DNA of 64,000 nucleotides from Deltaproteobacteria bacterium (GTDB lineage: Bacteria; Myxococcota; Kuafuiibacteriia; Kuafuiibacteriales; Kuafuiibacteriaceae), in the NCBI GenBank assembly GCA_040218735.1, contig JAVJQW010000023.1, positions 608,001 through 672,000 on the forward strand. The letters run 5' to 3'. The position numbers and the translations under genes are program-made. Of this stretch, positions 1 through 64,000 are shown piece by piece. Each line of letters opens with the position of its first letter. The stretch's first letter is position 1. The notes beneath the pieces were generated by a model that saw only the letters and a list, made by a program, of their open reading frames with translations, was not told the origin of the DNA and made no database searches.

Positions 1-3000
1 CGCCGGAGTAACACACCGACGGCGGCTGCGCCGTGCTGAGAGCGTCGGGCTGTCCGGGCAGCGGGAACAACAGCTGACACCGTTGCTGCTGCTCGAGGAA
101 CGCCGTCCGCTGCGACAGCGTGGGATCGGCGGCGAGCGTGGTGAATGGGGCGACGAGGTCGGGATCGTACTCGACCTCGAACGCGTCGCCGGCGCCGGCC
201 TGGCGGGGTGCGCAGCGGAGGCGCGCGGTCGTCGGATCGTCGCCGGTGAAGACCACCTGCGGCATCACGGCCGGGAAGTCCTCCGGGACGTCGGGGTTGA
301 GGCACGGGTTCAGCGCCGCCGGCTTCAGCGTCCCGAAGAACGGCGCGCGGACGTAGCCGGGCGTCACGGGGATCGTCGCGACCCTCGGTCCCAGGTCGAT
401 CTCACCGATCGCAGAGGATTCGCGCACGAAGACATCCGAGCCGCGGACGTCGAACCGGAACTCATCGAGTCGAATGTCTCCGTAGTACGGGCCGAGGCGC
501 GCACGACGCCGCACCGTTGTGAGGTTCGCGTCCAGGATGCTCCCGAACGAGTCCCCGCCTACGCCGAAGTCGCGGCTGGCCTTCGCGTGGATCTCACTCA
601 GGAGTGGGGAGGCATAGTCGATGAGGTTGTGGTCGAAGCCGCGCATGTACCGACCGACGTACTGATCGTCCGCCTTCTCTTCTTCGCTCGGCTCTCGACC
701 CGCTACGTACTCGAATTCAATCGACGTCGCCGTGACTCCGACGCGCCCGGAGGCCATGCAGAGCTCCTGATAGATCGTGCTCCGGACGCTCTCGAGCTCG
801 CGCTCGGCGTCCGACACTGGGTCGGGTTGCGGGGTGCACACCGGCAGGTCGCTCTGGTACCAGCACCCGTCGATGTCGAGGTCGCCGTCCTCGAGCGCGA
901 TCGCGAGCGCCTCTGCACCCAGCCCCCCGAAGACATCGTCGCCGCACAGATCCAGGACCTCCGCGCCGAGCGCCACGCGCTCCATGCGGACGAACAGATC
1001 ACGGTCCGCCTGAACGTTCTCGACCTGGACCATCCGCTGCTGCTCCGCGAGGTACGCCGTGCGCGCGGTCGCGAAGGCATCGACCGCGTCCTGCACCAGG
1101 GAGGGCACGGGGGAGAAGGTCGAGAAGTCACTCCCGATCAGATAGTCACTCACCGCGGTGAACCGTGAGCCGGCGTCCGTCGCCACCTGTTCGAAGTACA
1201 GCGGGAGATCCTCGTCCTCGATCCCGAGTGGGTTGCGTCCCGCGTTGACCGCTTGAATGAGCTGCACCGCCTCGGCTTGTGCGTCCGCCGCGCGGGTGAC
1301 CGCACGATCGAGCGCCGCCTTCCACTCGGGCGTTCGTCGGAGCGTGACCCCGGCGAGGAGCTCGTTGACCAGGCCGTTGAGCGGGACCTGCAGCCGCAGC
1401 GCTTCACTCACTTCCGTCGGCAGCGTCGTGGCGCCGAGCCGAACGTCGTGCTCGACGAGGCGTGCGACGAGCTGACTGTGGACCTCGAGGAGCTCCGTGA
1501 CCGAAGTGAGGAGGCTTTCGTCGGTGGACCACAGGGCCGGCGCGGGATCGTCGACCGCGGTGACGGCGTCGTAGATGTTCTTCTCGGCCAAGACCGCGTC
1601 GTCGAGCGAAGCGAGCGGCGTGAAGACGCGCGGGTGGAGGAGGAGTCTGAGCGCTTGGTTCGTGCGCGCGATGGCGTCGACCAGCGCGCTGCGTTCATCG
1701 GTCGAGTCCACGCCCGGGAGCACCTCGACGCGCTGCACCGCCTCCGAAGCGACGAATGTCGCCGCCTGAACGAACCGCTGCGCGAGCCGCGCGGTCAGGA
1801 CGTCGGGACGCGGATCCTCGGGCGCGCCGTCGGGTGTGCCCACGAGCGCCGCGGCCCGGATCGACTCGCTCACGGCGCCGAAGCGCGTGAGGAACCGAGG
1901 CGCGCTGAGACACGTGCTCTCGTCGAACCCGCCGCGGCCGAGGCGGGCCGAGAGATCTCCGGTCGTGCCGGGCGAAGGCGGCTGAGCGAGCGCTTCGAGA
2001 TCCGAGCGACACGCCGTGAGCAGCTCGTCGGCGGCCCTCGGCTGGTCGAGCCCGACGGCCAGGCCGGCGCCGTTCTCACACTGCAGATCACCCGTCGCCG
2101 GGTCGAGCGCGCTGGTGAATCGGTCGGGCTCGAAGGCGGCCCCATTCGCCGATCGGTGATCGCAGAGGATCGAGGTGACCGCATTCTTCGAGACCGGCCG
2201 CACTTCGCACCCGGCCGTCGCCGTCACGGGGACGATGACGGACTCCAGTCGGATCTGATTGTCCTCCCCCGATATGAGTACGGCGAGCCCGATATTGAAC
2301 TGCCGCGCCTGCACCGTACCGGCGGTGGTCAGATCGATGGGCTCGCACTGGTAGCGCCGAGCCAGCGCCTCGCAGAAGTTGGCGCCGCCCGACGAACGCG
2401 CAGGATCGAAGCGGGGACGATTGTTGTGGGTTCGTCCGTCGGTGCGTACCGAGAAGACGACGTCCGTGGCCGCGTTTTCGAATGCGCAGGGGACGACGGG
2501 TCGTGTGGTCCGACCGCCGATGGTCCACGTGGTCGGGAATGGCGCGTGCGCCGTGGATGCCAGCGAGACGAGGCTCACGTCGGGCTGCGGCTGCTCGTAG
2601 TCACTCACCTCGAGGGTGGAGTCGACGAAGAAGGCCATGGCGATCGACTGGATGCGATCGCGCATCCCGATATCCCTGAATCCGGTGAAGTGACCGAATC
2701 TCGCGAGGACGAACCCATCTAGCCAACCGGCGAAGTCACCCCCCATCCAGTCACCGAAATAGGCCTTGGCGGTGAACTCATCGACGGCGCCTGTCGGGGG
2801 AATCGTCTCCCAGCCGTCGAACCTCGTGAGCATTCCGATGTTGGGTGCATCGTCGGCCGCACCCTGATCCGCAAGCATCGTCGGCGGTCGCGCGTCCGCG
2901 ATGAACCCTCCCAGCACCGTCTGGAGCCACGCTCGTGAGTCGGTCGTGAGCGGCCCTGAGAACGCGGACTGTGGGAGACTCGGCGCGTCCGACTGCGCAC

Positions 3001-4324
3001 GACGCCAGACGCTCCGCTGGTCTTCCAGGGTGAGTTGTGTCTGCTCGAGATCCGCGACGAGATCGACGTAGTTCTGTTCGGCGAGGAACCTCGTCGTCGC
3101 CTCCTGCGCCGGGACGTACGCGAGCTGCGCGTCCGAATCGACCGCCGGGGGCGCGCCCTCGGGGAGGTCGTCGGTTCGCTCCAACGCGATCTCGAACACC
3201 GCGATCGGCTCCCGCGCGATGTTCGCCGAGACCCCGGTCAACGTCACCGCGAGCGAGAAGCGGAGGTCTCCGCTCCACGTCTCGGCCAACGGATCGGTGC
3301 GAAGCCCGGCCGGCTCCGCGACCGCGACGACGTGGAGCCGGCCGCTCCCCGCCACGGGCGACGGCGCAGCCCACTCGAAGGCCGGCATCACGACGGAGCC
3401 GAACACGTCATCGTCGTCCGGCGCCAACTCGAGCGTGCCGGTCCACGCTCCGGCGGGGTTCATCAGGCGGCTGTCGTCGATGATCCGGATGCGTGCTTCG
3501 TTGCCGTTCGGCTCGTAGACCTCCGCGCGGATCGGGACCGTGATGCGCGCGACGGGCGGAGCGAGCGAGAACGCGTTTGCGCCCACTTGTACGAGCTGCA
3601 TCTGCCCCGCGTAGACCCCGGCGACCGGGCCAACGGGCGCAGTCACGAGGTCCGGTGCCACCGTCGCCTCGCTGCGTCCCCCCGCGTCGTCCAACACCTG
3701 CACGCGCGCCGACGCGCTCGGTTCGCCCATCATCGAAGGCGACTCCTTCACGGCGATGTCCGTCACCGAGTCGGCCGCCAGACCCTCGAGCATCAGCTCC
3801 GATCCGAAGTCGAGCTCGTCGAGGTCGACGCCGGGCGGTGCGAGCGCGACCTCGACGTTCGCGCCAGGCGCCACGCGAGCCCGGGCGACTGGGCCCCCGT
3901 CGGCGCGAATCGAAAGTGTGTAGATGCCGCTCGGGCTCCTACGGACCTGCGCTTGTTGGAGCGTCGCACGTCCCTTGCCGTCGAGGTTGGCGAGCGGGAA
4001 GACGTTCGTGCCCTCGAGGGCGCAGCGCCCGAAGTCGTCGCAGAGCTCACCGTCGGTGCAATCCGCGTCCGCCGTACACTCGAAGGCACACACCCCCAGA
4101 TCGCAGAACGAGCCGCACGCGCAATGGTCGTCGCGCGTACATCGCCGCGCCTCGAATGTGTCCGGTCGCTCGCAGGCCACGACGGGGGCCGGATCCGGGT
4201 CCGGGCGGGGCCCAGGTTCGTCGCCGGACCCGCAGGCGACCACCAGACCGACAGCGAGGACCGCGACACCTACTCTCTTCGTGGCGATGGTGTGGAGGCC
4301 TGTGTCGTTCCGGTAGTGCTTCAT
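1..4324 (-). CDS. Very large Cys-rich secreted lipoprotein (>1440 aa), 3' end runs off the window
   Basis: Absent from the ORF track, as expected for an ORF with no in-window stop. Manual translation from ATG 4324 gives MKHYRNDTGLHTIATKRVGVAVLAVGLVVAC (lipobox), then Cys-rich repeats (CTRDDHCACGSFCDLGVCAFECTADADC). The same frame is open wherever checked (about 2665, 1200, 720 and the window edge). The + ORFs 83..1168, 1253..2722 and 3035..4690 are its in-register antisense shadows. Confidence 0.8.
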   Translation of the reverse strand, partial: MKHYRNDTGLHTIATKRVGVAVLAVGLVVACGSGDEPGPRPDPDPAPVVACERPDTFEARRCTRDDHCACGSFCDLGVCAFECTADADCTDGELCDDFGRCALEGTNVFPLANLDGKGRATLQQAQVRRSPSGIYTLSIRADGGPVARARVAPGANVEVALAPPGVDLDELDFGSELMLEGLAADSVTDIAVKESPSMMGEPSASARVQVLDDAGGRSEATVAPDLVTAPVGPVAGVYAGQMQLVQVGANAFSLAPPVARITVPIRAEVYEPNGNEARIRIIDDSRLMNPAGAWTGTLELAPDDDDVFGSVVMPAFEWAAPSPVAGSGRLHVVAVAEPAGLRTDPLAETWSGDLRFSLAVTLTGVSANIAREPIAVFEIALERTDDLPEGAPPAVDSDAQLAYVPAQEATTRFLAEQNYVDLVADLEQTQLTLEDQRSVWRRAQSDAPSLPQSAFSGPLTTDSRAWLQTVLGGFIADARPPTMLADQGAADDAPNIGMLTRFDGWETIPPTGAVDEFTAKAYFGDWMGGDFAGWLDGFVLARFGHFTGFRDIGMRDRIQSIAMAFFVDSTLEVSDYEQPQPDVSLVSLASTAHAPFPTTWTIGGRTTRPVVPCAFENAATDVVFSVRTDGRTHNNRPRFDPARSSGGANFCEALARRYQCEPIDLTTAGTVQARQFNIGLAVLISGEDNQIRLESVIVPVTATAGCEVRPVSKNAVTSILCDHRSANGAAFEPDRFTSALDPATGDLQCENGAGLAVGLDQPRAADELLTACRSDLEALAQPPSPGTTGDLSARLGRGGFDESTCLSAPRFLTRFGAVSESIRAAALVGTPDGAPEDPRPDVLTARLAQRFVQAATFVASEAVQRVEVLPGVDSTDERSALVDAIARTNQALRLLLHPRVFTPLASLDDAVLAEKNIYDAVTAVDDPAPALWSTDESLLTSVTELLEVHSQLVARLVEHDVRLGATTLPTEVSEALRLQVPLNGLVNELLAGVTLRRTPEWKAALDRAVTRAADAQAEAVQLIQAVNAGRNPLGIEDEDLPLYFEQVATDAGSRFTAVSDYLIGSDFSTFSPVPSLVQDAVDAFATARTAYLAEQQRMVQVENVQADRDLFVRMERVALGAEVLDLCGDDVFGGLGAEALAIALEDGDLDIDGCWYQSDLPVCTPQPDPVSDAERELESVRSTIYQELCMASGRVGVTATSIEFEYVAGREPSEEEKADDQYVGRYMRGFDHNLIDYASPLLSEIHAKASRDFGVGGDSFGSILDANLTTVRRRARLGPYYGDIRLDEFRFDVRGSDVFVRESSAIGEIDLGPRVATIPVTPGYVRAPFFGTLKPAALNPCLNPDVPEDFPAVMPQVVFTGDDPTTARLRCAPRQAGAGDAFEVEYDPDLVAPFTTLAADPTLSQRTAFLEQQQRCQLLFPLPGQPDALSTAQPPSVCYSG

Positions 4325-4759
4325 CGATCCCGTACGGGTGATATCAACAGAGGTCGGTGTTACGAAATCGTTCCGCGCGCAAGGCAGCGGGAGGTCGCCT
4401 ATCGCCCACGAATCGGGCCCTACGGTGCCGCTGAGCGTCTCCTCGGCCCTTCACGCGATTTGTCCGAGCGGTACGCCCGTTCTCTCATCGTGAAGAGCTC
4501 ACGCGACGCCGGAGACGAAGTCGAGCCCACCCGCGTGATGCCCCGACGCCACCGCATCTCAGTTCTCTCACGCGGTGAGCACGCGTCTCGTGTCGCGCTC
4601 CATCGAGGTGGCTGCCCGGCGCCGTGCAGGTGCGGCGGTCTTGCCTCGATGAAGGCGCGCAAGGTCAACCAACGGTCCACCCGCGACTGAACACAACCGA
4701 ACGCGAGCGTCGCGGTAATTCACGAGCTGCGGGTCCAAGCAGGCGGAGGATCCCGTCGA

Positions 4760-5983
4760 ATGACCATCACCCCCCTGCGCTCACCGGGCTCGATTCACAG
4801 AACGACGACGCCCGAGCACGGTCGACGCCCCGACCTCCGCGACGTACGCGACGTACGCGCACTGACCAACCCCGACACCTTCACGAAGGCGTCGGCGGAG
4901 CCCAAGCGCACAACCACCCAAGCGAAGCGCTCCGCCTGGGTTCAGTCCCCGACCAGGGGGATCGACGCGATCGACGCGCGCCTCCGGAAATCGGGTTTCA
5001 ACGGGACCGTCCTCGTCGCGAAGAACGGGAAGGTACTGATGGAACGCGGCTACGGGCTCGCCAACCGCACCACCGGCGTGAAGAACGGGGCCGACACACT
5101 CTACGACGTCGGGTCCGTCACGAAGCAGTTCACTGCGGCGGCGCTCCTGAAGCTCCAGGAGCAGGGCAAGCTCTCGCTCGACGATCCGATCTCCAAGTAC
5201 TTCGAGGTCCCCGCGGCGCGGCGTGACATCACGCTGCGGCAGCTCCTGCAGCACCGCTCCGGGCTCGGCTATCCCAGCGAGTCGGCGCTCGCGAACACCA
5301 ACCCGGACGACCCGAAGTCGTTCCTCGAAGCCTTCCTGGCGAAGGCCCCGACGATCGGCAAACCCGGGGAGCGCTACGAGTACAGCAACCTCGGCTACAA
5401 CGTCCTCGCCAACGTCGTAGAGCAGGCGAGCGGACGTTCCTACGAGGACTACGTGAAGCGAAACCTGTTCGGACCGGCGAAGATGACTTCCAGCGGATTC
5501 AACGAGCCGGGCTCCGTCGATCCCCAGCGCGCCGCCACCGGCTACGAGAACAGGAACGAGGAGGCGCTCCCCGCCGGCGAGCTCCCGAACAGCTGGGGCT
5601 ACAAGGGCGCGACCGGCGTCGTGACCTCGGCGCGCGACATGCTGCGCTGGGCGGAGGCGTTGAAGGACAACCGCGTCCTTTCGAAGGCGTCCACCCAGGA
5701 GCTCTTCGCGACCGCCGGCGACCGCTCGGGGTACGCGTTGGGCTGGGAGGTCCAACGCGACGCCAAGGGCAACATCACGTCGGTCGGCCACGGCGGCTCG
5801 ACCATCGGCTTCGCGTCCAACTTCACCATCGACCCGCGCAGCGGGATGGTCTTCGTGACCCTCAGCAACGACGAAGCCGGCTCCGAGCGAGCGATCGGCA
5901 TCCCCGAGGAGGAGTGGGCGAAGTACGCGCGCAGGCTCGACGACCTCGGACGCCCGTCCACCTGGCCCAGCCTCGGAAAGTAG
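4760..5983 (+). CDS. Serine hydrolase, beta-lactamase/AmpC-like family
   Basis: SxxK (GSVTKQF), LLQHRSG, YxN (YEYSNLGY) and GHGG motifs. Confidence 0.9.
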   Translation: MTITPLRSPGSIHRTTTPEHGRRPDLRDVRDVRALTNPDTFTKASAEPKRTTTQAKRSAWVQSPTRGIDAIDARLRKSGFNGTVLVAKNGKVLMERGYGLANRTTGVKNGADTLYDVGSVTKQFTAAALLKLQEQGKLSLDDPISKYFEVPAARRDITLRQLLQHRSGLGYPSESALANTNPDDPKSFLEAFLAKAPTIGKPGERYEYSNLGYNVLANVVEQASGRSYEDYVKRNLFGPAKMTSSGFNEPGSVDPQRAATGYENRNEEALPAGELPNSWGYKGATGVVTSARDMLRWAEALKDNRVLSKASTQELFATAGDRSGYALGWEVQRDAKGNITSVGHGGSTIGFASNFTIDPRSGMVFVTLSNDEAGSERAIGIPEEEWAKYARRLDDLGRPSTWPSLGK

Positions 5984-6032
5984 CCGCCGAAATCAATCGA
6001 CCGCGTCGAGGACGGTGGCACGAGCGGCCGCC

Positions 6033-7254
6033 TCACTCGGGTTGTGGGGCTTCGGGATCACCGCGCTGTGGCGCCGTCGCCGGGTCGCAGGGCGGTGAGA
6101 AGACCACGATCACGCGCCCGCTCATTCGCTTGCTGACGGGATGCGGGCCGCGCTCCCAGAAGACGAGGTCCGGGCGCCCGTCCTGGTCGAAGTCCTCGAC
6201 GCCGACGATGTCCGTGAAGTGAGGCTCGACGAAGGGGTAGTCGCGGGTGATGCGGCACGCGGCGATGGGTCGGGTGGGTTCGGCGCCCGCGAGGTCGAAG
6301 GTGCGAAAGAGCAGCTGCTCCTCGCGGCGCTGGTTCGCGAGCTTGTACGCCACCTGCGCGGCCGAGATCAGCCGGTCTCCGACCACGGTGGTCGTGCCGG
6401 GCTGCGCGTAGTCGTAGAACGTCGGGGCGTCCGGGGGCGGGAAGCCGAGCGCGGCCGACGACGGGATTCGAAGCTCGCGAAGATATCCGGGCAGGGCCAG
6501 GGCCTCTCGCAGCTTCGCTCGACTCACCACCCAGATCGCGCCGAGGCCCGCATCGTAGTCGGAGTACCCGGTCGCGAGCACGAGCAAGTCCGGTTGTCCG
6601 TCGCCGTCGAGGTCTCGCACGACGTCGAAACGGGTGCCGGGGGGTCGTGACGCGCACGGTCAGGCAGTCGCCCGCATCGGGGACAGCGCCCGCGCGAGGG
6701 TCGCAGTAGCGGATAGGCCAGCCACCGTGCAGCACGTGGAGCCGGCCGCCGGGCGCCTCGTAGACGTAGTCGTGGCGGGGCAAGAGGGTTTTCGGAGCTT
6801 CGAGCGTGCGCACCCCCTCGTCCGAGGTGACCGCCCAGGTGCGCCCGGTGAAGCTCGCGAAGCCTGGGCCCGGCAGGGCGACCTGCGTCGGCACCCGCCT
6901 TCCCGCGCCGAGATCGCGCCCCGAGAACAGGCTGAGCGTTTGGCCCTGCTGGATCGCGACGTCCGCGATCCCGTCCCCGTCCGCGTCCTGGAGGGTGACC
7001 GGGCAGGTCGGCGGCCGGTCGCGCAGGGCCACTCCGGTGTCCTCGAGGACGAGCACGCGCTGTCCCTCGGCGTAGGCCTGGGTGCGGGTGTGCAAGTCGT
7101 CCGGCAGAGCGTGGGGCCACGGCGCGGGGCTCACAACGGCTGCGGGGGCCGGCGCGCGCGGCGGCGCTGAGCGGCACGCGGCCAGAAGGCCGAGGACCGC
7201 GAGGGCCCGACGACGCGAATGAGGCCGAAGAAGACATCTGAACTCGAACGCCAT
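6033..7254 (-). pseudogene. FG-GAP/VCBS-repeat lipoprotein split by a +1 frameshift
   Basis: Lipobox LLAAC and DADGDGIADV in ORF 6058..7254; DLDGDGQPDLLV and DFDQDGRPDLV in ORF 6033..6620. Removing one G from G6 at 6639-6644 joins the frames. Confidence 0.7.
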
Positions 7255-7441
7255 GAGTCGCTACAATAGATTCCACGCCGACGAGACGTGTCCCCACTGC
7301 CATAGCGACGCGGACCTCGCGTTCCAAGCCGACATCGGTCGCCTCGACTGGAGCGACTACCGACCGAACGAGGCAATCCCGCACGCCCCCGTCACCGAGC
7401 CCGTCGGCCCCGACCCGGGCGTCGACTGGTCGCGCCCTTGA
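7253..7441 (+). pseudogene. Small CxxC-containing ORF, probably truncated next to the island arm
   Basis: MSRYNRF..CPHC..FQADIG looks protein-like; it stops about 55 bp before the conserved arm at 7497. Confidence 0.35.
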
Positions 7442-7496
7442 ATGAAGCAGACGCTCGACGCGTCACCGCAGAGAGCTCGTAGAGGACCGTCTCTGC

Positions 7497-7800
7497 CCGC
7501 AAGCTACCTTGCAATACCATGACACATTTGTGCCAGACACCCGCGTATACATGAGACAGAAGGCACGCATGACATGGTCTACGCGCCGAGCCGGGAGTCG
7601 ATCGGAGGTCGCCGAAGCTAGAGGATCCCGCGGACCTGCCCGGGTTCAGAGCGACACGAAGCCGATGGGCCCTGTGGGAATCGAACCCACGACCTTGGGA
7701 TAAAGATACTCGCGAGGATCGACGCAAACAGCCGGAACATGTCCGGTTGTTCCCGGGACGGGTGGCGCCTGTGGCAAATGCGTGCCGAGCTTAGGGCCGG
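7497..7800. repeat. attP-like junction A: left arm + tRNA-Lys 3' core (7666-7701) + right arm
   Basis: Core matches 32068-32103; left arm closely resembles 13740-13895; right arm resembles 13954-14045 and 20563-20650. Confidence 0.85.
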
Positions 7801-7809
7801 CGCCTCAGA

Positions 7810-8085
7810 TCTGTCCCGCACCGCCTGATTGGCCTTCGCGGCTTCGATGTACGTGCAGATCTGGGTCGCCGACTTGTTCCCGACCGGCCCGGCAACGCCC
7901 GCGTCATCGAACAGCGTGATCCGGCGCCAGGCGAACATCGACACAGCCACTCCCTCCGCGGGAAGCGTTGCGATCCGCGCGAGTAACGCCGACATGTCTA
8001 GCTCCATGAACGCGGTTGTCGCGTGGCTCGTAGGGACGAGATTGATGCTACCGACGACGACTGTGTCATAGGCCGGCTGCGTCAC
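7810..8085 (-). pseudogene. Hypothetical gene fragment running into the island arm
   Basis: ORF 7618..8085 reads protein-like for about 90 aa, then runs through arm/att sequence. Confidence 0.3.
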
Positions 8086-8124
8086 CGCTCGGAATCCCAG
8101 CCGTCGGGGCAGCGCCAGATGACG

Positions 8125-8418
8125 TTATTCCAACGCCCCCTCGGCCTCGAGCCACGCGCGAAGCTCCGCCCGAACCTCGTTGGCCTCCCCCGGACGTCCC
8201 TCACCGAAGTGAATCCAACCTTCCCGGGGTCGCCAGGTCCGAAGGTACTCGGTGATTTCTCCGCGGATCGAAGCAGGGACCGCCGACCAGAGCACGGCGC
8301 GCTCCTCGGAGCCCGCGAGCACGCGCATCACCGCCCACTGGATTTCGTCATCGGTGTAGAGCCCCACATCGTACGCCGCGAGGATTGCCTTCAGGTCTTC
8401 GATCGTTGTCATCGTCAT
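8125..8418 (-). CDS. Putative immunity protein of the Rhs toxin at 8415..11650
   Basis: 97-aa ORF (MTMTTIEDLKAILAAY...) whose ATG overlaps the toxin stop (ATGA). Confidence 0.7.
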   Translation of the reverse strand: MTMTTIEDLKAILAAYDVGLYTDDEIQWAVMRVLAGSEERAVLWSAVPASIRGEITEYLRTWRPREGWIHFGEGRPGEANEVRAELRAWLEAEGALE

Positions 8419-11400
8419 CCACCGCGCATCTTCTTGACGAGCAGGTTGGCCACATCCCACGCCTGCTCGTGAAGGTTGTTGGCCCAGCCACCGTCCAACC
8501 GATCCGCGATCAGCGCGTTCAATCTCCTCACCTGTATCGCACCTTCCTTGTTGAACAGCTCGCGAAGCGCGTTGATTTCGTGCATCTCGTGCGCGATGTG
8601 GGCGACGATGGCTTCGTCGCTCGTGAGGAGCGACTCGTCGAACCTCACGGGCACACGTCCCGTTCTTTGATGAAGGAAGTCCTCCCAGGTCACCCAGTCG
8701 TCTGGAGCGAAGTCTCTCGTGCGCGTGAAGTACTCGGCCCTGGCGTCCTTCCGTGACCACCGTATGAAGCCGATCGCCAAATCGTCGCCGATCTCCACGC
8801 CGTAGGACTTGGCCAGCTCGAGTGCTTCCTTCGGGGTCCTCCTCACCCCACCTGGGTTGGGCCTGAAATCGAACGCGGGCGCGCGCGCTGCGCCGCCGAG
8901 CCGCGCGCCGCCGCGGAGCTTACCCGCCACGAAACCGAACGCAGCCCCCAACACCTTCGCGACCACTGCTCCGAGCACACCCATCAAGGCTCCGCCGGCC
9001 GTGTCCTTGGCGTACGTCTCCGCGGAGCTGACCTCGCCTCGTGTCGCGTCGTGCAGCGCTCGCATACCCGGCGCGGACAGGGCACCGCTGATCATGCCCT
9101 CCAGGATCAAGCTCCCCCCGCCGTAGGCCGCACCCACCTGACCGGCGGCCGCCATGATGGCCGAGTATCCGACGAGCTTGGCGTTGCCGGTCACGACATC
9201 GTCCATCGCCACATCGAGCCTACGGCCGGATCCGGTGGGCGCGCGTTGCACCTGTCCGATGCTCCCGGCCGCTCCGAATGCCATCCGCGCGCAGAAACTC
9301 TCGGGCGCTCCCGCCTCCGTGCAGACCTTGTATTGCGCCTCTGGCGAAAGTGGCTTGGCCTCCGCCGCCGGATCCGCGGTCGCGTTGGCCACGTGGTCCT
9401 CTCGCCCGTCCGCGTCTCTTCGTGTGACCGGGTTGTTGCCCATCGCGACGTACGCGCTCTTGGACGCGTCTTCGACGGGATCTCTCGACAACCACCGTCC
9501 GAGCCAACTCAAGTAGTAGCGAGCCTGGAACGCGTAGAACCCAGTCTCCTCGTCTCGCTCCTCTCCGGAGTACCGAAAACGTTTGGGTCCTGCGGTCAGA
9601 CCGGAAGCCGTCGCACGATACGAGGTCGACCCGAACGGGAAGTACTCTTCGTAGGTCAGCAGGGGAGCTTGCACCGAAGGTCCGACCTCGACGCCGCTCG
9701 AACCCAGATGATCCGTCAGCGGATAACGTGCGCGTGGCGCAGGTGCCATGGAGATACCGTTGCGAACGGTCGCCGTCTCGACGATCGCGATTCGCTCCGC
9801 GCCGTTCATCACGTGGAGGGTTTCGGTCTGCTCCTGATTCCCGCGACGATAGAACTCCCAACCGTCGAGGTACCGACGCTCTACGACCTCGGTCGTTCGT
9901 CGGACGATCTTTCGAAGACGCAGCCCGCTCTCGTCGTAGACATAGTACGCGTGCCCGCCCCCACCGAGGTCCACCTCGACGAGGCGATCGTCCGCGTCCC
10001 AACTCAGCGGACGCATCCCGACGACCCCAGTCATGTTCCCGTGGCCGTCGTGTGCGTAGGTGTCGAGGTACGTCGGACCGATTGTCGGGTCCACGTAGGT
10101 CGGATGGCTCGACGGGCTCCCGGGTGAGCTCGTCGCGACGAGGTGGTTCGAGTTGAGGGCGTACTGATGACGCCGGCGCCACGCCACCGAGACTCCGCGT
10201 CGGTGTGACGTCTCGAGGATGTTGCCGACGGCGTCGTATCGATAGCGCTCAACGTAGCGTTCCAGCGTCGACGCGTCGTTTGCGTGCGGGAGGCTTCGTC
10301 CAGGGGGGAGGCCGGCGCCGGGTTGCTGCCCCGGATGACAGCGTCCCTCGGCGCGCGTGAGCCGGTGGCGAGCGTCGTACTCGAAGCGGCGGTCGGCCGA
10401 TACGACCGCGTTGTCGAAGAACAGACGTGGCTGCGCTCCGTCGAGGATCGCCACGACGTTTCCGAACGGGTCGTACGTGTACGCGCGATCCTGAAGCAGC
10501 GTCCCGTTCGCCCGACGGCTCGTCACCCCGGCCAAACGCTGACTGTCGCGATCGTAGCTGTAGCTCGTCTCGACTTCGTTCCCGAGCACGACCTGCTCAC
10601 GGCGGCCGAGCGCGTCGTACCGCGACGACCGAAGGTAGGGGACGCGGCCACCGACGCCGTGGTGCTGTACTTCGATGCCTTCGAGCTGCCCCCCGACACC
10701 GTAGCGGTAGTGCGTCGTGCTCTGATCCGGAGCGCGCGCGGACACGACGCGGCCCAGCCCGTCGAGCTTGGACACCGCTCGGTACTCCGTGCGCTCCAGC
10801 GCCGCATCGGCGAGCGTCTCCAGCGCCGCCAGATCCGGCGCCGACGTCAGCGCCGTCCAATCCGCGCCCTGCGCCCACGTACTCCACACCGCCACCGACG
10901 CGGCTGCGTCGGGTGCGGCGCGGAGCCGTCGCGCGACTTCGAGTGTGTTGCCGTCGAAGTCTCGACGAAGCACACGCCGAGCTCCCGCGGCGTCGTACAC
11001 GGCGTAGGCGTGACCCACGCATCGTTGCGCGCGCGCGGTCGCCGTCGGGAGATCGCTGCCGTAGACGACGTGACTTCGGACGACCTCCGCGCCAGCACCG
11101 ACGCGCAGATGTCGACTCACCGGACGCCGTAGACGATCGTACGTCATGCGCCACGCGTGGCCCCGGCTGTCCCACGTGCGTGCGGGTTGCCCGTCGGTCG
11201 CGGGGAGCGTCCACCACGATCCGCCGTCGCACGTCGAGGCGGCCAGCGAACGCCCCAGGAGGTCATACGTCGTCGTCGCGCTCGTGTTGCCGCGCCCGTC
11301 GGTGACCAAGACCGGACGGCCCTCGAGGTCGAGCGTCGACGTCGTGGTGTGAAGGTCGGGCGCCGCGGCGGTTCCGTTATCCTCGTCGATGCGGAACGTG

Positions 11401-11650
11401 CGGCCGAGCGCGTCCACGTGCGCCGTCATCGGCGTATCGGCGTGGACCAATGCAAGCGTGCGCGCGCGCTGCTGCTCGGCGCCTCCCGCCGCCGCCGTTC
11501 GCTCCCAGTCGGAGCCCACGACGGTGTCCGAACGGTCGCGCGTCACGTTCGACCAGGTTCGGTAGTCGATGCGCTCCTCGGTCCCGTCGCAGTACTGCAC
11601 CCGAGCTCGACGCCCGATCGGATCGTAGTGGGAGACCGAAGCCGGACGTG
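8415..11650 (-). CDS. 5'-truncated Rhs/YD-repeat protein (Tc toxin BC-like shell) with C-terminal HEMHE metallopeptidase-like toxin tip
   Basis: YD repeats; core motifs DHLGS, YEEYFPFG, RFRYSGEERDEETG, GRWLSRDP, NNPVTRRDADG; tip SDEAIVAHIAHEMHE. The reading frame begins mid-domain (SHYDPIGRRARV) near 11650. Confidence 0.85.
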
Positions 11651-13086
11651 ACAGTTGGGAGCTCTACCGGCGCCGCGACGACGCGGGAGAGATCGAAGCG
11701 ATCGAGACGCTGCACGTCCACGACGACCTGCGCCGAGTCGCCCTCGTGGAGACGCGAACGCGCCGCGAGCGCGCGGTCGAAGCGACGCCCTCTCCGCGCA
11801 CCCGGTATCAGCTCGACGACCACCTCGGCAGCGCGACGCTCGAGGTGGACGCCTCCGCGCAGGCCCGGGTTCTGACCTACGAGGAGTACGGGCCCTACGG
11901 TGCCGTCACCTACCGCGCGACGCGAGGCGGCGTCGATCTGTCGCCGAAGCGCTACCGCTACACCACGAAGGAGCGGGACGAAGAGACCGGCCTCGACGAC
12001 TTCGGCCAACGCCTCTACGCGAGCTGGCTCGCGCGGTGGGTATCGGCGGATCCCGCGGGGCTCATGGACGGGACGAACGTCTACGCGTACGTACGAGGAT
12101 CGCCGATGAACCTCGTGGACCCGGATGGCCTGGAGGGCGACCTCCCGGTCACGGCCTACCCCGAGCCGCCCAAGGGCGAGGTCAGCGGCGACGGGATTCA
12201 CGTCTTCCCGCACCCCGCCGACGACGGGACGCTGATGTGGCTGAAGCGCGAGGGCGGTCAGACGACGGACGCCGCCACGTTTGCGTTCCTCAACGAGAAC
12301 TACAACGACATCCTCGCGCGGGTCGGCGGCGACGAAGACGTTGCGCGCCGGCTCACGGAGGCCGCGACGGCGTTCAACGACTACATCGAGAGCCGCCTCT
12401 ACGCAGGCGAGAACCCGGTCGACGCGCGGAAGCGCTGGCTCGACGTGAACCTCGCGGAGGCCGCGGTCCACGGGTTCTTCTTCGGCGGGGACCCATCGTC
12501 GCCGGACTACGACGACAGCCGCAGCCTGATCGCCCTGGGCTTCAACCTTCTGCCGACGGCGTTTGCCATGCTGGCCGGGATGCGGAGCCGGCCGCGCCGG
12601 TCGTCACGCCGATCGGCCCGCGTGGTGATGGAGCGTGCGTTCCGCACGAAGGAGGAGTCTCAGGCGCCGGACTCGCGCGGGCTGTTCAAGAACCTGATTC
12701 CGAAGGACAAACCGCAGAGGGTGGAGTTCCAGACCGCCCGAGTCGCCGACGACGGAACGGTCACGGGCTTGACGAAGGTCCCCGATCGCCCGGTCGAGTT
12801 CGTTCGAATGCCGGGCGGCGAGCTTCGAATGGGCCGAGGCGGACACATCGATCTGTCGAACGGCGACCCCGTGAAGTTCGCGGGGCTCATCGAGGTCCGC
12901 CGCCGAGCCGACGGTTCGGTGTACGTCCTGGACTGGAACAACGCATCCGGTCATTACCGACCGGGTGCGGCCTGGGCGCGCCAGGCTGGGCTCCTGATGA
13001 ACAAGTTCAACGATGCGTCGCGAGCCTTCGCGATGTTCCGCAACCCCAATGCGAAGGTCTACCGTCGTTCGCAGCTCGGGAGGTGA
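11650..13086 (+). CDS. Orphan Rhs core fragment with C-terminal toxin (H...AG...NxSGHYxP, Ntox43-like predicted RNase)
   Basis: YQLDDHLGS, YEEYGPYG, RYRYTTKERDEETG, PMNLVDPDG; tip GHIDLSNGDPVKFAG...WNNASGHYRP. The frame is Rhs-like from about 11650 (DSWELYRRR...ETLHVHDD), upstream of the tracked start at 11746. Confidence 0.85.
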   Translation, partial: DSWELYRRRDDAGEIEAIETLHVHDDLRRVALVETRTRRERAVEATPSPRTRYQLDDHLGSATLEVDASAQARVLTYEEYGPYGAVTYRATRGGVDLSPKRYRYTTKERDEETGLDDFGQRLYASWLARWVSADPAGLMDGTNVYAYVRGSPMNLVDPDGLEGDLPVTAYPEPPKGEVSGDGIHVFPHPADDGTLMWLKREGGQTTDAATFAFLNENYNDILARVGGDEDVARRLTEAATAFNDYIESRLYAGENPVDARKRWLDVNLAEAAVHGFFFGGDPSSPDYDDSRSLIALGFNLLPTAFAMLAGMRSRPRRSSRRSARVVMERAFRTKEESQAPDSRGLFKNLIPKDKPQRVEFQTARVADDGTVTGLTKVPDRPVEFVRMPGGELRMGRGGHIDLSNGDPVKFAGLIEVRRRADGSVYVLDWNNASGHYRPGAAWARQAGLLMNKFNDASRAFAMFRNPNAKVYRRSQLGR

Positions 13087-13487
13087 TGCAAATGGACGAG
13101 AACGAAGCCAAGCTGTTGGCGCGCGTGGCCGCTTGGGCCACGGCACAGTCCGGGCGCCCCGAGGCGCCCGAGGCGTTCCCGGACGAGATTCTCGAGCTCG
13201 CCACCGTCGCACGAGTGCGCTCGCTCCTGGGAATCGAGTTCGGCTACCTCCCGCGGATCGGTCTGCTCTTGCTGTTCGAGCACCTCAAGCCCCCGTACGC
13301 CGAGCTCCGCGACGCCTTTCACGAGGGGCTACGACGGGGGGACGTCAGCGCCATCAAACACGACATTCGCATCCTCGGGCCACACATCCAGCGCCGTGAT
13401 ATCGAGCGGATCCTGGAGGACATCGCGGCGACCGATAACGATCACGCGGACGGCATCGTCTACTGGCTGAACCGGACCCCGCTGTAG
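13086..13487 (+). CDS. Putative immunity protein of the Ntox43-like toxin
   Basis: 133-aa ORF (MQMDENEAKLLARV...) whose ATG overlaps the toxin stop (TGATG). Confidence 0.7.
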   Translation: MQMDENEAKLLARVAAWATAQSGRPEAPEAFPDEILELATVARVRSLLGIEFGYLPRIGLLLLFEHLKPPYAELRDAFHEGLRRGDVSAIKHDIRILGPHIQRRDIERILEDIAATDNDHADGIVYWLNRTPL

Positions 13488-13739
13488 TCCGCCGCGTGAC
13501 TGCCTACGCGACGAGCTCGTCGTGTCAGAGCCCGCAAGGTTGTTCGGCGCGTAGCGCGGGAGCGGGCGCTGGGCGTACCTCGATGACCACGTCGGCGCCC
13601 TCCAACTTGCTACCCGCTGGCGTGGTAGGTCAGCGACGCGACCGGCGGGCCTTGAATCTGTGTCTTCGAGGTCGGCCGGGGGGCGAAGTCGGGCCCGAGG
13701 CCCTCACGGGCCCCCGCCGGCCGCCGCATCACGTCCGGC

Positions 13740-14045
13740 CCGCAAGCTAGCTTGCAAGCTTGTGACACATTTGTGCCAGACACCCGCGTATCCATGAGAC
13801 AGATGGCACGCATGACACGGTCTACGCGCCGAGCCGGGAGTCGATCGAACGTCGCCGAAACGAAAGGGCCCCGCGGACCTGCGCGGGATCAGAGGGGGTC
13901 GCCACCCGAATGGGCCCTGTGGGAATCGAACCCACGACCTTGGGATTAAAAATACTCGCGAGGATCGACGTAAGCATACGGAGTATATGGAGTTGTGACT
14001 TTGAACGGGCGGCGCCTGTGGCAAATGTGTACCGAGCTTCGGGCC
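13740..14045. repeat. attP-like junction B with 43-bp tRNA-Lys core (13911-13953)
   Basis: Exact copy of 32068-32110; arm motifs TGTGACACATTTGTGCCAGACA (13761) and TGTGGCAAATGTGTACCGAG (14017). Confidence 0.9.
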
Positions 14046-14130
14046 GACGGGCTTCGATCGGTCCCGCCCACCGTCCGCACTGTGCAGAGCGCATGGGCGC
14101 GTCCGCGTCCGGTTGGTTTTCGGACGAAGT

Positions 14131-14520
14131 TCGATAATCGGACGTTGGCGGACGCCACGGTCCTTACGCACACGACCGCACGCCCGGCACGGCGCTCGCG
14201 TCCGACGGACCGGTGTCCATCGCATGTACCGCCTACGTCCCAGGGACGAATCCAGCCGACGCCCTCGACCGGACCACCGGGTTCCCTGAGCCGCCAACTC
14301 GAGTTGCCGCTCGCTGGCTGATCCCCAAACGGCCTCGCACCATTCTTCAACGTGTCATCGCGTTCATGGACACGTGCGTTCAGCTCCTCCCAACGCGCCA
14401 GCCACAGACTCAACAACAGCCTCAACCGAGAAGGCGTGGCACGCCTTTGGTCGGGATCCATGCCGCCCACCGTCCCCCGCGCCATAGGAATCCGCGGATC
14501 TGCGCTTGAACGCCATATCC
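14131..14520 (+). mobile_element. Internally deleted ISCR/IS91-like element (MITE-like)
   Basis: 5' part matches 20746/25131 and is fused at about 14240 (CAGG microhomology) to the 3' part matching 22184-22468; ends in oriIS-like TGCGCTTGAACGCCATATCC. Confidence 0.85.
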
Positions 14521-14656
14521 GGCCTGAGAGCCCCTCTTGTCCTTCCTATTCCCTTGAGTTTTAGACCATGATTGTATCAAGTATCATCGCGCGTTGGTCG
14601 CGCTGTTAGACTTCTGATTTCTAAAGCCACGCGAGCCCCTATCCTTTCCTCCATGC

Positions 14657-16651
14657 TTGAAGGCAATTGTCGTGCGACTCGAAAGTATCACGCTATCAGG
14701 CTTCCGTTGCTTCGGACCGGAGGCAATCACAATCCCTGTCAGCGCCGAGATCACGACCATTGTCGGCCCCAACGCGGCCGGCAAGACTGCACTGCTCCAG
14801 GCGCTCGCCAAGCTGTTCGGGGTCAGCCGGGCACAGCGCACCATTCATCGGTCGGATTTTCACATCGCCGTTGACGATGACCCAGACGATCGTGAGGCCA
14901 AGAACCTCGTCATCGACGTGCTCGTCGCGTTGCCCGAGCTCAAGGGCGGAACGGCAACGCCCGAAAGCGTTGCACCGTCGTTTCGGCATATGCTGATCGT
15001 GCGCAAAAACAAGGCGCCGGTCTGCCGTCTGCGCCTTGAGGCGCGATGGGAGGACGATGGAACCGTTGAGGGCGAGGTCTCGCAGGAACTTTTCTGGGTC
15101 GACACGCTCGACGATGATCCGAAGGACGACAAGAAGCATGCCACCGCCGCCGCCGATCGCGGCTTGATCCAACTCTACTACACGCCGGCGAACCGCGATG
15201 CTGGCGCACAGGTTCGAGCGACGGCCGGCGCCTTGGCCGCGCGCTTACTCCGCGCGATCGAATGGTCCGACGAGGCCCGCGAGAGCGTCGAGGAAGCGAC
15301 CGAGAGTCTCTCGGACGCCTTCGAGGGAGAAGCTGCGATCACGGCGATTGGCAAGGCGTTGCAGAAGCGCTGGGCGACGCTTCATGACGAGACGGTCGAC
15401 ACCAAACCGCGCTTGAGCCTGGTCAGCCGGCGGTTCGAGGAAGTGGTGAGCAAGATCGCCGTTATCTTCGAACAGGGCCCGGACGGGCGCGAGCGCGGAC
15501 TCGACGCACTCAGTGATGGCCAGCAATCCTTGTTCTACTTCGCTTTGGTCGCCGCCGTGTTCGACATGGAGCGGCAGGTCGCGACAGGTAAGGTAGACGG
15601 GTTCGACAAGGATCACTTGCGTATTCCGGCGTTGTCGGTCTTCGCGCTTGAGGAGCCGGAAAACCACCTGTCGCCATATTTCCTCGCGCGCATCGTTCGC
15701 CAGGTTCGCTCGCTCACTGCGGGGGGCAGCGCGCAGGCGCTCGTCACCAGCCATTCGCCGGCGGTGCTTAGCCGAGTTAAACCAGTCGAGGTGCGCTATT
15801 GCCGGTGTGACCCCGAAACCCGCGAATCCTCGGTCAAGAAGATCAAGCTTCCGACTAACAGGAGCGAGGAAGGCAAGTTCGTTCGCGGCGCGATGATGGC
15901 TTTCCCAGAGCTCTATTTCGCGCGCTTCGTATTGTTGGTCGAAGGCGATTCCGAGCGCGTCGTGCTCCCGCGTCTTGCCGAAGCGCTTGATCTACTGATC
16001 GACCCGGCGTTTGTCGCGATCGTCCCGCTCGGAGGTCGTCACGTCCAGCATTTCTGGCGCCTGCTGTCGCAACTCGACGTTCCCTACGCGACCTTGCTCG
16101 ACCTTGACCTCGGGCGGGCAGGAGGCGGCTTCGGGCGCATCAAGACCGCGATTGAAAAGCTGATCGACATGGGCGCCTCTAAGGCTGAGTTGCTCAACAC
16201 CGACAAAGGTATGTTGACCGATGCGGAGTTTGCAGCCATGCACACTTGGCAGGATGCGAAGAATCGCGAGCTCTTGAGCGGGTGGATCGACTGCCTCAAG
16301 GAACACGGCGTGTACTTTTCGGAGCCGCTCGATCTCGACCTGGCGATGCTCGCCGCCTTCGCCTCCGCCTACGAGGCGGTCATTCCTAAAGGCGGTGGCC
16401 CGAAAAACTCCAAGAAAGCCGCAGAGGCTGTGCTCGGAACCTCGGGGCCGGGAACAACGCTCTATTTGGGCCCATACAAGGATTACCCGCAGCTCTTTTC
16501 GGCCTATCGCTATCATTTCCTGACGCATAGCAAGCCCGTGACACATCTGGCGGCGCTCACGAAGATCAAGGACGGCGAGTTGAAGGCGAACATGCCGCGG
16601 GTGTTGGCGGAGGTTCTCGCTCATATCACGAAGCACCTCAGGCGGGATTGA
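14657..16651 (+). CDS. gajA: OLD-family ABC-ATPase/TOPRIM nuclease (Gabija GajA-like)
   Basis: GPNAAGKT Walker A, LSDGQ, LEEPENHL, TSHSP; TOPRIM VLLVEGDSE and LLDLD; coupled to a UvrD helicase. Start may be GTG 14672. Confidence 0.85.
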   Translation: MKAIVVRLESITLSGFRCFGPEAITIPVSAEITTIVGPNAAGKTALLQALAKLFGVSRAQRTIHRSDFHIAVDDDPDDREAKNLVIDVLVALPELKGGTATPESVAPSFRHMLIVRKNKAPVCRLRLEARWEDDGTVEGEVSQELFWVDTLDDDPKDDKKHATAAADRGLIQLYYTPANRDAGAQVRATAGALAARLLRAIEWSDEARESVEEATESLSDAFEGEAAITAIGKALQKRWATLHDETVDTKPRLSLVSRRFEEVVSKIAVIFEQGPDGRERGLDALSDGQQSLFYFALVAAVFDMERQVATGKVDGFDKDHLRIPALSVFALEEPENHLSPYFLARIVRQVRSLTAGGSAQALVTSHSPAVLSRVKPVEVRYCRCDPETRESSVKKIKLPTNRSEEGKFVRGAMMAFPELYFARFVLLVEGDSERVVLPRLAEALDLLIDPAFVAIVPLGGRHVQHFWRLLSQLDVPYATLLDLDLGRAGGGFGRIKTAIEKLIDMGASKAELLNTDKGMLTDAEFAAMHTWQDAKNRELLSGWIDCLKEHGVYFSEPLDLDLAMLAAFASAYEAVIPKGGGPKNSKKAAEAVLGTSGPGTTLYLGPYKDYPQLFSAYRYHFLTHSKPVTHLAALTKIKDGELKANMPRVLAEVLAHITKHLRRD

Positions 16652-18558
16652 CGATGGGCGTTCTGGCGCGTCGGGTGCGACCCGAAGACTGGACGCCGGT
16701 CGGCGTAGACGAACTTGAGTCGAACGCGATGACAGTGGTGCGTTCGACCGAGAACCGGTCGGTCATCGCTGGTCCTGGTGCCGGCAAAACCGAGCTGCTG
16801 GCACAGCGCGCCGCGTATCTTCTCCGCACCGGAGCGTCGCTGGCGCCGCAACGGATCCTCGCCATCAGCTTCAAGCGGGACGCCGCGTCGAATCTGGGTG
16901 CGCGCGTGCGCAAGCGCTGTCATCGCCAGCACGCAGGCCGTTTCGATTCGATGACCTTCGATGCCTTCGCAAAGGGCTTGCTCGATCGCTTCGGGCAGGC
17001 CCTGCCGGAACAATGGCGTCCATCGCCAGACTATGAGATTTACTTCCCGACCGAGCGCGGCTACCGCGATTATCTTCAGCACACGCTTGGCGCTCCACCA
17101 AAGTGCGTCGGGACCTATGCCGATATTGTGACGCTGACTGTTGAGCGCTTCGAGCGGCGTTACCTTTTCGGGTCGCCCTTGCCGGTCGAGGGCTGGTCCG
17201 AGCCGTCGCCTGGGGAGTGGGCGGCCGACCAGTATTGGCAGTCGTCACTGCGCGGCGGCAAGAGAAGCCGTCTCTCCTTCCCCATGATAGGTCGTCTCGC
17301 CGAACTGCTGCTACGCCTCACTCCGATGGCGCGCGACGCGCTGCGTCTGACCTACTCACATCTGTTCATGGACGAGTTTCAGGATACGACGCAGGTTCAA
17401 TACGATCTGATGCGCGCGATATTTAATAGCGGCGACACGGTCATGACGGCCGTCGGCGACAATAAGCAACAGATCATGCGTTGGGCGATGGCGATGGACG
17501 ATCCGTTCGCGGCATTCGAAGCGGACTTCAAGGCAGTGCGCACGCCGCTCTTCAACAATTACCGCTCCTCGCCGGAACTTGTCCGCATCCAGCATATCCT
17601 GGCGCAAGCGCTGGATGCGAAGTCGGTGAAGCCGGTTTCAAAGAGCGCCGGCACGATCGCCGGTGACAGCTGCGCGATCTGGGATTTTTCATCGCCCGAA
17701 ACCGAGGCTCAGAAACTCGCCGAGTTTGTCGCGTCGGAGATGAAGGCGCACGAACTCGTTCCACGCGATTTCGTGCTACTCGCTCGCCAGAAGGCAGCCG
17801 ATTATGCGGCTGTACTCCAACCTGCTTTCGCGGCCGCAGGCATCCCACTGCGCAACGAGGCCGGTCAGGTTGGTGCGATCATGCTTCAGGATCTGCTCGC
17901 GGAGGAAGCATCCGCGCTCATCATGTGCGTGCTGCGGCTGGCGATGACGGTGCGCGCCGGTCGGCATTGGACGGAGTGTCGGGAAGCACTCGGCGCTCTG
18001 CGTGGCATCGGGCCGGACGACGAAGTCGCGCAAGGCCGCCTCGCACGCGAGTTGGATGTTTATGCCAGGCGTCTGAAATCAGATTATGTGATTGCGCCCG
18101 CCACCGAGCCGACTGCGCGCAAGCTCATTGACGACGTGCTTGAATTCATCGGCCGCGCCAGGCTTGTCGCCGCGCACCCAGCTTATGGGCAGGGAGATTG
18201 GCTGGAGAAAGTACTGGCTTCGGCGGCGGCGCATCTTGCTCAGTCAGCATCCGGCACGAAGGACTGGACCGCGACGCTTGATTTCTATGAGGGATTTCAT
18301 GCGATTCCGCTGATGACAATCCATAAAAGCAAGGGGCTTGAGTACCATACGGTGATCTTCGTCGGGCTCGACGATGGCGCCTGGTGGAGCTTTTCGGCCG
18401 ACCAGGTGGAGGCAACGGCCGGGTTCTTCGTTGCCTTCACGCGAGCCAAACAGCGAGTCGTCTTCACATACTGCGCGCGACGCGGAATGCGCACGAAGAT
18501 CGCCACTCTCTACGACATGCTTGCTCAAGCCGGTGTGCAGAACTTCTGGATTAGTTGA
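16648..18558 (+). CDS. gajB: UvrD-like SF1 helicase (Gabija GajB-like)
   Basis: AGPGAGKT, MDEFQDT, VGDNKQ, NYRS, MTIHKSKGLEY, VAFTRAK; overlaps the gajA stop. Confidence 0.85.
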   Translation: MTMGVLARRVRPEDWTPVGVDELESNAMTVVRSTENRSVIAGPGAGKTELLAQRAAYLLRTGASLAPQRILAISFKRDAASNLGARVRKRCHRQHAGRFDSMTFDAFAKGLLDRFGQALPEQWRPSPDYEIYFPTERGYRDYLQHTLGAPPKCVGTYADIVTLTVERFERRYLFGSPLPVEGWSEPSPGEWAADQYWQSSLRGGKRSRLSFPMIGRLAELLLRLTPMARDALRLTYSHLFMDEFQDTTQVQYDLMRAIFNSGDTVMTAVGDNKQQIMRWAMAMDDPFAAFEADFKAVRTPLFNNYRSSPELVRIQHILAQALDAKSVKPVSKSAGTIAGDSCAIWDFSSPETEAQKLAEFVASEMKAHELVPRDFVLLARQKAADYAAVLQPAFAAAGIPLRNEAGQVGAIMLQDLLAEEASALIMCVLRLAMTVRAGRHWTECREALGALRGIGPDDEVAQGRLARELDVYARRLKSDYVIAPATEPTARKLIDDVLEFIGRARLVAAHPAYGQGDWLEKVLASAAAHLAQSASGTKDWTATLDFYEGFHAIPLMTIHKSKGLEYHTVIFVGLDDGAWWSFSADQVEATAGFFVAFTRAKQRVVFTYCARRGMRTKIATLYDMLAQAGVQNFWIS

Positions 18559-18688
18559 CGAGGAATCAATAGGAAGAGCAAACAGGCCTGCTCGAGTCGC
18601 CGCTGTGTCAGCGTAGATGCGCCTCGACCTGACCCCGAACCTGGGGGTGAGCGAGGCTTAAAGAAGGGGCGATCACTGGATGGTACCC

Positions 18689-18797
18689 CCGACCGAGCAG
18701 GCGCGGCACGCCCTCGGTCGGGATCCATGCCGACCCCGTGTGCGGCTCCACCCGGGTCCCAGAGGCAACTGCGGAGTTGCGCTTGAGCGTCCTATCC
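18689..18797 (+). mobile_element. Solo oriIS-like end of the ISCR/IS91-like element
   Basis: Resembles 26684-26794: CCGACCGA..TCGGTCGG hairpin, GGATCC, CCCAGAGGCA, TGCGCTTGAGCGTCCTATCC. Confidence 0.7.
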
Positions 18798-18849
18798 AGC
18801 CTATCCCGCTTGACGACGACCTGCGGGTGGGCACGCTGTGGCGCCTCCC

Positions 18850-19953
18850 ATGAGCGCCGACCTCGTCATTCCCTCCGACCTACTCCGACCGATCTACGAC
18901 CTCCTGAGAGTCATGCCGGGCACGGGCGGGATTCTCCGCGACCTTGGTGAGTTTCACCTCGTCCTCGATACGAACGTTTTGCTCGCTGACATTCGTTGGA
19001 TGATCCAGAAGGCTCGGAGCCCGGGCGTTCGGACCGCCCTCCTCGAGACACTCGAGTCGGGCACAACCGTGGGGTACTTTCCGGAGGAGGGGCTCGCGGA
19101 GATGAGCGCAAAGCTCGACGCGTTCTCCCAGCGCTACGCCATTCCGCGCGGCGACCTCGAAACAACGTGGCGGCGCTACCGGCTCCGCCTCCGCGTCCTG
19201 GCCACCACGGACGTGCCGCGGGCGCGCTATTTCGTCGCAAGCGCCCTCCGGGATCCGACGGACCTTCCGTTCGTGCTCCTCCATGCGTCCACCGGAACCG
19301 ACGCCGTCTGCAGCCGCGACAAGGACATACCGGCGGCCGGCGTCCCTACCGTCGATCCCCAGATCCTCGATCGAATTCGGCAGCTCGCACGCCACCAAGC
19401 GCCGCGCGCAGCGTTCGTGATCGTTGGCGCCTCCGTCGTCGTCGTCCCCGTCGCGTCGCTCCTCGCGGTCGGAGTCGGCACCGTCGATCTGTTCCGCCGC
19501 GCGCCCCGTTGGGCTCAGGTCCTGATCGGCGCGGGCGCGCTGACCTCGGTCGCGTACCCGCGGTCGCGGCGGTACCTCGCGCGAAACGTCCGGCAGGCCG
19601 CTTCGAAGTTGATTGAACTCGCGAGCGAAGCCGCTCCCATCCTCGTCGTGCTCCAGCAACACGCGGAGGATGGCCGTCACTCCGCCGCCTCCGTGAAGGC
19701 GGACATCGAAGCGACCGGTAACTTCGACGCACCCACGTCATCCGCCGCCGCCTTCAGAATCTGCGCGCGACGCGACACGCCTCTGACGCTCGAGCAAATC
19801 TCGCTCGACCTCGCCATAGAAGGCCTGGTCCACGAAGATCGCGAGGCCCTCGCACGTGCCCTGCACGAACACCCGCACCTGGAACGCCTCGCCGATGGCC
19901 GCTGGCGCAAGCGCGCCGCACGGGCTCCAGCTTCGTCGGCGCCCGCGCCGTGA
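18850..19953 (+). CDS. PIN-domain ribonuclease with hydrophobic segments and possible C-terminal winged HTH
   Basis: LVLDTNVL, RDPTDLPFV and SRDKD PIN acidic motifs; hydrophobic AAFVIVGASVVVVPVASLLAVGVG and WAQVLIGAGALTSVAY; tail PLTLEQI...LERLADGRW. Confidence 0.75.
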   Translation: MSADLVIPSDLLRPIYDLLRVMPGTGGILRDLGEFHLVLDTNVLLADIRWMIQKARSPGVRTALLETLESGTTVGYFPEEGLAEMSAKLDAFSQRYAIPRGDLETTWRRYRLRLRVLATTDVPRARYFVASALRDPTDLPFVLLHASTGTDAVCSRDKDIPAAGVPTVDPQILDRIRQLARHQAPRAAFVIVGASVVVVPVASLLAVGVGTVDLFRRAPRWAQVLIGAGALTSVAYPRSRRYLARNVRQAASKLIELASEAAPILVVLQQHAEDGRHSAASVKADIEATGNFDAPTSSAAAFRICARRDTPLTLEQISLDLAIEGLVHEDREALARALHEHPHLERLADGRWRKRAARAPASSAPAP

Positions 19954-20401
19954 AGTACGCTCCCGTCGCTCCTTCATGGAGACGAAGGAGGGCGACTCGA
20001 ACACCTCGGTACGTCGGCGCGTACGGGCGGAGGTGGAAGACCGGCGGTCCCGCGTCGAGGGCTTCTTCTGGTACCGCGGATGGCCGGACCCCGACGAGCT
20101 CGTCGACACGACGTTCGATCGCGCCGGGGGCCAAAGCTGGCCGCCGGTACGGAGCTCACGAGCGACGTACCTCGATACGCGCTCGGCGTCGCGTGTCGTC
20201 CACCTCGAAACAAACCACGGCGCGCGCCCAGAACGGACGTGCGCTTCGGACCGTGCAGACGCCACCGGACAAAACCGCGGAGCGCCTCGAACACGAGAAA
20301 CGACTGGCCGTGCTCGAGGGCTGCGTAATCGCAGTCGTCGACCGGATCTGCGCTCTCTGTGAGCCCCAGAACAGGGTCTCGTGCGAGCCCAGAAGTAGGA
20401 C

Positions 20402-20745
20402 TCAACGGCTCCAGAGAGACGAATGAGACCGATGGCACCGTCGCGCAACCGAGCTTGCAAAGACCGAAAGACGAAAAGGTCCCGCGAAGCTGCGCGGGAT
20501 CGAGGCGGTCGCCACCCAATGGGCCCTGTGGGAATCGAACCCACGACCTTGGGATTAAAAATACTCGCGAGGATCGACGTAAGCAGCCGGAACGTATTCG
20601 GTTGTGGCTCGGAACGGGCGGCGTCGGTGGCAAATGTGTACCGAGCTTCGGACCGATGCGCTCGGATCGATCCGACCCATCGTCAGCACTGTGCAGAACG
20701 CACGTCCGCGTCCGCGTCCGCGTCCGCGTGGTTTTCGGACGAAGT
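20402..20745. repeat. attP-like junction C with 43-bp tRNA-Lys core (20520-20562)
   Basis: Left arm 20402-20519 is near-identical to 31949-32067; right side matches 13954-14130, including a GTCCGC repeat (about 4 copies here, about 2 at 14101). Confidence 0.9.
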
Positions 20746-22468
20746 TCGATAATCGGACGTTGGCGGACGTAACCGTCCAGACGCACACGACCTCACGCCC
20801 GGCACGGCGCTCGCGTCCGGCGGACCGGTGTCCATCGCATGTACCGCCTATGTCCAGGAGATCCGCGCGACGATCCCCTGCAAGCTCTGGTGAAGACGGC
20901 CTGGCCCCGCTACGTCGAGTTGTTCGAAGCCTCCGGAGGCACCGTCCCAAAGTTTGTGACCGCCGCCTTCGACAGCAACCTCAGGTACGGCCTCCCTGAG
21001 GAAGGCGGCTTCATCCGCCTCGGGTGCGCCAAGTGCGGCACCGAGCGTGCCCTGCCGTTATCCTGCAAGCGCCGAGGAATCCGTCCAAGCTGCGGCGCCC
21101 GTCGCATGCACGACCTCGCGCTACGTTTGGTGGAGCGCGTCCTTCCCGATGTCCCGATTCGCCAATACGTTCTATCACCGCCCTTCGAGCTCGTGAGCCT
21201 GCTCGGCGCCCGAACCGAGCCCTCGTCCGCGCTCGCGCGCATCTTCGTTCGCTGCATGTTCGACGCGATCGGCCGACGCATCGATTCGTGCGTTGCCGCG
21301 TACCCAGGTGCAGTCGTTGTGGTGCAGAGGTTCTCCAAAACGCTCGCGCTCTTTCCTCACCTCCATGTGCTCGCGTTGGACGGTGCGTACGTCGAGGTCG
21401 GCGACGAGCTCGAGTTCCGCTTCGATCCCGGGCCCACGCCCGACGACCTCCTCGACCTCGAAGACGAGGTGGAGCGTCGATTCTCGCGATGGCTCGAACA
21501 GCATGGCTATCTCGAGGAGGACGAGGAGGCCCTCGACGGCTGGTTCGGTCCCGCGGCCTACGACACCGTTCAAGGACACCGTCCACCCGCAAAGCCGCAC
21601 GACCCCTTCCGCTTTCAAGTGCACGCTACAGTTCGTGTGCCGGCGGGTGATCGCCCGGGACGAGAACGACTCTGCACCTACGTCGCTCGACCGCCAGTGG
21701 CGGAGGCTCAGATCGAGCCCGTCGATGAAGACCGAGTCCGCCTCTGGCTTCGCAATCCGGGACGAAGCCCCGCCAGCAGCGTCGTCCTCACCTCGGTGCA
21801 GCTCTAGACCGAGGCGCGCCGCGAATGCGGCATGTCCGAGGGCTGTGCCAAGCGCTCCCGCGAAAGCGGGAGGACGTTGTGGTCATTCGCCGCCTCGCCT
21901 GGCAGGTTCCGCCCCCCAACCTCCACCTCGTCCGCTACGCCGGCATCCTCGCCCCCGCGGCTCGACGGCGTCATCGCGTCGTACCTGCGGGACGGGTCGC
22001 CATCCAGGCCGCATGGTTCGGCGCGAGGAAGTTCGAGCCACTCGTTCCCGTTCCGTCCCGGACCGCCTGGGCGAGGCTTTTTGCGAAGGTGTACGATGTC
22101 GACGTCCACCAGTGCCCAGATGCCAAGCTCCGATGCGCCCCATCGGTACGGTACTTCCACCCCGCGCCCGCGCCTGGATCGAACAGGGACGAATCCAGCC
22201 GATGCCCTCGACCGGACCACCGGGTTCCCTGAGCCGCCAACTCGAGTTGCCGCTCGCTGGCTGATCCCCAAACGGCCCCGCACCATTCTTCAACGTGTCA
22301 TCGCGTTCATGGATACGTGCGTTCAGCTCCTCCCAAACGCGCCAGGCCACCGACTCAACAACAGCCTCAACCGAGAAGGCGTGGCACGCCCTTGGTCGGG
22401 ATCCATACCGCCCCACCGTCCCCCGCGCCCCAGAGGCAGCCGCGGATCTGCGCTTGCACGCCCTATCC
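20746..22468 (+). mobile_element. ISCR/IS91-family rolling-circle element, transposase disrupted
   Basis: Zn-binding CAKC..SCKRRG..SC, HUH PHLHVL, RLCTYVARPP, HLVRYAGILAP; 1-nt frameshift near 20853, 80-bp insert at 21805-21884; oriIS-like end 22449-22468. Confidence 0.9.
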
Positions 22469-22725
22469 GGCATCTTCGTGCTCCCGGTGATCTTCGAGCG
22501 GTGGGGCACGGCGTCGACCGAGCCCGACTGATGCGTCCGCTCGTCTGGTGTTTGTTGTCGGCCGCGCTCTTCGGCGTGCCGACCCGGGTTGCTCTACGTC
22601 GGCGCCGCCGTGGTCTTCGGCGCCCTCCGCGATCGCGGACGACTCGCCGCAGCCCTGCAGAATCGAGCCCGTCTCCGGGCACGGTGGCAATGAATCCTGG
22701 AGGCAACCGCGGCGTCGAAGGCCCC

Positions 22726-23676
22726 ATGTCACTGTCCCATCTCCTGAAGGCCAAGGACGTCCGAGCGCAGCTGAACCGAATCACGCCCGACTACCGTCGT
22801 ACGCTCTCTGCGACGACGAACGTCGAGAAGTTGGGCGGCCCCCATCAGCTCATCGGCACCGCATTCGACTACGCGCTTCGATTCGAGATTGGACGACGAT
22901 GCCCGTCCGCGCGCGGCGAGCGTTGGGTAGCCGAGAATGGCGTGAGGCGTCTGGAGCTTGGTCGAGCCTTGGCGGGGACGGCCACGCTCCTCTCGACGCC
23001 CAAGCTGTCGGGGCCTTCACGAGACCTGGACCGCCTCGCCCGAAGGGCGCGGCGATGGATAGACGCAGCGCGCGAGCAAGTACCGACCTATCAGAGTATC
23101 CGAGCCGTTCGACGCTCCGACCTGACTGTGCTCGCCGAACTGACGCTAACGCTCGCGAGACTCGACGTGGTGGCTCGTTGCGGCGATCCCAGCGCCCTGC
23201 GCAGCGAGCCGAGTGCAGAGGAGCGCGAAGAGCTCGTCCGACTGCTGGAGGTCGTTCCTTTCCAGCGACTCGCCCTCGCCGGGGACGTCTTCCTCAATCC
23301 AACGTTCTCGAGCGCCTCGGAAGCGGTCGGCGGCGCGGACGCGGATCTCGTCATCGACGGACGCCTCCTGGACATCAAGACGCTGGCGAATTCGTTCATC
23401 GAGCGACCAGCTGTCCACCAGCTCCTGGGTTATCTGATGCTCGCGCGTCATGCGCGACGCCGCGACACCGCCTTTCCTCGGATTCGATCGGTCGGCTTGT
23501 ACTTCGCGCGACAGGCCGCCATCTGGGAAATCGACGTCGAGCCCATCGTGAGATCAGAGACATTCGCGGACGTCGAACGCTGGTTCGCCGCACGTGCCCG
23601 CTTGGACCAGCCTGCTCCCCGAGCCCGGAGTCGTCCCCGGGCCGACCGCGTTGCGCCTGACACGACCGAGCGCTAG
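22726..23676 (+). CDS. PD-(D/E)XK nuclease-like protein
   Basis: IGTAFDY, LNPTF, GGADADLVIDGRLLDIKT, QLLGY, GLYFARQ; C-terminal part of ORF 21832..23676. Confidence 0.75.
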   Translation: MSLSHLLKAKDVRAQLNRITPDYRRTLSATTNVEKLGGPHQLIGTAFDYALRFEIGRRCPSARGERWVAENGVRRLELGRALAGTATLLSTPKLSGPSRDLDRLARRARRWIDAAREQVPTYQSIRAVRRSDLTVLAELTLTLARLDVVARCGDPSALRSEPSAEEREELVRLLEVVPFQRLALAGDVFLNPTFSSASEAVGGADADLVIDGRLLDIKTLANSFIERPAVHQLLGYLMLARHARRRDTAFPRIRSVGLYFARQAAIWEIDVEPIVRSETFADVERWFAARARLDQPAPRARSRPRADRVAPDTTER

Positions 23677-23688
23677 CATTTGCGACGC

Positions 23689-23762
23689 GCGGGGGTAGCT
23701 CAGTGGTCAGAGCACCGGACCAATAATCCGGGGGTCAGGGCGTTCAATTCCTCTCCTCCGCA
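23689..23762 (+). tRNA. Atypical or pseudo tRNA, anticodon AAT (Ile), probably derived from a CAT tRNA
   Basis: Cloverleaf: acceptor GCGGGGG/CCTCCGC, D arm GCTC/GAGC, anticodon arm CCGGA-CCAATAA-TCCGG, TTCAATT loop with a bulged T stem; C33 instead of U33. Confidence 0.7.
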
Positions 23763-23769
23763 TCACGAC

Positions 23770-25050
23770 ATGCTGAAATGGCAGGCGGCACATGAGGCTT
23801 GGCAGTCGTTCATGGAGCGACTTACGACGGTTCAGCGCGAGCTTCATTGTTCGTATCGGAATGCGTGGTTTCGAGGCCATCCCGATGCGAACTACAAGCT
23901 AACACCATCGATTCTTCGCCAGGCCCCCCCGCCCGGCCTCGGCGAACTGTCGAAGATGAACAGCCACCGCGGCCCGACATCTGAAGAACTGCGCCGCCCC
24001 AAACCGATGGTCATCGATGGTCTCGAGCCCGTCGACGGGCCGCCGGCGGAGGCTAACTCCGCGAAACGCCACCGGGTCGTCGACGAGCGCAAGCTCGACT
24101 CGACAGAGAAGTTCCTCGAAACGGATGTTCGTAGCGATCTCCGGAGCACGCGTGCAGCACTCGCCAACGCTCTCAACTCGATCGAAGCGTCGTCGGCCGA
24201 GCTCCGTGAGATCAGCCAGCAACTCCAACAGAAACGGGACCGCATCTTCCGGGACGTGCTCATCGCTCGAAGGCGCGACCTCAAGAACAGCATGAGCGAC
24301 GCTCGAGGCACCATCGCGTCTGAGCGCGATAGAATCCTCGTCCTCCGGTCGATCTGCTACGGAGAGCGTGACACGCTGCTGGCCTTTCGCCACCGGAGCA
24401 GCGCGGTGCTCGCGGAGTCGTCATCTTGGGTCACGCTTGCCGCGATGCAGCACCACGGCGTTCCGACAAGGCTCCTCGACTGGACGACTTCCGCGGGCGT
24501 TGGCCTTTACTTTGCCGTGAAGTCGATCCGGGAGCGAATGATCTCGAACCGCGGCTCTATCGAGAACTGGCTCGAGTCGAACTGGGGTGAAATCGACCTT
24601 CGGGAGTTCGACGGTTTGCCTCTTCCGTGCCTTTGGGTTCTCAATCCATACTTCCTCGCTCGGCGCACAACGGGTCAAAATAGAATCGAGGATCCAACTC
24701 TCCGGCCCGACCTCGACTACCTTCTGGCGTTCCACGAGAATCTTTCGTGGCCTTACAACGGTGCCGTCCCGGTCCTCATTCCGTGGCGGTCCGAACGGAT
24801 CTTCGCGCAACGCGGCGTCTTTACGGTTCATGGCCGAGACACACGACCATTGGAGTGTCAGGTGCCGGTCATGGGTGGAGCGGACGCACCACTTCTCGCC
24901 TCCGTCCCCTTGGGTCTCGAGGCGGCCGTGTACGCCGTCCGGCATATCGTCCAGTTCATTGGGCTCGATCAGTTCACGGTATTCCGAGGCGAGGACGACC
25001 TCGGCACATCGATACGGGATCGACACATCGCGCGTGTGGAAAGCGGTTGA
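23770..25050 (+). CDS. FRG-domain protein with a long coiled-coil insertion
   Basis: WFRGH...LTPSI, MQHHGVPTRLLDWT...LYFAV, LWVLNP, ERIFAQRGVFTVH. Confidence 0.9.
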   Translation: MLKWQAAHEAWQSFMERLTTVQRELHCSYRNAWFRGHPDANYKLTPSILRQAPPPGLGELSKMNSHRGPTSEELRRPKPMVIDGLEPVDGPPAEANSAKRHRVVDERKLDSTEKFLETDVRSDLRSTRAALANALNSIEASSAELREISQQLQQKRDRIFRDVLIARRRDLKNSMSDARGTIASERDRILVLRSICYGERDTLLAFRHRSSAVLAESSSWVTLAAMQHHGVPTRLLDWTTSAGVGLYFAVKSIRERMISNRGSIENWLESNWGEIDLREFDGLPLPCLWVLNPYFLARRTTGQNRIEDPTLRPDLDYLLAFHENLSWPYNGAVPVLIPWRSERIFAQRGVFTVHGRDTRPLECQVPVMGGADAPLLASVPLGLEAAVYAVRHIVQFIGLDQFTVFRGEDDLGTSIRDRHIARVESG

Positions 25051-25130
25051 ACTACCAACTGCATCCGAATCTCCAGGACTTCTCCACCCCGCCTCCAAGT
25101 CTTCGCGCCGCCGGACGGCGATACTCCTCA

Positions 25131-26794
25131 TCGATAATCGGACGTTGGCGGACGCCACGGTCCATTCGCACACGACCTCACGCCCGGCACGGCGCTCGCG
25201 TCCGGCGGCCCGGTGTCCATCGAATGCACGGCCTACGTCCCACGAGATCCGCGCAACGGTCCCCTTCATCCTCTCGTGAAGGCGGCCTGGCCTCGCTTCG
25301 TCGAGCAACTCGAAGCCTCCGGAGGCACCGTCCCGAAGTTCGTGACCGCCGCCTTCGATAGCTACCTCAGGTGCGGCCTCCCCGAGGAGGGCGGCTTCAT
25401 CCGCCTCGGGTGCACCCAGTGTGGCAACGAGCGTGCACTTCCGTTGTCCTGCAAGCGCCGAGGAATCTGTCCGAGCTGCGGCGCTCGTCGCATGCACGAC
25501 CTCGCGCAACGTCTGGTCGAGCGCGTCCTCCCCGACGTCCCGATTCGTCAGTACGTCCTATCACCGCCCTCCGAGCTCGTGGGCCTGCTCGGCGCTCGAA
25601 CCGAGCCCTTGTCCGCGCTCGCGCGCGCCTTCGTTCGCTGCATGTTCGACGCGATCGGGCGGCGGGTCGATGCGGGCGTTGCCGCGCACCCCGGTGCGAT
25701 CGTCGTGGTGCAGAGATTCTCCAAGACGCTCGCGCTCTTTCCTCACCTTCACGTGCTCCGCATTGGACGGAGCGTACGTCGAGGTCGGCGACGAGCTCGA
25801 GTTCCGCGTCGATCCCGGCCGCACACCCGACGACCTCCTCGACCTCGAAGACGAGGTGGAGCGTCGATTCTCGCGATGGCTCGAACAGCATGGCTATCTC
25901 GAGGAGGACGACCAGGACGAGGAGGCCCTCGACGGCTGGTTCGGCCCCGCGGCCTACGACACCGTTCAAGGACACCGCCCGCCCGCGAAGCCTCGCGACC
26001 CCAACCGCTTTCAGGTGCACGCCCGTGTTCGCGTAAGAGCCGGTGATCGCCCAGGCCGCGAACGACTCTGCACCTACGTCGCTCGACCGCCAGTGGCGGA
26101 GGCTCAGATCGAGCCCCTCGATGAAGACCGAGTCCGCCTCTGGCTCCGCAATCCGGGTCGAAGTCTCGCCAGCAGCGTCGTACTCACCTCGATGCAGCTC
26201 ATTCGCCGCCTCGCCTGGCAGGTTCCGCCCCCCAACCTCCACCTCGTTCGCTACGCCGGCATCCTCGCCCCCGCGGCTCGACTACGTCAACGCGTCGTAC
26301 CTGCGGGACGGGTCGCCATCAAGGCCGCATGGTTCGGCGAGAGGAAGTTCGAGCCACTCGTTCCCGTCCCGTCCCGGACCGCCTGGGCGAGGCTGCTGGC
26401 GAAGGTCTACGAGATCCACGCTCACCAGTGCCCCAGATGCCACGCTCCCATGCGCCCCATCGCCGCGGTCCTTCCACCACAGGCCCGCGCCTGGATCGAA
26501 CAGGGACGAATCCTGCCCATGCCCTCGACCGGACCACCGGCCCTCGTGAGCCGCCAACTCGACCTGCCGCTCGTTGCGTGATCCCAAACGGCCCCCGCAC
26601 CCATTCCTCAATGCGTCGTCGCGTTCATGGATACGTGCGTTCAGAGCCGCTCAACTCGCCCCCCGCCACCGCAAAGACGGCCTCCGACCGAGCCGGCGCG
26701 ACACGCAATCGGTCGGGATCCAAGCCGACCGAGGGCGTGCCGCTCCCCACGAGTCCCAGAGGCAGCCGCGGAATTGCGCTTGGATGCCCTATCC
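25131..26794 (+). mobile_element. ISCR/IS91-family element, second copy (transposase 25213..26581, single +1 frameshift near 25758)
   Basis: ORFs 25213..26046 and 25421..26581 join into one transposase with an intact Cys cluster, HLH and YVARPP; oriIS-like end 26775-26794. Confidence 0.9.
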
Positions 26795-26833
26795 CGCTTC
26801 CTGGCGATTTCAGTGAAGTACGGCGGGCAACCA

Positions 26834-29800
26834 TCAGCCTTTGGAAAGGTCGCTTGGCTTGGGAAGGCAGCCTCGAACGACGACCACGCCCAGGAGGACT
26901 GACAATCCCTCGCCGACGGGAGGAGCAACTGCGCGCAGGCCGATGTCGTTGACAACGAGCCCGGGAGCGGCGGTCTTCTGGCTGCCGTCCAGCACACAGA
27001 GCGCACCAAAGCGTCGATCGCTCGCAACCACATACTGCGCCGTTTGGCCGAAGTATTTTGTGCACGAATCCAGGCTGAAGGCTGAATCGTTGTTCTCAAC
27101 TTTTAGTTCGAGCCGGATCTTCCGAAACGAGAGATCAGTTTCGCCTCCCCCAGCAGCAGGATGCTCTTCAAGCTCCCCGCCGATCCGCGGATCGAGTCTC
27201 AAGATATCTCTCAATCGTTCCTGGAACTCACGCTCCAGGATCTGTTCGTCAAAAAGGTCGTCCTGCAGCGCCTGTTGAGCCAGACGACAGACGCCGGTCA
27301 TCAAAACCAAGAAGTCGCCAAGCTCGCGGTCTGAGACTCCGGCAAAACTTCGGGCGTTGTTCCGAAGGTCGAGAAGGGCGTTGTCGACTCCCGCGTAGCC
27401 GCTGATCGGGTTGGTTGCAGGATCATGACTCTGCAAATAGAGCTGACGCTGTCCCACCACCTCCAAACGATCGGGCGCCTGCTCGAATCGCGCTCGATAT
27501 GAGAACTGGAGGGGCCGAGACGGCAAACTCTGCCCGACCTTCAATAGCAACCTGCCCGTCGCGGTCAGCCTATAGGGTGCCGCCCCCGTAGAGGGTCTAT
27601 CGATCTCGAACACCGGTAGCTGACAGACCTCGGGCGGTTCGACTGTAATCGGTTCAAGCACGAGCTTGCCATTGCTGGGGTTCCACCGGGAGACCGACAC
27701 GTCGACTGAGAGGTCTTGAACCAGATCGACCGTCACCGTATGTGGTTCCTGAACGGCTGCATCGTCTAGTCTAAATTCTGTGAACACAACGGTGGTCGAC
27801 TCGACGGACTCATGCTCCTCCGTTTTGCGTCTCGGGACCTGTGGCGTCACGCGACTAGTTATGGGCAAAGGGAGACTCAGCAACGAAAGCGATCCGGCAA
27901 GAGCGGCAACATCCTCAACTTCTTCAATTGAAAGAATCTGCTCGATGTGCGGCTTGAATTGAACGCCCCGGGCTTCGTCGTCGCCATCTCGCGCAACATC
28001 CTTGGCGTTGGTCTTGGCGGCCTTGAGGAAACGATCCGCATCGACTTCTGCACTGCGAACCGCATGTCCCCAACGCAGCAGGTCAAGAAAGCAGTGCAAA
28101 AGCGCGCGGTAGCGACGGTATACTTGAGCCGCGCTAGTCTCGCCAACCTCGGAAATCTCCTCGCCGAGTCCTGTGACCGCGTCCGACAGATCCGAGAGGA
28201 CGTCATCACGGCCAGCAGCCTTCCTGAGAAGGCTAACGATTTCAGCCCGGCGGGGGGATATGGTTAAAAAGGCCCCGCTTCTTCTCTCGCCGCTCATCCT
28301 CTCTCCGATATTTCTCTGCGATCAGGCGCACCTCTTCCGCGCTCTCAACCAATCGGGCGTTATCCCCCTCTGACGCGGCTATCTCGATCTCGATGGCCTT
28401 TCGGAGCACCGAGGCCCGCAGAGTTAACAACTTGTCCCATTCACTGGATTCCAGGCGGCTCAGCACACGGTCAATCATCGCAGCGGCCGTCGCGTGCATC
28501 CCCGCGTCGCATAGGATCTCACAGAGCTCTTCGGTCCATCCGGTGCCGAATTCAATCAGCTCGTCTGATCGCTTCACAAATGTCGCGTGCAAAGGTCTGA
28601 GGTGCTTGGACGGCACCGCGCGAAGCATCTGAATGACGTCATCGGACTGGTAGGAGCTAACGCGGTCTTGAACTGCCAGATGTATGAGCAGTCTCGGAAA
28701 CCGCGGGTCGGCCTTCATGTCGCCCCAGTACCATCTTAGGATCTCGAGCGCTTCGTATGCCTCCATTCGGAAGCACACTCCGACAACGTATTTCACGAGA
28801 TTTTGGTGCAGCTCCACATCCGTTTTTGAGCTTAGGCGAAAAGATGCGCGGATCGCGTACTTCAGACTGGAGTTGGGCTGAGGATTCTTCCCGTAAGTTG
28901 CGAGCCAATCGATCGAGGACCGGAGTGCTCGCGGCACGAACTTCTGCGGCAGCGTTACTTCGAGCAATGCCTGGAGAGCCCTCCCATGTACTGCCACGTA
29001 AGAGTCAGACAGAAGCACGAGGAACGTCTCATGGACGAGATCGGGCAGATCGTCTGATGAGCCTGCGATCGCCGTGTACGCTTCGACGCCGGCGGCCCTG
29101 ACAGCAACAGACGGGTCGAGCATTGACGCATAGATTTGTGGAAGAACGAGGCGCAGTCCGTCAGGCGATCGTCCGCACGCCCCCAGCGCCCGAACCAAAG
29201 TTGAACGAAGCATCCGGTCCTTCTCATGCACGCTCGGAAGCATTTCAATGAGCGCTGTCCCACACTTGGCGGGAAACCTAGAGGCGAGTTGCCCAATCAG
29301 CTGGGTTACATCTCGAAGGGCCGCTGAAAGTCGTGTCCGCTCATTCTGCTTCTCTAAAAGGGTCAGCGCATTCAATTTGGGCTCTAGAAGGGGGCTGCTC
29401 GGCTTCTCCAGCTCGGTAGCCATTAGTGCGGTGGCGCCAAGCAGATGCTCGATCGATTCGCTTGCTTCTTTGAGGAGGCGACTTTCTAGGTGGGAGAGGG
29501 ATCGGGCTGCGTCCGATAGGCGCTCGTCTCTCGGCAGGCTGACCACTGTTGCGATAAGACGTTGAAGGCAGACGCGCTCCGGTTCGACATCCCGATCTTC
29601 CGCTTCGCGACGAGCAAATCGAAGCACCTCCGTGTACGCCCCGAAGAGCTTCTCTCGTCCATCCTCCGATGCAGCGCTTATCGCTTCCTGCAACAGCTCA
29701 TCTGCTTCAGAGGGCCGTTGCCTAAGCGCCTCTACAATTGCCCTCACCGCGTGCTCTGAGACGCGGGCTCCGTAGCCGTGTCGGCTTTCCGTGAATTCAA

Positions 29801-30803
29801 CGCTCTTCGCCAGGACCGGAATGGTTTTTGCGATTGCCGTTGGCTTGTGAGCGAAGAGCGGACGGAGGGCGCGAGCAGCCGCCGCTCTGGTCCAGTCGCT
29901 CTGGCTAGAGAGCGCCCAGGAGAAATAGCTTTCGAGCGTATCCGGAAACAGATCGTAGGCCTTGAGCAATGCAGCCGGACGGGAGTCCAAGCGTTGTCCG
30001 GGAATCAGCTCCGTCGGCGAGGCGATTTCACATATGGATCCCATCGCAGCACGAATCAACTTGGAGTCGTCGGCGGTCATCTCTGACGCGGCTATTTCCG
30101 CGGCCACCGTGGAGCTGTGGCTGGCCCCAAGGTAGACAAGACAAGCTTGGCCCAGGCGGCGCCTGTCGTCTGCGACCAGGTTCAGCACTTGCAGCGCCGG
30201 TTGCGCCTTGGCGGGCTCATCCGATTGGAGCAATGCGTAGAGATGATCCTGAATGTCGCGGAAGGCACCGGGTGCGGCCTGTGCTGCGGCCAAGAGCAGA
30301 GCCGATGCCTCCTTAGTCCCGGTTTCGTCGAGCGCAGAGACGAGATCGAGGACACCTTTCACTCCAGGCGAAGTTTGATCACGCTGCTTGTTTCGTAGCT
30401 CCTCTCGGACTTCTCGTTCCTGCTCCCTCTTTGTTTTCTCTGCCTTCTGACGCTCCTGGCCCAGTTGCTGGTGCCTGTCCCGTTCTCCAACAATCTCCGA
30501 GATGTTTGGAAACCGGACAGGATTTCGATGTTCGCACCCAACGCAGTTCTTGTCGTGAAAGTCCAAAGCAATCCGCCGGAAATCCATCGAGTGGCTGCCC
30601 TTGTGCGCTGCATGTGGACACTGGACGAAGCCCATAAATATTGGCAGCCCGGTCTGCTGCTCAACGAGCCCCATTCCTGCGAACTGTGAGCGCTCGACAG
30701 ATAGGTGAGAGCACCAGTTGTGAAGTAGGTCCCTCGTCCGCTCGTTCCGTCGACCGATCTCGATCGCATCGCGGATTCCCGCTTCTGTGTCTCGCGATCC
30801 CAT
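26834..30803 (-). CDS. Large (~1320 aa) Cys/His-cluster + HEAT-like repeats + C-terminal PD-(D/E)XK nuclease, split at G6 28252-28257
   Basis: N-terminal CPHA..NCVGC; helical repeats (VAVRAAGVEA, VAVHGRALQAL); C-terminal EREFQ..GGGETDLSF..LELKV..QTAQY. Removing one G fuses ORFs 28242..30863 and 26834..28297. Confidence 0.7.
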
Positions 30804-31009
30804 GCTCTTCGTCTCGGACTTTCCGAGACATGCGAACCTAGTCGCGGGTCGGCCGCGTGGCAACGCTGGTCCCCTCTGTTTTCAGGCGTTCAAATGAGCA
30901 GCGGCCCGGGCCGAGTCGGATGCTCAGCGATTCTCCTGCCGCACGTCTCCGCGACAAACGACCTCGTAGTCCTCCGACGGCACGACGCTCCCATTCAGCA
31001 CCGGTTTCG

Positions 31010-31950
31010 AGCAGCCCGCGCCACGCTCGGACGAGCGCTAGCCACGTCGGTCGCCGCCCTCACCGAGCTGTCGCGCGCCGGGCGGCGTAGCGAGGCCACC
31101 GTCGACTTCCATCGCCGTAAGGCCGGACACCTCGTTCGCATCTTCGAGCAGGGCGGCACTGCCCCGTACCCGCTGAAGACGCTGACGCCGCGTGAGGTCG
31201 ACGCCTACATCTCTCAGCGCCGCGCCGAGGGAGGCCGAGAACACGATCAGCAAGGAGCTCGTGGTCCTTCGGAAGGCTCTGAAGTTAGCGAGGCACAACG
31301 GCGAGTGGGCGGGCGACGTCAACGCCGTGCTGCCGGTCGGCTTCTCGCCAGCGGTACCGCCCACGGGAACGGTTCCTCACCGCAGAGGAGGTGACGGCCT
31401 TGCTCGGGGAGCTGCCGGCCGACCGCGCGGCGCGGGTCGCGTTCATTCTGGCGACCTCCTCGTCATGGGGCCCGACCGACCGAGCGCGGCGGGCCGACGT
31501 CTCCGCCGACCTCTCGCGCGTCCACATCCGACGTACCAAGCGCAGCACCCGAGACCGCGTCGTACCGATCGTCCTCCTGGCGCACCGCGAGCTACTCGAG
31601 TTCGCCGTGCGCCACGCCGGGGGCACGAACGGCCTGCTGTTCCAGCGGTGGAGCAACCACGGTCGTGACATCAGGGCCGCCTGCAAGCGAGCAGGCATCG
31701 CCCCGTGCTCCCCGAACGACCTGCGCCGGACGTTCGGCGTTTGGCTTCGCGCCTCCGGCGCGCCGCCCGATCTGATCGCCCCTTGCATGGGGCACAAGGA
31801 CAGCACAATGGTCGAGCGCGTCTACGGACGACTCCCGCCGGAGCTGCTGGCCGCGCGCATCCAAGACGCCGTGTCGCAGTCCTCGACCGCTTCTACGCTG
31901 CCTGTAGGCCTCCAGGACTGTGTCAAACATGTACCAGACACATGCGATTC
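31010..31950 (+). pseudogene. Tyrosine recombinase/integrase, frameshifted and 5'-truncated
   Basis: SAM-like VDAYISQRRAEG / NTISKELVVLRKALK; catalytic domain TKRSTRDRVVP, PNDLRRTF, MGHKDSTMVERVY; spread over three frames (shifts near 31230 and 31350); adjacent to the tRNA. Confidence 0.85.
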
Positions 31951-32067
31951 AACGGCTCCAGAGAGACGAATGAGACCGATGGCACCGTCTCGCAACCGAG
32001 CTTGCAAAGACCGAAAGACGAAAAGATCCCGCGATGCTGCGCGAGATCAGAGGGGGTCGCCACCCGA

Positions 32068-32140
32068 TGGGCCCTGTGGGAATCGAACCCACGACCTTGG
32101 GATTAAAAATCCCCTGCTCTGCCGACTGAGCTAAAGGCCC
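32068..32140 (-). tRNA. tRNA-Lys (TTT)
   Basis: GGGCCTTTAGCTCAGTCGGCAGAGCAGGGGATTTTTAATCCCAAGGTCGTGGGTTCGATTCCCACAGGGCCCA folds as a cloverleaf; CCA not encoded. Confidence 0.95.
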
Positions 32141-32240
32141 TGCTCGCCTCCCTAATCCCCGGCTCCCGCACGGTCAAGCCCAAGCTCGCGCGGCGGTGCT
32201 TGGACGTCCGGATGCGTTGTGGGGTACGTAGCTCCCCGCA

Positions 32241-33503
32241 ATGAAGCGAGCTGCTTGGATCGTCGCTGCGCTGATCGTCGTCGGGCTGGCCGTGGCCGGT
32301 GCGTGCAAGGAGAACGATCCCCCGAAGTCGGCGCCGCCGCCCTCGCCTGCGAAGGCGCCGCCCGCCAAGGCGCCGCCGCCTGCGCCGAAGCCTCAGGGGA
32401 CGCCGCCGTCTGCGGGCGCGGAGGTGCCCGCGAAGCGGGAGGCCTCCAAGGCCGACGTCGAGAAGGCCATCGCCACGCTCACCGCCAACGTCACCGCGGG
32501 GGCGCACGACCGGACGAACCCCTGGGCGATGGCGCACGGACTGCTCGTGTTCGGGAAAGACATGAAGGCGTCCGACGGGCGGCTCGCCGTGGACGTCATG
32601 GTCAGCGACTTCACCGTCAGCGCCAAGACCGACGGTCGCAAGATCTACGGCTTCCCCGAGCGCACCGCGAGCGGCACGCCCGTCGATCCGCACGGCAACA
32701 TGATCGTCCGCGCCCTGCTCGCCGCCGGCGTGAACGAAGACAAGAAGTTCAAGCTCGGCACCGGCGAGACCATCACGCTCAAACGCCTCGCCGACGACGC
32801 CGAGTGGGTCACCGCGATCCCCTCCAACGACAAAGACTGGCACCGCTTCGCCTGGACCCACGGCGCCATCCTCGAACGCCACGGCGCCTCCGACGCCATC
32901 GACACCAAGTTCGGCAAGAAGACGCTCCTCGAGCTCGCGCTCCGCGCCGTGCACCACCTCGAAGAGGATCAACAAACGCTCACGCGACTCCGCGAGAGCG
33001 GACACCCCGATCAGGTCACCAAGGACCGCACCGGGATCTTCGGACACCCTTGCGGCGGCCTGCACTTCGTCCAGACCACCGCCGAAGCCGCCCAGCAACA
33101 GGGCGACGAAAACCTCCTCGCCAAGGTCCGCGCGCAGCTCGACACCGTGCTCTTCCGCTGGGAAGCCGAGCGCCGCATCTACCGCAACTTCGCCACGCAA
33201 CGCCCCGACGTCCGCATCCTGATCCTCGTGCAGGAGCTCAAGTTCTACGGGCACATCCTCGAGACGTTCGCGCTCGCCTCCGAACAAGGCGTCGTGAAGC
33301 TCTCCGCGGACGACAAGAAGCGCCTCCGCGAAGTCGCCGGCGACCTCCTGAACACCATCGAAGCGCTCTCGGGCGCGTACGCCAACCTCGACAAGATCAA
33401 GGCCTCGTCCGCCCAGACGTACTACGACCTCATCGGCGACGGCTGCCACGCGATTCGTGGCCTTCGTGAGGGCCTTGTGCCATTCTTCGGCGCTGACCCA
33501 TGA
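32241..33503 (+). CDS. Hypothetical lipoprotein
   Basis: Signal peptide with lipobox VAGAC, Pro/Ala linker, host-like codon usage. Confidence 0.8.
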   Translation: MKRAAWIVAALIVVGLAVAGACKENDPPKSAPPPSPAKAPPAKAPPPAPKPQGTPPSAGAEVPAKREASKADVEKAIATLTANVTAGAHDRTNPWAMAHGLLVFGKDMKASDGRLAVDVMVSDFTVSAKTDGRKIYGFPERTASGTPVDPHGNMIVRALLAAGVNEDKKFKLGTGETITLKRLADDAEWVTAIPSNDKDWHRFAWTHGAILERHGASDAIDTKFGKKTLLELALRAVHHLEEDQQTLTRLRESGHPDQVTKDRTGIFGHPCGGLHFVQTTAEAAQQQGDENLLAKVRAQLDTVLFRWEAERRIYRNFATQRPDVRILILVQELKFYGHILETFALASEQGVVKLSADDKKRLREVAGDLLNTIEALSGAYANLDKIKASSAQTYYDLIGDGCHAIRGLREGLVPFFGADP

Positions 33504-33898
33504 GCAAGCGGAAGATCCGCGTCGTCGCCGCCCAGATCGAACGCGACGGCAAGTACCTGATCACGCAGCGCAAGCCGACGAGCTCGCTCCCGCTGCTCTG
33601 GGAGTTCCCCGGCGGACGCGTCGAAGAAGGCGAATCGGACGAAGCCGCCCTCGCCCGCGAGCTGCGCGAGGAGATGGAGATCGACGTCGAAGTCCGCGAA
33701 CCGACCATCTCCGTCACCCACGAGTACACCGCCTACGTCATCGACTTCCGCGTCTACCGCTGCAAACTCGTCACCCCCGACGAAGAGATCCGCAAAATCG
33801 GTATCCACGATTTCACCTGGGTCTCACCGCTCGAGCTCGACGACTACGAATTCCCCGGCGCCGACCAAGCCACCGTCGACGCGCTCCTCGGCGACTGA
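33500..33898 (+). CDS. NUDIX hydrolase (MutT/NudG-like)
   Basis: WEFPGGRVEEGESDEAALARELREEM Nudix box. Confidence 0.92.
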   Translation: MSKRKIRVVAAQIERDGKYLITQRKPTSSLPLLWEFPGGRVEEGESDEAALARELREEMEIDVEVREPTISVTHEYTAYVIDFRVYRCKLVTPDEEIRKIGIHDFTWVSPLELDDYEFPGADQATVDALLGD

Positions 33899-33944
33899 CG
33901 CGACGAAGGTTGACATCACCCCCGAGGGGTTCCATCCGTGAAGG

Positions 33945-35129
33945 GTGAAGCTCGCAATCCTCTCGGCGAACTCGAAGTCGTACAGCACCAAGCGCCTCCG
34001 CGAAGCGGCCGAATCCCGCGGCCACAACGTGAAGGTCCTCAACACCCTCAAGTTCGCGATCGACCTCGAACAGGGCGCGCCGGACCTCTACTGGCGCCAG
34101 AAACAGCTCAGCACGTACGACGCCGTGCTCCCGCGCATCGGCGCGTCCATCACCTACTTCGGCACCGCCGTCGTCCGGCAGTTCGAGACGATGGACGTCT
34201 TCTGCGCGAACTCCGCCGTCGGCATCATCAACTCGCGCGACAAACTGCGCAGCCTCCAGATCCTCAGCCGCCACCGAATCGGCATCCCGCGTACGTCCTA
34301 CGTGCGTGACAAACGTGACGTCCTCCCCGCCATCGAACGCGTCGGCGGCGCACCCGTCATCATCAAGCTGATCGAAGGGACGCAGGGCATCGGCGTCCTG
34401 CTCGCCGAGTCCGTGAAGGCCGCGGAGTCGATCATCGAGCTCCTCCAGTCACAGAAGCAGAACGTCCTCGTCCAAAAGTTCGTCGCGGAGAGCAAAGGCA
34501 AGGACATCCGCGCGTTCGTCATCGGCGACCAGGTCGTCGCCGCCATGCGACGCGTCGCGCAGGGGCAAGAGTTCCGCAGCAACGTGCACCGCGGCGGACG
34601 CACCGAGCAGGTCGAGCTCGATCCCGAGTACGTGCGCACCGCCGTGCGCTCCGCGCAGATCCTCGGGCTGCGCGTCGCGGGCGTCGACATGCTCGAAGGC
34701 AAGGACGGCCCGCAGGTCATGGAGGTCAACTCGTCGCCGGGCCTCGAAGGCATCGAGACGTGCACGCAGCTCGACATCGCCGGCGCCATCGTCGACTACA
34801 TGGCCGCGCAGGTGGACTTCCCGGAGATCGACATCCGCCAACGCCTCACCGTCAGCCGCGGCTACGGCGTCGCCGAGCTGCACATCCCCGAGGGCTCCTC
34901 GTACGTCGGCAAGACCATCGAAGGAAACGAGTTCTGGAACCGCGACATCAACGTGCTCACGCTCTACCGCGGCACCACCGTCATCCCGAACCCGAAGACC
35001 ACGCGCGTCCTCGAAGCCGGCGACCGCCTGCTCTGCTTCGGCAAACTCGAAGCGATGCGCGGGATGGTGCCCGAAAAGACGCGCCGCCGCCGCCGCCCCA
35101 AGCTCGGCGAGCTCCCCCAGGAAAGTTAG
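33945..35129 (+). CDS. rimK: RimK-family ATP-grasp alpha-L-glutamate ligase with C-terminal TrkA-C domain
   Basis: YDAVLPRIGASIT, SRDKLRSLQ, EGTQGIGV, FRSNVHRGG, EVNSSPGLEGIE. Confidence 0.9.
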   Translation: MKLAILSANSKSYSTKRLREAAESRGHNVKVLNTLKFAIDLEQGAPDLYWRQKQLSTYDAVLPRIGASITYFGTAVVRQFETMDVFCANSAVGIINSRDKLRSLQILSRHRIGIPRTSYVRDKRDVLPAIERVGGAPVIIKLIEGTQGIGVLLAESVKAAESIIELLQSQKQNVLVQKFVAESKGKDIRAFVIGDQVVAAMRRVAQGQEFRSNVHRGGRTEQVELDPEYVRTAVRSAQILGLRVAGVDMLEGKDGPQVMEVNSSPGLEGIETCTQLDIAGAIVDYMAAQVDFPEIDIRQRLTVSRGYGVAELHIPEGSSYVGKTIEGNEFWNRDINVLTLYRGTTVIPNPKTTRVLEAGDRLLCFGKLEAMRGMVPEKTRRRRRPKLGELPQES

Positions 35130-35130
35130 A

Positions 35131-37038
35131 TCAGGGTTCGAGCGGTAGTCGGAACGTGAAGCGCGTGCCGCGGCGCGTGCTCTCGTAGTTCACCGTCCCG
35201 CGGTGCTCCTCGGCGATCTGCCGGACCATCGCGAGGCCGAGGCCGGTGCCGCCGACCTTGCCGGACGTCGCGAACGGCTCGAACACGCGATCCTCGAGCT
35301 CCGACGGGATGCCGGAGCCGGTGTCCGTGAAGTGGATGACGAGGTACTCGTCGTCCTGCAGGACGCGGATGCGGAACGTTCCGCCCCCCGGCATCGCCTC
35401 GCGCGCGTTCCGCGCGATGTTGTGGAAGACACGCCGCATCTTCGTCTCGTCGAAGCGCGCGGCGCCGCGGTAACGCGTGTCGAGCACCAACGTGACGCCG
35501 GAACCCGCGAACTCCTGCTCGAGGTAATCGCGCATCTCGTCCATGAAGCGGTGCACGTAGACCTTGCGGATGAGGACGTTGCGCTCGCCGCGCGCGAACG
35601 CGAGGAGGTCCTTCGTCATCGCCGACAGCAGATCGATCTGCCGGTTCACGAGGTGCGCGTACTGCGAACGATCGTCGACGTTCTCCGACGACGCCATGAT
35701 CTGCGTGTAGCCGGAGATCAACGTCATCGGTGTTCGCATGTCGTGCATGACACCCGACAGCATCCGCCCGATCGTCGTGAGCCGCTCCGACTGCTCACGT
35801 TCCTTGCGCCGCCGCTCCGCCGCGATCGCACGGCCCGCCTGCGCGGCCACCACCGTCAACGTCGCGACGTCGCTCTGCGAGAAGTGTTTCTTGTCGCGGC
35901 GGTTGATCAGCTCGAACGAACCGATGATGCCCGAGTACTTCGTGCGGATCGGCACCGCGAGCACGGACCGCGCGTTGATGCGCCCGCGGCGCATCCCCTC
36001 CAGGTCGTTCAAACACACCGGCTCGCCCGTGCGAACGATGTTGCCGACGACCCCCTCGCCGATCTGCAGCGCGGTCTTTTCGAGCGAACGCGCGTAGACG
36101 CCGTGCGCGGCGATGACCTCGATGCGGAGGCCCCGCTCGTCGATCACGTGAATCGCCGCGGTCTTCGCGCGCAGCGCCGTCATCGCGGTGTCGAGGATCG
36201 CGCCGAGCATGTCTTCGAGCGCGGACGACTGCGAGATGACCCGCTCCGTCTCGAACAGCAGCTGCAACTCGGATTGTGTCTTTTCCAGCGCCTCCGAGTG
36301 TTCGACCGCCTGCCGGTAGAGCGTCGCCACCTCGAGCGCGACGCCGATCTCCGAAGCGATCGCCTCCAGCAGACGCTCGTCCGTCGCGTTGAAGTTGCCT
36401 TCCTTCTTGTTGAGGACCTGCACCACCCCGAGCACCTCCGTGCTCTGCGGGTGACGCACCGGCCACACGAGCATGCAGCGCGTCTTGTAACCGGACTCCT
36501 TGTCGAACGCCGGGTTGAAACGTTTGTCCTTGTACGCGTTGCGGATGTGGAGCGGCTTACCGTGGTCCGCAACCCAGCCTGCGAGGCCCTGCCCGAACGG
36601 GAGCCGAATCTCCTTGAGCTCCTCGCCCTGAATGATCTTCGACCACAGCTCGCGTTTGTCGGCGTCCACCAGGAACAGCGTGGAGCGATCCGCCTCCAGC
36701 AGGTCCGTCGTGCGCGACACGATCTCCGACAGCAGCGGGTCGAGCTCGAGGTTCGACCCGAGCGCGCGCCCGATCTGCTTCATCGCCTCGACGCGCCGCT
36801 CGGAGCGCTCGAGCTCGTAGTGCATGTCCGACAGCTCGCTCTCGAGCTCGCGGACGCGGGCCTCCAGCTCCTTCTGCGCGCCGCGCGTGCGGAGGATGTT
36901 GCGCTGGACGTCGGAGACGATCGGCCCGCGCGAGCGACCGTTGGCGCCGGAGCGCGACGGTAGACGCTTCTTCGCCTTCTTCTTCGGCGAGCGCTTCGGA
37001 GGGTCCGACCGGGCCACGATTGGCCGAAACGCTACCAT
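35131..37038 (-). CDS. GAF-GAF sensor histidine kinase
   Basis: Two GAF domains (FDKESGYKTR, QVLNK); H-box MHDMRTPM; N, G1 (DTGSGI) and G2 (GTGLGL) boxes. Confidence 0.92.
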   Translation of the reverse strand: MVAFRPIVARSDPPKRSPKKKAKKRLPSRSGANGRSRGPIVSDVQRNILRTRGAQKELEARVRELESELSDMHYELERSERRVEAMKQIGRALGSNLELDPLLSEIVSRTTDLLEADRSTLFLVDADKRELWSKIIQGEELKEIRLPFGQGLAGWVADHGKPLHIRNAYKDKRFNPAFDKESGYKTRCMLVWPVRHPQSTEVLGVVQVLNKKEGNFNATDERLLEAIASEIGVALEVATLYRQAVEHSEALEKTQSELQLLFETERVISQSSALEDMLGAILDTAMTALRAKTAAIHVIDERGLRIEVIAAHGVYARSLEKTALQIGEGVVGNIVRTGEPVCLNDLEGMRRGRINARSVLAVPIRTKYSGIIGSFELINRRDKKHFSQSDVATLTVVAAQAGRAIAAERRRKEREQSERLTTIGRMLSGVMHDMRTPMTLISGYTQIMASSENVDDRSQYAHLVNRQIDLLSAMTKDLLAFARGERNVLIRKVYVHRFMDEMRDYLEQEFAGSGVTLVLDTRYRGAARFDETKMRRVFHNIARNAREAMPGGGTFRIRVLQDDEYLVIHFTDTGSGIPSELEDRVFEPFATSGKVGGTGLGLAMVRQIAEEHRGTVNYESTRRGTRFTFRLPLEP

Positions 37039-37048
37039 GCATCGCGGT

Positions 37049-37969
37049 TCAGTTCTCGGCGGTCAGCGCGCGGCCGTTCCTTGCGCTCATGACCTGCGGG
37101 AGCACCTCCCCGAGCGGGAGCCCGCCGGGGACACCGAAGTCCAGCGTACGGATCGGGAACGGGATCGTGATGTCGTTTTCGTCGAACTTGCGCTTGATCG
37201 CCATGATGACGTCACTGCGCGCGGTCAGGAAGTCCCGCTGCGTAGGATTGACCCAGACGCGGACCTTCATGTCGATCGACGAGGATCCGAAGCCCGTATA
37301 GACCGCGTCGACGTCCTTGCTCTCGAGGCGCCCGTCGATGCTCGACGCCGCCTCCACCGCGAGGCGCTTCGCCTTCTCGAGATCGTCGCCGTACGACACG
37401 CCGACCTCCAAGTCGATCCGGCGCTCGCCGCTCGTGTGGTAGTTCGTGATCTTCGAGTTGAAGATGTCCTTGTTCGGGATGATCACCTTCTGACCCTGGA
37501 ACGTGCGCCCGATCGTCACGCGCAGGTTGACGTCCTCGACGATCCCGAAGAACCCCGCCGCCTCGATCAAGTCACCGCGGTCGAACTGCCGACGGAACGC
37601 GAGCACCACACCGGACACGAAGTTCGACGCGATGTCCTGGAACGCAAAACCGAGCGCGAGGCCGATGACGCCGACACCGGCGAGGAGCGACTTCACCGTC
37701 CCGTCGAGCTGCAGGATGCCGAGCGCCGCGAACATCGCAGCGCCGAGCACGACGAGCCGACTGAGCTGCGTGACGAGCGCGGTCGCCTGGTGGTTGTCGG
37801 AGACGCGGTTGAGCGAGCGCTGAACGATCGCCCCGACGAGCTTCGACGCGCCGAAGCCGATCAACAGCACCACGATCGCGACCGCGAAGTTCGGCAACAG
37901 CGCCGCCGCGGCGTTCGTCCACCCCTCGAGGGTGGAGAGGACTTGGTCGAGCAGGTTCTCCCAGTTCAT
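37049..37969 (-). CDS. mscS: MscS small-conductance mechanosensitive channel
   Basis: GLALGFAFQDIASNFVSG, GDLIE, IPNK, IPFPIRTL. Confidence 0.92.
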   Translation of the reverse strand: MNWENLLDQVLSTLEGWTNAAAALLPNFAVAIVVLLIGFGASKLVGAIVQRSLNRVSDNHQATALVTQLSRLVVLGAAMFAALGILQLDGTVKSLLAGVGVIGLALGFAFQDIASNFVSGVVLAFRRQFDRGDLIEAAGFFGIVEDVNLRVTIGRTFQGQKVIIPNKDIFNSKITNYHTSGERRIDLEVGVSYGDDLEKAKRLAVEAASSIDGRLESKDVDAVYTGFGSSSIDMKVRVWVNPTQRDFLTARSDVIMAIKRKFDENDITIPFPIRTLDFGVPGGLPLGEVLPQVMSARNGRALTAEN

Positions 37970-38144
37970 GCGCGATCCGCTTCGCCACTTTCGTGCCGGG
38001 GCCATCGACGCAGCTTTCGCGCACGAACCTGCGCGCTGCGCGAGGCAACGTGCGGCGCCCGTGGCGTTTCGCCACGCCGCCCCGTGCAGAGCGGCGCGCA
38101 GGAGCCGCGATCCGGGTGGCACGGATGCTGCTCTTCAACCGGGC

Positions 38145-38681
38145 ATGACCGACAATTTTGTACTCGACATCGAACGTATCCGAGACCGCGCGAAGCGCGA
38201 GATGGAGAAGGGCGCCGTGACGGACGCGTACGGCGCGGACCGCGAGCAAGTCATCAAGGTCCTCAACGAAGCGCTCGCGACGGAGATCGTCTGCACGCTC
38301 CGCTACAAGAACCACTACTACCGCGCCTCCGGCATCCGCGGTCGCGAAGCGGCCGAGGAGTTCCTGGAGCACGCGCAGGAGGAGCAGGCGCACGCGGATC
38401 AGATCGCCGAACGCATCACGCAGCTCGGCGGCGTCCCGGATCTGAACCCGAAGACCATCGCGACCCGCGCGCACGCGGAGTACACAAACGACGACACCCG
38501 CACGCTGGAAGCGATGCTCAAGGAAGACCTCGTCGCAGAGCGCATCGCCGTCGACGTCTACACGCAGATGGCGAAGTGGCTCGGCGACAAGGACCCGACC
38601 ACCCGCCGCATGATCGAAGAGATCCTCGCGACGGAGGAGGAGCACGCCGACGACATCGCGGACCTCCTCGAGAGCCGCTAG
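38145..38681 (+). CDS. Ferritin-like/bacterioferritin family protein
   Basis: LNEALATE, EEQAHAD, EDLVAER and EEEHADD di-iron motifs. Confidence 0.9.
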   Translation: MTDNFVLDIERIRDRAKREMEKGAVTDAYGADREQVIKVLNEALATEIVCTLRYKNHYYRASGIRGREAAEEFLEHAQEEQAHADQIAERITQLGGVPDLNPKTIATRAHAEYTNDDTRTLEAMLKEDLVAERIAVDVYTQMAKWLGDKDPTTRRMIEEILATEEEHADDIADLLESR

Positions 38682-38710
38682 CCAACAGCGCACAGCAGAG
38701 AACCGCCCCT

Positions 38711-38758
38711 CTCGCAGCCGGCTGCTGCCCTCTGGCTGCCGGCTGCCGGCTGCCAGCT
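38711..38758. repeat. Degenerate GGCTGCC heptamer tandem repeat between convergent genes
   Basis: cagccggctgctgccctctggctgccggctgccggctgccagct. Confidence 0.6.
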
Positions 38759-38767
38759 CATAGCTTC

Positions 38768-41485
38768 TCAGTGCGCGTCGTCCCAGCTCGGTCCCCAGCT
38801 CGCTTCGCAGTCGAGCGGGACCTCGAGCGGGTAGATGTTCTCCATCAGCTGCGTGACGAGCTTCGCGACCGCCTCGGCGTCCTCCTCGGGCGCCTCGACG
38901 AGGAGCTCGTCGTGTACCTGCAGCAGGATCCGCGCGGCCGGGAACTCCTCCGCGAGCACCGCGTCGACGCGGATCATCGCCAGCTTCATCAGGTCTGCGG
39001 CGCTCCCCTGGATGGGCGTGTTCGTCGCGATCCGTTCCGCGGCGGCGCGCGCCCCGCGGTTCTTGGAGTTGATGTCCGAGATCAGCCGGCGCCGCCCGAG
39101 GATCGTCCGCACGATCCCATTCGCACGTGCGCCGTCGAGGGTTTCGTCGATGAACTTTCGCACGCCCGGCTGGCGATCGAAGTAGTCCTTCACGAACTGC
39201 GAAGCCGTGCGACGCGGGATCTTCAGGTCCCGCGCGAGACGCACCGGCCCCATCCCGTACAACACGCCGAAGTTCACCGCCTTCGCCTGCGTTCGCTTCT
39301 CGCGATCGACCTCCTCCGGATCGATCTGGAAGATCGCCGCCGCCGTGCGCGTGTGCACGTCCGCGCGATCCGCGAACGCCTTCAACAGCAACGCGTCTTG
39401 CGAGAAGTGCGCGAGCACGCGCAGCTCGATCTGCGAGTAGTCCACCGAGATGAGCGCGTTGCCCTCGTCCGCGATGAACACCTGACGCAGCTCGCGCCCC
39501 AGCTCGGTGCGGATCGGGATGTTCTGGAGGTTCGGGTCCGTCGACGACAGGCGCCCCGTCGCCGCTGTGCTCTGGGAGAACAGCGTGTGCACGCGACCGG
39601 TCTTCGGCGACACCATCTTCGGCAGCGCCTCGACGTACGTGCTCTGGAGCTTCTGCACCTGACGGTAGTCGAGGATCGCCTGCGGTAGCGGGTGCGCATC
39701 CGCGAGATTTTCGAGCACGGACTGGTCCGTCGAAGGCCGCCCCGTGCGGGTGCGTTTCACGATCTTCAGCTCCAGCTCCTCGAAGAGGATCTGCTCGAGC
39801 TGCTTCGGCGAGCCGACGTTGAACTCCTTGCCCGCCGCCTCGAAACACGTCGCCTCCAGGCGCTTCAGCTCCTTGCCGAACCGCTCCGACATCCGCGCCA
39901 ACCGATCGAGATCGATCCGGATCCCCACGCGCTCCATCCGCGACAACACCGGCACCAGCGGCAGCTCGACGTCCTTCAGCACGCCGTCCACCGCCGCGTC
40001 CTCGATCGCCGGCTCCATCGCCTGCGTCCCGACCAACGCGATGTCCGCGAGCTCCGCCATCAGCGGCGTCATCTCGGGCGCCGGCTGCGACTCCACCGTG
40101 ACCGCCTTCTTCCCGGTGCCGAGGACCTTCGAACGCTCCAGCGGCTCGTGGCCGATGTACCGCCGCGACACCAACACCGGGCCGTGGTTCAGCTCGTCGG
40201 GCTCCAAGAGATAACTCGCGATCGTCGTGTCGAACGCGAGGCCCGCCATCTCGATCCCCTCGCGCGCCAGCACACCAACGACGTTCTTCGCGTCGACCGA
40301 CACCTTGGTGATCGCCGAGTCCGTGAACACCGGCACGAGCGCCTCGAGCACCGTCGCCGCGTCGAGCCCGTCGCCGTGCGCGAGCGGCACGTAGACCGCC
40401 TTGTCCTTCTCACGCGACAGACCGATCCCCACGAGCTTCGAGTCGACCGCCTGCGTCGTGTCCGTCTCGAACCACACGCCGATGCGCGACGCCGACTTCA
40501 ACTCGGCGACCACCGTCTCGAGCTGCTTGGCGGTGGTGATCGTCCGGTACCCCTCGCGGTCGATCGTGATCTGCAGGCTCTTCGGCCCCTCCGGCGCGGG
40601 GGGCGGCTCCAGCTCGTCTTCGTCCTGCGCGACCTTCGGGATGAGCTTCTTGAACTCGAGCTCGGTGTACAGCTCGTACAGGCGCGACTGATCCGGCCCG
40701 CCGTAACGGAGCTCTTCGACGTCCTCGACGGAGACCTTCACGTGGTCGTCGAGCGCGACGAGCTTCCTCGACAAACGCGCGTCCTCCGCGTTCGCCGCGA
40801 GGTTCTCGCCCATCTTGCCTTTGACCTTCTTGTTCTTCGCCGCCTCCAGCACGGATTCGAGGTCGCCGTGTTTGTTGAGCAGCTTCGCCGCGGTCTTCAG
40901 GCCGACGCCGCGCACGCCCGGGATGTTGTCGGTCGAGTCCCCCGCGAGCGCGAGCGCGTCGGCGACGAGCTCGGGCGGCACCCCCATCTTCTCCTCGACC
41001 TCCTTCGGACCGAAGCGCTGGTTGCGCATCGGCTCGAAGATCGTCACGCGGTCATTGACGAGCTGGAACAGATCCTTGTCTCCGGTGATCAACCGAACGT
41101 CGAAGCCCTGCTCCAACGCGATGCGGACGAGCGTCGCGATCGTGTCGTCGGCCTCGCACCCCTCGAGATTGAAACACGGCAAGAGGAACGCCTCCGCGAT
41201 CTGGTGGATGCGCGGGATCTGCGTCGCGAGATCCTCCGGCGGCGGCGGACGGTTCGCCTTGTACTCGGGGTAGAGGTCCTTGCGGAAGTTGTTGCCGCCG
41301 GCGTCGAACGTGATCGCGAAGTGCGTCGGGCTCTCCTCCCGGAGCGCCTTGTCGATCATCGTCGCGAACCCCATGGCCGCGTTGGTCGGTTCGCCGCGCG
41401 CGGTGGTGAGCGGTCGAATCGCGTAGTAGGCCCGGAAGATGTAGCCGGAGCCGTCGATGATGTGGAGGAGCGGTCGTTTTTTCAC
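38768..41485 (-). CDS. polA: DNA polymerase I
   Basis: 5'-3' exonuclease (IDGSGYIFRAYY, EADD, GDSTDNIPGV); polymerase motifs TGRLSSTDPNLQNIP, DYSQIELR, KAVNFGVLYG, QVHDEL. Confidence 0.98.
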   Translation of the reverse strand: MKKRPLLHIIDGSGYIFRAYYAIRPLTTARGEPTNAAMGFATMIDKALREESPTHFAITFDAGGNNFRKDLYPEYKANRPPPPEDLATQIPRIHQIAEAFLLPCFNLEGCEADDTIATLVRIALEQGFDVRLITGDKDLFQLVNDRVTIFEPMRNQRFGPKEVEEKMGVPPELVADALALAGDSTDNIPGVRGVGLKTAAKLLNKHGDLESVLEAAKNKKVKGKMGENLAANAEDARLSRKLVALDDHVKVSVEDVEELRYGGPDQSRLYELYTELEFKKLIPKVAQDEDELEPPPAPEGPKSLQITIDREGYRTITTAKQLETVVAELKSASRIGVWFETDTTQAVDSKLVGIGLSREKDKAVYVPLAHGDGLDAATVLEALVPVFTDSAITKVSVDAKNVVGVLAREGIEMAGLAFDTTIASYLLEPDELNHGPVLVSRRYIGHEPLERSKVLGTGKKAVTVESQPAPEMTPLMAELADIALVGTQAMEPAIEDAAVDGVLKDVELPLVPVLSRMERVGIRIDLDRLARMSERFGKELKRLEATCFEAAGKEFNVGSPKQLEQILFEELELKIVKRTRTGRPSTDQSVLENLADAHPLPQAILDYRQVQKLQSTYVEALPKMVSPKTGRVHTLFSQSTAATGRLSSTDPNLQNIPIRTELGRELRQVFIADEGNALISVDYSQIELRVLAHFSQDALLLKAFADRADVHTRTAAAIFQIDPEEVDREKRTQAKAVNFGVLYGMGPVRLARDLKIPRRTASQFVKDYFDRQPGVRKFIDETLDGARANGIVRTILGRRRLISDINSKNRGARAAAERIATNTPIQGSAADLMKLAMIRVDAVLAEEFPAARILLQVHDELLVEAPEEDAEAVAKLVTQLMENIYPLEVPLDCEASWGPSWDDAH

Positions 41486-42531
41486 GGTGTCGGTATGCAG
41501 GCGTCCGTCGCCCAGCCCTCGCGGCGATCACACACCGCATCTGTCCGCTGCGGACAAGTCCCGTCGCTCGCGCAGTCGACGAAGCACACGCCAAAGTCAC
41601 CGTACGGCTGACACGTCGAGCCCGTCGGACACGGCGTCGCTTCGGGTGTTCCGGAGCAGATCTGCGCGCACATACCGCACGGGAAGCCCCAGCCGAGCTC
41701 GGAGAAACAAACCTCGCCCATGCCGCAGTCGACGGTGCTCTTGCAGCGGCCGCCCATGCGCGAACCGACCTGCTGCAACGGCGTGGACGCGCAGCGGCCC
41801 GTCGCGCGATTGCAGTACCAGGTCCCGTCGCGGGGATCGCAGTCGATGACGTCGTCGCGGCAGTCCGTCACGCACACGCCGTTCGCGCCGGGCACGACGG
41901 CCTCCACGCAGTGCGCGTCGGGGCGACACGACGGGTCCGCCTGACACAGCTGGAGGCACCCCGTAGGCCCGTTGGGGAACTGAAAACACGCGCTGCCGAC
42001 CGGGCACCCGGACGTTTCACACGGTGAGATCGTGCAGTAACCCCAGAACCCCGGCGCCTCGTCTCTTGTCCAACAGGTCAGTCCGTCCGCGCAGGTGGTG
42101 TCGTCGGCGCACGCGCCGCCGACGGGCTGGTTCGGCGCGGGCGGAGGGCCACCGTCGTAGCGGCACGAGCCCGCGTCGGGGAGGTCGTCGCCGTCGCAGA
42201 CACGCGGACGATCCGTGGTGTCGAGGCACGGCGCACCGTTCGGGCAGCCGGCCTTGTCGCAGCAGTAGATCGGTTGGCCGACGGCGCGACAGACGCCGTC
42301 GATGCACCCCACGCCCTGCGGGCACTGGCACGAGAAGCGACACGTGAGGTCGCCCGCGTCGCGCGGCCCCGCGTCGCGGGGGAGGATCCCCGAATCGCGC
42401 GGGCCCCCGTCGCGGGCCACGCCGACGTCCCGCGGAGGGCCGCCGTCGCGCTCCGCGCCGCCGTCGTCGCCGCTCGAACACGCACAAAGCGCGAGCAGGC
42501 ACCAGGACCATCGGTACACGCGGCGCGTCAT
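41482..42531 (-). CDS. Cys-rich secreted lipoprotein
   Basis: Lipobox LCACS, RDGG/RDAG linker repeats, many Cys repeats. Confidence 0.8.
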   Translation of the reverse strand: MTRRVYRWSWCLLALCACSSGDDGGAERDGGPPRDVGVARDGGPRDSGILPRDAGPRDAGDLTCRFSCQCPQGVGCIDGVCRAVGQPIYCCDKAGCPNGAPCLDTTDRPRVCDGDDLPDAGSCRYDGGPPPAPNQPVGGACADDTTCADGLTCWTRDEAPGFWGYCTISPCETSGCPVGSACFQFPNGPTGCLQLCQADPSCRPDAHCVEAVVPGANGVCVTDCRDDVIDCDPRDGTWYCNRATGRCASTPLQQVGSRMGGRCKSTVDCGMGEVCFSELGWGFPCGMCAQICSGTPEATPCPTGSTCQPYGDFGVCFVDCASDGTCPQRTDAVCDRREGWATDACIPTP

Positions 42532-42651
42532 GGTTCGGGCGTATCGTACCGCAACGCGCCCATTCGCCCACACCGTCGACCCGATCTTCCGGACGAGTTC
42601 CATTGCGAGGACGGTGGAGAGCAACGACAATCACGCAAGTTCGCGCGCCCC

Positions 42652-45399
42652 ATGTCTTCCGAAGGAGTTCAACGCTTTGGCCCCTACATCATCCTCGATC
42701 GCATCGGGGACGGTGGCATGGCCGAGATCTTCCTCGCCAAGCTCCAGGGGTACTCGGGGTTCGAGAAGCTCCTCGCCCTGAAGAAGATCCACCCGCGCTA
42801 CTCGGAGAACGAGACCTTCGCCCAGATGCTCATCCACGAGGCGAAGCTCGCGGCGAGCCTCCAGCACTTCAACGTCGTCCAGGTCCACGACCTCGGGGAG
42901 ATCGACAAGCAGGTCTTCGTCGCGATGGAGTACGTGCGCGGGCGCGACCTCGCCGCGGTGCTCTCCACGGCCTACCGACGCAAGGAGCGTCTCCCACTGA
43001 ACCTGTCGCTGTGCATCGCGACCGAGTTCATGACCGGCCTCGACTACGCCCACCGCATGCGCGCGACCGACGGCTCGCCGCTCGGGCTCATCCACCGCGA
43101 CATCTCCCCGCAGAACATCCTCATCTCCTACGAGGGCGAGGTGAAGGTCACCGACTTCGGCATCGCGCGTGTGCTGTCGGAGAAGGACGGCTTCAAGCTC
43201 CCCGGCAACCTGCACGGCAAGTTCGGCTACATGTCGCCGGAGCAGGTGATGGGCAAGGAGATCGACCAGCGATCCGACGTCTTCTCCGCGGGCGTCGTTC
43301 TCTGGGAGATGCTCACCGGCCAGCGCCTCTTCCGCGGCAAGGACCACAAGGCGACGATCAAGCTGATCGTGTCGCACGCGATCCCGCCGCCGTCGTCGAT
43401 CAACGACGAGGTCCCGCCGTCCGTCGATCGCATCTGCCACAAGGCGCTCGCGCGCGATCGCAACGCGCGCTACCAGACGACCGGCGCGCTCCTCGGTGAG
43501 CTCTCGCGCGCCGCCGACGATCTCCCCCGCCGCGCCGCGACGCGCGACCTCGCGGTCTACATGCGCCGTCAGTTCGGCGCGCAGTCCGGGCTCTACACGG
43601 CGAGCCGCCCCCGGGATTCGAAGAGCAACCTGTCGGCGCACAGCGGCTTCGACGGGACCAACACCGGTATCTCGCAGCTGTCGGGCTTCTCGGTCACGAG
43701 CGGCGACCGCCTCCCGCTCGGCCAGGTGCTGATGGAGCAGTCGGCGATCACGATGCAGGACCTGGAGATCGCGCTCGCGGAGCAACGCGCGCGGGGTGGT
43801 CGCATCGGCGAGCTGCTCGTCGCCTCCGGCAACATCTCGGAGGACGACCTCGCGCGCGCCCTCAGCACGCAGTCCGGCTCGCCCGTGATCGCGGAGAGCG
43901 ACCTGCTCGCTCTGCCGCCCCCGACGAAGCTGCTCAATCGCTTCCCGCGCGAGGCGGCCGAGGCGACGCTGATCATCCCGACGTCGATCAACGAGGAGCG
44001 ACGCTCGGTGAGCCTCGCGGTGTGTGATCCGTACGACGAGCGCGCGATCCTCGAGACGAAGGTCGTGCTCGGCGTGAACGACGTCGACGTGTTCGTCGCC
44101 AAACGCACGGCGATCCGCGGGCTGATCCAGTCGTGGTACGGCGACGAAGTCGTCGAGGCGGCGCCCGAGATCCAGATCCAGGAGCCGATCTTCATCGAAG
44201 CCCCGGTCGAGGCCGAGCCCGCCGGTCCGCCGATCGTGTTGATCGCCGACGCCGACACCTCCGTCGCGGACGAGCTCGTCGCGCGCATCCAAGAGGAGGA
44301 GTGCGAGGTCGTCGTCGCCAACGACGGCAAACGCGCGCGCACCCTGTGTCGCGAGCGCACACCGACCGTCGCGTTCCTCGACGCCGCCCTCCCGGGGATC
44401 GACGGCTACAACATCCTGCTCGAGCTGCGCGCGAAGAACGCGGACGCGGCGGTGTTCATCACCTCGAACCGCGGCGACGACTTCCGTCAGGCGAAGGCGC
44501 TCGAGCTCGGCGCGGACGACTTCATCGTGAAGCCGCTGTCGATCGAAGTGACGACCTCGAAGATCCGTCGCGAGATCCAGAAGCGGTCGTCGGGGCGCAA
44601 AGTCGTCGCGCCGACGGTGCAGTTCGAAGGCGTCAGCGGATCACTCAAGGACATGACCGGGCTCGACATCATGCAGAGCTTGGAGATCGGCAAGAAGACC
44701 GCGCACGTCGTGCTGCAGTACGAAGACGGCCGCAACGGCGAGCTCAACGTCGACGACGGCCACCTGCGCGGCGCGATGTGCGGACCGCTCCTCGGCGAGG
44801 AAGCCTTCTACCGGCTCGCTCGGCCCGGCGCGGGGCTGTTCCGCATCGAGTACCGCGACTCGCCGGTGCCGAAGAACATCGGCAAGCCGAACACGTTCCT
44901 GATGATCGAGGCGATGCGCCGGCTCGACGAAGAGGTTCGTGACAGCGACATCCCCGACGAGCCGGAGCTGCCGGTCGTCGAACCACGCGCGCCGTCGGGT
45001 GTCGACCTCCCGCTGGTCACCCCCGTCGAGGCCATCGTCGAGCAGTCGGCGGCGGTGCAGGGCCTCGTGGACGACCTCGTCCTCGAACCGCCGAAGGAGA
45101 TCCCGGTGACGCGCCTCCCGGAGCCCATCGCCAAGGTCGACTCGAAGTTCGGACGTGAGTTCCCACCCGAGGCGACCCCAGCCGGCCACGAGCTCGGCGA
45201 AGCGCTCCGCCGCCTGTCCGGCGAAGACGAGCCGAGCGCCCCGCGCCCCCGCGGCGAACGCTTCACCGCACGTGACCGCGAGAAGACGAAGGTCATCGCG
45301 CGCGTGCCCCTGCGTCGCGTGAAGTCGTTGTCGAAGTCCGACGACGACGATCCCTCCGAGACCATCACCGCGGACGTCGAACCCAACGCCCGGAACTGA
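42652..45399 (+). CDS. Ser/Thr protein kinase - MshEN/GspE_N - receiver - DUF4388 multidomain protein
   Basis: GDGGMA, HRDISPQN, DFG; PLGQVLME..EQ and RIGELLV..TQ; AFLDAALPGIDG..ADDFIVKP; GVSGSLKDM..DIMQSL..GEEAFYRL. Confidence 0.9.
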   Translation: MSSEGVQRFGPYIILDRIGDGGMAEIFLAKLQGYSGFEKLLALKKIHPRYSENETFAQMLIHEAKLAASLQHFNVVQVHDLGEIDKQVFVAMEYVRGRDLAAVLSTAYRRKERLPLNLSLCIATEFMTGLDYAHRMRATDGSPLGLIHRDISPQNILISYEGEVKVTDFGIARVLSEKDGFKLPGNLHGKFGYMSPEQVMGKEIDQRSDVFSAGVVLWEMLTGQRLFRGKDHKATIKLIVSHAIPPPSSINDEVPPSVDRICHKALARDRNARYQTTGALLGELSRAADDLPRRAATRDLAVYMRRQFGAQSGLYTASRPRDSKSNLSAHSGFDGTNTGISQLSGFSVTSGDRLPLGQVLMEQSAITMQDLEIALAEQRARGGRIGELLVASGNISEDDLARALSTQSGSPVIAESDLLALPPPTKLLNRFPREAAEATLIIPTSINEERRSVSLAVCDPYDERAILETKVVLGVNDVDVFVAKRTAIRGLIQSWYGDEVVEAAPEIQIQEPIFIEAPVEAEPAGPPIVLIADADTSVADELVARIQEEECEVVVANDGKRARTLCRERTPTVAFLDAALPGIDGYNILLELRAKNADAAVFITSNRGDDFRQAKALELGADDFIVKPLSIEVTTSKIRREIQKRSSGRKVVAPTVQFEGVSGSLKDMTGLDIMQSLEIGKKTAHVVLQYEDGRNGELNVDDGHLRGAMCGPLLGEEAFYRLARPGAGLFRIEYRDSPVPKNIGKPNTFLMIEAMRRLDEEVRDSDIPDEPELPVVEPRAPSGVDLPLVTPVEAIVEQSAAVQGLVDDLVLEPPKEIPVTRLPEPIAKVDSKFGREFPPEATPAGHELGEALRRLSGEDEPSAPRPRGERFTARDREKTKVIARVPLRRVKSLSKSDDDDPSETITADVEPNARN

Positions 45400-45412
45400 C
45401 GCGTTCGTCCTC

Positions 45413-48001
45413 GTGTGGACCAACGGTTCACACGCAACCCCAGCCAGAACCCGCGGCGACGGAGTATCCTCGAATGCGGTGCCGCGTCTTCGTCTCGAAC
45501 CGGTCCTCCTCCTCGCCGCCTGCGCGGCACCCGAGATCGACGTCGAGCCGCCACCGCCACCGCCCGCGCCCGCGCGGTGTGACGACGCGGTCGCCAAGGA
45601 GCGCGCGGACCTCGAGGCGCAGTACCGCGACACGGTGCACCCGCTCATCGTGCGACCGATCGCCGAAGGAGGCTGCGCCGAGTGCCACGCGCCGGGCACG
45701 AGCCACGATCTGATCGTCTGGCCCGACGACGCGGCGCGAACGTTCGAAGCGATGTGGGCGGTCGGCCTGCTCGACACCTCGGCGCCGCCGCGTTCGTTGC
45801 TCGCGGTGCTCGCCGAGGATGGCGTGCCGAGGATGCCGCTCGGCCGCGACGCGTGGCCCGAGGAGGAGCGCGCGGCGGTGGAGGCGCTCGCGTGTGATCT
45901 GAAGGCGAGCGCGATCGACGCACCGCCGGTGTGTGACGGGCCGCCGGATCCGGGGCACGTGCCGATCCGCAGGCTCTCCTCGACGCAGTACGCGACGACC
46001 GTCGCGTCCGCGCTCGGCTACCGTGGACCGATCTCCTTGGTGCCCGACGAGATTGCGTTCGGGTTCGACAGCGTCGCGGTCGCGCAGCGGCTCTCGACGG
46101 GACACGTCGAGCAGTACGCGGAGGCCGCGGAGCGGATCGCCGGCGACACGCTCTTCGTCGCGGACCCGCTCGAGCTGACGTACGAAGCGGAAGGTCTCGA
46201 CGCCTGGCTGTACAACGGCAACCGCCCCGGCACCGGACACGGCGGCCCCGTCGATACCGACGGCGACGGCGTGCGGGACGTCTATCACTTCCAGCGCATC
46301 ATCTCGTACGTGACGCCGGGGTTGGTGGAGGTCGAGTACCCGGGGCGCTACGCGGTGACGATGCGCGTGCAGGGCTACAACGCCGACCAGCGCGTGCGCC
46401 AGAACGACGTGCTCGTGACGACGGAGTCGAACGTTCCGCCGGAGCTTCGCGTCGACTTCGGGACTTCGTTGTTCCAGGTCGTCGAGGTCCCCGGTGACTA
46501 CCTCGAGTTCGGCCCGTGGATGGAGATCACGATGGTGTTCGACGACGTCCCCGCCGGACCGCACGAGATCCGCGTCGGGATGACGAACATGGGTTACGGC
46601 CCGAACCGTCAGCGCGACGTGCGGATGCGCCTCGACCACTTCTCGATCACGGGCCCGGCGCCGAACGAGCTCCCCGCAACGGATCGAATGCGCGTGGACC
46701 GCTACCTCGTGTGCCCCGACGGATCGGACCCGGCGTGTAACACCCGCGCGGTGGAGAACGTGCTCGCGACGCTGTGGCGACGCGTCCCGGACGCCGCCGA
46801 GGTCGAACGCTACGAGACGCGCCTGCTGGACGCCGTGCTCGACGACGACGGCACGTTCCGCGACGGGATGGAGCTGGTGCTGGAGGCGGCGCTGCTGTCG
46901 CCCCACTTCCTGTACCGCGTGGAGCTCCCGGGCCACCAAGCCGAGCGGGTGCTCGACGGCTACGAGCTCGCGACGCGCCTGTCGTACTTCCTGTGGAGCG
47001 GACCGCCGGACGCGACGCTCCTCGCGCGCGCCGCGGACGGGACGCTCCTGGATGACGCGATCCTCGAAGCCGAGATCGATCGGATGCTCGCGGACGAACG
47101 GGCCGACGCGCTGGTCCACGACTTCGGCGCGCAGTGGCTGGGCCTTCGGAGGCTCGACACCCTCATGCTCTCCGCGGAGGTCTTCCCGGAGCTCGACGAA
47201 GATCTGCGCCGCGACCTCGCGACGGAGCTGGAGCGTCTGCTCGACTACGTCATGCGCGGCGACCGCGACCTGCGCGAGCTCCTCGACACGGACGTCACCT
47301 GGGTCAACGACCGCCTCGCCGCACATTACGGGTTGCCGGCGCCCGGCACCGGCGAAACGTTCGTCGAAGTCCCCGTCGGCGACGCACCGCGCGGGGGCCT
47401 GCTGGAGAGCGGCGGCGTCCACGCGCTCACGTCCCACCCCGACCGCACGTCGCCGACGCTGCGCGGGAAGTGGATCCTCGACAACCTCCTCTGCCAGCCG
47501 CCGGCCGAGCCGCCCGCGGACGCCGACACCAACATCCAGCGCCCCGGCCTCGAAGACCTCACGCTGCGCGAGCGACTCGAGCAACACCGCGTCGACCCGG
47601 CGTGCGCCGCGTGCCACGCGATGATGGATCCGCTCGGCATGTCGATGGAGCACTTCGACGCGCTCGGCCGCTGGCGCACGACGGACGACTTCGGCGACAC
47701 CGTGGACCCCACGGCCGAGATGCCCGATGGCACCGCGGTCACCGGACACACCGACGTGCTGACGTGGCTCGATACGCAGCCCGCGTTCGATCGCTGCGTG
47801 ACGAAGAAACTCGCGACCTACGCGCTCGGTCGCGACCCAACCACCGTCGACGCGTGTGCGCTCGACGCCGTGCGCGACACGTGGACGCAGGGCGACCGCT
47901 CGCTGCGCGGCCTGGTGAAGGCACTCGCGACGAGCCCGGTCTTCCGTGCTCGGCGCGACGAACGCACCGGTGAGTACGACCACCTGACGGGAGGACCGTG
48001 A
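45413..48001 (+). CDS. DUF1592/DUF1588-family lipoprotein with CxxCH motifs
   Basis: CAECH, IRRLS, LLSPHFLYRVE, ELATRLSYFLWSGPPD, TSPTLRGKWI, CAACH; start uncertain. Confidence 0.88.
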   Translation: MWTNGSHATPARTRGDGVSSNAVPRLRLEPVLLLAACAAPEIDVEPPPPPPAPARCDDAVAKERADLEAQYRDTVHPLIVRPIAEGGCAECHAPGTSHDLIVWPDDAARTFEAMWAVGLLDTSAPPRSLLAVLAEDGVPRMPLGRDAWPEEERAAVEALACDLKASAIDAPPVCDGPPDPGHVPIRRLSSTQYATTVASALGYRGPISLVPDEIAFGFDSVAVAQRLSTGHVEQYAEAAERIAGDTLFVADPLELTYEAEGLDAWLYNGNRPGTGHGGPVDTDGDGVRDVYHFQRIISYVTPGLVEVEYPGRYAVTMRVQGYNADQRVRQNDVLVTTESNVPPELRVDFGTSLFQVVEVPGDYLEFGPWMEITMVFDDVPAGPHEIRVGMTNMGYGPNRQRDVRMRLDHFSITGPAPNELPATDRMRVDRYLVCPDGSDPACNTRAVENVLATLWRRVPDAAEVERYETRLLDAVLDDDGTFRDGMELVLEAALLSPHFLYRVELPGHQAERVLDGYELATRLSYFLWSGPPDATLLARAADGTLLDDAILEAEIDRMLADERADALVHDFGAQWLGLRRLDTLMLSAEVFPELDEDLRRDLATELERLLDYVMRGDRDLRELLDTDVTWVNDRLAAHYGLPAPGTGETFVEVPVGDAPRGGLLESGGVHALTSHPDRTSPTLRGKWILDNLLCQPPAEPPADADTNIQRPGLEDLTLRERLEQHRVDPACAACHAMMDPLGMSMEHFDALGRWRTTDDFGDTVDPTAEMPDGTAVTGHTDVLTWLDTQPAFDRCVTKKLATYALGRDPTTVDACALDAVRDTWTQGDRSLRGLVKALATSPVFRARRDERTGEYDHLTGGP

Positions 48002-48002
48002 G

Positions 48003-49355
48003 ATGACGAAGGTGAACCGTCGAACGATGCTCCGCGGCGTGGGGGCCTCCCTCGCGCTCCCGTTCCTGCCGAGCCTGCTGCCGAAGCGCGCGTGGGCGCA
48101 GGCCGCGACGCCGCCGAAGCGGCTGCTCTACTACTACGTGCCCAACGGGATGCTCCGCGCGAAGTGGACGCCCGCGCAGACCGGCCCGGACTACGCGCTG
48201 ACCGAGCTGCTCGCGCCGCTCGCGCGTCACAAGCCGGACATGACGGTGGTGAGCGGACTGGACAACGCTCCGGGGCTGCGTCGCGACGGCGACGTCGGCG
48301 GCGGCGCGCACTTCCAACAGACCGCGTCGTTCCTGACGTTCGAGCACATCCGCCAGGAGGTCTTCGCCGCCGGGAAGTCGGTGGATCAGATCGCGGCGGA
48401 CGCGGTCGGCGACGCGACGGCGTACCGGTCCCTCGTGCTCGGAACGTCGGGCGGGAGCTCCAGCGGCGTGTGCGCGGGCAACGACTGGCCCTGCGCGTAC
48501 ATCGGGCACATCTCCTGGGCCGACGCGACGACGCCGATGGCCAAGTACGGCAACCCGCGTTCGCTCTTCGACGTCCTCTTCGGCGCGGCCAACGCGAGCG
48601 CGGAGGATCGGGCGAAGCGTTTGTCGAACAAACAGAAGGTCCTCGACGTCGTGCGCGACGACGCGTCGTCGCTGTCGTCGCGGCTCGGCAAATACGACCG
48701 CTACAAACTCGACCGCTACCTCACCGCGGTGAACGAGCTGGAGGACCGCGTGATTCGGCTCTCGAACGCGCCGGCGTGCGACGCGGGCGACGAACCCGAC
48801 TGGGGCTCCGGATACCTCGCGCGCCACGAGGCGATGCTCGATCTGCTGGTGCTCGCGTTCGAGTGCGACATCACGCGCATCGCGACGTTCATGACCGAGC
48901 AGGGCGGCAACAACAACCTCGGCCCGTACAGCTGGGTCATGCACGAGGGCACGCCGCTCACGGAGGCGTTCCACCCGCTGTCGCACCACTCCGGCGACCC
49001 GGTGAAGATCGCGAAGATCGCGGCGATCTGCCTCTGGGAGATGGAGGTCTTCGCGCGCCTGCTCGACCGGATGAAGGCGGTCGACGAAGGCGACGGCACG
49101 ACGCTGCTCGACAACAGCATCGTCTTCTTCAGCAGCGAAGCCGGCGAAGGCAACGACCACCGGCCGACGGACCTCCCGATCGTCCTCGCGGGCGGCGGGC
49201 AGGGCTCGGTCGTGAAGGGCACGCACCTCGCGTACGCGGCGCCGAACAACATCTACGCGGACCTGCACGTCGCGTTGTTGAACGCGTTCGGGGTCGAGCC
49301 GGGGCCGCTCGGTGAAGAGGAGCGGATGACGCCGCTGCCGGGGATCCTCGTCTGA
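48003..49355 (+). CDS. DUF1552-family protein (Tat signal)
   Basis: RRTMLRG, LPFL, YVPNG, LAFECDITR, HPLSHH, TLLDNS; typical partner of DUF1592. Confidence 0.88.
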   Translation: MTKVNRRTMLRGVGASLALPFLPSLLPKRAWAQAATPPKRLLYYYVPNGMLRAKWTPAQTGPDYALTELLAPLARHKPDMTVVSGLDNAPGLRRDGDVGGGAHFQQTASFLTFEHIRQEVFAAGKSVDQIAADAVGDATAYRSLVLGTSGGSSSGVCAGNDWPCAYIGHISWADATTPMAKYGNPRSLFDVLFGAANASAEDRAKRLSNKQKVLDVVRDDASSLSSRLGKYDRYKLDRYLTAVNELEDRVIRLSNAPACDAGDEPDWGSGYLARHEAMLDLLVLAFECDITRIATFMTEQGGNNNLGPYSWVMHEGTPLTEAFHPLSHHSGDPVKIAKIAAICLWEMEVFARLLDRMKAVDEGDGTTLLDNSIVFFSSEAGEGNDHRPTDLPIVLAGGGQGSVVKGTHLAYAAPNNIYADLHVALLNAFGVEPGPLGEEERMTPLPGILV

Positions 49356-49357
49356 CG

Positions 49358-49422
49358 GTCAGATGACGATCGCCATGCCGGGGTCCACGCCGTCGAGCGC
49401 TTCGGATCCCAGCATCGACTCG
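49358..49422. repeat. 65-bp perfect direct repeat of the HD-GYP gene 3' end (copy of 53653-53717)
   Basis: Base-by-base identical on manual comparison. Confidence 0.92.
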
Positions 49423-49423
49423 G

Positions 49424-50193
49424 TGTGGTGCTCCCCCTGACACCATGCAACGCGTTGTAGATTCTCTGCGCAGTACTCCCGCGGAGACTTGCAACCGAGC
49501 GCCTGACGGGGCCGTACGTTTGCTGCATCGATCGATCACTTCTCCGATCGCGCGCTTCGAATCTGCGTGCGACCAGTTGGGCTGCCACGCATACTCCTCT
49601 TTCAGACTCCTGAAGAAGCCTTCGAACAGCCGTTCTGCTCGGGCGTGTCCGGCGTGATGACCTCCTGCTTCATGCGAGTAGTCGCGACACATCGCGGAAG
49701 CGACGGCTCTGGCAGGTCAGGCCGCTCTCGCCTCGTACGAGCGGGGTGGGCCCCACTGGCCGAAGCGTCCCGCAGCGCTGGATACATGCTTGCCCGAGCG
49801 CTTGCTCCGCTTCGCATGCTCGGCCGTGCAGTGCGTACTCCAGCCGATAAGGTCGCGATCGTGACAATCAATGTGGGCGGCGAAATGTCCCCAACCCGTG
49901 CTCTCAGCAGGGGGAATGAAGTGCCTTCTATTGCCCATCGACGACCACTCGCTGGAGCGACACTGCGCCGTCCTCTCACACACGGTCGTGGGTTCTTCTC
50001 CCACTGAACATCGAACCTACCTTTGCGCACTAGAACGTGGTGCACGGCCTACTTATTGACCACAACGTTGTCCCGACACCCCCGGAAGACCGAAGTCGGT
50101 GATAGCCAATGTACCGTTCTTCGCCACCTGTCTTCGTCCTTACCGTGTCCGAGAAGAGCGGGTTGGGTGGTCTCACTCAGAGGGGAGCGAGAA
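49424..50193 (-). mobile_element. Degraded IS3-family-like insertion sequence
   Basis: Fragments GWGHFAAHIDCHDRDLIGW, ITPDTPEQNG and FFRSLKEE in different frames; end TGTGGTGCTCCCCCTGA with degenerate inverted copy TCAGAGGGGAGCGAGAA near 50177. Confidence 0.8.
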
Positions 50194-50273
50194 TCTCGGC
50201 CCGTCGACCTCCGCGAGATTACAAATAACCGTGCGGCTGACCTTCGCGCCGGAAGAGTCGCGCACACAAGGAA

Positions 50274-50912
50274 CTACAGCCACCATCTGACTGGCGGGCC
50301 GAATGGGTCACACGGAAACATGTAGAGTAGAGCTTCCGATCGAGCGTCGATCAACTCGCCATTATAGGGCATCCCTGCGTCGGCGAAACGGCGTCGAATC
50401 GCGGCCTTGGTTTCCTGTTCGGAGGAGTTGATTCCGCAAAGATCGAACGAATGCTCGGGCTGGAAGAAGACAAGAAAGAGATCTCGGTCCGGGATCCACT
50501 TCGAGTGGGGGAACGGGTAGCATGGCGCAAAAACATTCAGGAACATCCGCATGCCCGAAAACTCGAACTGCCAGTCTGGCGCAAGAACGTCTGCGGCGAG
50601 GCAACGTCGGCATGACTCATCTTCCGAGGCCAATCCAAAGAGAAGATCGCGAAATCCAACGCGAACTGATTCGAAATCGCAAGCTGCAGCACCCAACCTC
50701 ACCTCGGCGCAGAACCCATGAAGAGTTGCCGCGCGATCGAAGAGAACAAATCTCCCAAGCTCCCGTGCAATTATTGAGTAATTAGTCAACACCGACAGGG
50801 AGTTATCCCAGGCTGGGGACCTCCAAATGCGCGCCCCCTCGGCGAACGGGCACAACGTTCTTTCCTGCAACCGACTGAATGCGTCGGCGTGAGAGTCTTG
50901 CTTGGTTGGCAT
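50274..50912 (-). CDS. YqcI/YcgG-family protein
   Basis: CPFA, WQFEFSG..F....APCY...HSK, FQPEHSF pattern. Confidence 0.75.
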   Translation of the reverse strand: MPTKQDSHADAFSRLQERTLCPFAEGARIWRSPAWDNSLSVLTNYSIIARELGRFVLFDRAATLHGFCAEVRLGAAACDFESVRVGFRDLLFGLASEDESCRRCLAADVLAPDWQFEFSGMRMFLNVFAPCYPFPHSKWIPDRDLFLVFFQPEHSFDLCGINSSEQETKAAIRRRFADAGMPYNGELIDARSEALLYMFPCDPFGPPVRWWL

Positions 50913-50938
50913 TGCGGATATCCTTCAGTGAGAACAAC

Positions 50939-53464
50939 TCATCCAGACGGCCCTTGGCCTCGCGACGGCTCGAACTTCCAATAGAAGGTAACCATGTCAC
51001 GCATCCGACCCTTCGCGCGCCTTGAAACTTCGGCCGTAAGGCGATGGCGCTCATCTGAGTCGATGGCACTAACGTCTAGGTAGCTGTTGAGTATTGCGGC
51101 AGTCCGCCACATCTTCAGGCGCTCGTCCGGTTGAACTTGGAATCGGACAGAAAGTTCCTGATGAGCTAGTTCAAGACCAGTTTCCGTGTTGGCAAGCGCC
51201 TCAACCACCTGTGTCGGAGTGAGTTTCTGACGTTCTTCGCTACGAACCAGAGGCGCCAGGTGATGAAACTTGGATTGAAGCACCTTGTGGAGGGCATCCT
51301 TTACTGGATCCCTTTCCTTTCGATGGGTTTCTCCCGCGTCAATTGCCGCATGGTGAGCGCAAAGAACGAAGCAACCCCCCGTGCGAATCCTTCTTGAGAT
51401 CCAGATACCGAACTGCCGCAACTGCTCCTGATTCTGCAGTGCCTCCGGCATAACCAGATGACAGTACGCGAAATCAAACTGTGATTGACTCGCCGTCCCG
51501 AACATCTCAGCCGTCACAGGGATCGACGCGAGCATGAACTCAGCAGGTCCGGAAAGCTCGCGTCGAGCAGCCATCAGCATCTGGGGAGAGCTGTCGAGTA
51601 CCGTGATGTGCGCCGTCGGAAACCGCTCGCGAACTCGAGCGGCGATATGGCCGGTACCACCAGCCAGGTCGAGAATTCTGTTCCAGCTTGGACCATCACC
51701 AGCGACTTCCAGCAGCTTGTCGGCCGATGCTCTGTGCGCCTCACTCGACGCGCAGAACTCCCCCCAGTCCTTCGCGCTGTCATCCCAGGCACTAGGTGAG
51801 AATCCACCAAGCAGTCGAGCTTGCTGGATGACCCGGTCGTAAGATCGGCGAAACTCCTCTAGGACGAGCTTGGCGTTGGGATGCGACGCCTCGTCAACCT
51901 GAAGTTCATACATCAAGGCACCCCTTTCGACGGGAGACACGGCCGGAAGGTAGTTTACTAGATAGAGAATGGCGCTTGTTTCATCGCGTTCGAGTATACA
52001 ACCCCCAAAGTTCACGCGATGCGAAGCCTGAAAGAACCGCACCTCGGTCAATTGCGGCACTGCGCGACGAAAGTCTTGGTGGGTGAGCGTTCGAGCAAGT
52101 TCCTGCCTCGCCTTCTCAGCGCGGTCAGCGAAATCGGCGTGCCAGTATCCCCCATCGGACTCGGAGGCGAGAATTACGTCGATCTCCTCCCATTTTGCCG
52201 TCCGGTTGCTCCTAACACACCTCTCAAGGATCCTTCGTAGGTGAATAGGCAGGCTTCGTTGCGAAACACCGAGGAACGTTAGACGCCGATACTGGAGAAT
52301 ATGCTCTCCAAGCGGATCACCGCTTCCGATGTCTCCAACGAGCCACCTCCCCACACTATCCCGAGCGCCTGGCGCTCCCGTACTTGAAAGCTCAAGAGGC
52401 CTATCGCCGGCCGAGTCGTCTGCGGCGGCCGTACCATGAAGAGACTCCGCGATGATCCTCGTATGCGTATGCGGCATCTGATAGTGCTCGCCAAAGGGAG
52501 GCGTGCTCGTTTTGCTCTTCGCTAGCACCACATCCCACGCACTGAGTTGGCGCCGGAACCCCCTGCTTATCCTCGGCGTGACAGAGATCTGCGGTTTCGT
52601 CAGCGTTCGCCATAGAGCAGACACGAAGTCCTCTTCGCTGAATGAGGTCAGTCTTTCCCCGACCTCATACCGGCTTCGAGCGATCGGGTCGTCGCGAATC
52701 AACTTGTGGAGCGTCTCGACAGCAACAGTCCTGCTGCACTGGATTTTTCCGTTCTTGAGCTTTCTGACGTCCGAGTTAGAACGTACAACCTTGTCGCGAA
52801 TAAAGACCGCGGCGTCGTACAGATCATCCTCACTTACAGACGCTATTGACAGCTCACAGGCTTCATCTCCCTGCGTGGGCGCGCAGGGCTCTGACAGAAA
52901 CAGAATCTGGTTATCAAAGACGGACGTTAGGCGACTTAGGAAATGATGAAGTTCGAAGTTTGGGCTTCTTCGTGGGAGTTCATGAAGAACGCCAAGGAAG
53001 AGGCAGACCAAGCCTGTGTATCCAGCTGACTTTTGGTCCTCAAGGACCGTGACAACGTCTTCAAGTCGCTGGTGTGCATCACCCTGTATCACGCGCAGCT
53101 GGCCATCAAGTTCTTTGATTTCCGCTGCAGTGACTTGTCTTGCGCGCTCTGCTGCAAGATCGTCGACTTCGAGAAGCACCGCATTCTTCAGAGGGGTGGA
53201 TCTCGCGAGACCGAGCAGATCGCTACCGTCGGCCCCGCCAACGCTCAGAGCAACATAGCTCTCAAGGTTGAGGCGCGCACCCGCCTCCTCCTGTGCGAAG
53301 TACTCAATTACAAAATCCACCTTCTTCTCACCTTCTGACGAGAATGCTTCTGCATACTCAGCCGCTGCCGTTCGGCTGTCGCTTTCCGGGCGGAGAATCT
53401 GACCAAGGAACCTCTTGATCGCTCGCTGAGCAGGGGTGAGTCCGTCAGTCGTTGTTGGATCCAT
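50939..53464 (-). CDS. Multidomain protein with two class I SAM-methyltransferase-like domains around a central alpha/beta domain
   Basis: N-terminal LSVGGADG, LLEVD, IQGDA, GVLHEL; C-terminal ILDLAGGTG, VLDSSPQML, FDFAYC; visibly lower GC than the flanks. Confidence 0.75.
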   Translation of the reverse strand: MDPTTTDGLTPAQRAIKRFLGQILRPESDSRTAAAEYAEAFSSEGEKKVDFVIEYFAQEEAGARLNLESYVALSVGGADGSDLLGLARSTPLKNAVLLEVDDLAAERARQVTAAEIKELDGQLRVIQGDAHQRLEDVVTVLEDQKSAGYTGLVCLFLGVLHELPRRSPNFELHHFLSRLTSVFDNQILFLSEPCAPTQGDEACELSIASVSEDDLYDAAVFIRDKVVRSNSDVRKLKNGKIQCSRTVAVETLHKLIRDDPIARSRYEVGERLTSFSEEDFVSALWRTLTKPQISVTPRISRGFRRQLSAWDVVLAKSKTSTPPFGEHYQMPHTHTRIIAESLHGTAAADDSAGDRPLELSSTGAPGARDSVGRWLVGDIGSGDPLGEHILQYRRLTFLGVSQRSLPIHLRRILERCVRSNRTAKWEEIDVILASESDGGYWHADFADRAEKARQELARTLTHQDFRRAVPQLTEVRFFQASHRVNFGGCILERDETSAILYLVNYLPAVSPVERGALMYELQVDEASHPNAKLVLEEFRRSYDRVIQQARLLGGFSPSAWDDSAKDWGEFCASSEAHRASADKLLEVAGDGPSWNRILDLAGGTGHIAARVRERFPTAHITVLDSSPQMLMAARRELSGPAEFMLASIPVTAEMFGTASQSQFDFAYCHLVMPEALQNQEQLRQFGIWISRRIRTGGCFVLCAHHAAIDAGETHRKERDPVKDALHKVLQSKFHHLAPLVRSEERQKLTPTQVVEALANTETGLELAHQELSVRFQVQPDERLKMWRTAAILNSYLDVSAIDSDERHRLTAEVSRRAKGRMRDMVTFYWKFEPSRGQGPSG

Positions 53465-53653
53465 GCTGTGCCGAATTCCCTATACGCATTCTAAACCTAA
53501 GTGTCTATGGCATCGGTGATCTTTCCTTAGCTTCATCTGGTTTGAAGGCGCATTCTCGTTGCGGTACTGCATAGCGACGCAATGGATAGCAGAACCTGTT
53601 CGACTCTTACTAATGAGTCCGGATGCGTTCATGAGCACTCCAAACGACGTGCG

Positions 53654-55096
53654 TCAGATGACGATCGCCATGCCGGGGTCCACGCCGTCGAGCGCTTCGG
53701 ATCCCAGCATCGACTCGATCTTCGACTCGGGCCCGTCGACCTCCGCGAGGTTGCGGATGATGGTGCGGCGAACCTTGTCGCCCGACGCGTTGCGGACGAT
53801 CTTGATCCACGGCTTCTCGAACAGGTCCGGGTCGTTCGAGTTGTGGTAGACGACGCCGATCTCCCCGGACGCGAGCCGGACGACGCTGCCGAGCGGATAC
53901 ATGCCCATCAGGTTGACGAGCACCTTCACGACCAGCGGGTCGTACTTCGTGCCGGACTCCTGCATGAGGATCTTGAGCGCTTCGTCCGCCGTGAAACCTT
54001 CGCGCCAGGGGCGACGTGTGGTCAGCGCATCGAACGCGTCCGCGACGGCGACGATGCGCGAGAAGACGTGTTTCTGGCCGTACACCTGCGTCTCGGGATC
54101 GTAGTAGGGCCGGTGGTGCTCGTACGCGACGATCACCCGACGCATCATCGCTTCGTTCACCGCGCCCGCACCGATGATGGCGCGGATCTGCCGGACCATC
54201 GCGTCGCGGACCTCGTTGCGTTCGGCCTCCGTGAGCTCGCCTCCTCGCTCGGTGAGCTCGTTCGGGAGCATCGCGAATCCGATGTCCGCGAACATCGCCG
54301 CGGTGCCGAGGTCCACCAGCGCGAGGCGGTCGATCTCCAACGCACGGCCCAGGACGATCGCGAGCACACACGTGTTGGCGGCGTGGTTGTACGCGTACTC
54401 GTTCGCCTGTTTGATCGTCGCGAGCTTGAGGCTGAAGTTCACGCGCTCGGTGGCGACGTCGACGAGGTCCTGCACGATGCGGGTGATGTGCATCTTGCCG
54501 GCGAGCGGGTCGCGGCCGTCGCGGAGCGCGGCGACGAACTCACGAATGCAGACGATCGTCTTGGCGTAGGTCTGCAGCGCAAACGTCTTGCGGTCGATGC
54601 GCAGCGCCTTCTCTTCCTCGTTGCCGTCCGCGAAGTGACGCGGGTCCAGCAGCTCCAACGCGAGGTCGCGGAACTCCTCGAGCTTGCGGCGTAGCTCCTT
54701 GACGTCGGCCTCCGATTCGACCGGACGACTGAACACGACCAGAAAGTCACGCAGCGCCGCCGAGTCGACGGGGCGCGAGAACGCGAGCCCGCCGAGGCCG
54801 CGCGCCTCGAACTCGGCCTGGAGCGTCTTCACCTGCTTCGTCGTGCTGGGGTCCATCCGCAGCCGCATGTCGTTGAGGTAGATGACGGACTCGACGAACT
54901 GCAGCCGCACTTCGCCGTCGAGCGCAGCCCACAGCGTGTTGATCGTGTCCTTCAGCGACTCGGACGCGACGAGGAGCGCTTTGTTCGTCGGGTCGTGGAT
55001 GCGCATCGTGCGCAGCACCATGTGGAGCTGGAGCACGAGGCCCCGGCCGAGGCGTTGAAGCTGCGCGGTCGCCGCGAGTGATACGCCCTTGGCCAT
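53654..55096 (-). CDS. HD-GYP-like protein with degenerate HD motif
   Basis: NHAANT, MFADIG (HD changed to AD), YEHH, VADAFDALTTRRPWR, GMYPLGS. Confidence 0.85.
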   Translation of the reverse strand: MAKGVSLAATAQLQRLGRGLVLQLHMVLRTMRIHDPTNKALLVASESLKDTINTLWAALDGEVRLQFVESVIYLNDMRLRMDPSTTKQVKTLQAEFEARGLGGLAFSRPVDSAALRDFLVVFSRPVESEADVKELRRKLEEFRDLALELLDPRHFADGNEEEKALRIDRKTFALQTYAKTIVCIREFVAALRDGRDPLAGKMHITRIVQDLVDVATERVNFSLKLATIKQANEYAYNHAANTCVLAIVLGRALEIDRLALVDLGTAAMFADIGFAMLPNELTERGGELTEAERNEVRDAMVRQIRAIIGAGAVNEAMMRRVIVAYEHHRPYYDPETQVYGQKHVFSRIVAVADAFDALTTRRPWREGFTADEALKILMQESGTKYDPLVVKVLVNLMGMYPLGSVVRLASGEIGVVYHNSNDPDLFEKPWIKIVRNASGDKVRRTIIRNLAEVDGPESKIESMLGSEALDGVDPGMAIVI

Positions 55097-58000
55097 CAGT
55101 CGTCCTCCGTCCCGCCGGACTTCGTGTCGCTGTCGAGCACGAGATCATCGACCCACGGCAACACGGGCGGCGGCGCTGGCGTCGGGGGCGGCGCGCCCGA
55201 CCAGGTGTTGGAGCGCGGCGGCGGCACACCCGTTGGCGTCCCGTAGGGATCGCTGTCGACGGTCGGGATGTACGGCGCCGACATCGGGTCCGCCAGCCCG
55301 TCGTCGTCCGCATCGGGCGAAGCGACGGTCGGGGTGGGCGGCGGCGGCTCGCCCAGATCACTCGACGAGTGGGAGATATCACCCGTGACGGTGTCGGCCT
55401 GGAGCGGGGTCTCGCCCTCGCCCTGGGGCTCCGCGACGTCGCCGAACAGCGACGCGACCACCGCGTCCGCGGAGGGGATATCGTCCTCCGCTTGCGGCGG
55501 CGCGGTCGGCGCGGTCGGCGCGATGGGCTCCTCGCGACGGTCCGCGAGCTCGCCGATCGACAGGGCCATGGTCTCGGCCTCCGCCGGGGGTGCGGCCTGC
55601 GGCGGTGCTTCGCTGCTGCGGTCGGAGAGATCCTGCATCTGCAGCGTCATCTCCTGCTCCTCCGCCTCGTAGTCGGGCACCGACGCCATCGCCTCGCTGA
55701 CCCAGTCCGGGATGTCGCCGGACTCCCCGTCCTCGTCGAAGCCCGGCGCCTCACTCTCCGACTCGAGCCCCGGGAACGGCGTGTGCCCCGTGGGCGGCAC
55801 CGGCGGCGCGACGAGCGGCGGGGGCGAACGCGGGAACGACGGCATCACGTCTCGCGTCCCCGCGGCCGAAGGCGGGGACCACGACGACGTCTCGTCCTCC
55901 GACGGCGAAGCCGCCTGCGCCGGGAACGACGGCATCACGTCCCGCGTCCCCGCGGCGGAGGGAGGTGCGTTCTCCTCGCGCGGCGCCGGCATCCGCGGCG
56001 GAGGTGCGTCGCCGTACGAATGCGTCGCCGCCTCGATCTGTTCGGTCGCGTCGCGGTCGGGCGACGACGACCCCACCTCGACGCGTCCGCGCGGCGCGGG
56101 CGGGAGGTTGTCCGGGATGAGGTCCGGCGTCGGGTACGGCTGCATCACCGAGGCCACGACCGGGCCCTCCTGGTAGAGCGGCTGGTGCGCCGGCGCCTGC
56201 TTGTTCTCGGTCTCGAGGGTGGGATCGTACAGGTAGAACGGCGGCGCGTTCTCGAGGCTGTCCGCGTCGACCGACATCAGCGTCTGTGAAGGCGTCGGGT
56301 CCTCGAGGTCCTTCGTCGACTGGTTCGGGTCGGTCTTCGTCGCCGGGATGCCCGCGATCGCCGTGCGCGCGTTCGGGTCGGGGAGATCGCCGGTGGGGTT
56401 GGTCGGGCTCGTCGGGATCTTGGGGATCGCCGTCGTGTCCGCTTCCTTCTTGCCGTCGCGCGCGAGGCCGCGCTTGCACGCGTCGCGCACCTTCGAGTTG
56501 AGGCTGCGAGCCCCCTTCGAGAGCGCCTCCGCCCCGAGCGGTCCGAGTGACGCGAGCGCAAACGCCGCCGAGACCTGCGGCTCCGTGTTCTTGAGCGTCT
56601 TCAGGAATCCGGGGTTGAGGATCTGGTCGAGCAGCGGCACGGCCTCCCCTCGCGCGATCGCCGCGTAGGCCGCCATCGCCATGCGCAGCTCCCGCGGCTC
56701 CCGGTCGGTGAGGTCGTCGGCGGAGAGCATGTGGTGCAACGCGTCGCGCGCCGGCGCGGAGCGACGCGCCGCCGCGACGCGGATCGCGGAGAGGCGCACG
56801 TCGAGGTCGTCGTCGTGGATGCGCTCGACGATCAGCTGGTCGGCGAGGCCCCGCGCGTACCCGCGCAGCATCCCCACCGCGTACGCACGCACCTTGGGGT
56901 GGTTGTGCGCGAGGGACTGTTTGATCAGCACGCTGATCTTCTCGGGCGGGTGGTGCTGCGCCAGCCCGAGCACGTCGCGCACCACGAACCACTTCGCGCT
57001 CTCACACACGTCCATGAGCCGGGCGACGTCGGGGACGCCGAACTCGACGATCAGATCACACAGGAGGCGACGGTGCGTCGGCGACGTCACCATCTCGAGG
57101 TTGCCGATCAACGCGTTCGCGATCGGCGCGCCGAGCGCGCGCAGGAACGCGACCATGTCGGTGACGGAGGCCGACGTGTACCCGTCGTTCAGCGCGTTGA
57201 GCACCGGGAGCACCCGCGACTCGGCCGCGAAGAGCCGCACGAGGTGCCGGGCGATGTGGACCTCCTGCATGTTGTCGCTCTCGTCCGCGACACCCTTCAG
57301 GCGATCGATCAACGCGATGGCGTGTTGGTAGTCCTGCGCGAGGACCAGCGAGTCGAAGAGGCGTTGGAGGAGATCGATCGTCGCGCCCGACTCCTTCGAC
57401 GAGGTCTCCTTGAAGAGCATCCTCACGAGGATGTCGAGCATCTCGGAGGTGAGGCGGTCGCGGGTGTCGGCGTCGAGCGCGTCGTGCACCGCGTCGAGGT
57501 CGCGCTTGCCTATCTTGGCGATCGCGCGCGACGTCGCGTGGTCGAGCATGTCGAGGTCCTCCGCCGACTCCTGGCGGATGTCCTTGAGCGCTTCGAGATC
57601 TTCCTTGGTGATCGAGACGCCGGCGACGATGTCGTCGTCGTCCGCGGTCGTCTGGTAGATCGCCGCGACGATGCCTTCGATGTTCCCCTGGATGCGGTCG
57701 AGCTCCTCGCGGTCGAGCTCCGTGGCGACGCCCTTCTTCCCGGAGGTGATCGAGTCGATCGTGAGGTAGCGAAGGTGGGGGAGCGCCTCGCGCCACAGCG
57801 TGGTGACGAGGTCGTCGCCCATCGCGTTGTAGCCCTTGTAATCGGTCGTGACGGCCTTGAGCAGGCGGAGCATCTCGTCGCGCCCCATCCCGTGCACGAG
57901 CGTGATGCGACGGAACGCGTTCCGGTAGAACGTGAACGGCAGCCCTTCTTCGCGGTCCGAGTTGACGTGGACGGCGTCGCCGTTGTGGAGGATACGGTCC

Positions 58001-58227
58001 TCGCGGATGGAGAGGTGCAGCTCCGGGGTGCGTGTGAGGAGCTGTTCGAGGCCGAGGTGGGCGGTGTCGAGATACTTCTTCAGCATCTCGTTGTTCTCGG
58101 CGTAGACCCGCATGCCCTTTGCGGCTTTCGCAAAGTCTCGGATCCACGCCTCGACGGCCGAGGACAGCGGATCGCTGAACTCTTGGGCCCGGGGCGACGG
58201 ACCCGGCCCTGTCGGGTCCACCATCAT
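55096..58227 (-). CDS. HEAT-repeat protein with a long acidic/Pro-rich disordered tail
   Basis: WFVVRD, HPKVRAYA, DLDVRLSA; tail contains duplicated PSAAGTRDVMPSFP. Confidence 0.85.
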   Translation of the reverse strand: MMVDPTGPGPSPRAQEFSDPLSSAVEAWIRDFAKAAKGMRVYAENNEMLKKYLDTAHLGLEQLLTRTPELHLSIREDRILHNGDAVHVNSDREEGLPFTFYRNAFRRITLVHGMGRDEMLRLLKAVTTDYKGYNAMGDDLVTTLWREALPHLRYLTIDSITSGKKGVATELDREELDRIQGNIEGIVAAIYQTTADDDDIVAGVSITKEDLEALKDIRQESAEDLDMLDHATSRAIAKIGKRDLDAVHDALDADTRDRLTSEMLDILVRMLFKETSSKESGATIDLLQRLFDSLVLAQDYQHAIALIDRLKGVADESDNMQEVHIARHLVRLFAAESRVLPVLNALNDGYTSASVTDMVAFLRALGAPIANALIGNLEMVTSPTHRRLLCDLIVEFGVPDVARLMDVCESAKWFVVRDVLGLAQHHPPEKISVLIKQSLAHNHPKVRAYAVGMLRGYARGLADQLIVERIHDDDLDVRLSAIRVAAARRSAPARDALHHMLSADDLTDREPRELRMAMAAYAAIARGEAVPLLDQILNPGFLKTLKNTEPQVSAAFALASLGPLGAEALSKGARSLNSKVRDACKRGLARDGKKEADTTAIPKIPTSPTNPTGDLPDPNARTAIAGIPATKTDPNQSTKDLEDPTPSQTLMSVDADSLENAPPFYLYDPTLETENKQAPAHQPLYQEGPVVASVMQPYPTPDLIPDNLPPAPRGRVEVGSSSPDRDATEQIEAATHSYGDAPPPRMPAPREENAPPSAAGTRDVMPSFPAQAASPSEDETSSWSPPSAAGTRDVMPSFPRSPPPLVAPPVPPTGHTPFPGLESESEAPGFDEDGESGDIPDWVSEAMASVPDYEAEEQEMTLQMQDLSDRSSEAPPQAAPPAEAETMALSIGELADRREEPIAPTAPTAPPQAEDDIPSADAVVASLFGDVAEPQGEGETPLQADTVTGDISHSSSDLGEPPPPTPTVASPDADDDGLADPMSAPYIPTVDSDPYGTPTGVPPPRSNTWSGAPPPTPAPPPVLPWVDDLVLDSDTKSGGTEDD

Positions 58228-58256
58228 CGCGAGGATGTCCGGCCCCGGCCGCCGGG

Positions 58257-60197
58257 TCAACGATGGACGCGCGTGGGAGCCACGGCGCGCGGAAGTACCT
58301 GCCCGGCGAGGACGTCCTGAGCGCCGAGATAACGGCGAACCCAGTGTTCGAACATCGCGATCGACCAGAACACGGTCGCGTGGTTGCGGAGCCCGATCTG
58401 GTGCTCGTACCACATCCGGCGCAACCCTGGCGTATCCAGCAGGCCGCTCTGTCCGCCCGGGCGATCGAAGAAGAGCGCCTGCGTCGAGTCGAGGAGGTCA
58501 CCGCGGAACCACTCGGGGAGCGGGATCGTGAAACCCATCTTCTTGCGGTCGAGGATCGACGCCGGGAGCAGCTGCTCGGCGGCGGCCTTCAGGGCGATCT
58601 TGGTGCGGTCGCCCTCGAGTTTGTGTTTCGGCGGGAGACCGGCCGCGAGCTGCACCATGCGGTGGTCGAGCAGCGGGACACGAACCTCGAGCGCGTGCGC
58701 CATCGACGCGCGATCCACCTTCACCAAGATGTCGTCGCAGAGGTACATCTTCAGGTCGACGTACTGCAGCCGCGCGAGCGGATCCGAGGTGTTCGCGCGC
58801 GCGAGGTGCCGCTCGAAGTGGTGGTACGGGTCGTAGCCGTTCAGGCCGCCGAGGAAGTCGTTCGACAGGTACCGCGGGTACGTCTTCTGCGTGAGCGAGT
58901 AGAAGTACGCGCGTTCGTGGTCGACGGAGAGGTTCGTCAACGTGGCCTTCGCGCGGAGGAACCGCGGGAGGAAGTCGGCCTTCGGATAGGCGCGCGCGAG
59001 GGGCGCGACGACGTTCTCCCGGACGACGCCCGGCAGGCGATTGCGCACCGCGGCCTCGTACATTGCGAAGACGTAGCGGCGGTAACCGGCGAAGTTCTCG
59101 TCGCCGCCGTCTCCGGAGAGCGCCACCGTGACCTGGTCGCGGGTCGCTTCGCAGAGGTAGTACGTCGGGACCGCAGAGGAGTCGCCGAACGGTTCGTCAT
59201 AGAACCACGCGAGGTCCTCGACGATCGCGGCCGCGTCGGCGCGCACGAGGCGCTCGGTGTGCTCGGTCGCGTAGAGCTCGGCCGTCTCCTTCGCGTACCC
59301 GCGCTCGTCGTAGCCGGCCTCCGAGAAGCCGATGGTGTTCGTCTTCACCGGGCCTTCGAGCTGCTTCGCCATCTGCGCGACGACGAGGCTCGAGTCCACG
59401 CCACCGGAGAGGAACGCGCCGAGCGGGACGTCGGAGCGTAGGCGAAGGCGAACCGCGTCCGAGAGCTGCTCGAGCACCCGCGTCGCGCTGTCTTCGACGC
59501 GCCCCTCCGCAGCGGCCTGCGAGAAGTCGACATCCCAGTAGCGCGCGACCCGCACGTCGTCCGACGACAGGAACATCGAGTGTCCGGCCGGGAGCTTGTG
59601 GATGTTCTGCAGGATGGTCTGCGGTCCGGGGACGTAGTTGTACGCGAAGAAGTCGAGCGCGGCGTGCGGGTCGAGGAGCCGCGGGACCGTCGGGTCCGCG
59701 AGGATCGCCTTGATCTCCGACGCGAAGATCACGCGCTCGCCGTCGCGGTAGTAGTACAGCGGCTTCTTCCCCATCCGATCGCGGGCGAGGAAGATCGTGC
59801 GCGTCTTCTTGTCGAAGAGCGCGAAGGCGAACATTCCATTGAAGCGATCGACGCACGCGGCGCCCCACTCCCGGAACGCGCAGAGGATCACCTCGGTGTC
59901 GGAGCGCGTGCGGAAGCGGTGCCCCTTGGCCTCGAGCTGCTCCGCGAGCTCGCGGTAGTTGTAGATCTCACCGTTGAAGACGACCGCGACCCGCTCCTCG
60001 AGATCCCACATCGGCTGATGCCCGCCGGCGACGTCGATGATCGACAGGCGCCGGTGCCCGAGGCCGACGCCCCGCCCCGCCCACGCGCCGCCGTCATCGG
60101 GCCCGCGGTGTGCGATGGCGTCGGTCTGACGGACGAGGAGATCCACGTCCACGGGACGTTCGGGATCGAAGTGGAAGACGCCGACGATGCCGCACAT
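58257..60197 (-). CDS. asnB: Asparagine synthase (glutamine-hydrolysing) family amidotransferase
   Basis: MCGI, HRGPD, HRRLSIID, NGEIYN, LSGGVDSS, SGDGGDE, KVDRASM. Confidence 0.95.
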   Translation of the reverse strand: MCGIVGVFHFDPERPVDVDLLVRQTDAIAHRGPDDGGAWAGRGVGLGHRRLSIIDVAGGHQPMWDLEERVAVVFNGEIYNYRELAEQLEAKGHRFRTRSDTEVILCAFREWGAACVDRFNGMFAFALFDKKTRTIFLARDRMGKKPLYYYRDGERVIFASEIKAILADPTVPRLLDPHAALDFFAYNYVPGPQTILQNIHKLPAGHSMFLSSDDVRVARYWDVDFSQAAAEGRVEDSATRVLEQLSDAVRLRLRSDVPLGAFLSGGVDSSLVVAQMAKQLEGPVKTNTIGFSEAGYDERGYAKETAELYATEHTERLVRADAAAIVEDLAWFYDEPFGDSSAVPTYYLCEATRDQVTVALSGDGGDENFAGYRRYVFAMYEAAVRNRLPGVVRENVVAPLARAYPKADFLPRFLRAKATLTNLSVDHERAYFYSLTQKTYPRYLSNDFLGGLNGYDPYHHFERHLARANTSDPLARLQYVDLKMYLCDDILVKVDRASMAHALEVRVPLLDHRMVQLAAGLPPKHKLEGDRTKIALKAAAEQLLPASILDRKKMGFTIPLPEWFRGDLLDSTQALFFDRPGGQSGLLDTPGLRRMWYEHQIGLRNHATVFWSIAMFEHWVRRYLGAQDVLAGQVLPRAVAPTRVHR

Positions 60198-60200
60198 GGT

Positions 60201-61244
60201 TCAGGGGAGGCGCTTCGAGATGAACGGCCCGAACGCCTTGGTCAGGCCGACCGGGAGCCGCTTCCAGGTGTCGATCGCCTTGGCGTACTTCGGGTTCGTG
60301 GGGTTGAAGTTCGGGGGTTCGTCGATCGTGACGAGGTCGTACTGGTAGGCGAGCGGCTGCGGCTCCATGCCGAAGTGTTTCTTGAACTTGAACGCGCCCG
60401 TCCCGGCCTTGCTCCGGCCGAAGTCGAACACGCGGTAGCCGAGGTCGTAGCCGGTCTCGAGCATCGCCCAGTAGATGTAGTTGTTGACGCCGACGTCGCG
60501 CGCCTCGGGGAGCGTGCCCGCGAAGAACGGGAGCATCACGTCCTTGAAGTAGAAGTTCATCACGCAGCCGATGATTCGGCCGGTCTGCCGCACCGTCAGG
60601 AGGTCACAGCGATCGCCGAGCTCCTCGAGCGCCGCGACGAACAGCTCGCGAGGGAACATCGGCGTCCCGAGGTTCCTCAGCGAGAGCGCGTACAGATCGA
60701 TGAACGCGTCGAGGTCCTCGCGGTTGTAACGCGCTCGCAGCTTCGAACGCTCGGCCTCCCTCAGCACCGCGCGTGTCTTGCGAGGAATCGCCGACATCTG
60801 CTGGTCGCGATCCCCGAAGAGCTCCTGCCGGAACGTGAAGTACAGGTCGCCCTTCGTGTAGAGGTGCTCGAAGCGCTGCGTCTCGGACTTCAGCTCGACG
60901 TACGCGAGGCCTTCGCGCTCCGCCACCGCGTGTGCGCCGTCGAGCAGCATCCGGGCGATGGTGTCGTCGTCGGCGAGCACGCCGCCGCCGACGCCGACGG
61001 GCACCGAGACCAACGCGCGCGTGAACGGCTTGCCGCCCGACTCGTACGCAGGGAGGACGCCGACGATCGCGCCACCCCGTTCGACGTAGAGGAGGTGACT
61101 CGGCCGACCGTACGTCCGGCGCAAGACCCGACGCCACTCGACGAGGTGATAGAACGTGCCGTCGGGGTGGGACTCGACGTACCGGTTCCACCGCGGATCC
61201 TCGACGTCGTCGTCGAGCGCCCGGAGCACCAGCGGTTGCGCCAC
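60201..61244 (-). CDS. FemAB-like GNAT protein (exopolysaccharide-associated type)
   Basis: TFYH, LGTPMF, FDFGRSK, FKKHFG, NPTNPKY. Confidence 0.85.
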   Translation of the reverse strand: MAQPLVLRALDDDVEDPRWNRYVESHPDGTFYHLVEWRRVLRRTYGRPSHLLYVERGGAIVGVLPAYESGGKPFTRALVSVPVGVGGGVLADDDTIARMLLDGAHAVAEREGLAYVELKSETQRFEHLYTKGDLYFTFRQELFGDRDQQMSAIPRKTRAVLREAERSKLRARYNREDLDAFIDLYALSLRNLGTPMFPRELFVAALEELGDRCDLLTVRQTGRIIGCVMNFYFKDVMLPFFAGTLPEARDVGVNNYIYWAMLETGYDLGYRVFDFGRSKAGTGAFKFKKHFGMEPQPLAYQYDLVTIDEPPNFNPTNPKYAKAIDTWKRLPVGLTKAFGPFISKRLP

Positions 61245-61307
61245 GGCGACGTCATAACGTCGCGCGCGATCGGACGCAAACCTCGTTCGGCTCCGCGTCG
61301 ATGTTTC

Positions 61308-62501
61308 TCAGTAGGGGTCCGCGACGAGGTTCTGCGGCGCGTTCTCGTCGTAGTACTTCAGCGACGTCATGACCTCGGTGCTCGAGATCCAGTCCACGCC
61401 GTGCCCACGTGACAGCAGCTGCGGGGGCGCACCGTCCTCACGCGCGGCCGGGTGGGCGACCTGCGTGGTGTCGATGATCTTTCGCAGCGTACGCGCGAGT
61501 ACATTGAAGCGAACCGCGCGGACATCCGACCACCCGGCGGCGGTCCCCCCGTTGGGCGCTGCAACCCCGGCGGGGTTCGTGAACAGCCACGAGGTCGTGA
61601 TGTCGACCGGGGCGGCGATGAACCGCTGATAGTCCGCCGACATCCCGAGCGCGATCTGGAAGTCCTCCACACCGGGGCTGATGGCGTTCTGGAGCGTGGT
61701 CGCGTCGTTGACCATGACGCGGCCCTGCACGATCGAGGAGGCGTCCGTCCGGTCGTCGATGTCCGAGCGCACCAGCCACCCGTTCGAATCGACGAAGTAC
61801 GTGCTGATGCGAGCGCACATCACCCGTGCGCCGGGTGCGACGGTGAATGGGAAGCCCGTGCCACCGGCCAGGATCGTGATGCCGGTGGCGTCCCACGAGG
61901 CGAGGAACGCCACCAAGGCGCGCCCCGCGCCGGACGGGCCGGAGTTGTCGACGATGTAGACCAGCCGGTCGACCCCAGCGCAGGGCGGAACGATCTGGGC
62001 CGGCGCTGGGAGCGCCGGATCCGCACCCGCGTTGTACGGCAACATCGCCATCGTGCTGTTGCCCTGGCGACCGAACCCAGCCGACACCGCGGACGAGCTC
62101 GGGTCGGGGACGACGAGCTGGAGCAGGTCGGTGTTCGCGCGGACCGTCAGGCCCCCCGCCCCCACGGCCGCAACGTTCGTCTCACCCGTGACCGCCGGAA
62201 TGGCCCAGTAGCCGTTCGGGGTCTGGTACCGCACCGTGTTGAACGGGATGCCACCGCCCGGATCCACGAACGCGATGGCACCGGTCGAACCGAGGCCCGC
62301 GACGCGGATGTCCGCGCGGAGCTGCTGCGTGACGGAGTGCGTCCGCGAGTGGAAGTCCGTGCGCTCGCGCCCCTTCGCGGACTGCTTGATCACGACCTGC
62401 GCGACCTTGGCCGCGACCGCGATGCTGATGACGCCGATCAGCCCGGCGACCATCACCTCGATCAGCGTGAAGCCCCGCTGCCGACGCAGACGACGAGACA
62501 T
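61308..62501 (-). CDS. PilW-like minor pilin
   Basis: RGFTLIEVMV prepilin motif; LRADIRVAG; GVEDFQI. Confidence 0.85.
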   Translation of the reverse strand: MSRRLRRQRGFTLIEVMVAGLIGVISIAVAAKVAQVVIKQSAKGRERTDFHSRTHSVTQQLRADIRVAGLGSTGAIAFVDPGGGIPFNTVRYQTPNGYWAIPAVTGETNVAAVGAGGLTVRANTDLLQLVVPDPSSSAVSAGFGRQGNSTMAMLPYNAGADPALPAPAQIVPPCAGVDRLVYIVDNSGPSGAGRALVAFLASWDATGITILAGGTGFPFTVAPGARVMCARISTYFVDSNGWLVRSDIDDRTDASSIVQGRVMVNDATTLQNAISPGVEDFQIALGMSADYQRFIAAPVDITTSWLFTNPAGVAAPNGGTAAGWSDVRAVRFNVLARTLRKIIDTTQVAHPAAREDGAPPQLLSRGHGVDWISSTEVMTSLKYYDENAPQNLVADPY

Positions 62502-63076
62502 CAGAAGAAGGCCCCGCGCGACAGCCCGCTGTCGTAGTTCGGAGCGCACAACTTCTGCACCGGGTAGTTGCGGATCCACGGCGCGTTCTCGAGGTTCGGA
62601 TCGTCCTTCGCCACGTCACCCATGACCTGACGGATGCGGACTTCGATCAGGAGCGTGGGCGGAGGCTGGGCGCCGAGGCCGGGGGCGGGCGTCGCGTCGG
62701 TCACGCGGTAGTCGGCGATCATCGCCGGGACGTAGTCCTGCATCACCGGATCCGTCGGGACCCCCAACGCCGTGATCGCGGAGCCGGCGGCGGGCGCGGT
62801 CACCCAGGCGCCGAGGACGTTCAGCCCCGGATCCGCGATGATCGGGAACGCGGCGTCGTTGGCGTCGTACTCACAGCGCGCGTCGCGGATCTGCGCCGAG
62901 ATGCGCGTGTAGAGATCCAGCGCGTTGTTGTTGAACGCGAGCGACTGGTTGGCGTCGAGGACGTTGTTGATCATCCCGAACAGCGCGGCGACGCCCGTGG
63001 CGAACACGGCGAGGGAGATGACGGCCTCGAGTAGCGTCATGCCGGCTCGGCTGCGTCTCGGCAAACGACGGCGCAT
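62501..63076 (-). CDS. PilV-like minor pilin
   Basis: AGMTLLEAVISL prepilin motif. Confidence 0.8.
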   Translation of the reverse strand: MRRRLPRRSRAGMTLLEAVISLAVFATGVAALFGMINNVLDANQSLAFNNNALDLYTRISAQIRDARCEYDANDAAFPIIADPGLNVLGAWVTAPAAGSAITALGVPTDPVMQDYVPAMIADYRVTDATPAPGLGAQPPPTLLIEVRIRQVMGDVAKDDPNLENAPWIRNYPVQKLCAPNYDSGLSRGAFF

Positions 63077-63672
63077 CACACGTCCTCGTTGCACGGCGTC
63101 GCCGCCGGCGGGCTGAGCTCGGAGGAGGAGCACATCACTCCGGACGGCAGCACGGAGAAGCCGTAGGGGCGAGATGGGTCGACGGTGCCCACGGCGAGGA
63201 TCGTGATCCACCCGCCGCCGGGCAACCCGGCCAGGCGACCGTTGGAAGTGAACTGGAAGGTGCCGGGCGGCGTGGTGATCTGCGCGGTACCGTCGGTGCG
63301 AACGTCCAGGTCGAAGATCTCGCACTCCACGGTGAGCGTCGTGCGACCGTCGGGGAGCGTCGCGGGGACGAGCGCGACCGGCACCTCGACCTGCGCCGCG
63401 TCGATGACCCGGACCTCGATGAAGTTGTTCGTCCCACCGCAGCTGCCACCGTTGGTGAGCGCCGGGGTCCCGATCCGCGCCCCCGCCACCAGCGCGAGCG
63501 TCTGGGCCTTGGCGATCATCCCCCGGAGGTGGACGACGGCGCGCTCGGCGTTCAGGCGACCGCGGGTGCGCTGGATGCTCGACACCGCGATGGTGGCGAG
63601 CACGGCGATGATGGCCACGACGACCATGGCCTCGAGGAGCGTGAAGCCCCGGCGAGCGGATCGTTTCGACAC
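63076..63672 (-). CDS. FimT/FimU-like minor pilin
   Basis: RGFTLLEAMVVVAII; FTSNGR. Confidence 0.8.
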   Translation of the reverse strand: MSKRSARRGFTLLEAMVVVAIIAVLATIAVSSIQRTRGRLNAERAVVHLRGMIAKAQTLALVAGARIGTPALTNGGSCGGTNNFIEVRVIDAAQVEVPVALVPATLPDGRTTLTVECEIFDLDVRTDGTAQITTPPGTFQFTSNGRLAGLPGGGWITILAVGTVDPSRPYGFSVLPSGVMCSSSELSPPAATPCNEDV

Positions 63673-63779
63673 GGTCGGGGACCTCTGCAGACCCCGTTCC
63701 CGCGGGCGCCGCCAGCCGAAATGCCGGCCTGCGCGCAATGCGCTTCGTTCCCTACATGCAGGGGTTGTCGTCGTGCTCC

Positions 63780-64000
63780 TCACGCCTCGGCATCGAGATT
63801 ATAGCCGAGCTCGACGTCCGGACCGAGCCGGTTGATGAGGTGCTGCTTCAGGCGCTTCCGCATCGCCTGGACGATCTGCCCCATCCGCTGCTTCGTGACC
63901 CCGAATTGCTCCCCGAGCTCCGACAGGGACATCGGATCCTCGGACATCAGGTGCTTCTCCCAAGCCATGCGCTCCCGGTCGTCTTTGAGGGTCGTCGCGA
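63780..64000 (-). CDS. Sigma-70 family (RpoH-like) factor, C-terminal region 4, partial
   Basis: PMSLSELGEQFGVTKQRMGQI HTH; 5' part lies beyond the window. Confidence 0.8.
   Translation of the reverse strand, partial: ATTLKDDRERMAWEKHLMSEDPMSLSELGEQFGVTKQRMGQIVQAMRKRLKQHLINRLGPDVELGYNLDAEA

Follow-up and report, generated by a model that had tools for sequence, protein, structure and literature searches.

How did several groups of defence and toxin genes come to stand in tandem at a single tRNA-Lys gene, and can these groups still be moved? The locus lies in a 64,000-nt stretch of DNA (the window; contig JAVJQW010000023.1, positions 608,001 to 672,000), which a first-pass annotation had read as an integron-like array of mostly integrase-less conflict cassettes. 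As described below, the locus is probably the product of tandem accretion of integrative islands followed by decay, of the CIME type.

Units at the tRNA-Lys gene

The 3' part of the tRNA-Lys gene recurs as direct repeats, the att core, which bound each of units A-C:

32068-32140, minus strand: intact tRNA-Lys(UUU), tRNA-Lys(ttt) in ARAGORN (Rfam 70.9 bits)
32068-32110: core copy 1 (attL), the 3' 43 nt of tRNA-Lys
20520-20562, plus strand: core copy 2, 43/43 against the tRNA-Lys 3' end
13911-13953, plus strand: core copy 3, 43/43 against the tRNA-Lys 3' end
7666-7704, plus strand: core copy 4, the most eroded of the four (38/39 against the tRNA-Lys 3' half, one indel)
4540-7489: remnant of unit D, with a serine hydrolase and FG-GAP fragments and no far-end att

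Both the repeats and the unit sizes given in the first-pass annotation were recovered, with core-to-core spacings of 6245, 6609 and 11548 nt from left to right, which correspond to units C (6.2 kb), B (6.6 kb) and A (11.5 kb), lettered outward from the tRNA. When the exact 43-nt recurrence was checked against shuffled sequence, none of 100 shuffles matched, and no core copy was found in the rest of the 11.6-Mb genome; two further places match the core region over 56 nt at 78-82% identity, and ARAGORN calls them as tRNA-Lys(ctt) and tRNA-Asn genes. Erosion is greatest in the outermost core, which makes the proposed chronological order of the units plausible. Near 4510-4540, within a truncated gene, homology to the congener G001 ends. 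None of the units showed genes for conjugation or mobilisation.

Arms of the internal junctions

Each internal core copy has conserved arms on both sides, as had been noted before, with two types of left arm and a right arm of which about 110 nt is common to all three copies:

7490-7665, plus strand: left arm type 2 at junction D/C, remnant of an integrase-gene 3' tail
13733-13910, plus strand: left arm type 2 at junction C/B, with the same start point as the D/C arm
20399-20519, plus strand: left arm type 1 at junction B/A, the last ~40 integrase codons in frame with the core
7705-7816, plus strand: right arm of unit C, cut short (repeat-family match and alignment)
13954-14097, plus strand: right arm of unit B (13906-14111 is 86% identical to 20515-20720)
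20563-20712, plus strand: right arm of unit A, which recurs without a core at 9558-9720 of contig C42

The left arms, about 120 nt long in B and about 175 nt in C and D, are, to judge from their sequence, the 3' tails of integrase genes. The type 1 arm (20399-20501) is 95% identical to 31946-32048, at the end of the unit A integrase region, and in the D/C and B/A arms the integrase frame enters the core without a stop, the D/C arm being stop-free into the core from an HDTFVPD motif onward. Since these tails read into the att core, the distal units would once have had integrases. The view of the distal units as minimal integrase-less cassettes therefore stands in one part, in that the att cores with flanks on both sides have been kept, but not in the other, because units whose left arms are integrase remnants were not born integrase-less. 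The arms of C and D are cut off at one common point, some 175 nt to the left of the core, and are 89% identical (7495-7651 against 13738-13894); such a common point is not predicted by independent decay and thus suggests copying of a unit that was already integrase-less.

The right arm could be either a true att arm or the left end of an IS91-like element. It runs on into an IS91-family (Y2 transposase) element and is linked to this IS on contig C42 too, there without the tRNA core; beyond the right arm of junction D/C there is no IS91 sequence. In the expected geometry, left and right arms have only one 9-mer in common, which may be chance (estimated at about 0.2 per comparison for a 9-mer match between two 260-nt stretches).

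The integrase and its relatives

30894-32067, plus strand: unit A integrase pseudogene (PF00589, 2.2e-10), whose last ~120 nt are left arm type 1

An integrase is confined to the tRNA-proximal unit, in agreement with the first-pass annotation: the only Phage_integrase domain in the window (31376-31828) adjoins the intact tRNA-Lys. This tyrosine recombinase matches PF00589 and no NCBIfam model. Units B and C, which have an att core at both ends, gave neither a PF00589 match nor a tblastn match to the integrase pieces, and integrase remnants beyond the short 3' tails are absent from units B-D, which counts against accretion and decay. An intact homologue was found beside tRNA-Lys in the relative G015, with a 433-aa open frame that ends inside the tRNA gene and is 57-81% identical by piece. 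Using tblastn with this homologue, the unit A integrase was recovered as three pieces, each in a different frame, residues 1-59 of the homologue having no counterpart, and a second assembly (run X1) repeats 26737-31978 without a difference. As the unit A integrase is broken and no paralogue exists in this genome, nothing in the genome can now move the units. A scan of 30 small frames near the junctions for an excisionase or HTH protein gave no Pfam match of any kind at E ≤ 0.05.

Similar layouts are seen elsewhere. In G015 there are two additional core copies at a distance of 8.1 kb, with DDE transposase fragments and no integrase between them, and beside one of these copies stands an integrase-side arm of 77 nt (96% identity); a related-locus search with the G015 integrase returned G015 itself and proteins of only 26-27% identity. 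The integrase family is present in 42 of 401 sampled genomes of the phylum, and in 13 of 15 fetched loci a tRNA lies at the integrase 3' end. Of these 13, 9 have 27-48 nt of the tRNA repeated at least once more, and three have two extra copies, forming tandem arrays. Going by these loci, the family targets tRNA 3' halves. Between the cores of the L099 and L100 arrays no integrase match was obtained at E ≤ 0.1. No common cargo unit was evident among 15 loci of tRNA-Phe relatives, where shared stretches of at least 300 nt are nearly all integrase genes with the adjoining tRNA; apart from these there are only short extensions next to them (L098/L100 and L101/L104) and a 509-nt stretch (L102/L106).

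Closer to the host, all eight fetched loci of relatives have tRNA-Lys beside the same right-flank genes and no extra core copy in the stretch fetched, and tblastx of the relatives' tRNA-downstream DNA against the contig of the window (C9) gave no synteny with the window's left flank at the family level. No sister genome was found in which the site is empty or only some of the units are present; the only congener, G001, is fragmentary (75% complete, 1480 contigs), keeps a type 1 arm at tRNA-Lys (84-86%) where its contig breaks, and has none of the cargo at the nucleotide level. Besides this genome, the arms were found in G001 and in no other of 20 genomes of the family. Pattern scans gave no matches for the right arm in public genome contigs or for the left-arm/core junction in public metagenome contigs.

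The IS91-like element

14098-14542, plus strand: internal-deletion derivative with both ends kept (14098-14240 is 93% identical to 20713-20855, and 14241-14393 is 98% identical to 22184-22336)
18668-18819, plus strand: solo right (3') end (repeat families and alignment)
20713-22490, plus strand: copy 1, with Pfam Y2_Tnp and Zn_Tnp_IS91, a broken transposase in frames 3/1/3, and a ~79-nt dispersed-repeat insertion near 21805-21883
25098-26816, plus strand: copy 2, with a transposase in frames 3/1/2/3, 93% identical to the C42 copy

Matches to PF04986 and PF14319 (Y2/HUH transposase and its N-terminal zinc-binding domain) were obtained for the two copies in the window and for that on C42; the transposase is frameshifted in both window copies and open in the C42 copy (435 aa). 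In units A and B the element stands at the integrase-distal end, where the core is followed by about 150 nt and then the element. In the C42 copy, too, the transposase gene is preceded by about 150 nt of right arm, which do not reach the core; a left arm is absent. The 3' ends are conserved in 7 aligned copies and contain hairpin-forming repeats, and the 5' end varies between copies. Eight copies or fragments of the 3' end occur in this genome and two in G001; of 20 genomes in the family, 2 have the element. The IS91 family follows a GTTC/CTTG tetranucleotide target rule; the sequences adjoining the 3' ends of the aligned copies had no target in common. At three of the four 3' ends in the window, a co-directional cargo gene lies 19-115 nt beyond.

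Cargo genes

14657-16651, plus strand: GajA, OLD-type ATPase and TOPRIM (PADLOC 3.8e-247; Pfam AAA_21, AAA_15, OLD-like TOPRIM)
16648-18558, plus strand: GajB, UvrD-like helicase (PADLOC 2e-225; Pfam UvrD)
18838-19953, plus strand: long PIN-domain protein, 371 aa (PIN_3, 1.3e-06)
22548-23660, plus strand: open frame of 370 aa that may not be a gene
23689-23762, plus strand: atypical tRNA-like gene, Ile(AAU) (ARAGORN; Rfam tRNA 54 bits)
23770-25050, plus strand: FRG-domain protein, candidate defence gene PDC-S15 (PF08867 1.3e-17; PDC-S15 1.5e-28)
26834-30863, minus strand: Olokun-like pair, OloA-like at 28242-30863 and OloB-like at 26834-28297 (GC 57-60%)
8415-11600, minus strand: RHS protein fragment, 1061 aa (PF05593 7.4e-13; TIGR03696 8.8e-19)
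11746-13086, plus strand: orphan RHS tip, 446 aa (TIGR03696 4e-22; RHS core at aa 48-129)
4760-5983, plus strand: beta-lactamase-family serine hydrolase of unit D (Pfam; NCBIfam matches below curated cut-offs)
6033-7384, minus strand: frameshifted FG-GAP fragments of unit D (Pfam; NCBIfam matches below curated cut-offs)

The claim that the cargo is nearly all toxin or defence-like holds for units A-C (Gabija, the Olokun-like pair, FRG/PDC-S15, PIN and two RHS cores), but not for unit D with its serine hydrolase and FG-GAP fragments. The defence and toxin frames are open and score strongly on their profiles. The two Gabija genes are adjacent, co-oriented and overlapping at stop and start, and are near full-length on both PADLOC profiles. 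We call the second pair Olokun-like because its PADLOC scores are moderate (OloA 1.3e-17 over profile positions 17-428 of 596, OloB 1.1e-29 over positions 55-436 of 556); its gene order is A then B on the minus strand. Neighbours of the PIN-domain protein in the Atlas are PIN_2/PIN_3 clusters at 0.95-0.96. The RHS toxin hallmarks of YD repeats, RHS core and variable C-terminal tip are present; in the 1061-aa fragment YD repeats occur together with an RHS core that covers aa 653-732, and its C-terminal region matched no family, and the two fragments lie head-to-head and both look N-terminally truncated. For the 370-aa frame, Pfam, PADLOC and NCBIfam gave no match and the Atlas no lead.

As a side observation, the tRNA-like gene has a C at position 33, lies 8 nt upstream of the ATG of the FRG gene, and matches any host tRNA at no more than 56 of 74 bases. 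The idea that such a gene travels with FRG proteins was dropped, as neither of two homologous loci has a tRNA.

Origin of the array

Repeated site-specific integration into a restored tRNA-Lys, already invoked by the first-pass annotation, is the best account of the locus. At least four related islands (A to D) would have inserted serially into the 3' half of tRNA-Lys(UUU), using a tyrosine integrase whose reading frame enters the 43-nt att core. Each newcomer would, according to the known model, have restored the tRNA and displaced the older islands outward, leaving hybrid junctions of integrase-side arm, core and far-side arm. As the sequence shows, the older units lost their integrase genes by deletion down to the 120-175 nt of 3' tail that are left, and the last integrase then decayed by the frameshifts found in it. 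In units A and B the IS91-family element of the far end, together with its fragments, likewise decayed in place; it probably had a part in the acquisition or shuffling of cargo modules, and the defence and toxin genes that are still open are presumably under selection. The array is now a fixed defence island in this genome. Its distal units fit the CIME definition and could be moved only by a cognate integrase from outside; putative trans-mobilisation of this kind is possible in view of the common truncation point of C and D and the same layout in a related genome.

Among the known systems that come closest are CIMEs and tandem accretion as PMC5704250 presents them for ICESt1 and ICESt3, where integration, decay and new integration follow each other. 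First, in the description given there, integration genes have been lost, att sites are kept at both ends and a later arrival is stacked at the 3' end of the target gene, as is the case here; in contrast to that system, no conjugation or mobilisation genes are seen here, the host is myxobacterial and the newest integrase is dead. Second, GIsul2 has, in the account of PMC9376610, a tyrosine integrase, an integrase-distal IS91-family (ISCR-type) gene and an internal att bounding an integrase-less CR2-sul2 sub-unit, which the island integrase excises and integrates. However, the target of GIsul2 is guaA and its cargo drug resistance, whereas here they are tRNA-Lys and defence, and the present locus has a broken integrase, two broken local transposases and three internal att copies as against the one described for GIsul2 (PMC9376610). 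Third, in the tycheposon-type islands of Prochlorococcus, serial integrations at one tRNA are described as displacing older elements and leaving partial tRNAs and fragmented integrases through the island (10.1101/2020.12.28.424599); the integrase family and the host are different, and the likeness is one of description, not of sequence. Integrons likewise have ordered units separated by recombination sites, but the integron-like label was not upheld. No IntI-type platform integrase outside the cassettes, attI, attC-type sites or common promoter is found here, and the units are multi-gene stretches of 6.2-11.5 kb on both strands with a 43-nt tRNA core and arms of 110-175 nt.

Serial build-up of mobile islands followed by loss of mobility is a known route of defence-island growth, and the locus is a clear, well-delimited case of a defence island that was built and then frozen. 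Two features go slightly beyond the textbook. The integrase frame crosses the att core, so that the arms at old junctions amount to integrase stubs that can be dated, and, as in GIsul2, an IS91-family element is placed next to the att site as well as between the cargo modules. Should the distal units prove mobilisable, the logic known for resistance genes would extend to defence systems in soil bacteria.

Alternative explanations

The array could instead be a reusable defence and toxin library of non-autonomous units, selected for a complete attP-like junction and moved by an integrase in trans. We consider this unlikely, even though several observations agree with it. At least 110 nt is kept on each side of the core at all three internal junctions, and the single truncation point of C and D at 89% identity looks as if an integrase-less unit had propagated. 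Restriction of the integrase to the tRNA-proximal unit recurs in the G015, L099 and L100 arrays, the type 1 arm without the cargo in G001 fits turnover, and experiments reported in PMC9376610 show that an att-flanked unit with an ISCR but no integrase of its own moves in an integrase-dependent way. However, this genome has no working cognate integrase and no excisionase-like gene among the 30 small frames, and the integrase remnants that form the arms are not equally long, with 77 nt beside an IS in G015, about 120 nt in B and 175 nt in C and D. Furthermore, the arms are restricted to this genome and G001 across 20 family genomes and the scans of two public collections, and the 9-mer that left and right arms have in common is possibly due to chance.

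Somewhat more doubtful still is an extended version in which tRNA-Lys would serve as a two-tier capture platform, where a cognate integrase reorders integrase-less units and the IS91/ISCR-like element loads defence modules (Gabija, FRG and PIN) by its 3' end. If true, it would amount to a conflict-gene cassette library that needs no resident integrase.

We regard it as very improbable that rolling-circle overrun of the 5' end of the IS91-like element carried the arm and a tRNA fragment along and that repeats of this event built the array. In the usage of the IS91/ISCR model in PMC9376610, terIS is the 5' and oriIS the 3' end, and the C42 copy has its ~150 nt of right arm on the side that this model predicts to be co-mobilised; the eight 3' ends in this genome and two in G001, and the co-directional cargo genes beyond three of the four 3' ends in the window, also accord with such spread. 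In contrast, the C42 copy lacks the core and the left arm, junction D/C has no IS91 sequence past the arm, and the array layout occurs without the IS in G015, the IS being limited to 2 of 20 family genomes. The repeat boundary at the tRNA 3' end and the integrase tails in the left arms are what integration, and hence tandem accretion, predicts.

Finally, that near-identical junction repeats were mis-joined and the order or number of units is wrong is hardly credible: the contigs of run X1 do break off at cores and IS ends, and no junction is spanned by any of them, but the junctions differ from each other by 5-20% and have distinct flanks, and the assembled contig is 781 kb long. Run X1 is the one public run with this stretch, in the form of contigs only; broken as they are at cores and IS ends, these do not confirm the unit order, and the four joints, short-sided and placed at repeated arms or IS ends, say nothing on excision. 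All unique segments are present in it at a similar depth of 20-30, and the differences in depth (20 against 27-30) track GC content and contig averaging.

An att-like array at tRNA-Lys

The array at tRNA-Lys is a genuine and tidy feature. Its core, which recurs as an att-like site, is the 3' 43 nt of tRNA-Lys(UUU) and extends through the anticodon loop, and the core-to-core spacings are 6245, 6609 and 11548 nt. The units are lettered by distance from the tRNA:

7666-7704, core at junction D/C, the fourth copy (38/39, one indel)
13911-13953, core at junction C/B, exact 43-nt repeat
20520-20562, core at junction B/A, exact 43-nt repeat
32068-32140, minus strand, tRNA-Lys(UUU) (ARAGORN and Rfam)
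20563-32067, unit A
13954-20519, unit B
7705-13910, unit C
left of 7666, unit D

Shuffled windows gave no core match (0/100). The window is contig C9:608001-672000 of an 11.6-Mb genome. No additional core copy was detected across this whole genome, where the other matches to the core (56 nt, 78-82%, two places) are both other tRNA genes according to ARAGORN. The arms, the conserved flanks of the cores, were found only in this genome and in that of its congener (G001), and were absent from the rest of the family's 20 genomes and from pattern scans. Junction alignment and repeat families bore out the arms reported on both sides of the cores, and by the same evidence the left arms of the four junctions are of two kinds, type 1 (20399-20501 vs 31946-32048, 95%) and type 2 (7495-7651 vs 13738-13894, 89%). 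All four copies have in common some 40 nt directly left of the core, in which a GC-rich hairpin lies, and about 110 nt on the right are common to the three internal ones.

Integrase remnants in the left arms

The sole Phage_integrase domain of the window lies at 31376-31828 (genome total for PF00589, 13). G015, a relative from another genus of the same family, has an intact homologue adjoining its own tRNA-Lys, a 433-aa open frame (locus L060, 5375-6673) terminating within the tRNA. When compared with the window by tblastn, this protein aligned in three pieces, each in a different frame (residues 60-140, 58% identical; 138-180, 81%; 178-429, 57%), no counterpart of residues 1-59 was found, and the core-encoded stretch of the window integrase is in yet another frame; because of these breaks, the window integrase is a pseudogene. 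A second assembly of the one public run with this DNA is identical over 26737-31978, without any difference, and the breaks are therefore not due to one assembler. In this integrase family (L060 5375-6673; window 31391-32134), the reading frame passes through the att core to a stop within the tRNA gene, with the last ~14-20 residues encoded by the tRNA complement, and tblastn integrase alignments in relatives with tRNA-Phe likewise reach into the tRNA.

Translated in the core's frame, the D/C and B/A arms have no stop up to the core peptide and contain integrase-tail motifs. The left arms are thus the terminal 40-57 codons of integrase genes, and the distal units formerly had integrases. The three integrase pieces matched unit A only (tblastn against the window), and the Pfam integrase model read through stops gave no second match in the window. 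The earlier description of the distal units as integrase-less holds in that units B-D have no integrase beyond stubs, but the integrase-tail arms point to former ones.

The right arm and the IS91-like element

At cores 13911 and 20520, the likeness continues rightward into an IS91-like element (13906-14240 vs 20515-20855), which is represented as follows:

20713-22490, copy 1 (Y2_Tnp and Zn_Tnp_IS91), frameshifted
25098-26816, copy 2 (Y2_Tnp and Zn_Tnp_IS91), frameshifted
14098-14542, internal-deletion derivative, 445 nt
18668-18819, solo 3' end

The transposase of copy 1 is split by an insertion of ~79 nt (21805-21883). The insertion is one of a family of short dispersed repeats, for which BLAST gave about two dozen matches on at least 15 contigs of the genome, and it may be MITE- or REP-like.

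An intact copy (435 aa) is present on contig C42 of the same genome. The 150 nt upstream of it correspond to the window's right arm, beginning ~10 nt past the expected core end, and neither core nor left arm is present there. Two readings can be given. First, the right arm may be a true att arm, taken along by the IS overrunning its 5' end. Second, it may be the element's own 5' end. Under either reading, units A, B and C have a far-end backbone in common and are sisters rather than unrelated islands at one tRNA. The evidence for arm-type integrase sites points both ways. In four of six arrays of the tRNA-Phe relatives, an exact 18-23-nt word is common to both arms, 69-97 nt left (integrase side) and 54-79 nt right (far side) of the core, which would be the appearance expected of arm-type integrase sites. 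In the expected geometry, the window arms have only a 9-mer in common, which may be chance.

The IS91-like 3' ends lie directly ahead of cargo modules in the window (14542, 18819, 22490, 26816) and on C42 (locus L001; 3409, 5029, 11360), and three of the four in the window have a co-directional gene 19-115 nt on (GajA, PIN and the 22548 frame). This arrangement, which is less clear on C42 and on contig C57, recalls ISCR elements, which abut captured genes.

Cargo of the units

Unit A encodes an FRG-domain protein (PDC-S15, 1.5e-28) and, at lower GC, an Olokun-like pair (OloA, 1.3e-17; OloB, 1.1e-29), and unit B encodes GajA (3.8e-247) and GajB (2e-225) followed by a 371-aa PIN-domain protein. 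Unit C contains two head-to-head RHS fragments; both combine an RHS core with a C-terminal region without known family. Unit D contains FG-GAP fragments and a serine hydrolase of the beta-lactamase family, whose scores are far under all curated beta-lactamase cut-offs. The cargo had been called nearly all toxin- or defence-like, which is right for units A-C (Gabija, Olokun-like, FRG, PIN, RHS) but not for unit D (hydrolase, FG-GAP). The defence genes are open frames, and the mobility genes of the array are all broken.

A tRNA-like gene in unit A (23689-23762, plus strand) ends 8 nt upstream of the ATG of the FRG gene. It was called Ile(AAU) by ARAGORN (Rfam, 54 bits). Position 33 is C, the T stem is imperfect, and no more than 56 of its 74 bases match any host tRNA; no tRNA lies beside the genes of two distantly related homologues of the FRG protein from the phylum.

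Comparison with relatives

The only congener, G001 (75% complete, 1480 contigs), matches window 1-4510 at 91% and beyond it runs into a gene that survives in the window only as its first few dozen bases. Window 4500-4560 comprises the start of this Cys-rich secreted-protein gene, intact in G001, and then divergent sequence, which marks where DNA was deleted or replaced at the island region's outer edge. At its tRNA-Lys site, G001 has the right flank and a type-1 arm (84-86%), where its contig ends, and no cargo of the array was found at nucleotide level in this 75% complete assembly. From this comparison, the variable region probably spans ~4540-32067 and differs in content between the two species, which belong to one genus; the far end of unit D is gone.

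In all eight family loci fetched, tRNA-Lys adjoins the same right-flank genes; no extra core copy occurs within the stretch fetched (0/8), and the island-side flank has no synteny at family distance. G015 has the same layout, with the intact integrase and a TIR-domain protein adjoining the tRNA. Two more core copies lie 8.1 kb apart on a separate contig, with DDE transposase fragments between them, and one of them has a 77-nt integrase-side arm (96% identity) without an integrase. Across the phylum, the integrase family is present in 42 of 401 sampled genomes. The integrase 3' end coincides with a tRNA in 13 of 15 fetched loci (12 tRNA-Phe, one tRNA-Asn), and 9 of these 13 have at least one extra tRNA copy. 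Three have two, and in two of these arrays the DNA between the cores gave no integrase match (E<=0.1).

Origin of the array

The simplest account is serial integration followed by integrase loss. Sister islands would have integrated one after another at tRNA-Lys, older units would have dropped their integrases, and finally that of the newest unit would have been lost too. The same course of accretion and decay is described for cis-mobilisable elements (CIMEs; PMC5704250) and for Prochlorococcus tRNA islands (preprint 10.1101/2020.12.28.424599). The term "integron-like" was not borne out, and a GIsul2- or CIME-type course fits instead.

[quoted passage not shown] GIsul2, the closest single precedent, is an integrase island that contains an internal att site and ends, on the far side, in CR2, an element of the IS91 family; the cassette idea is thus not new in kind. 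One truncation point common to C and D, the retention of both flanks at all junctions and the recurrence of arrays with a single proximal integrase speak for such cassettes, but the array has no working integrase, its stubs are of unequal length and its arms were found in no genome but this one and G001, among the family's 20 and in the pattern scans. IS91 transposition is an unlikely source of the repeats, because the C42 copy is coreless and junction D/C is free of IS beyond the arm.

Other possible islands

On C42, which has none of the genome's 13 PF00589 matches, a 23-nt repeat of tRNA-Asn (23072-23144) lies 7 kb off (16028-16050; loci L001 and L002). It brackets the beginning of a teneurin/RHS-like gene, and the region may be another tRNA-linked island. 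A second low-GC stretch of the window, at 49000-54500 (56-57% vs ~68%), may be another island.
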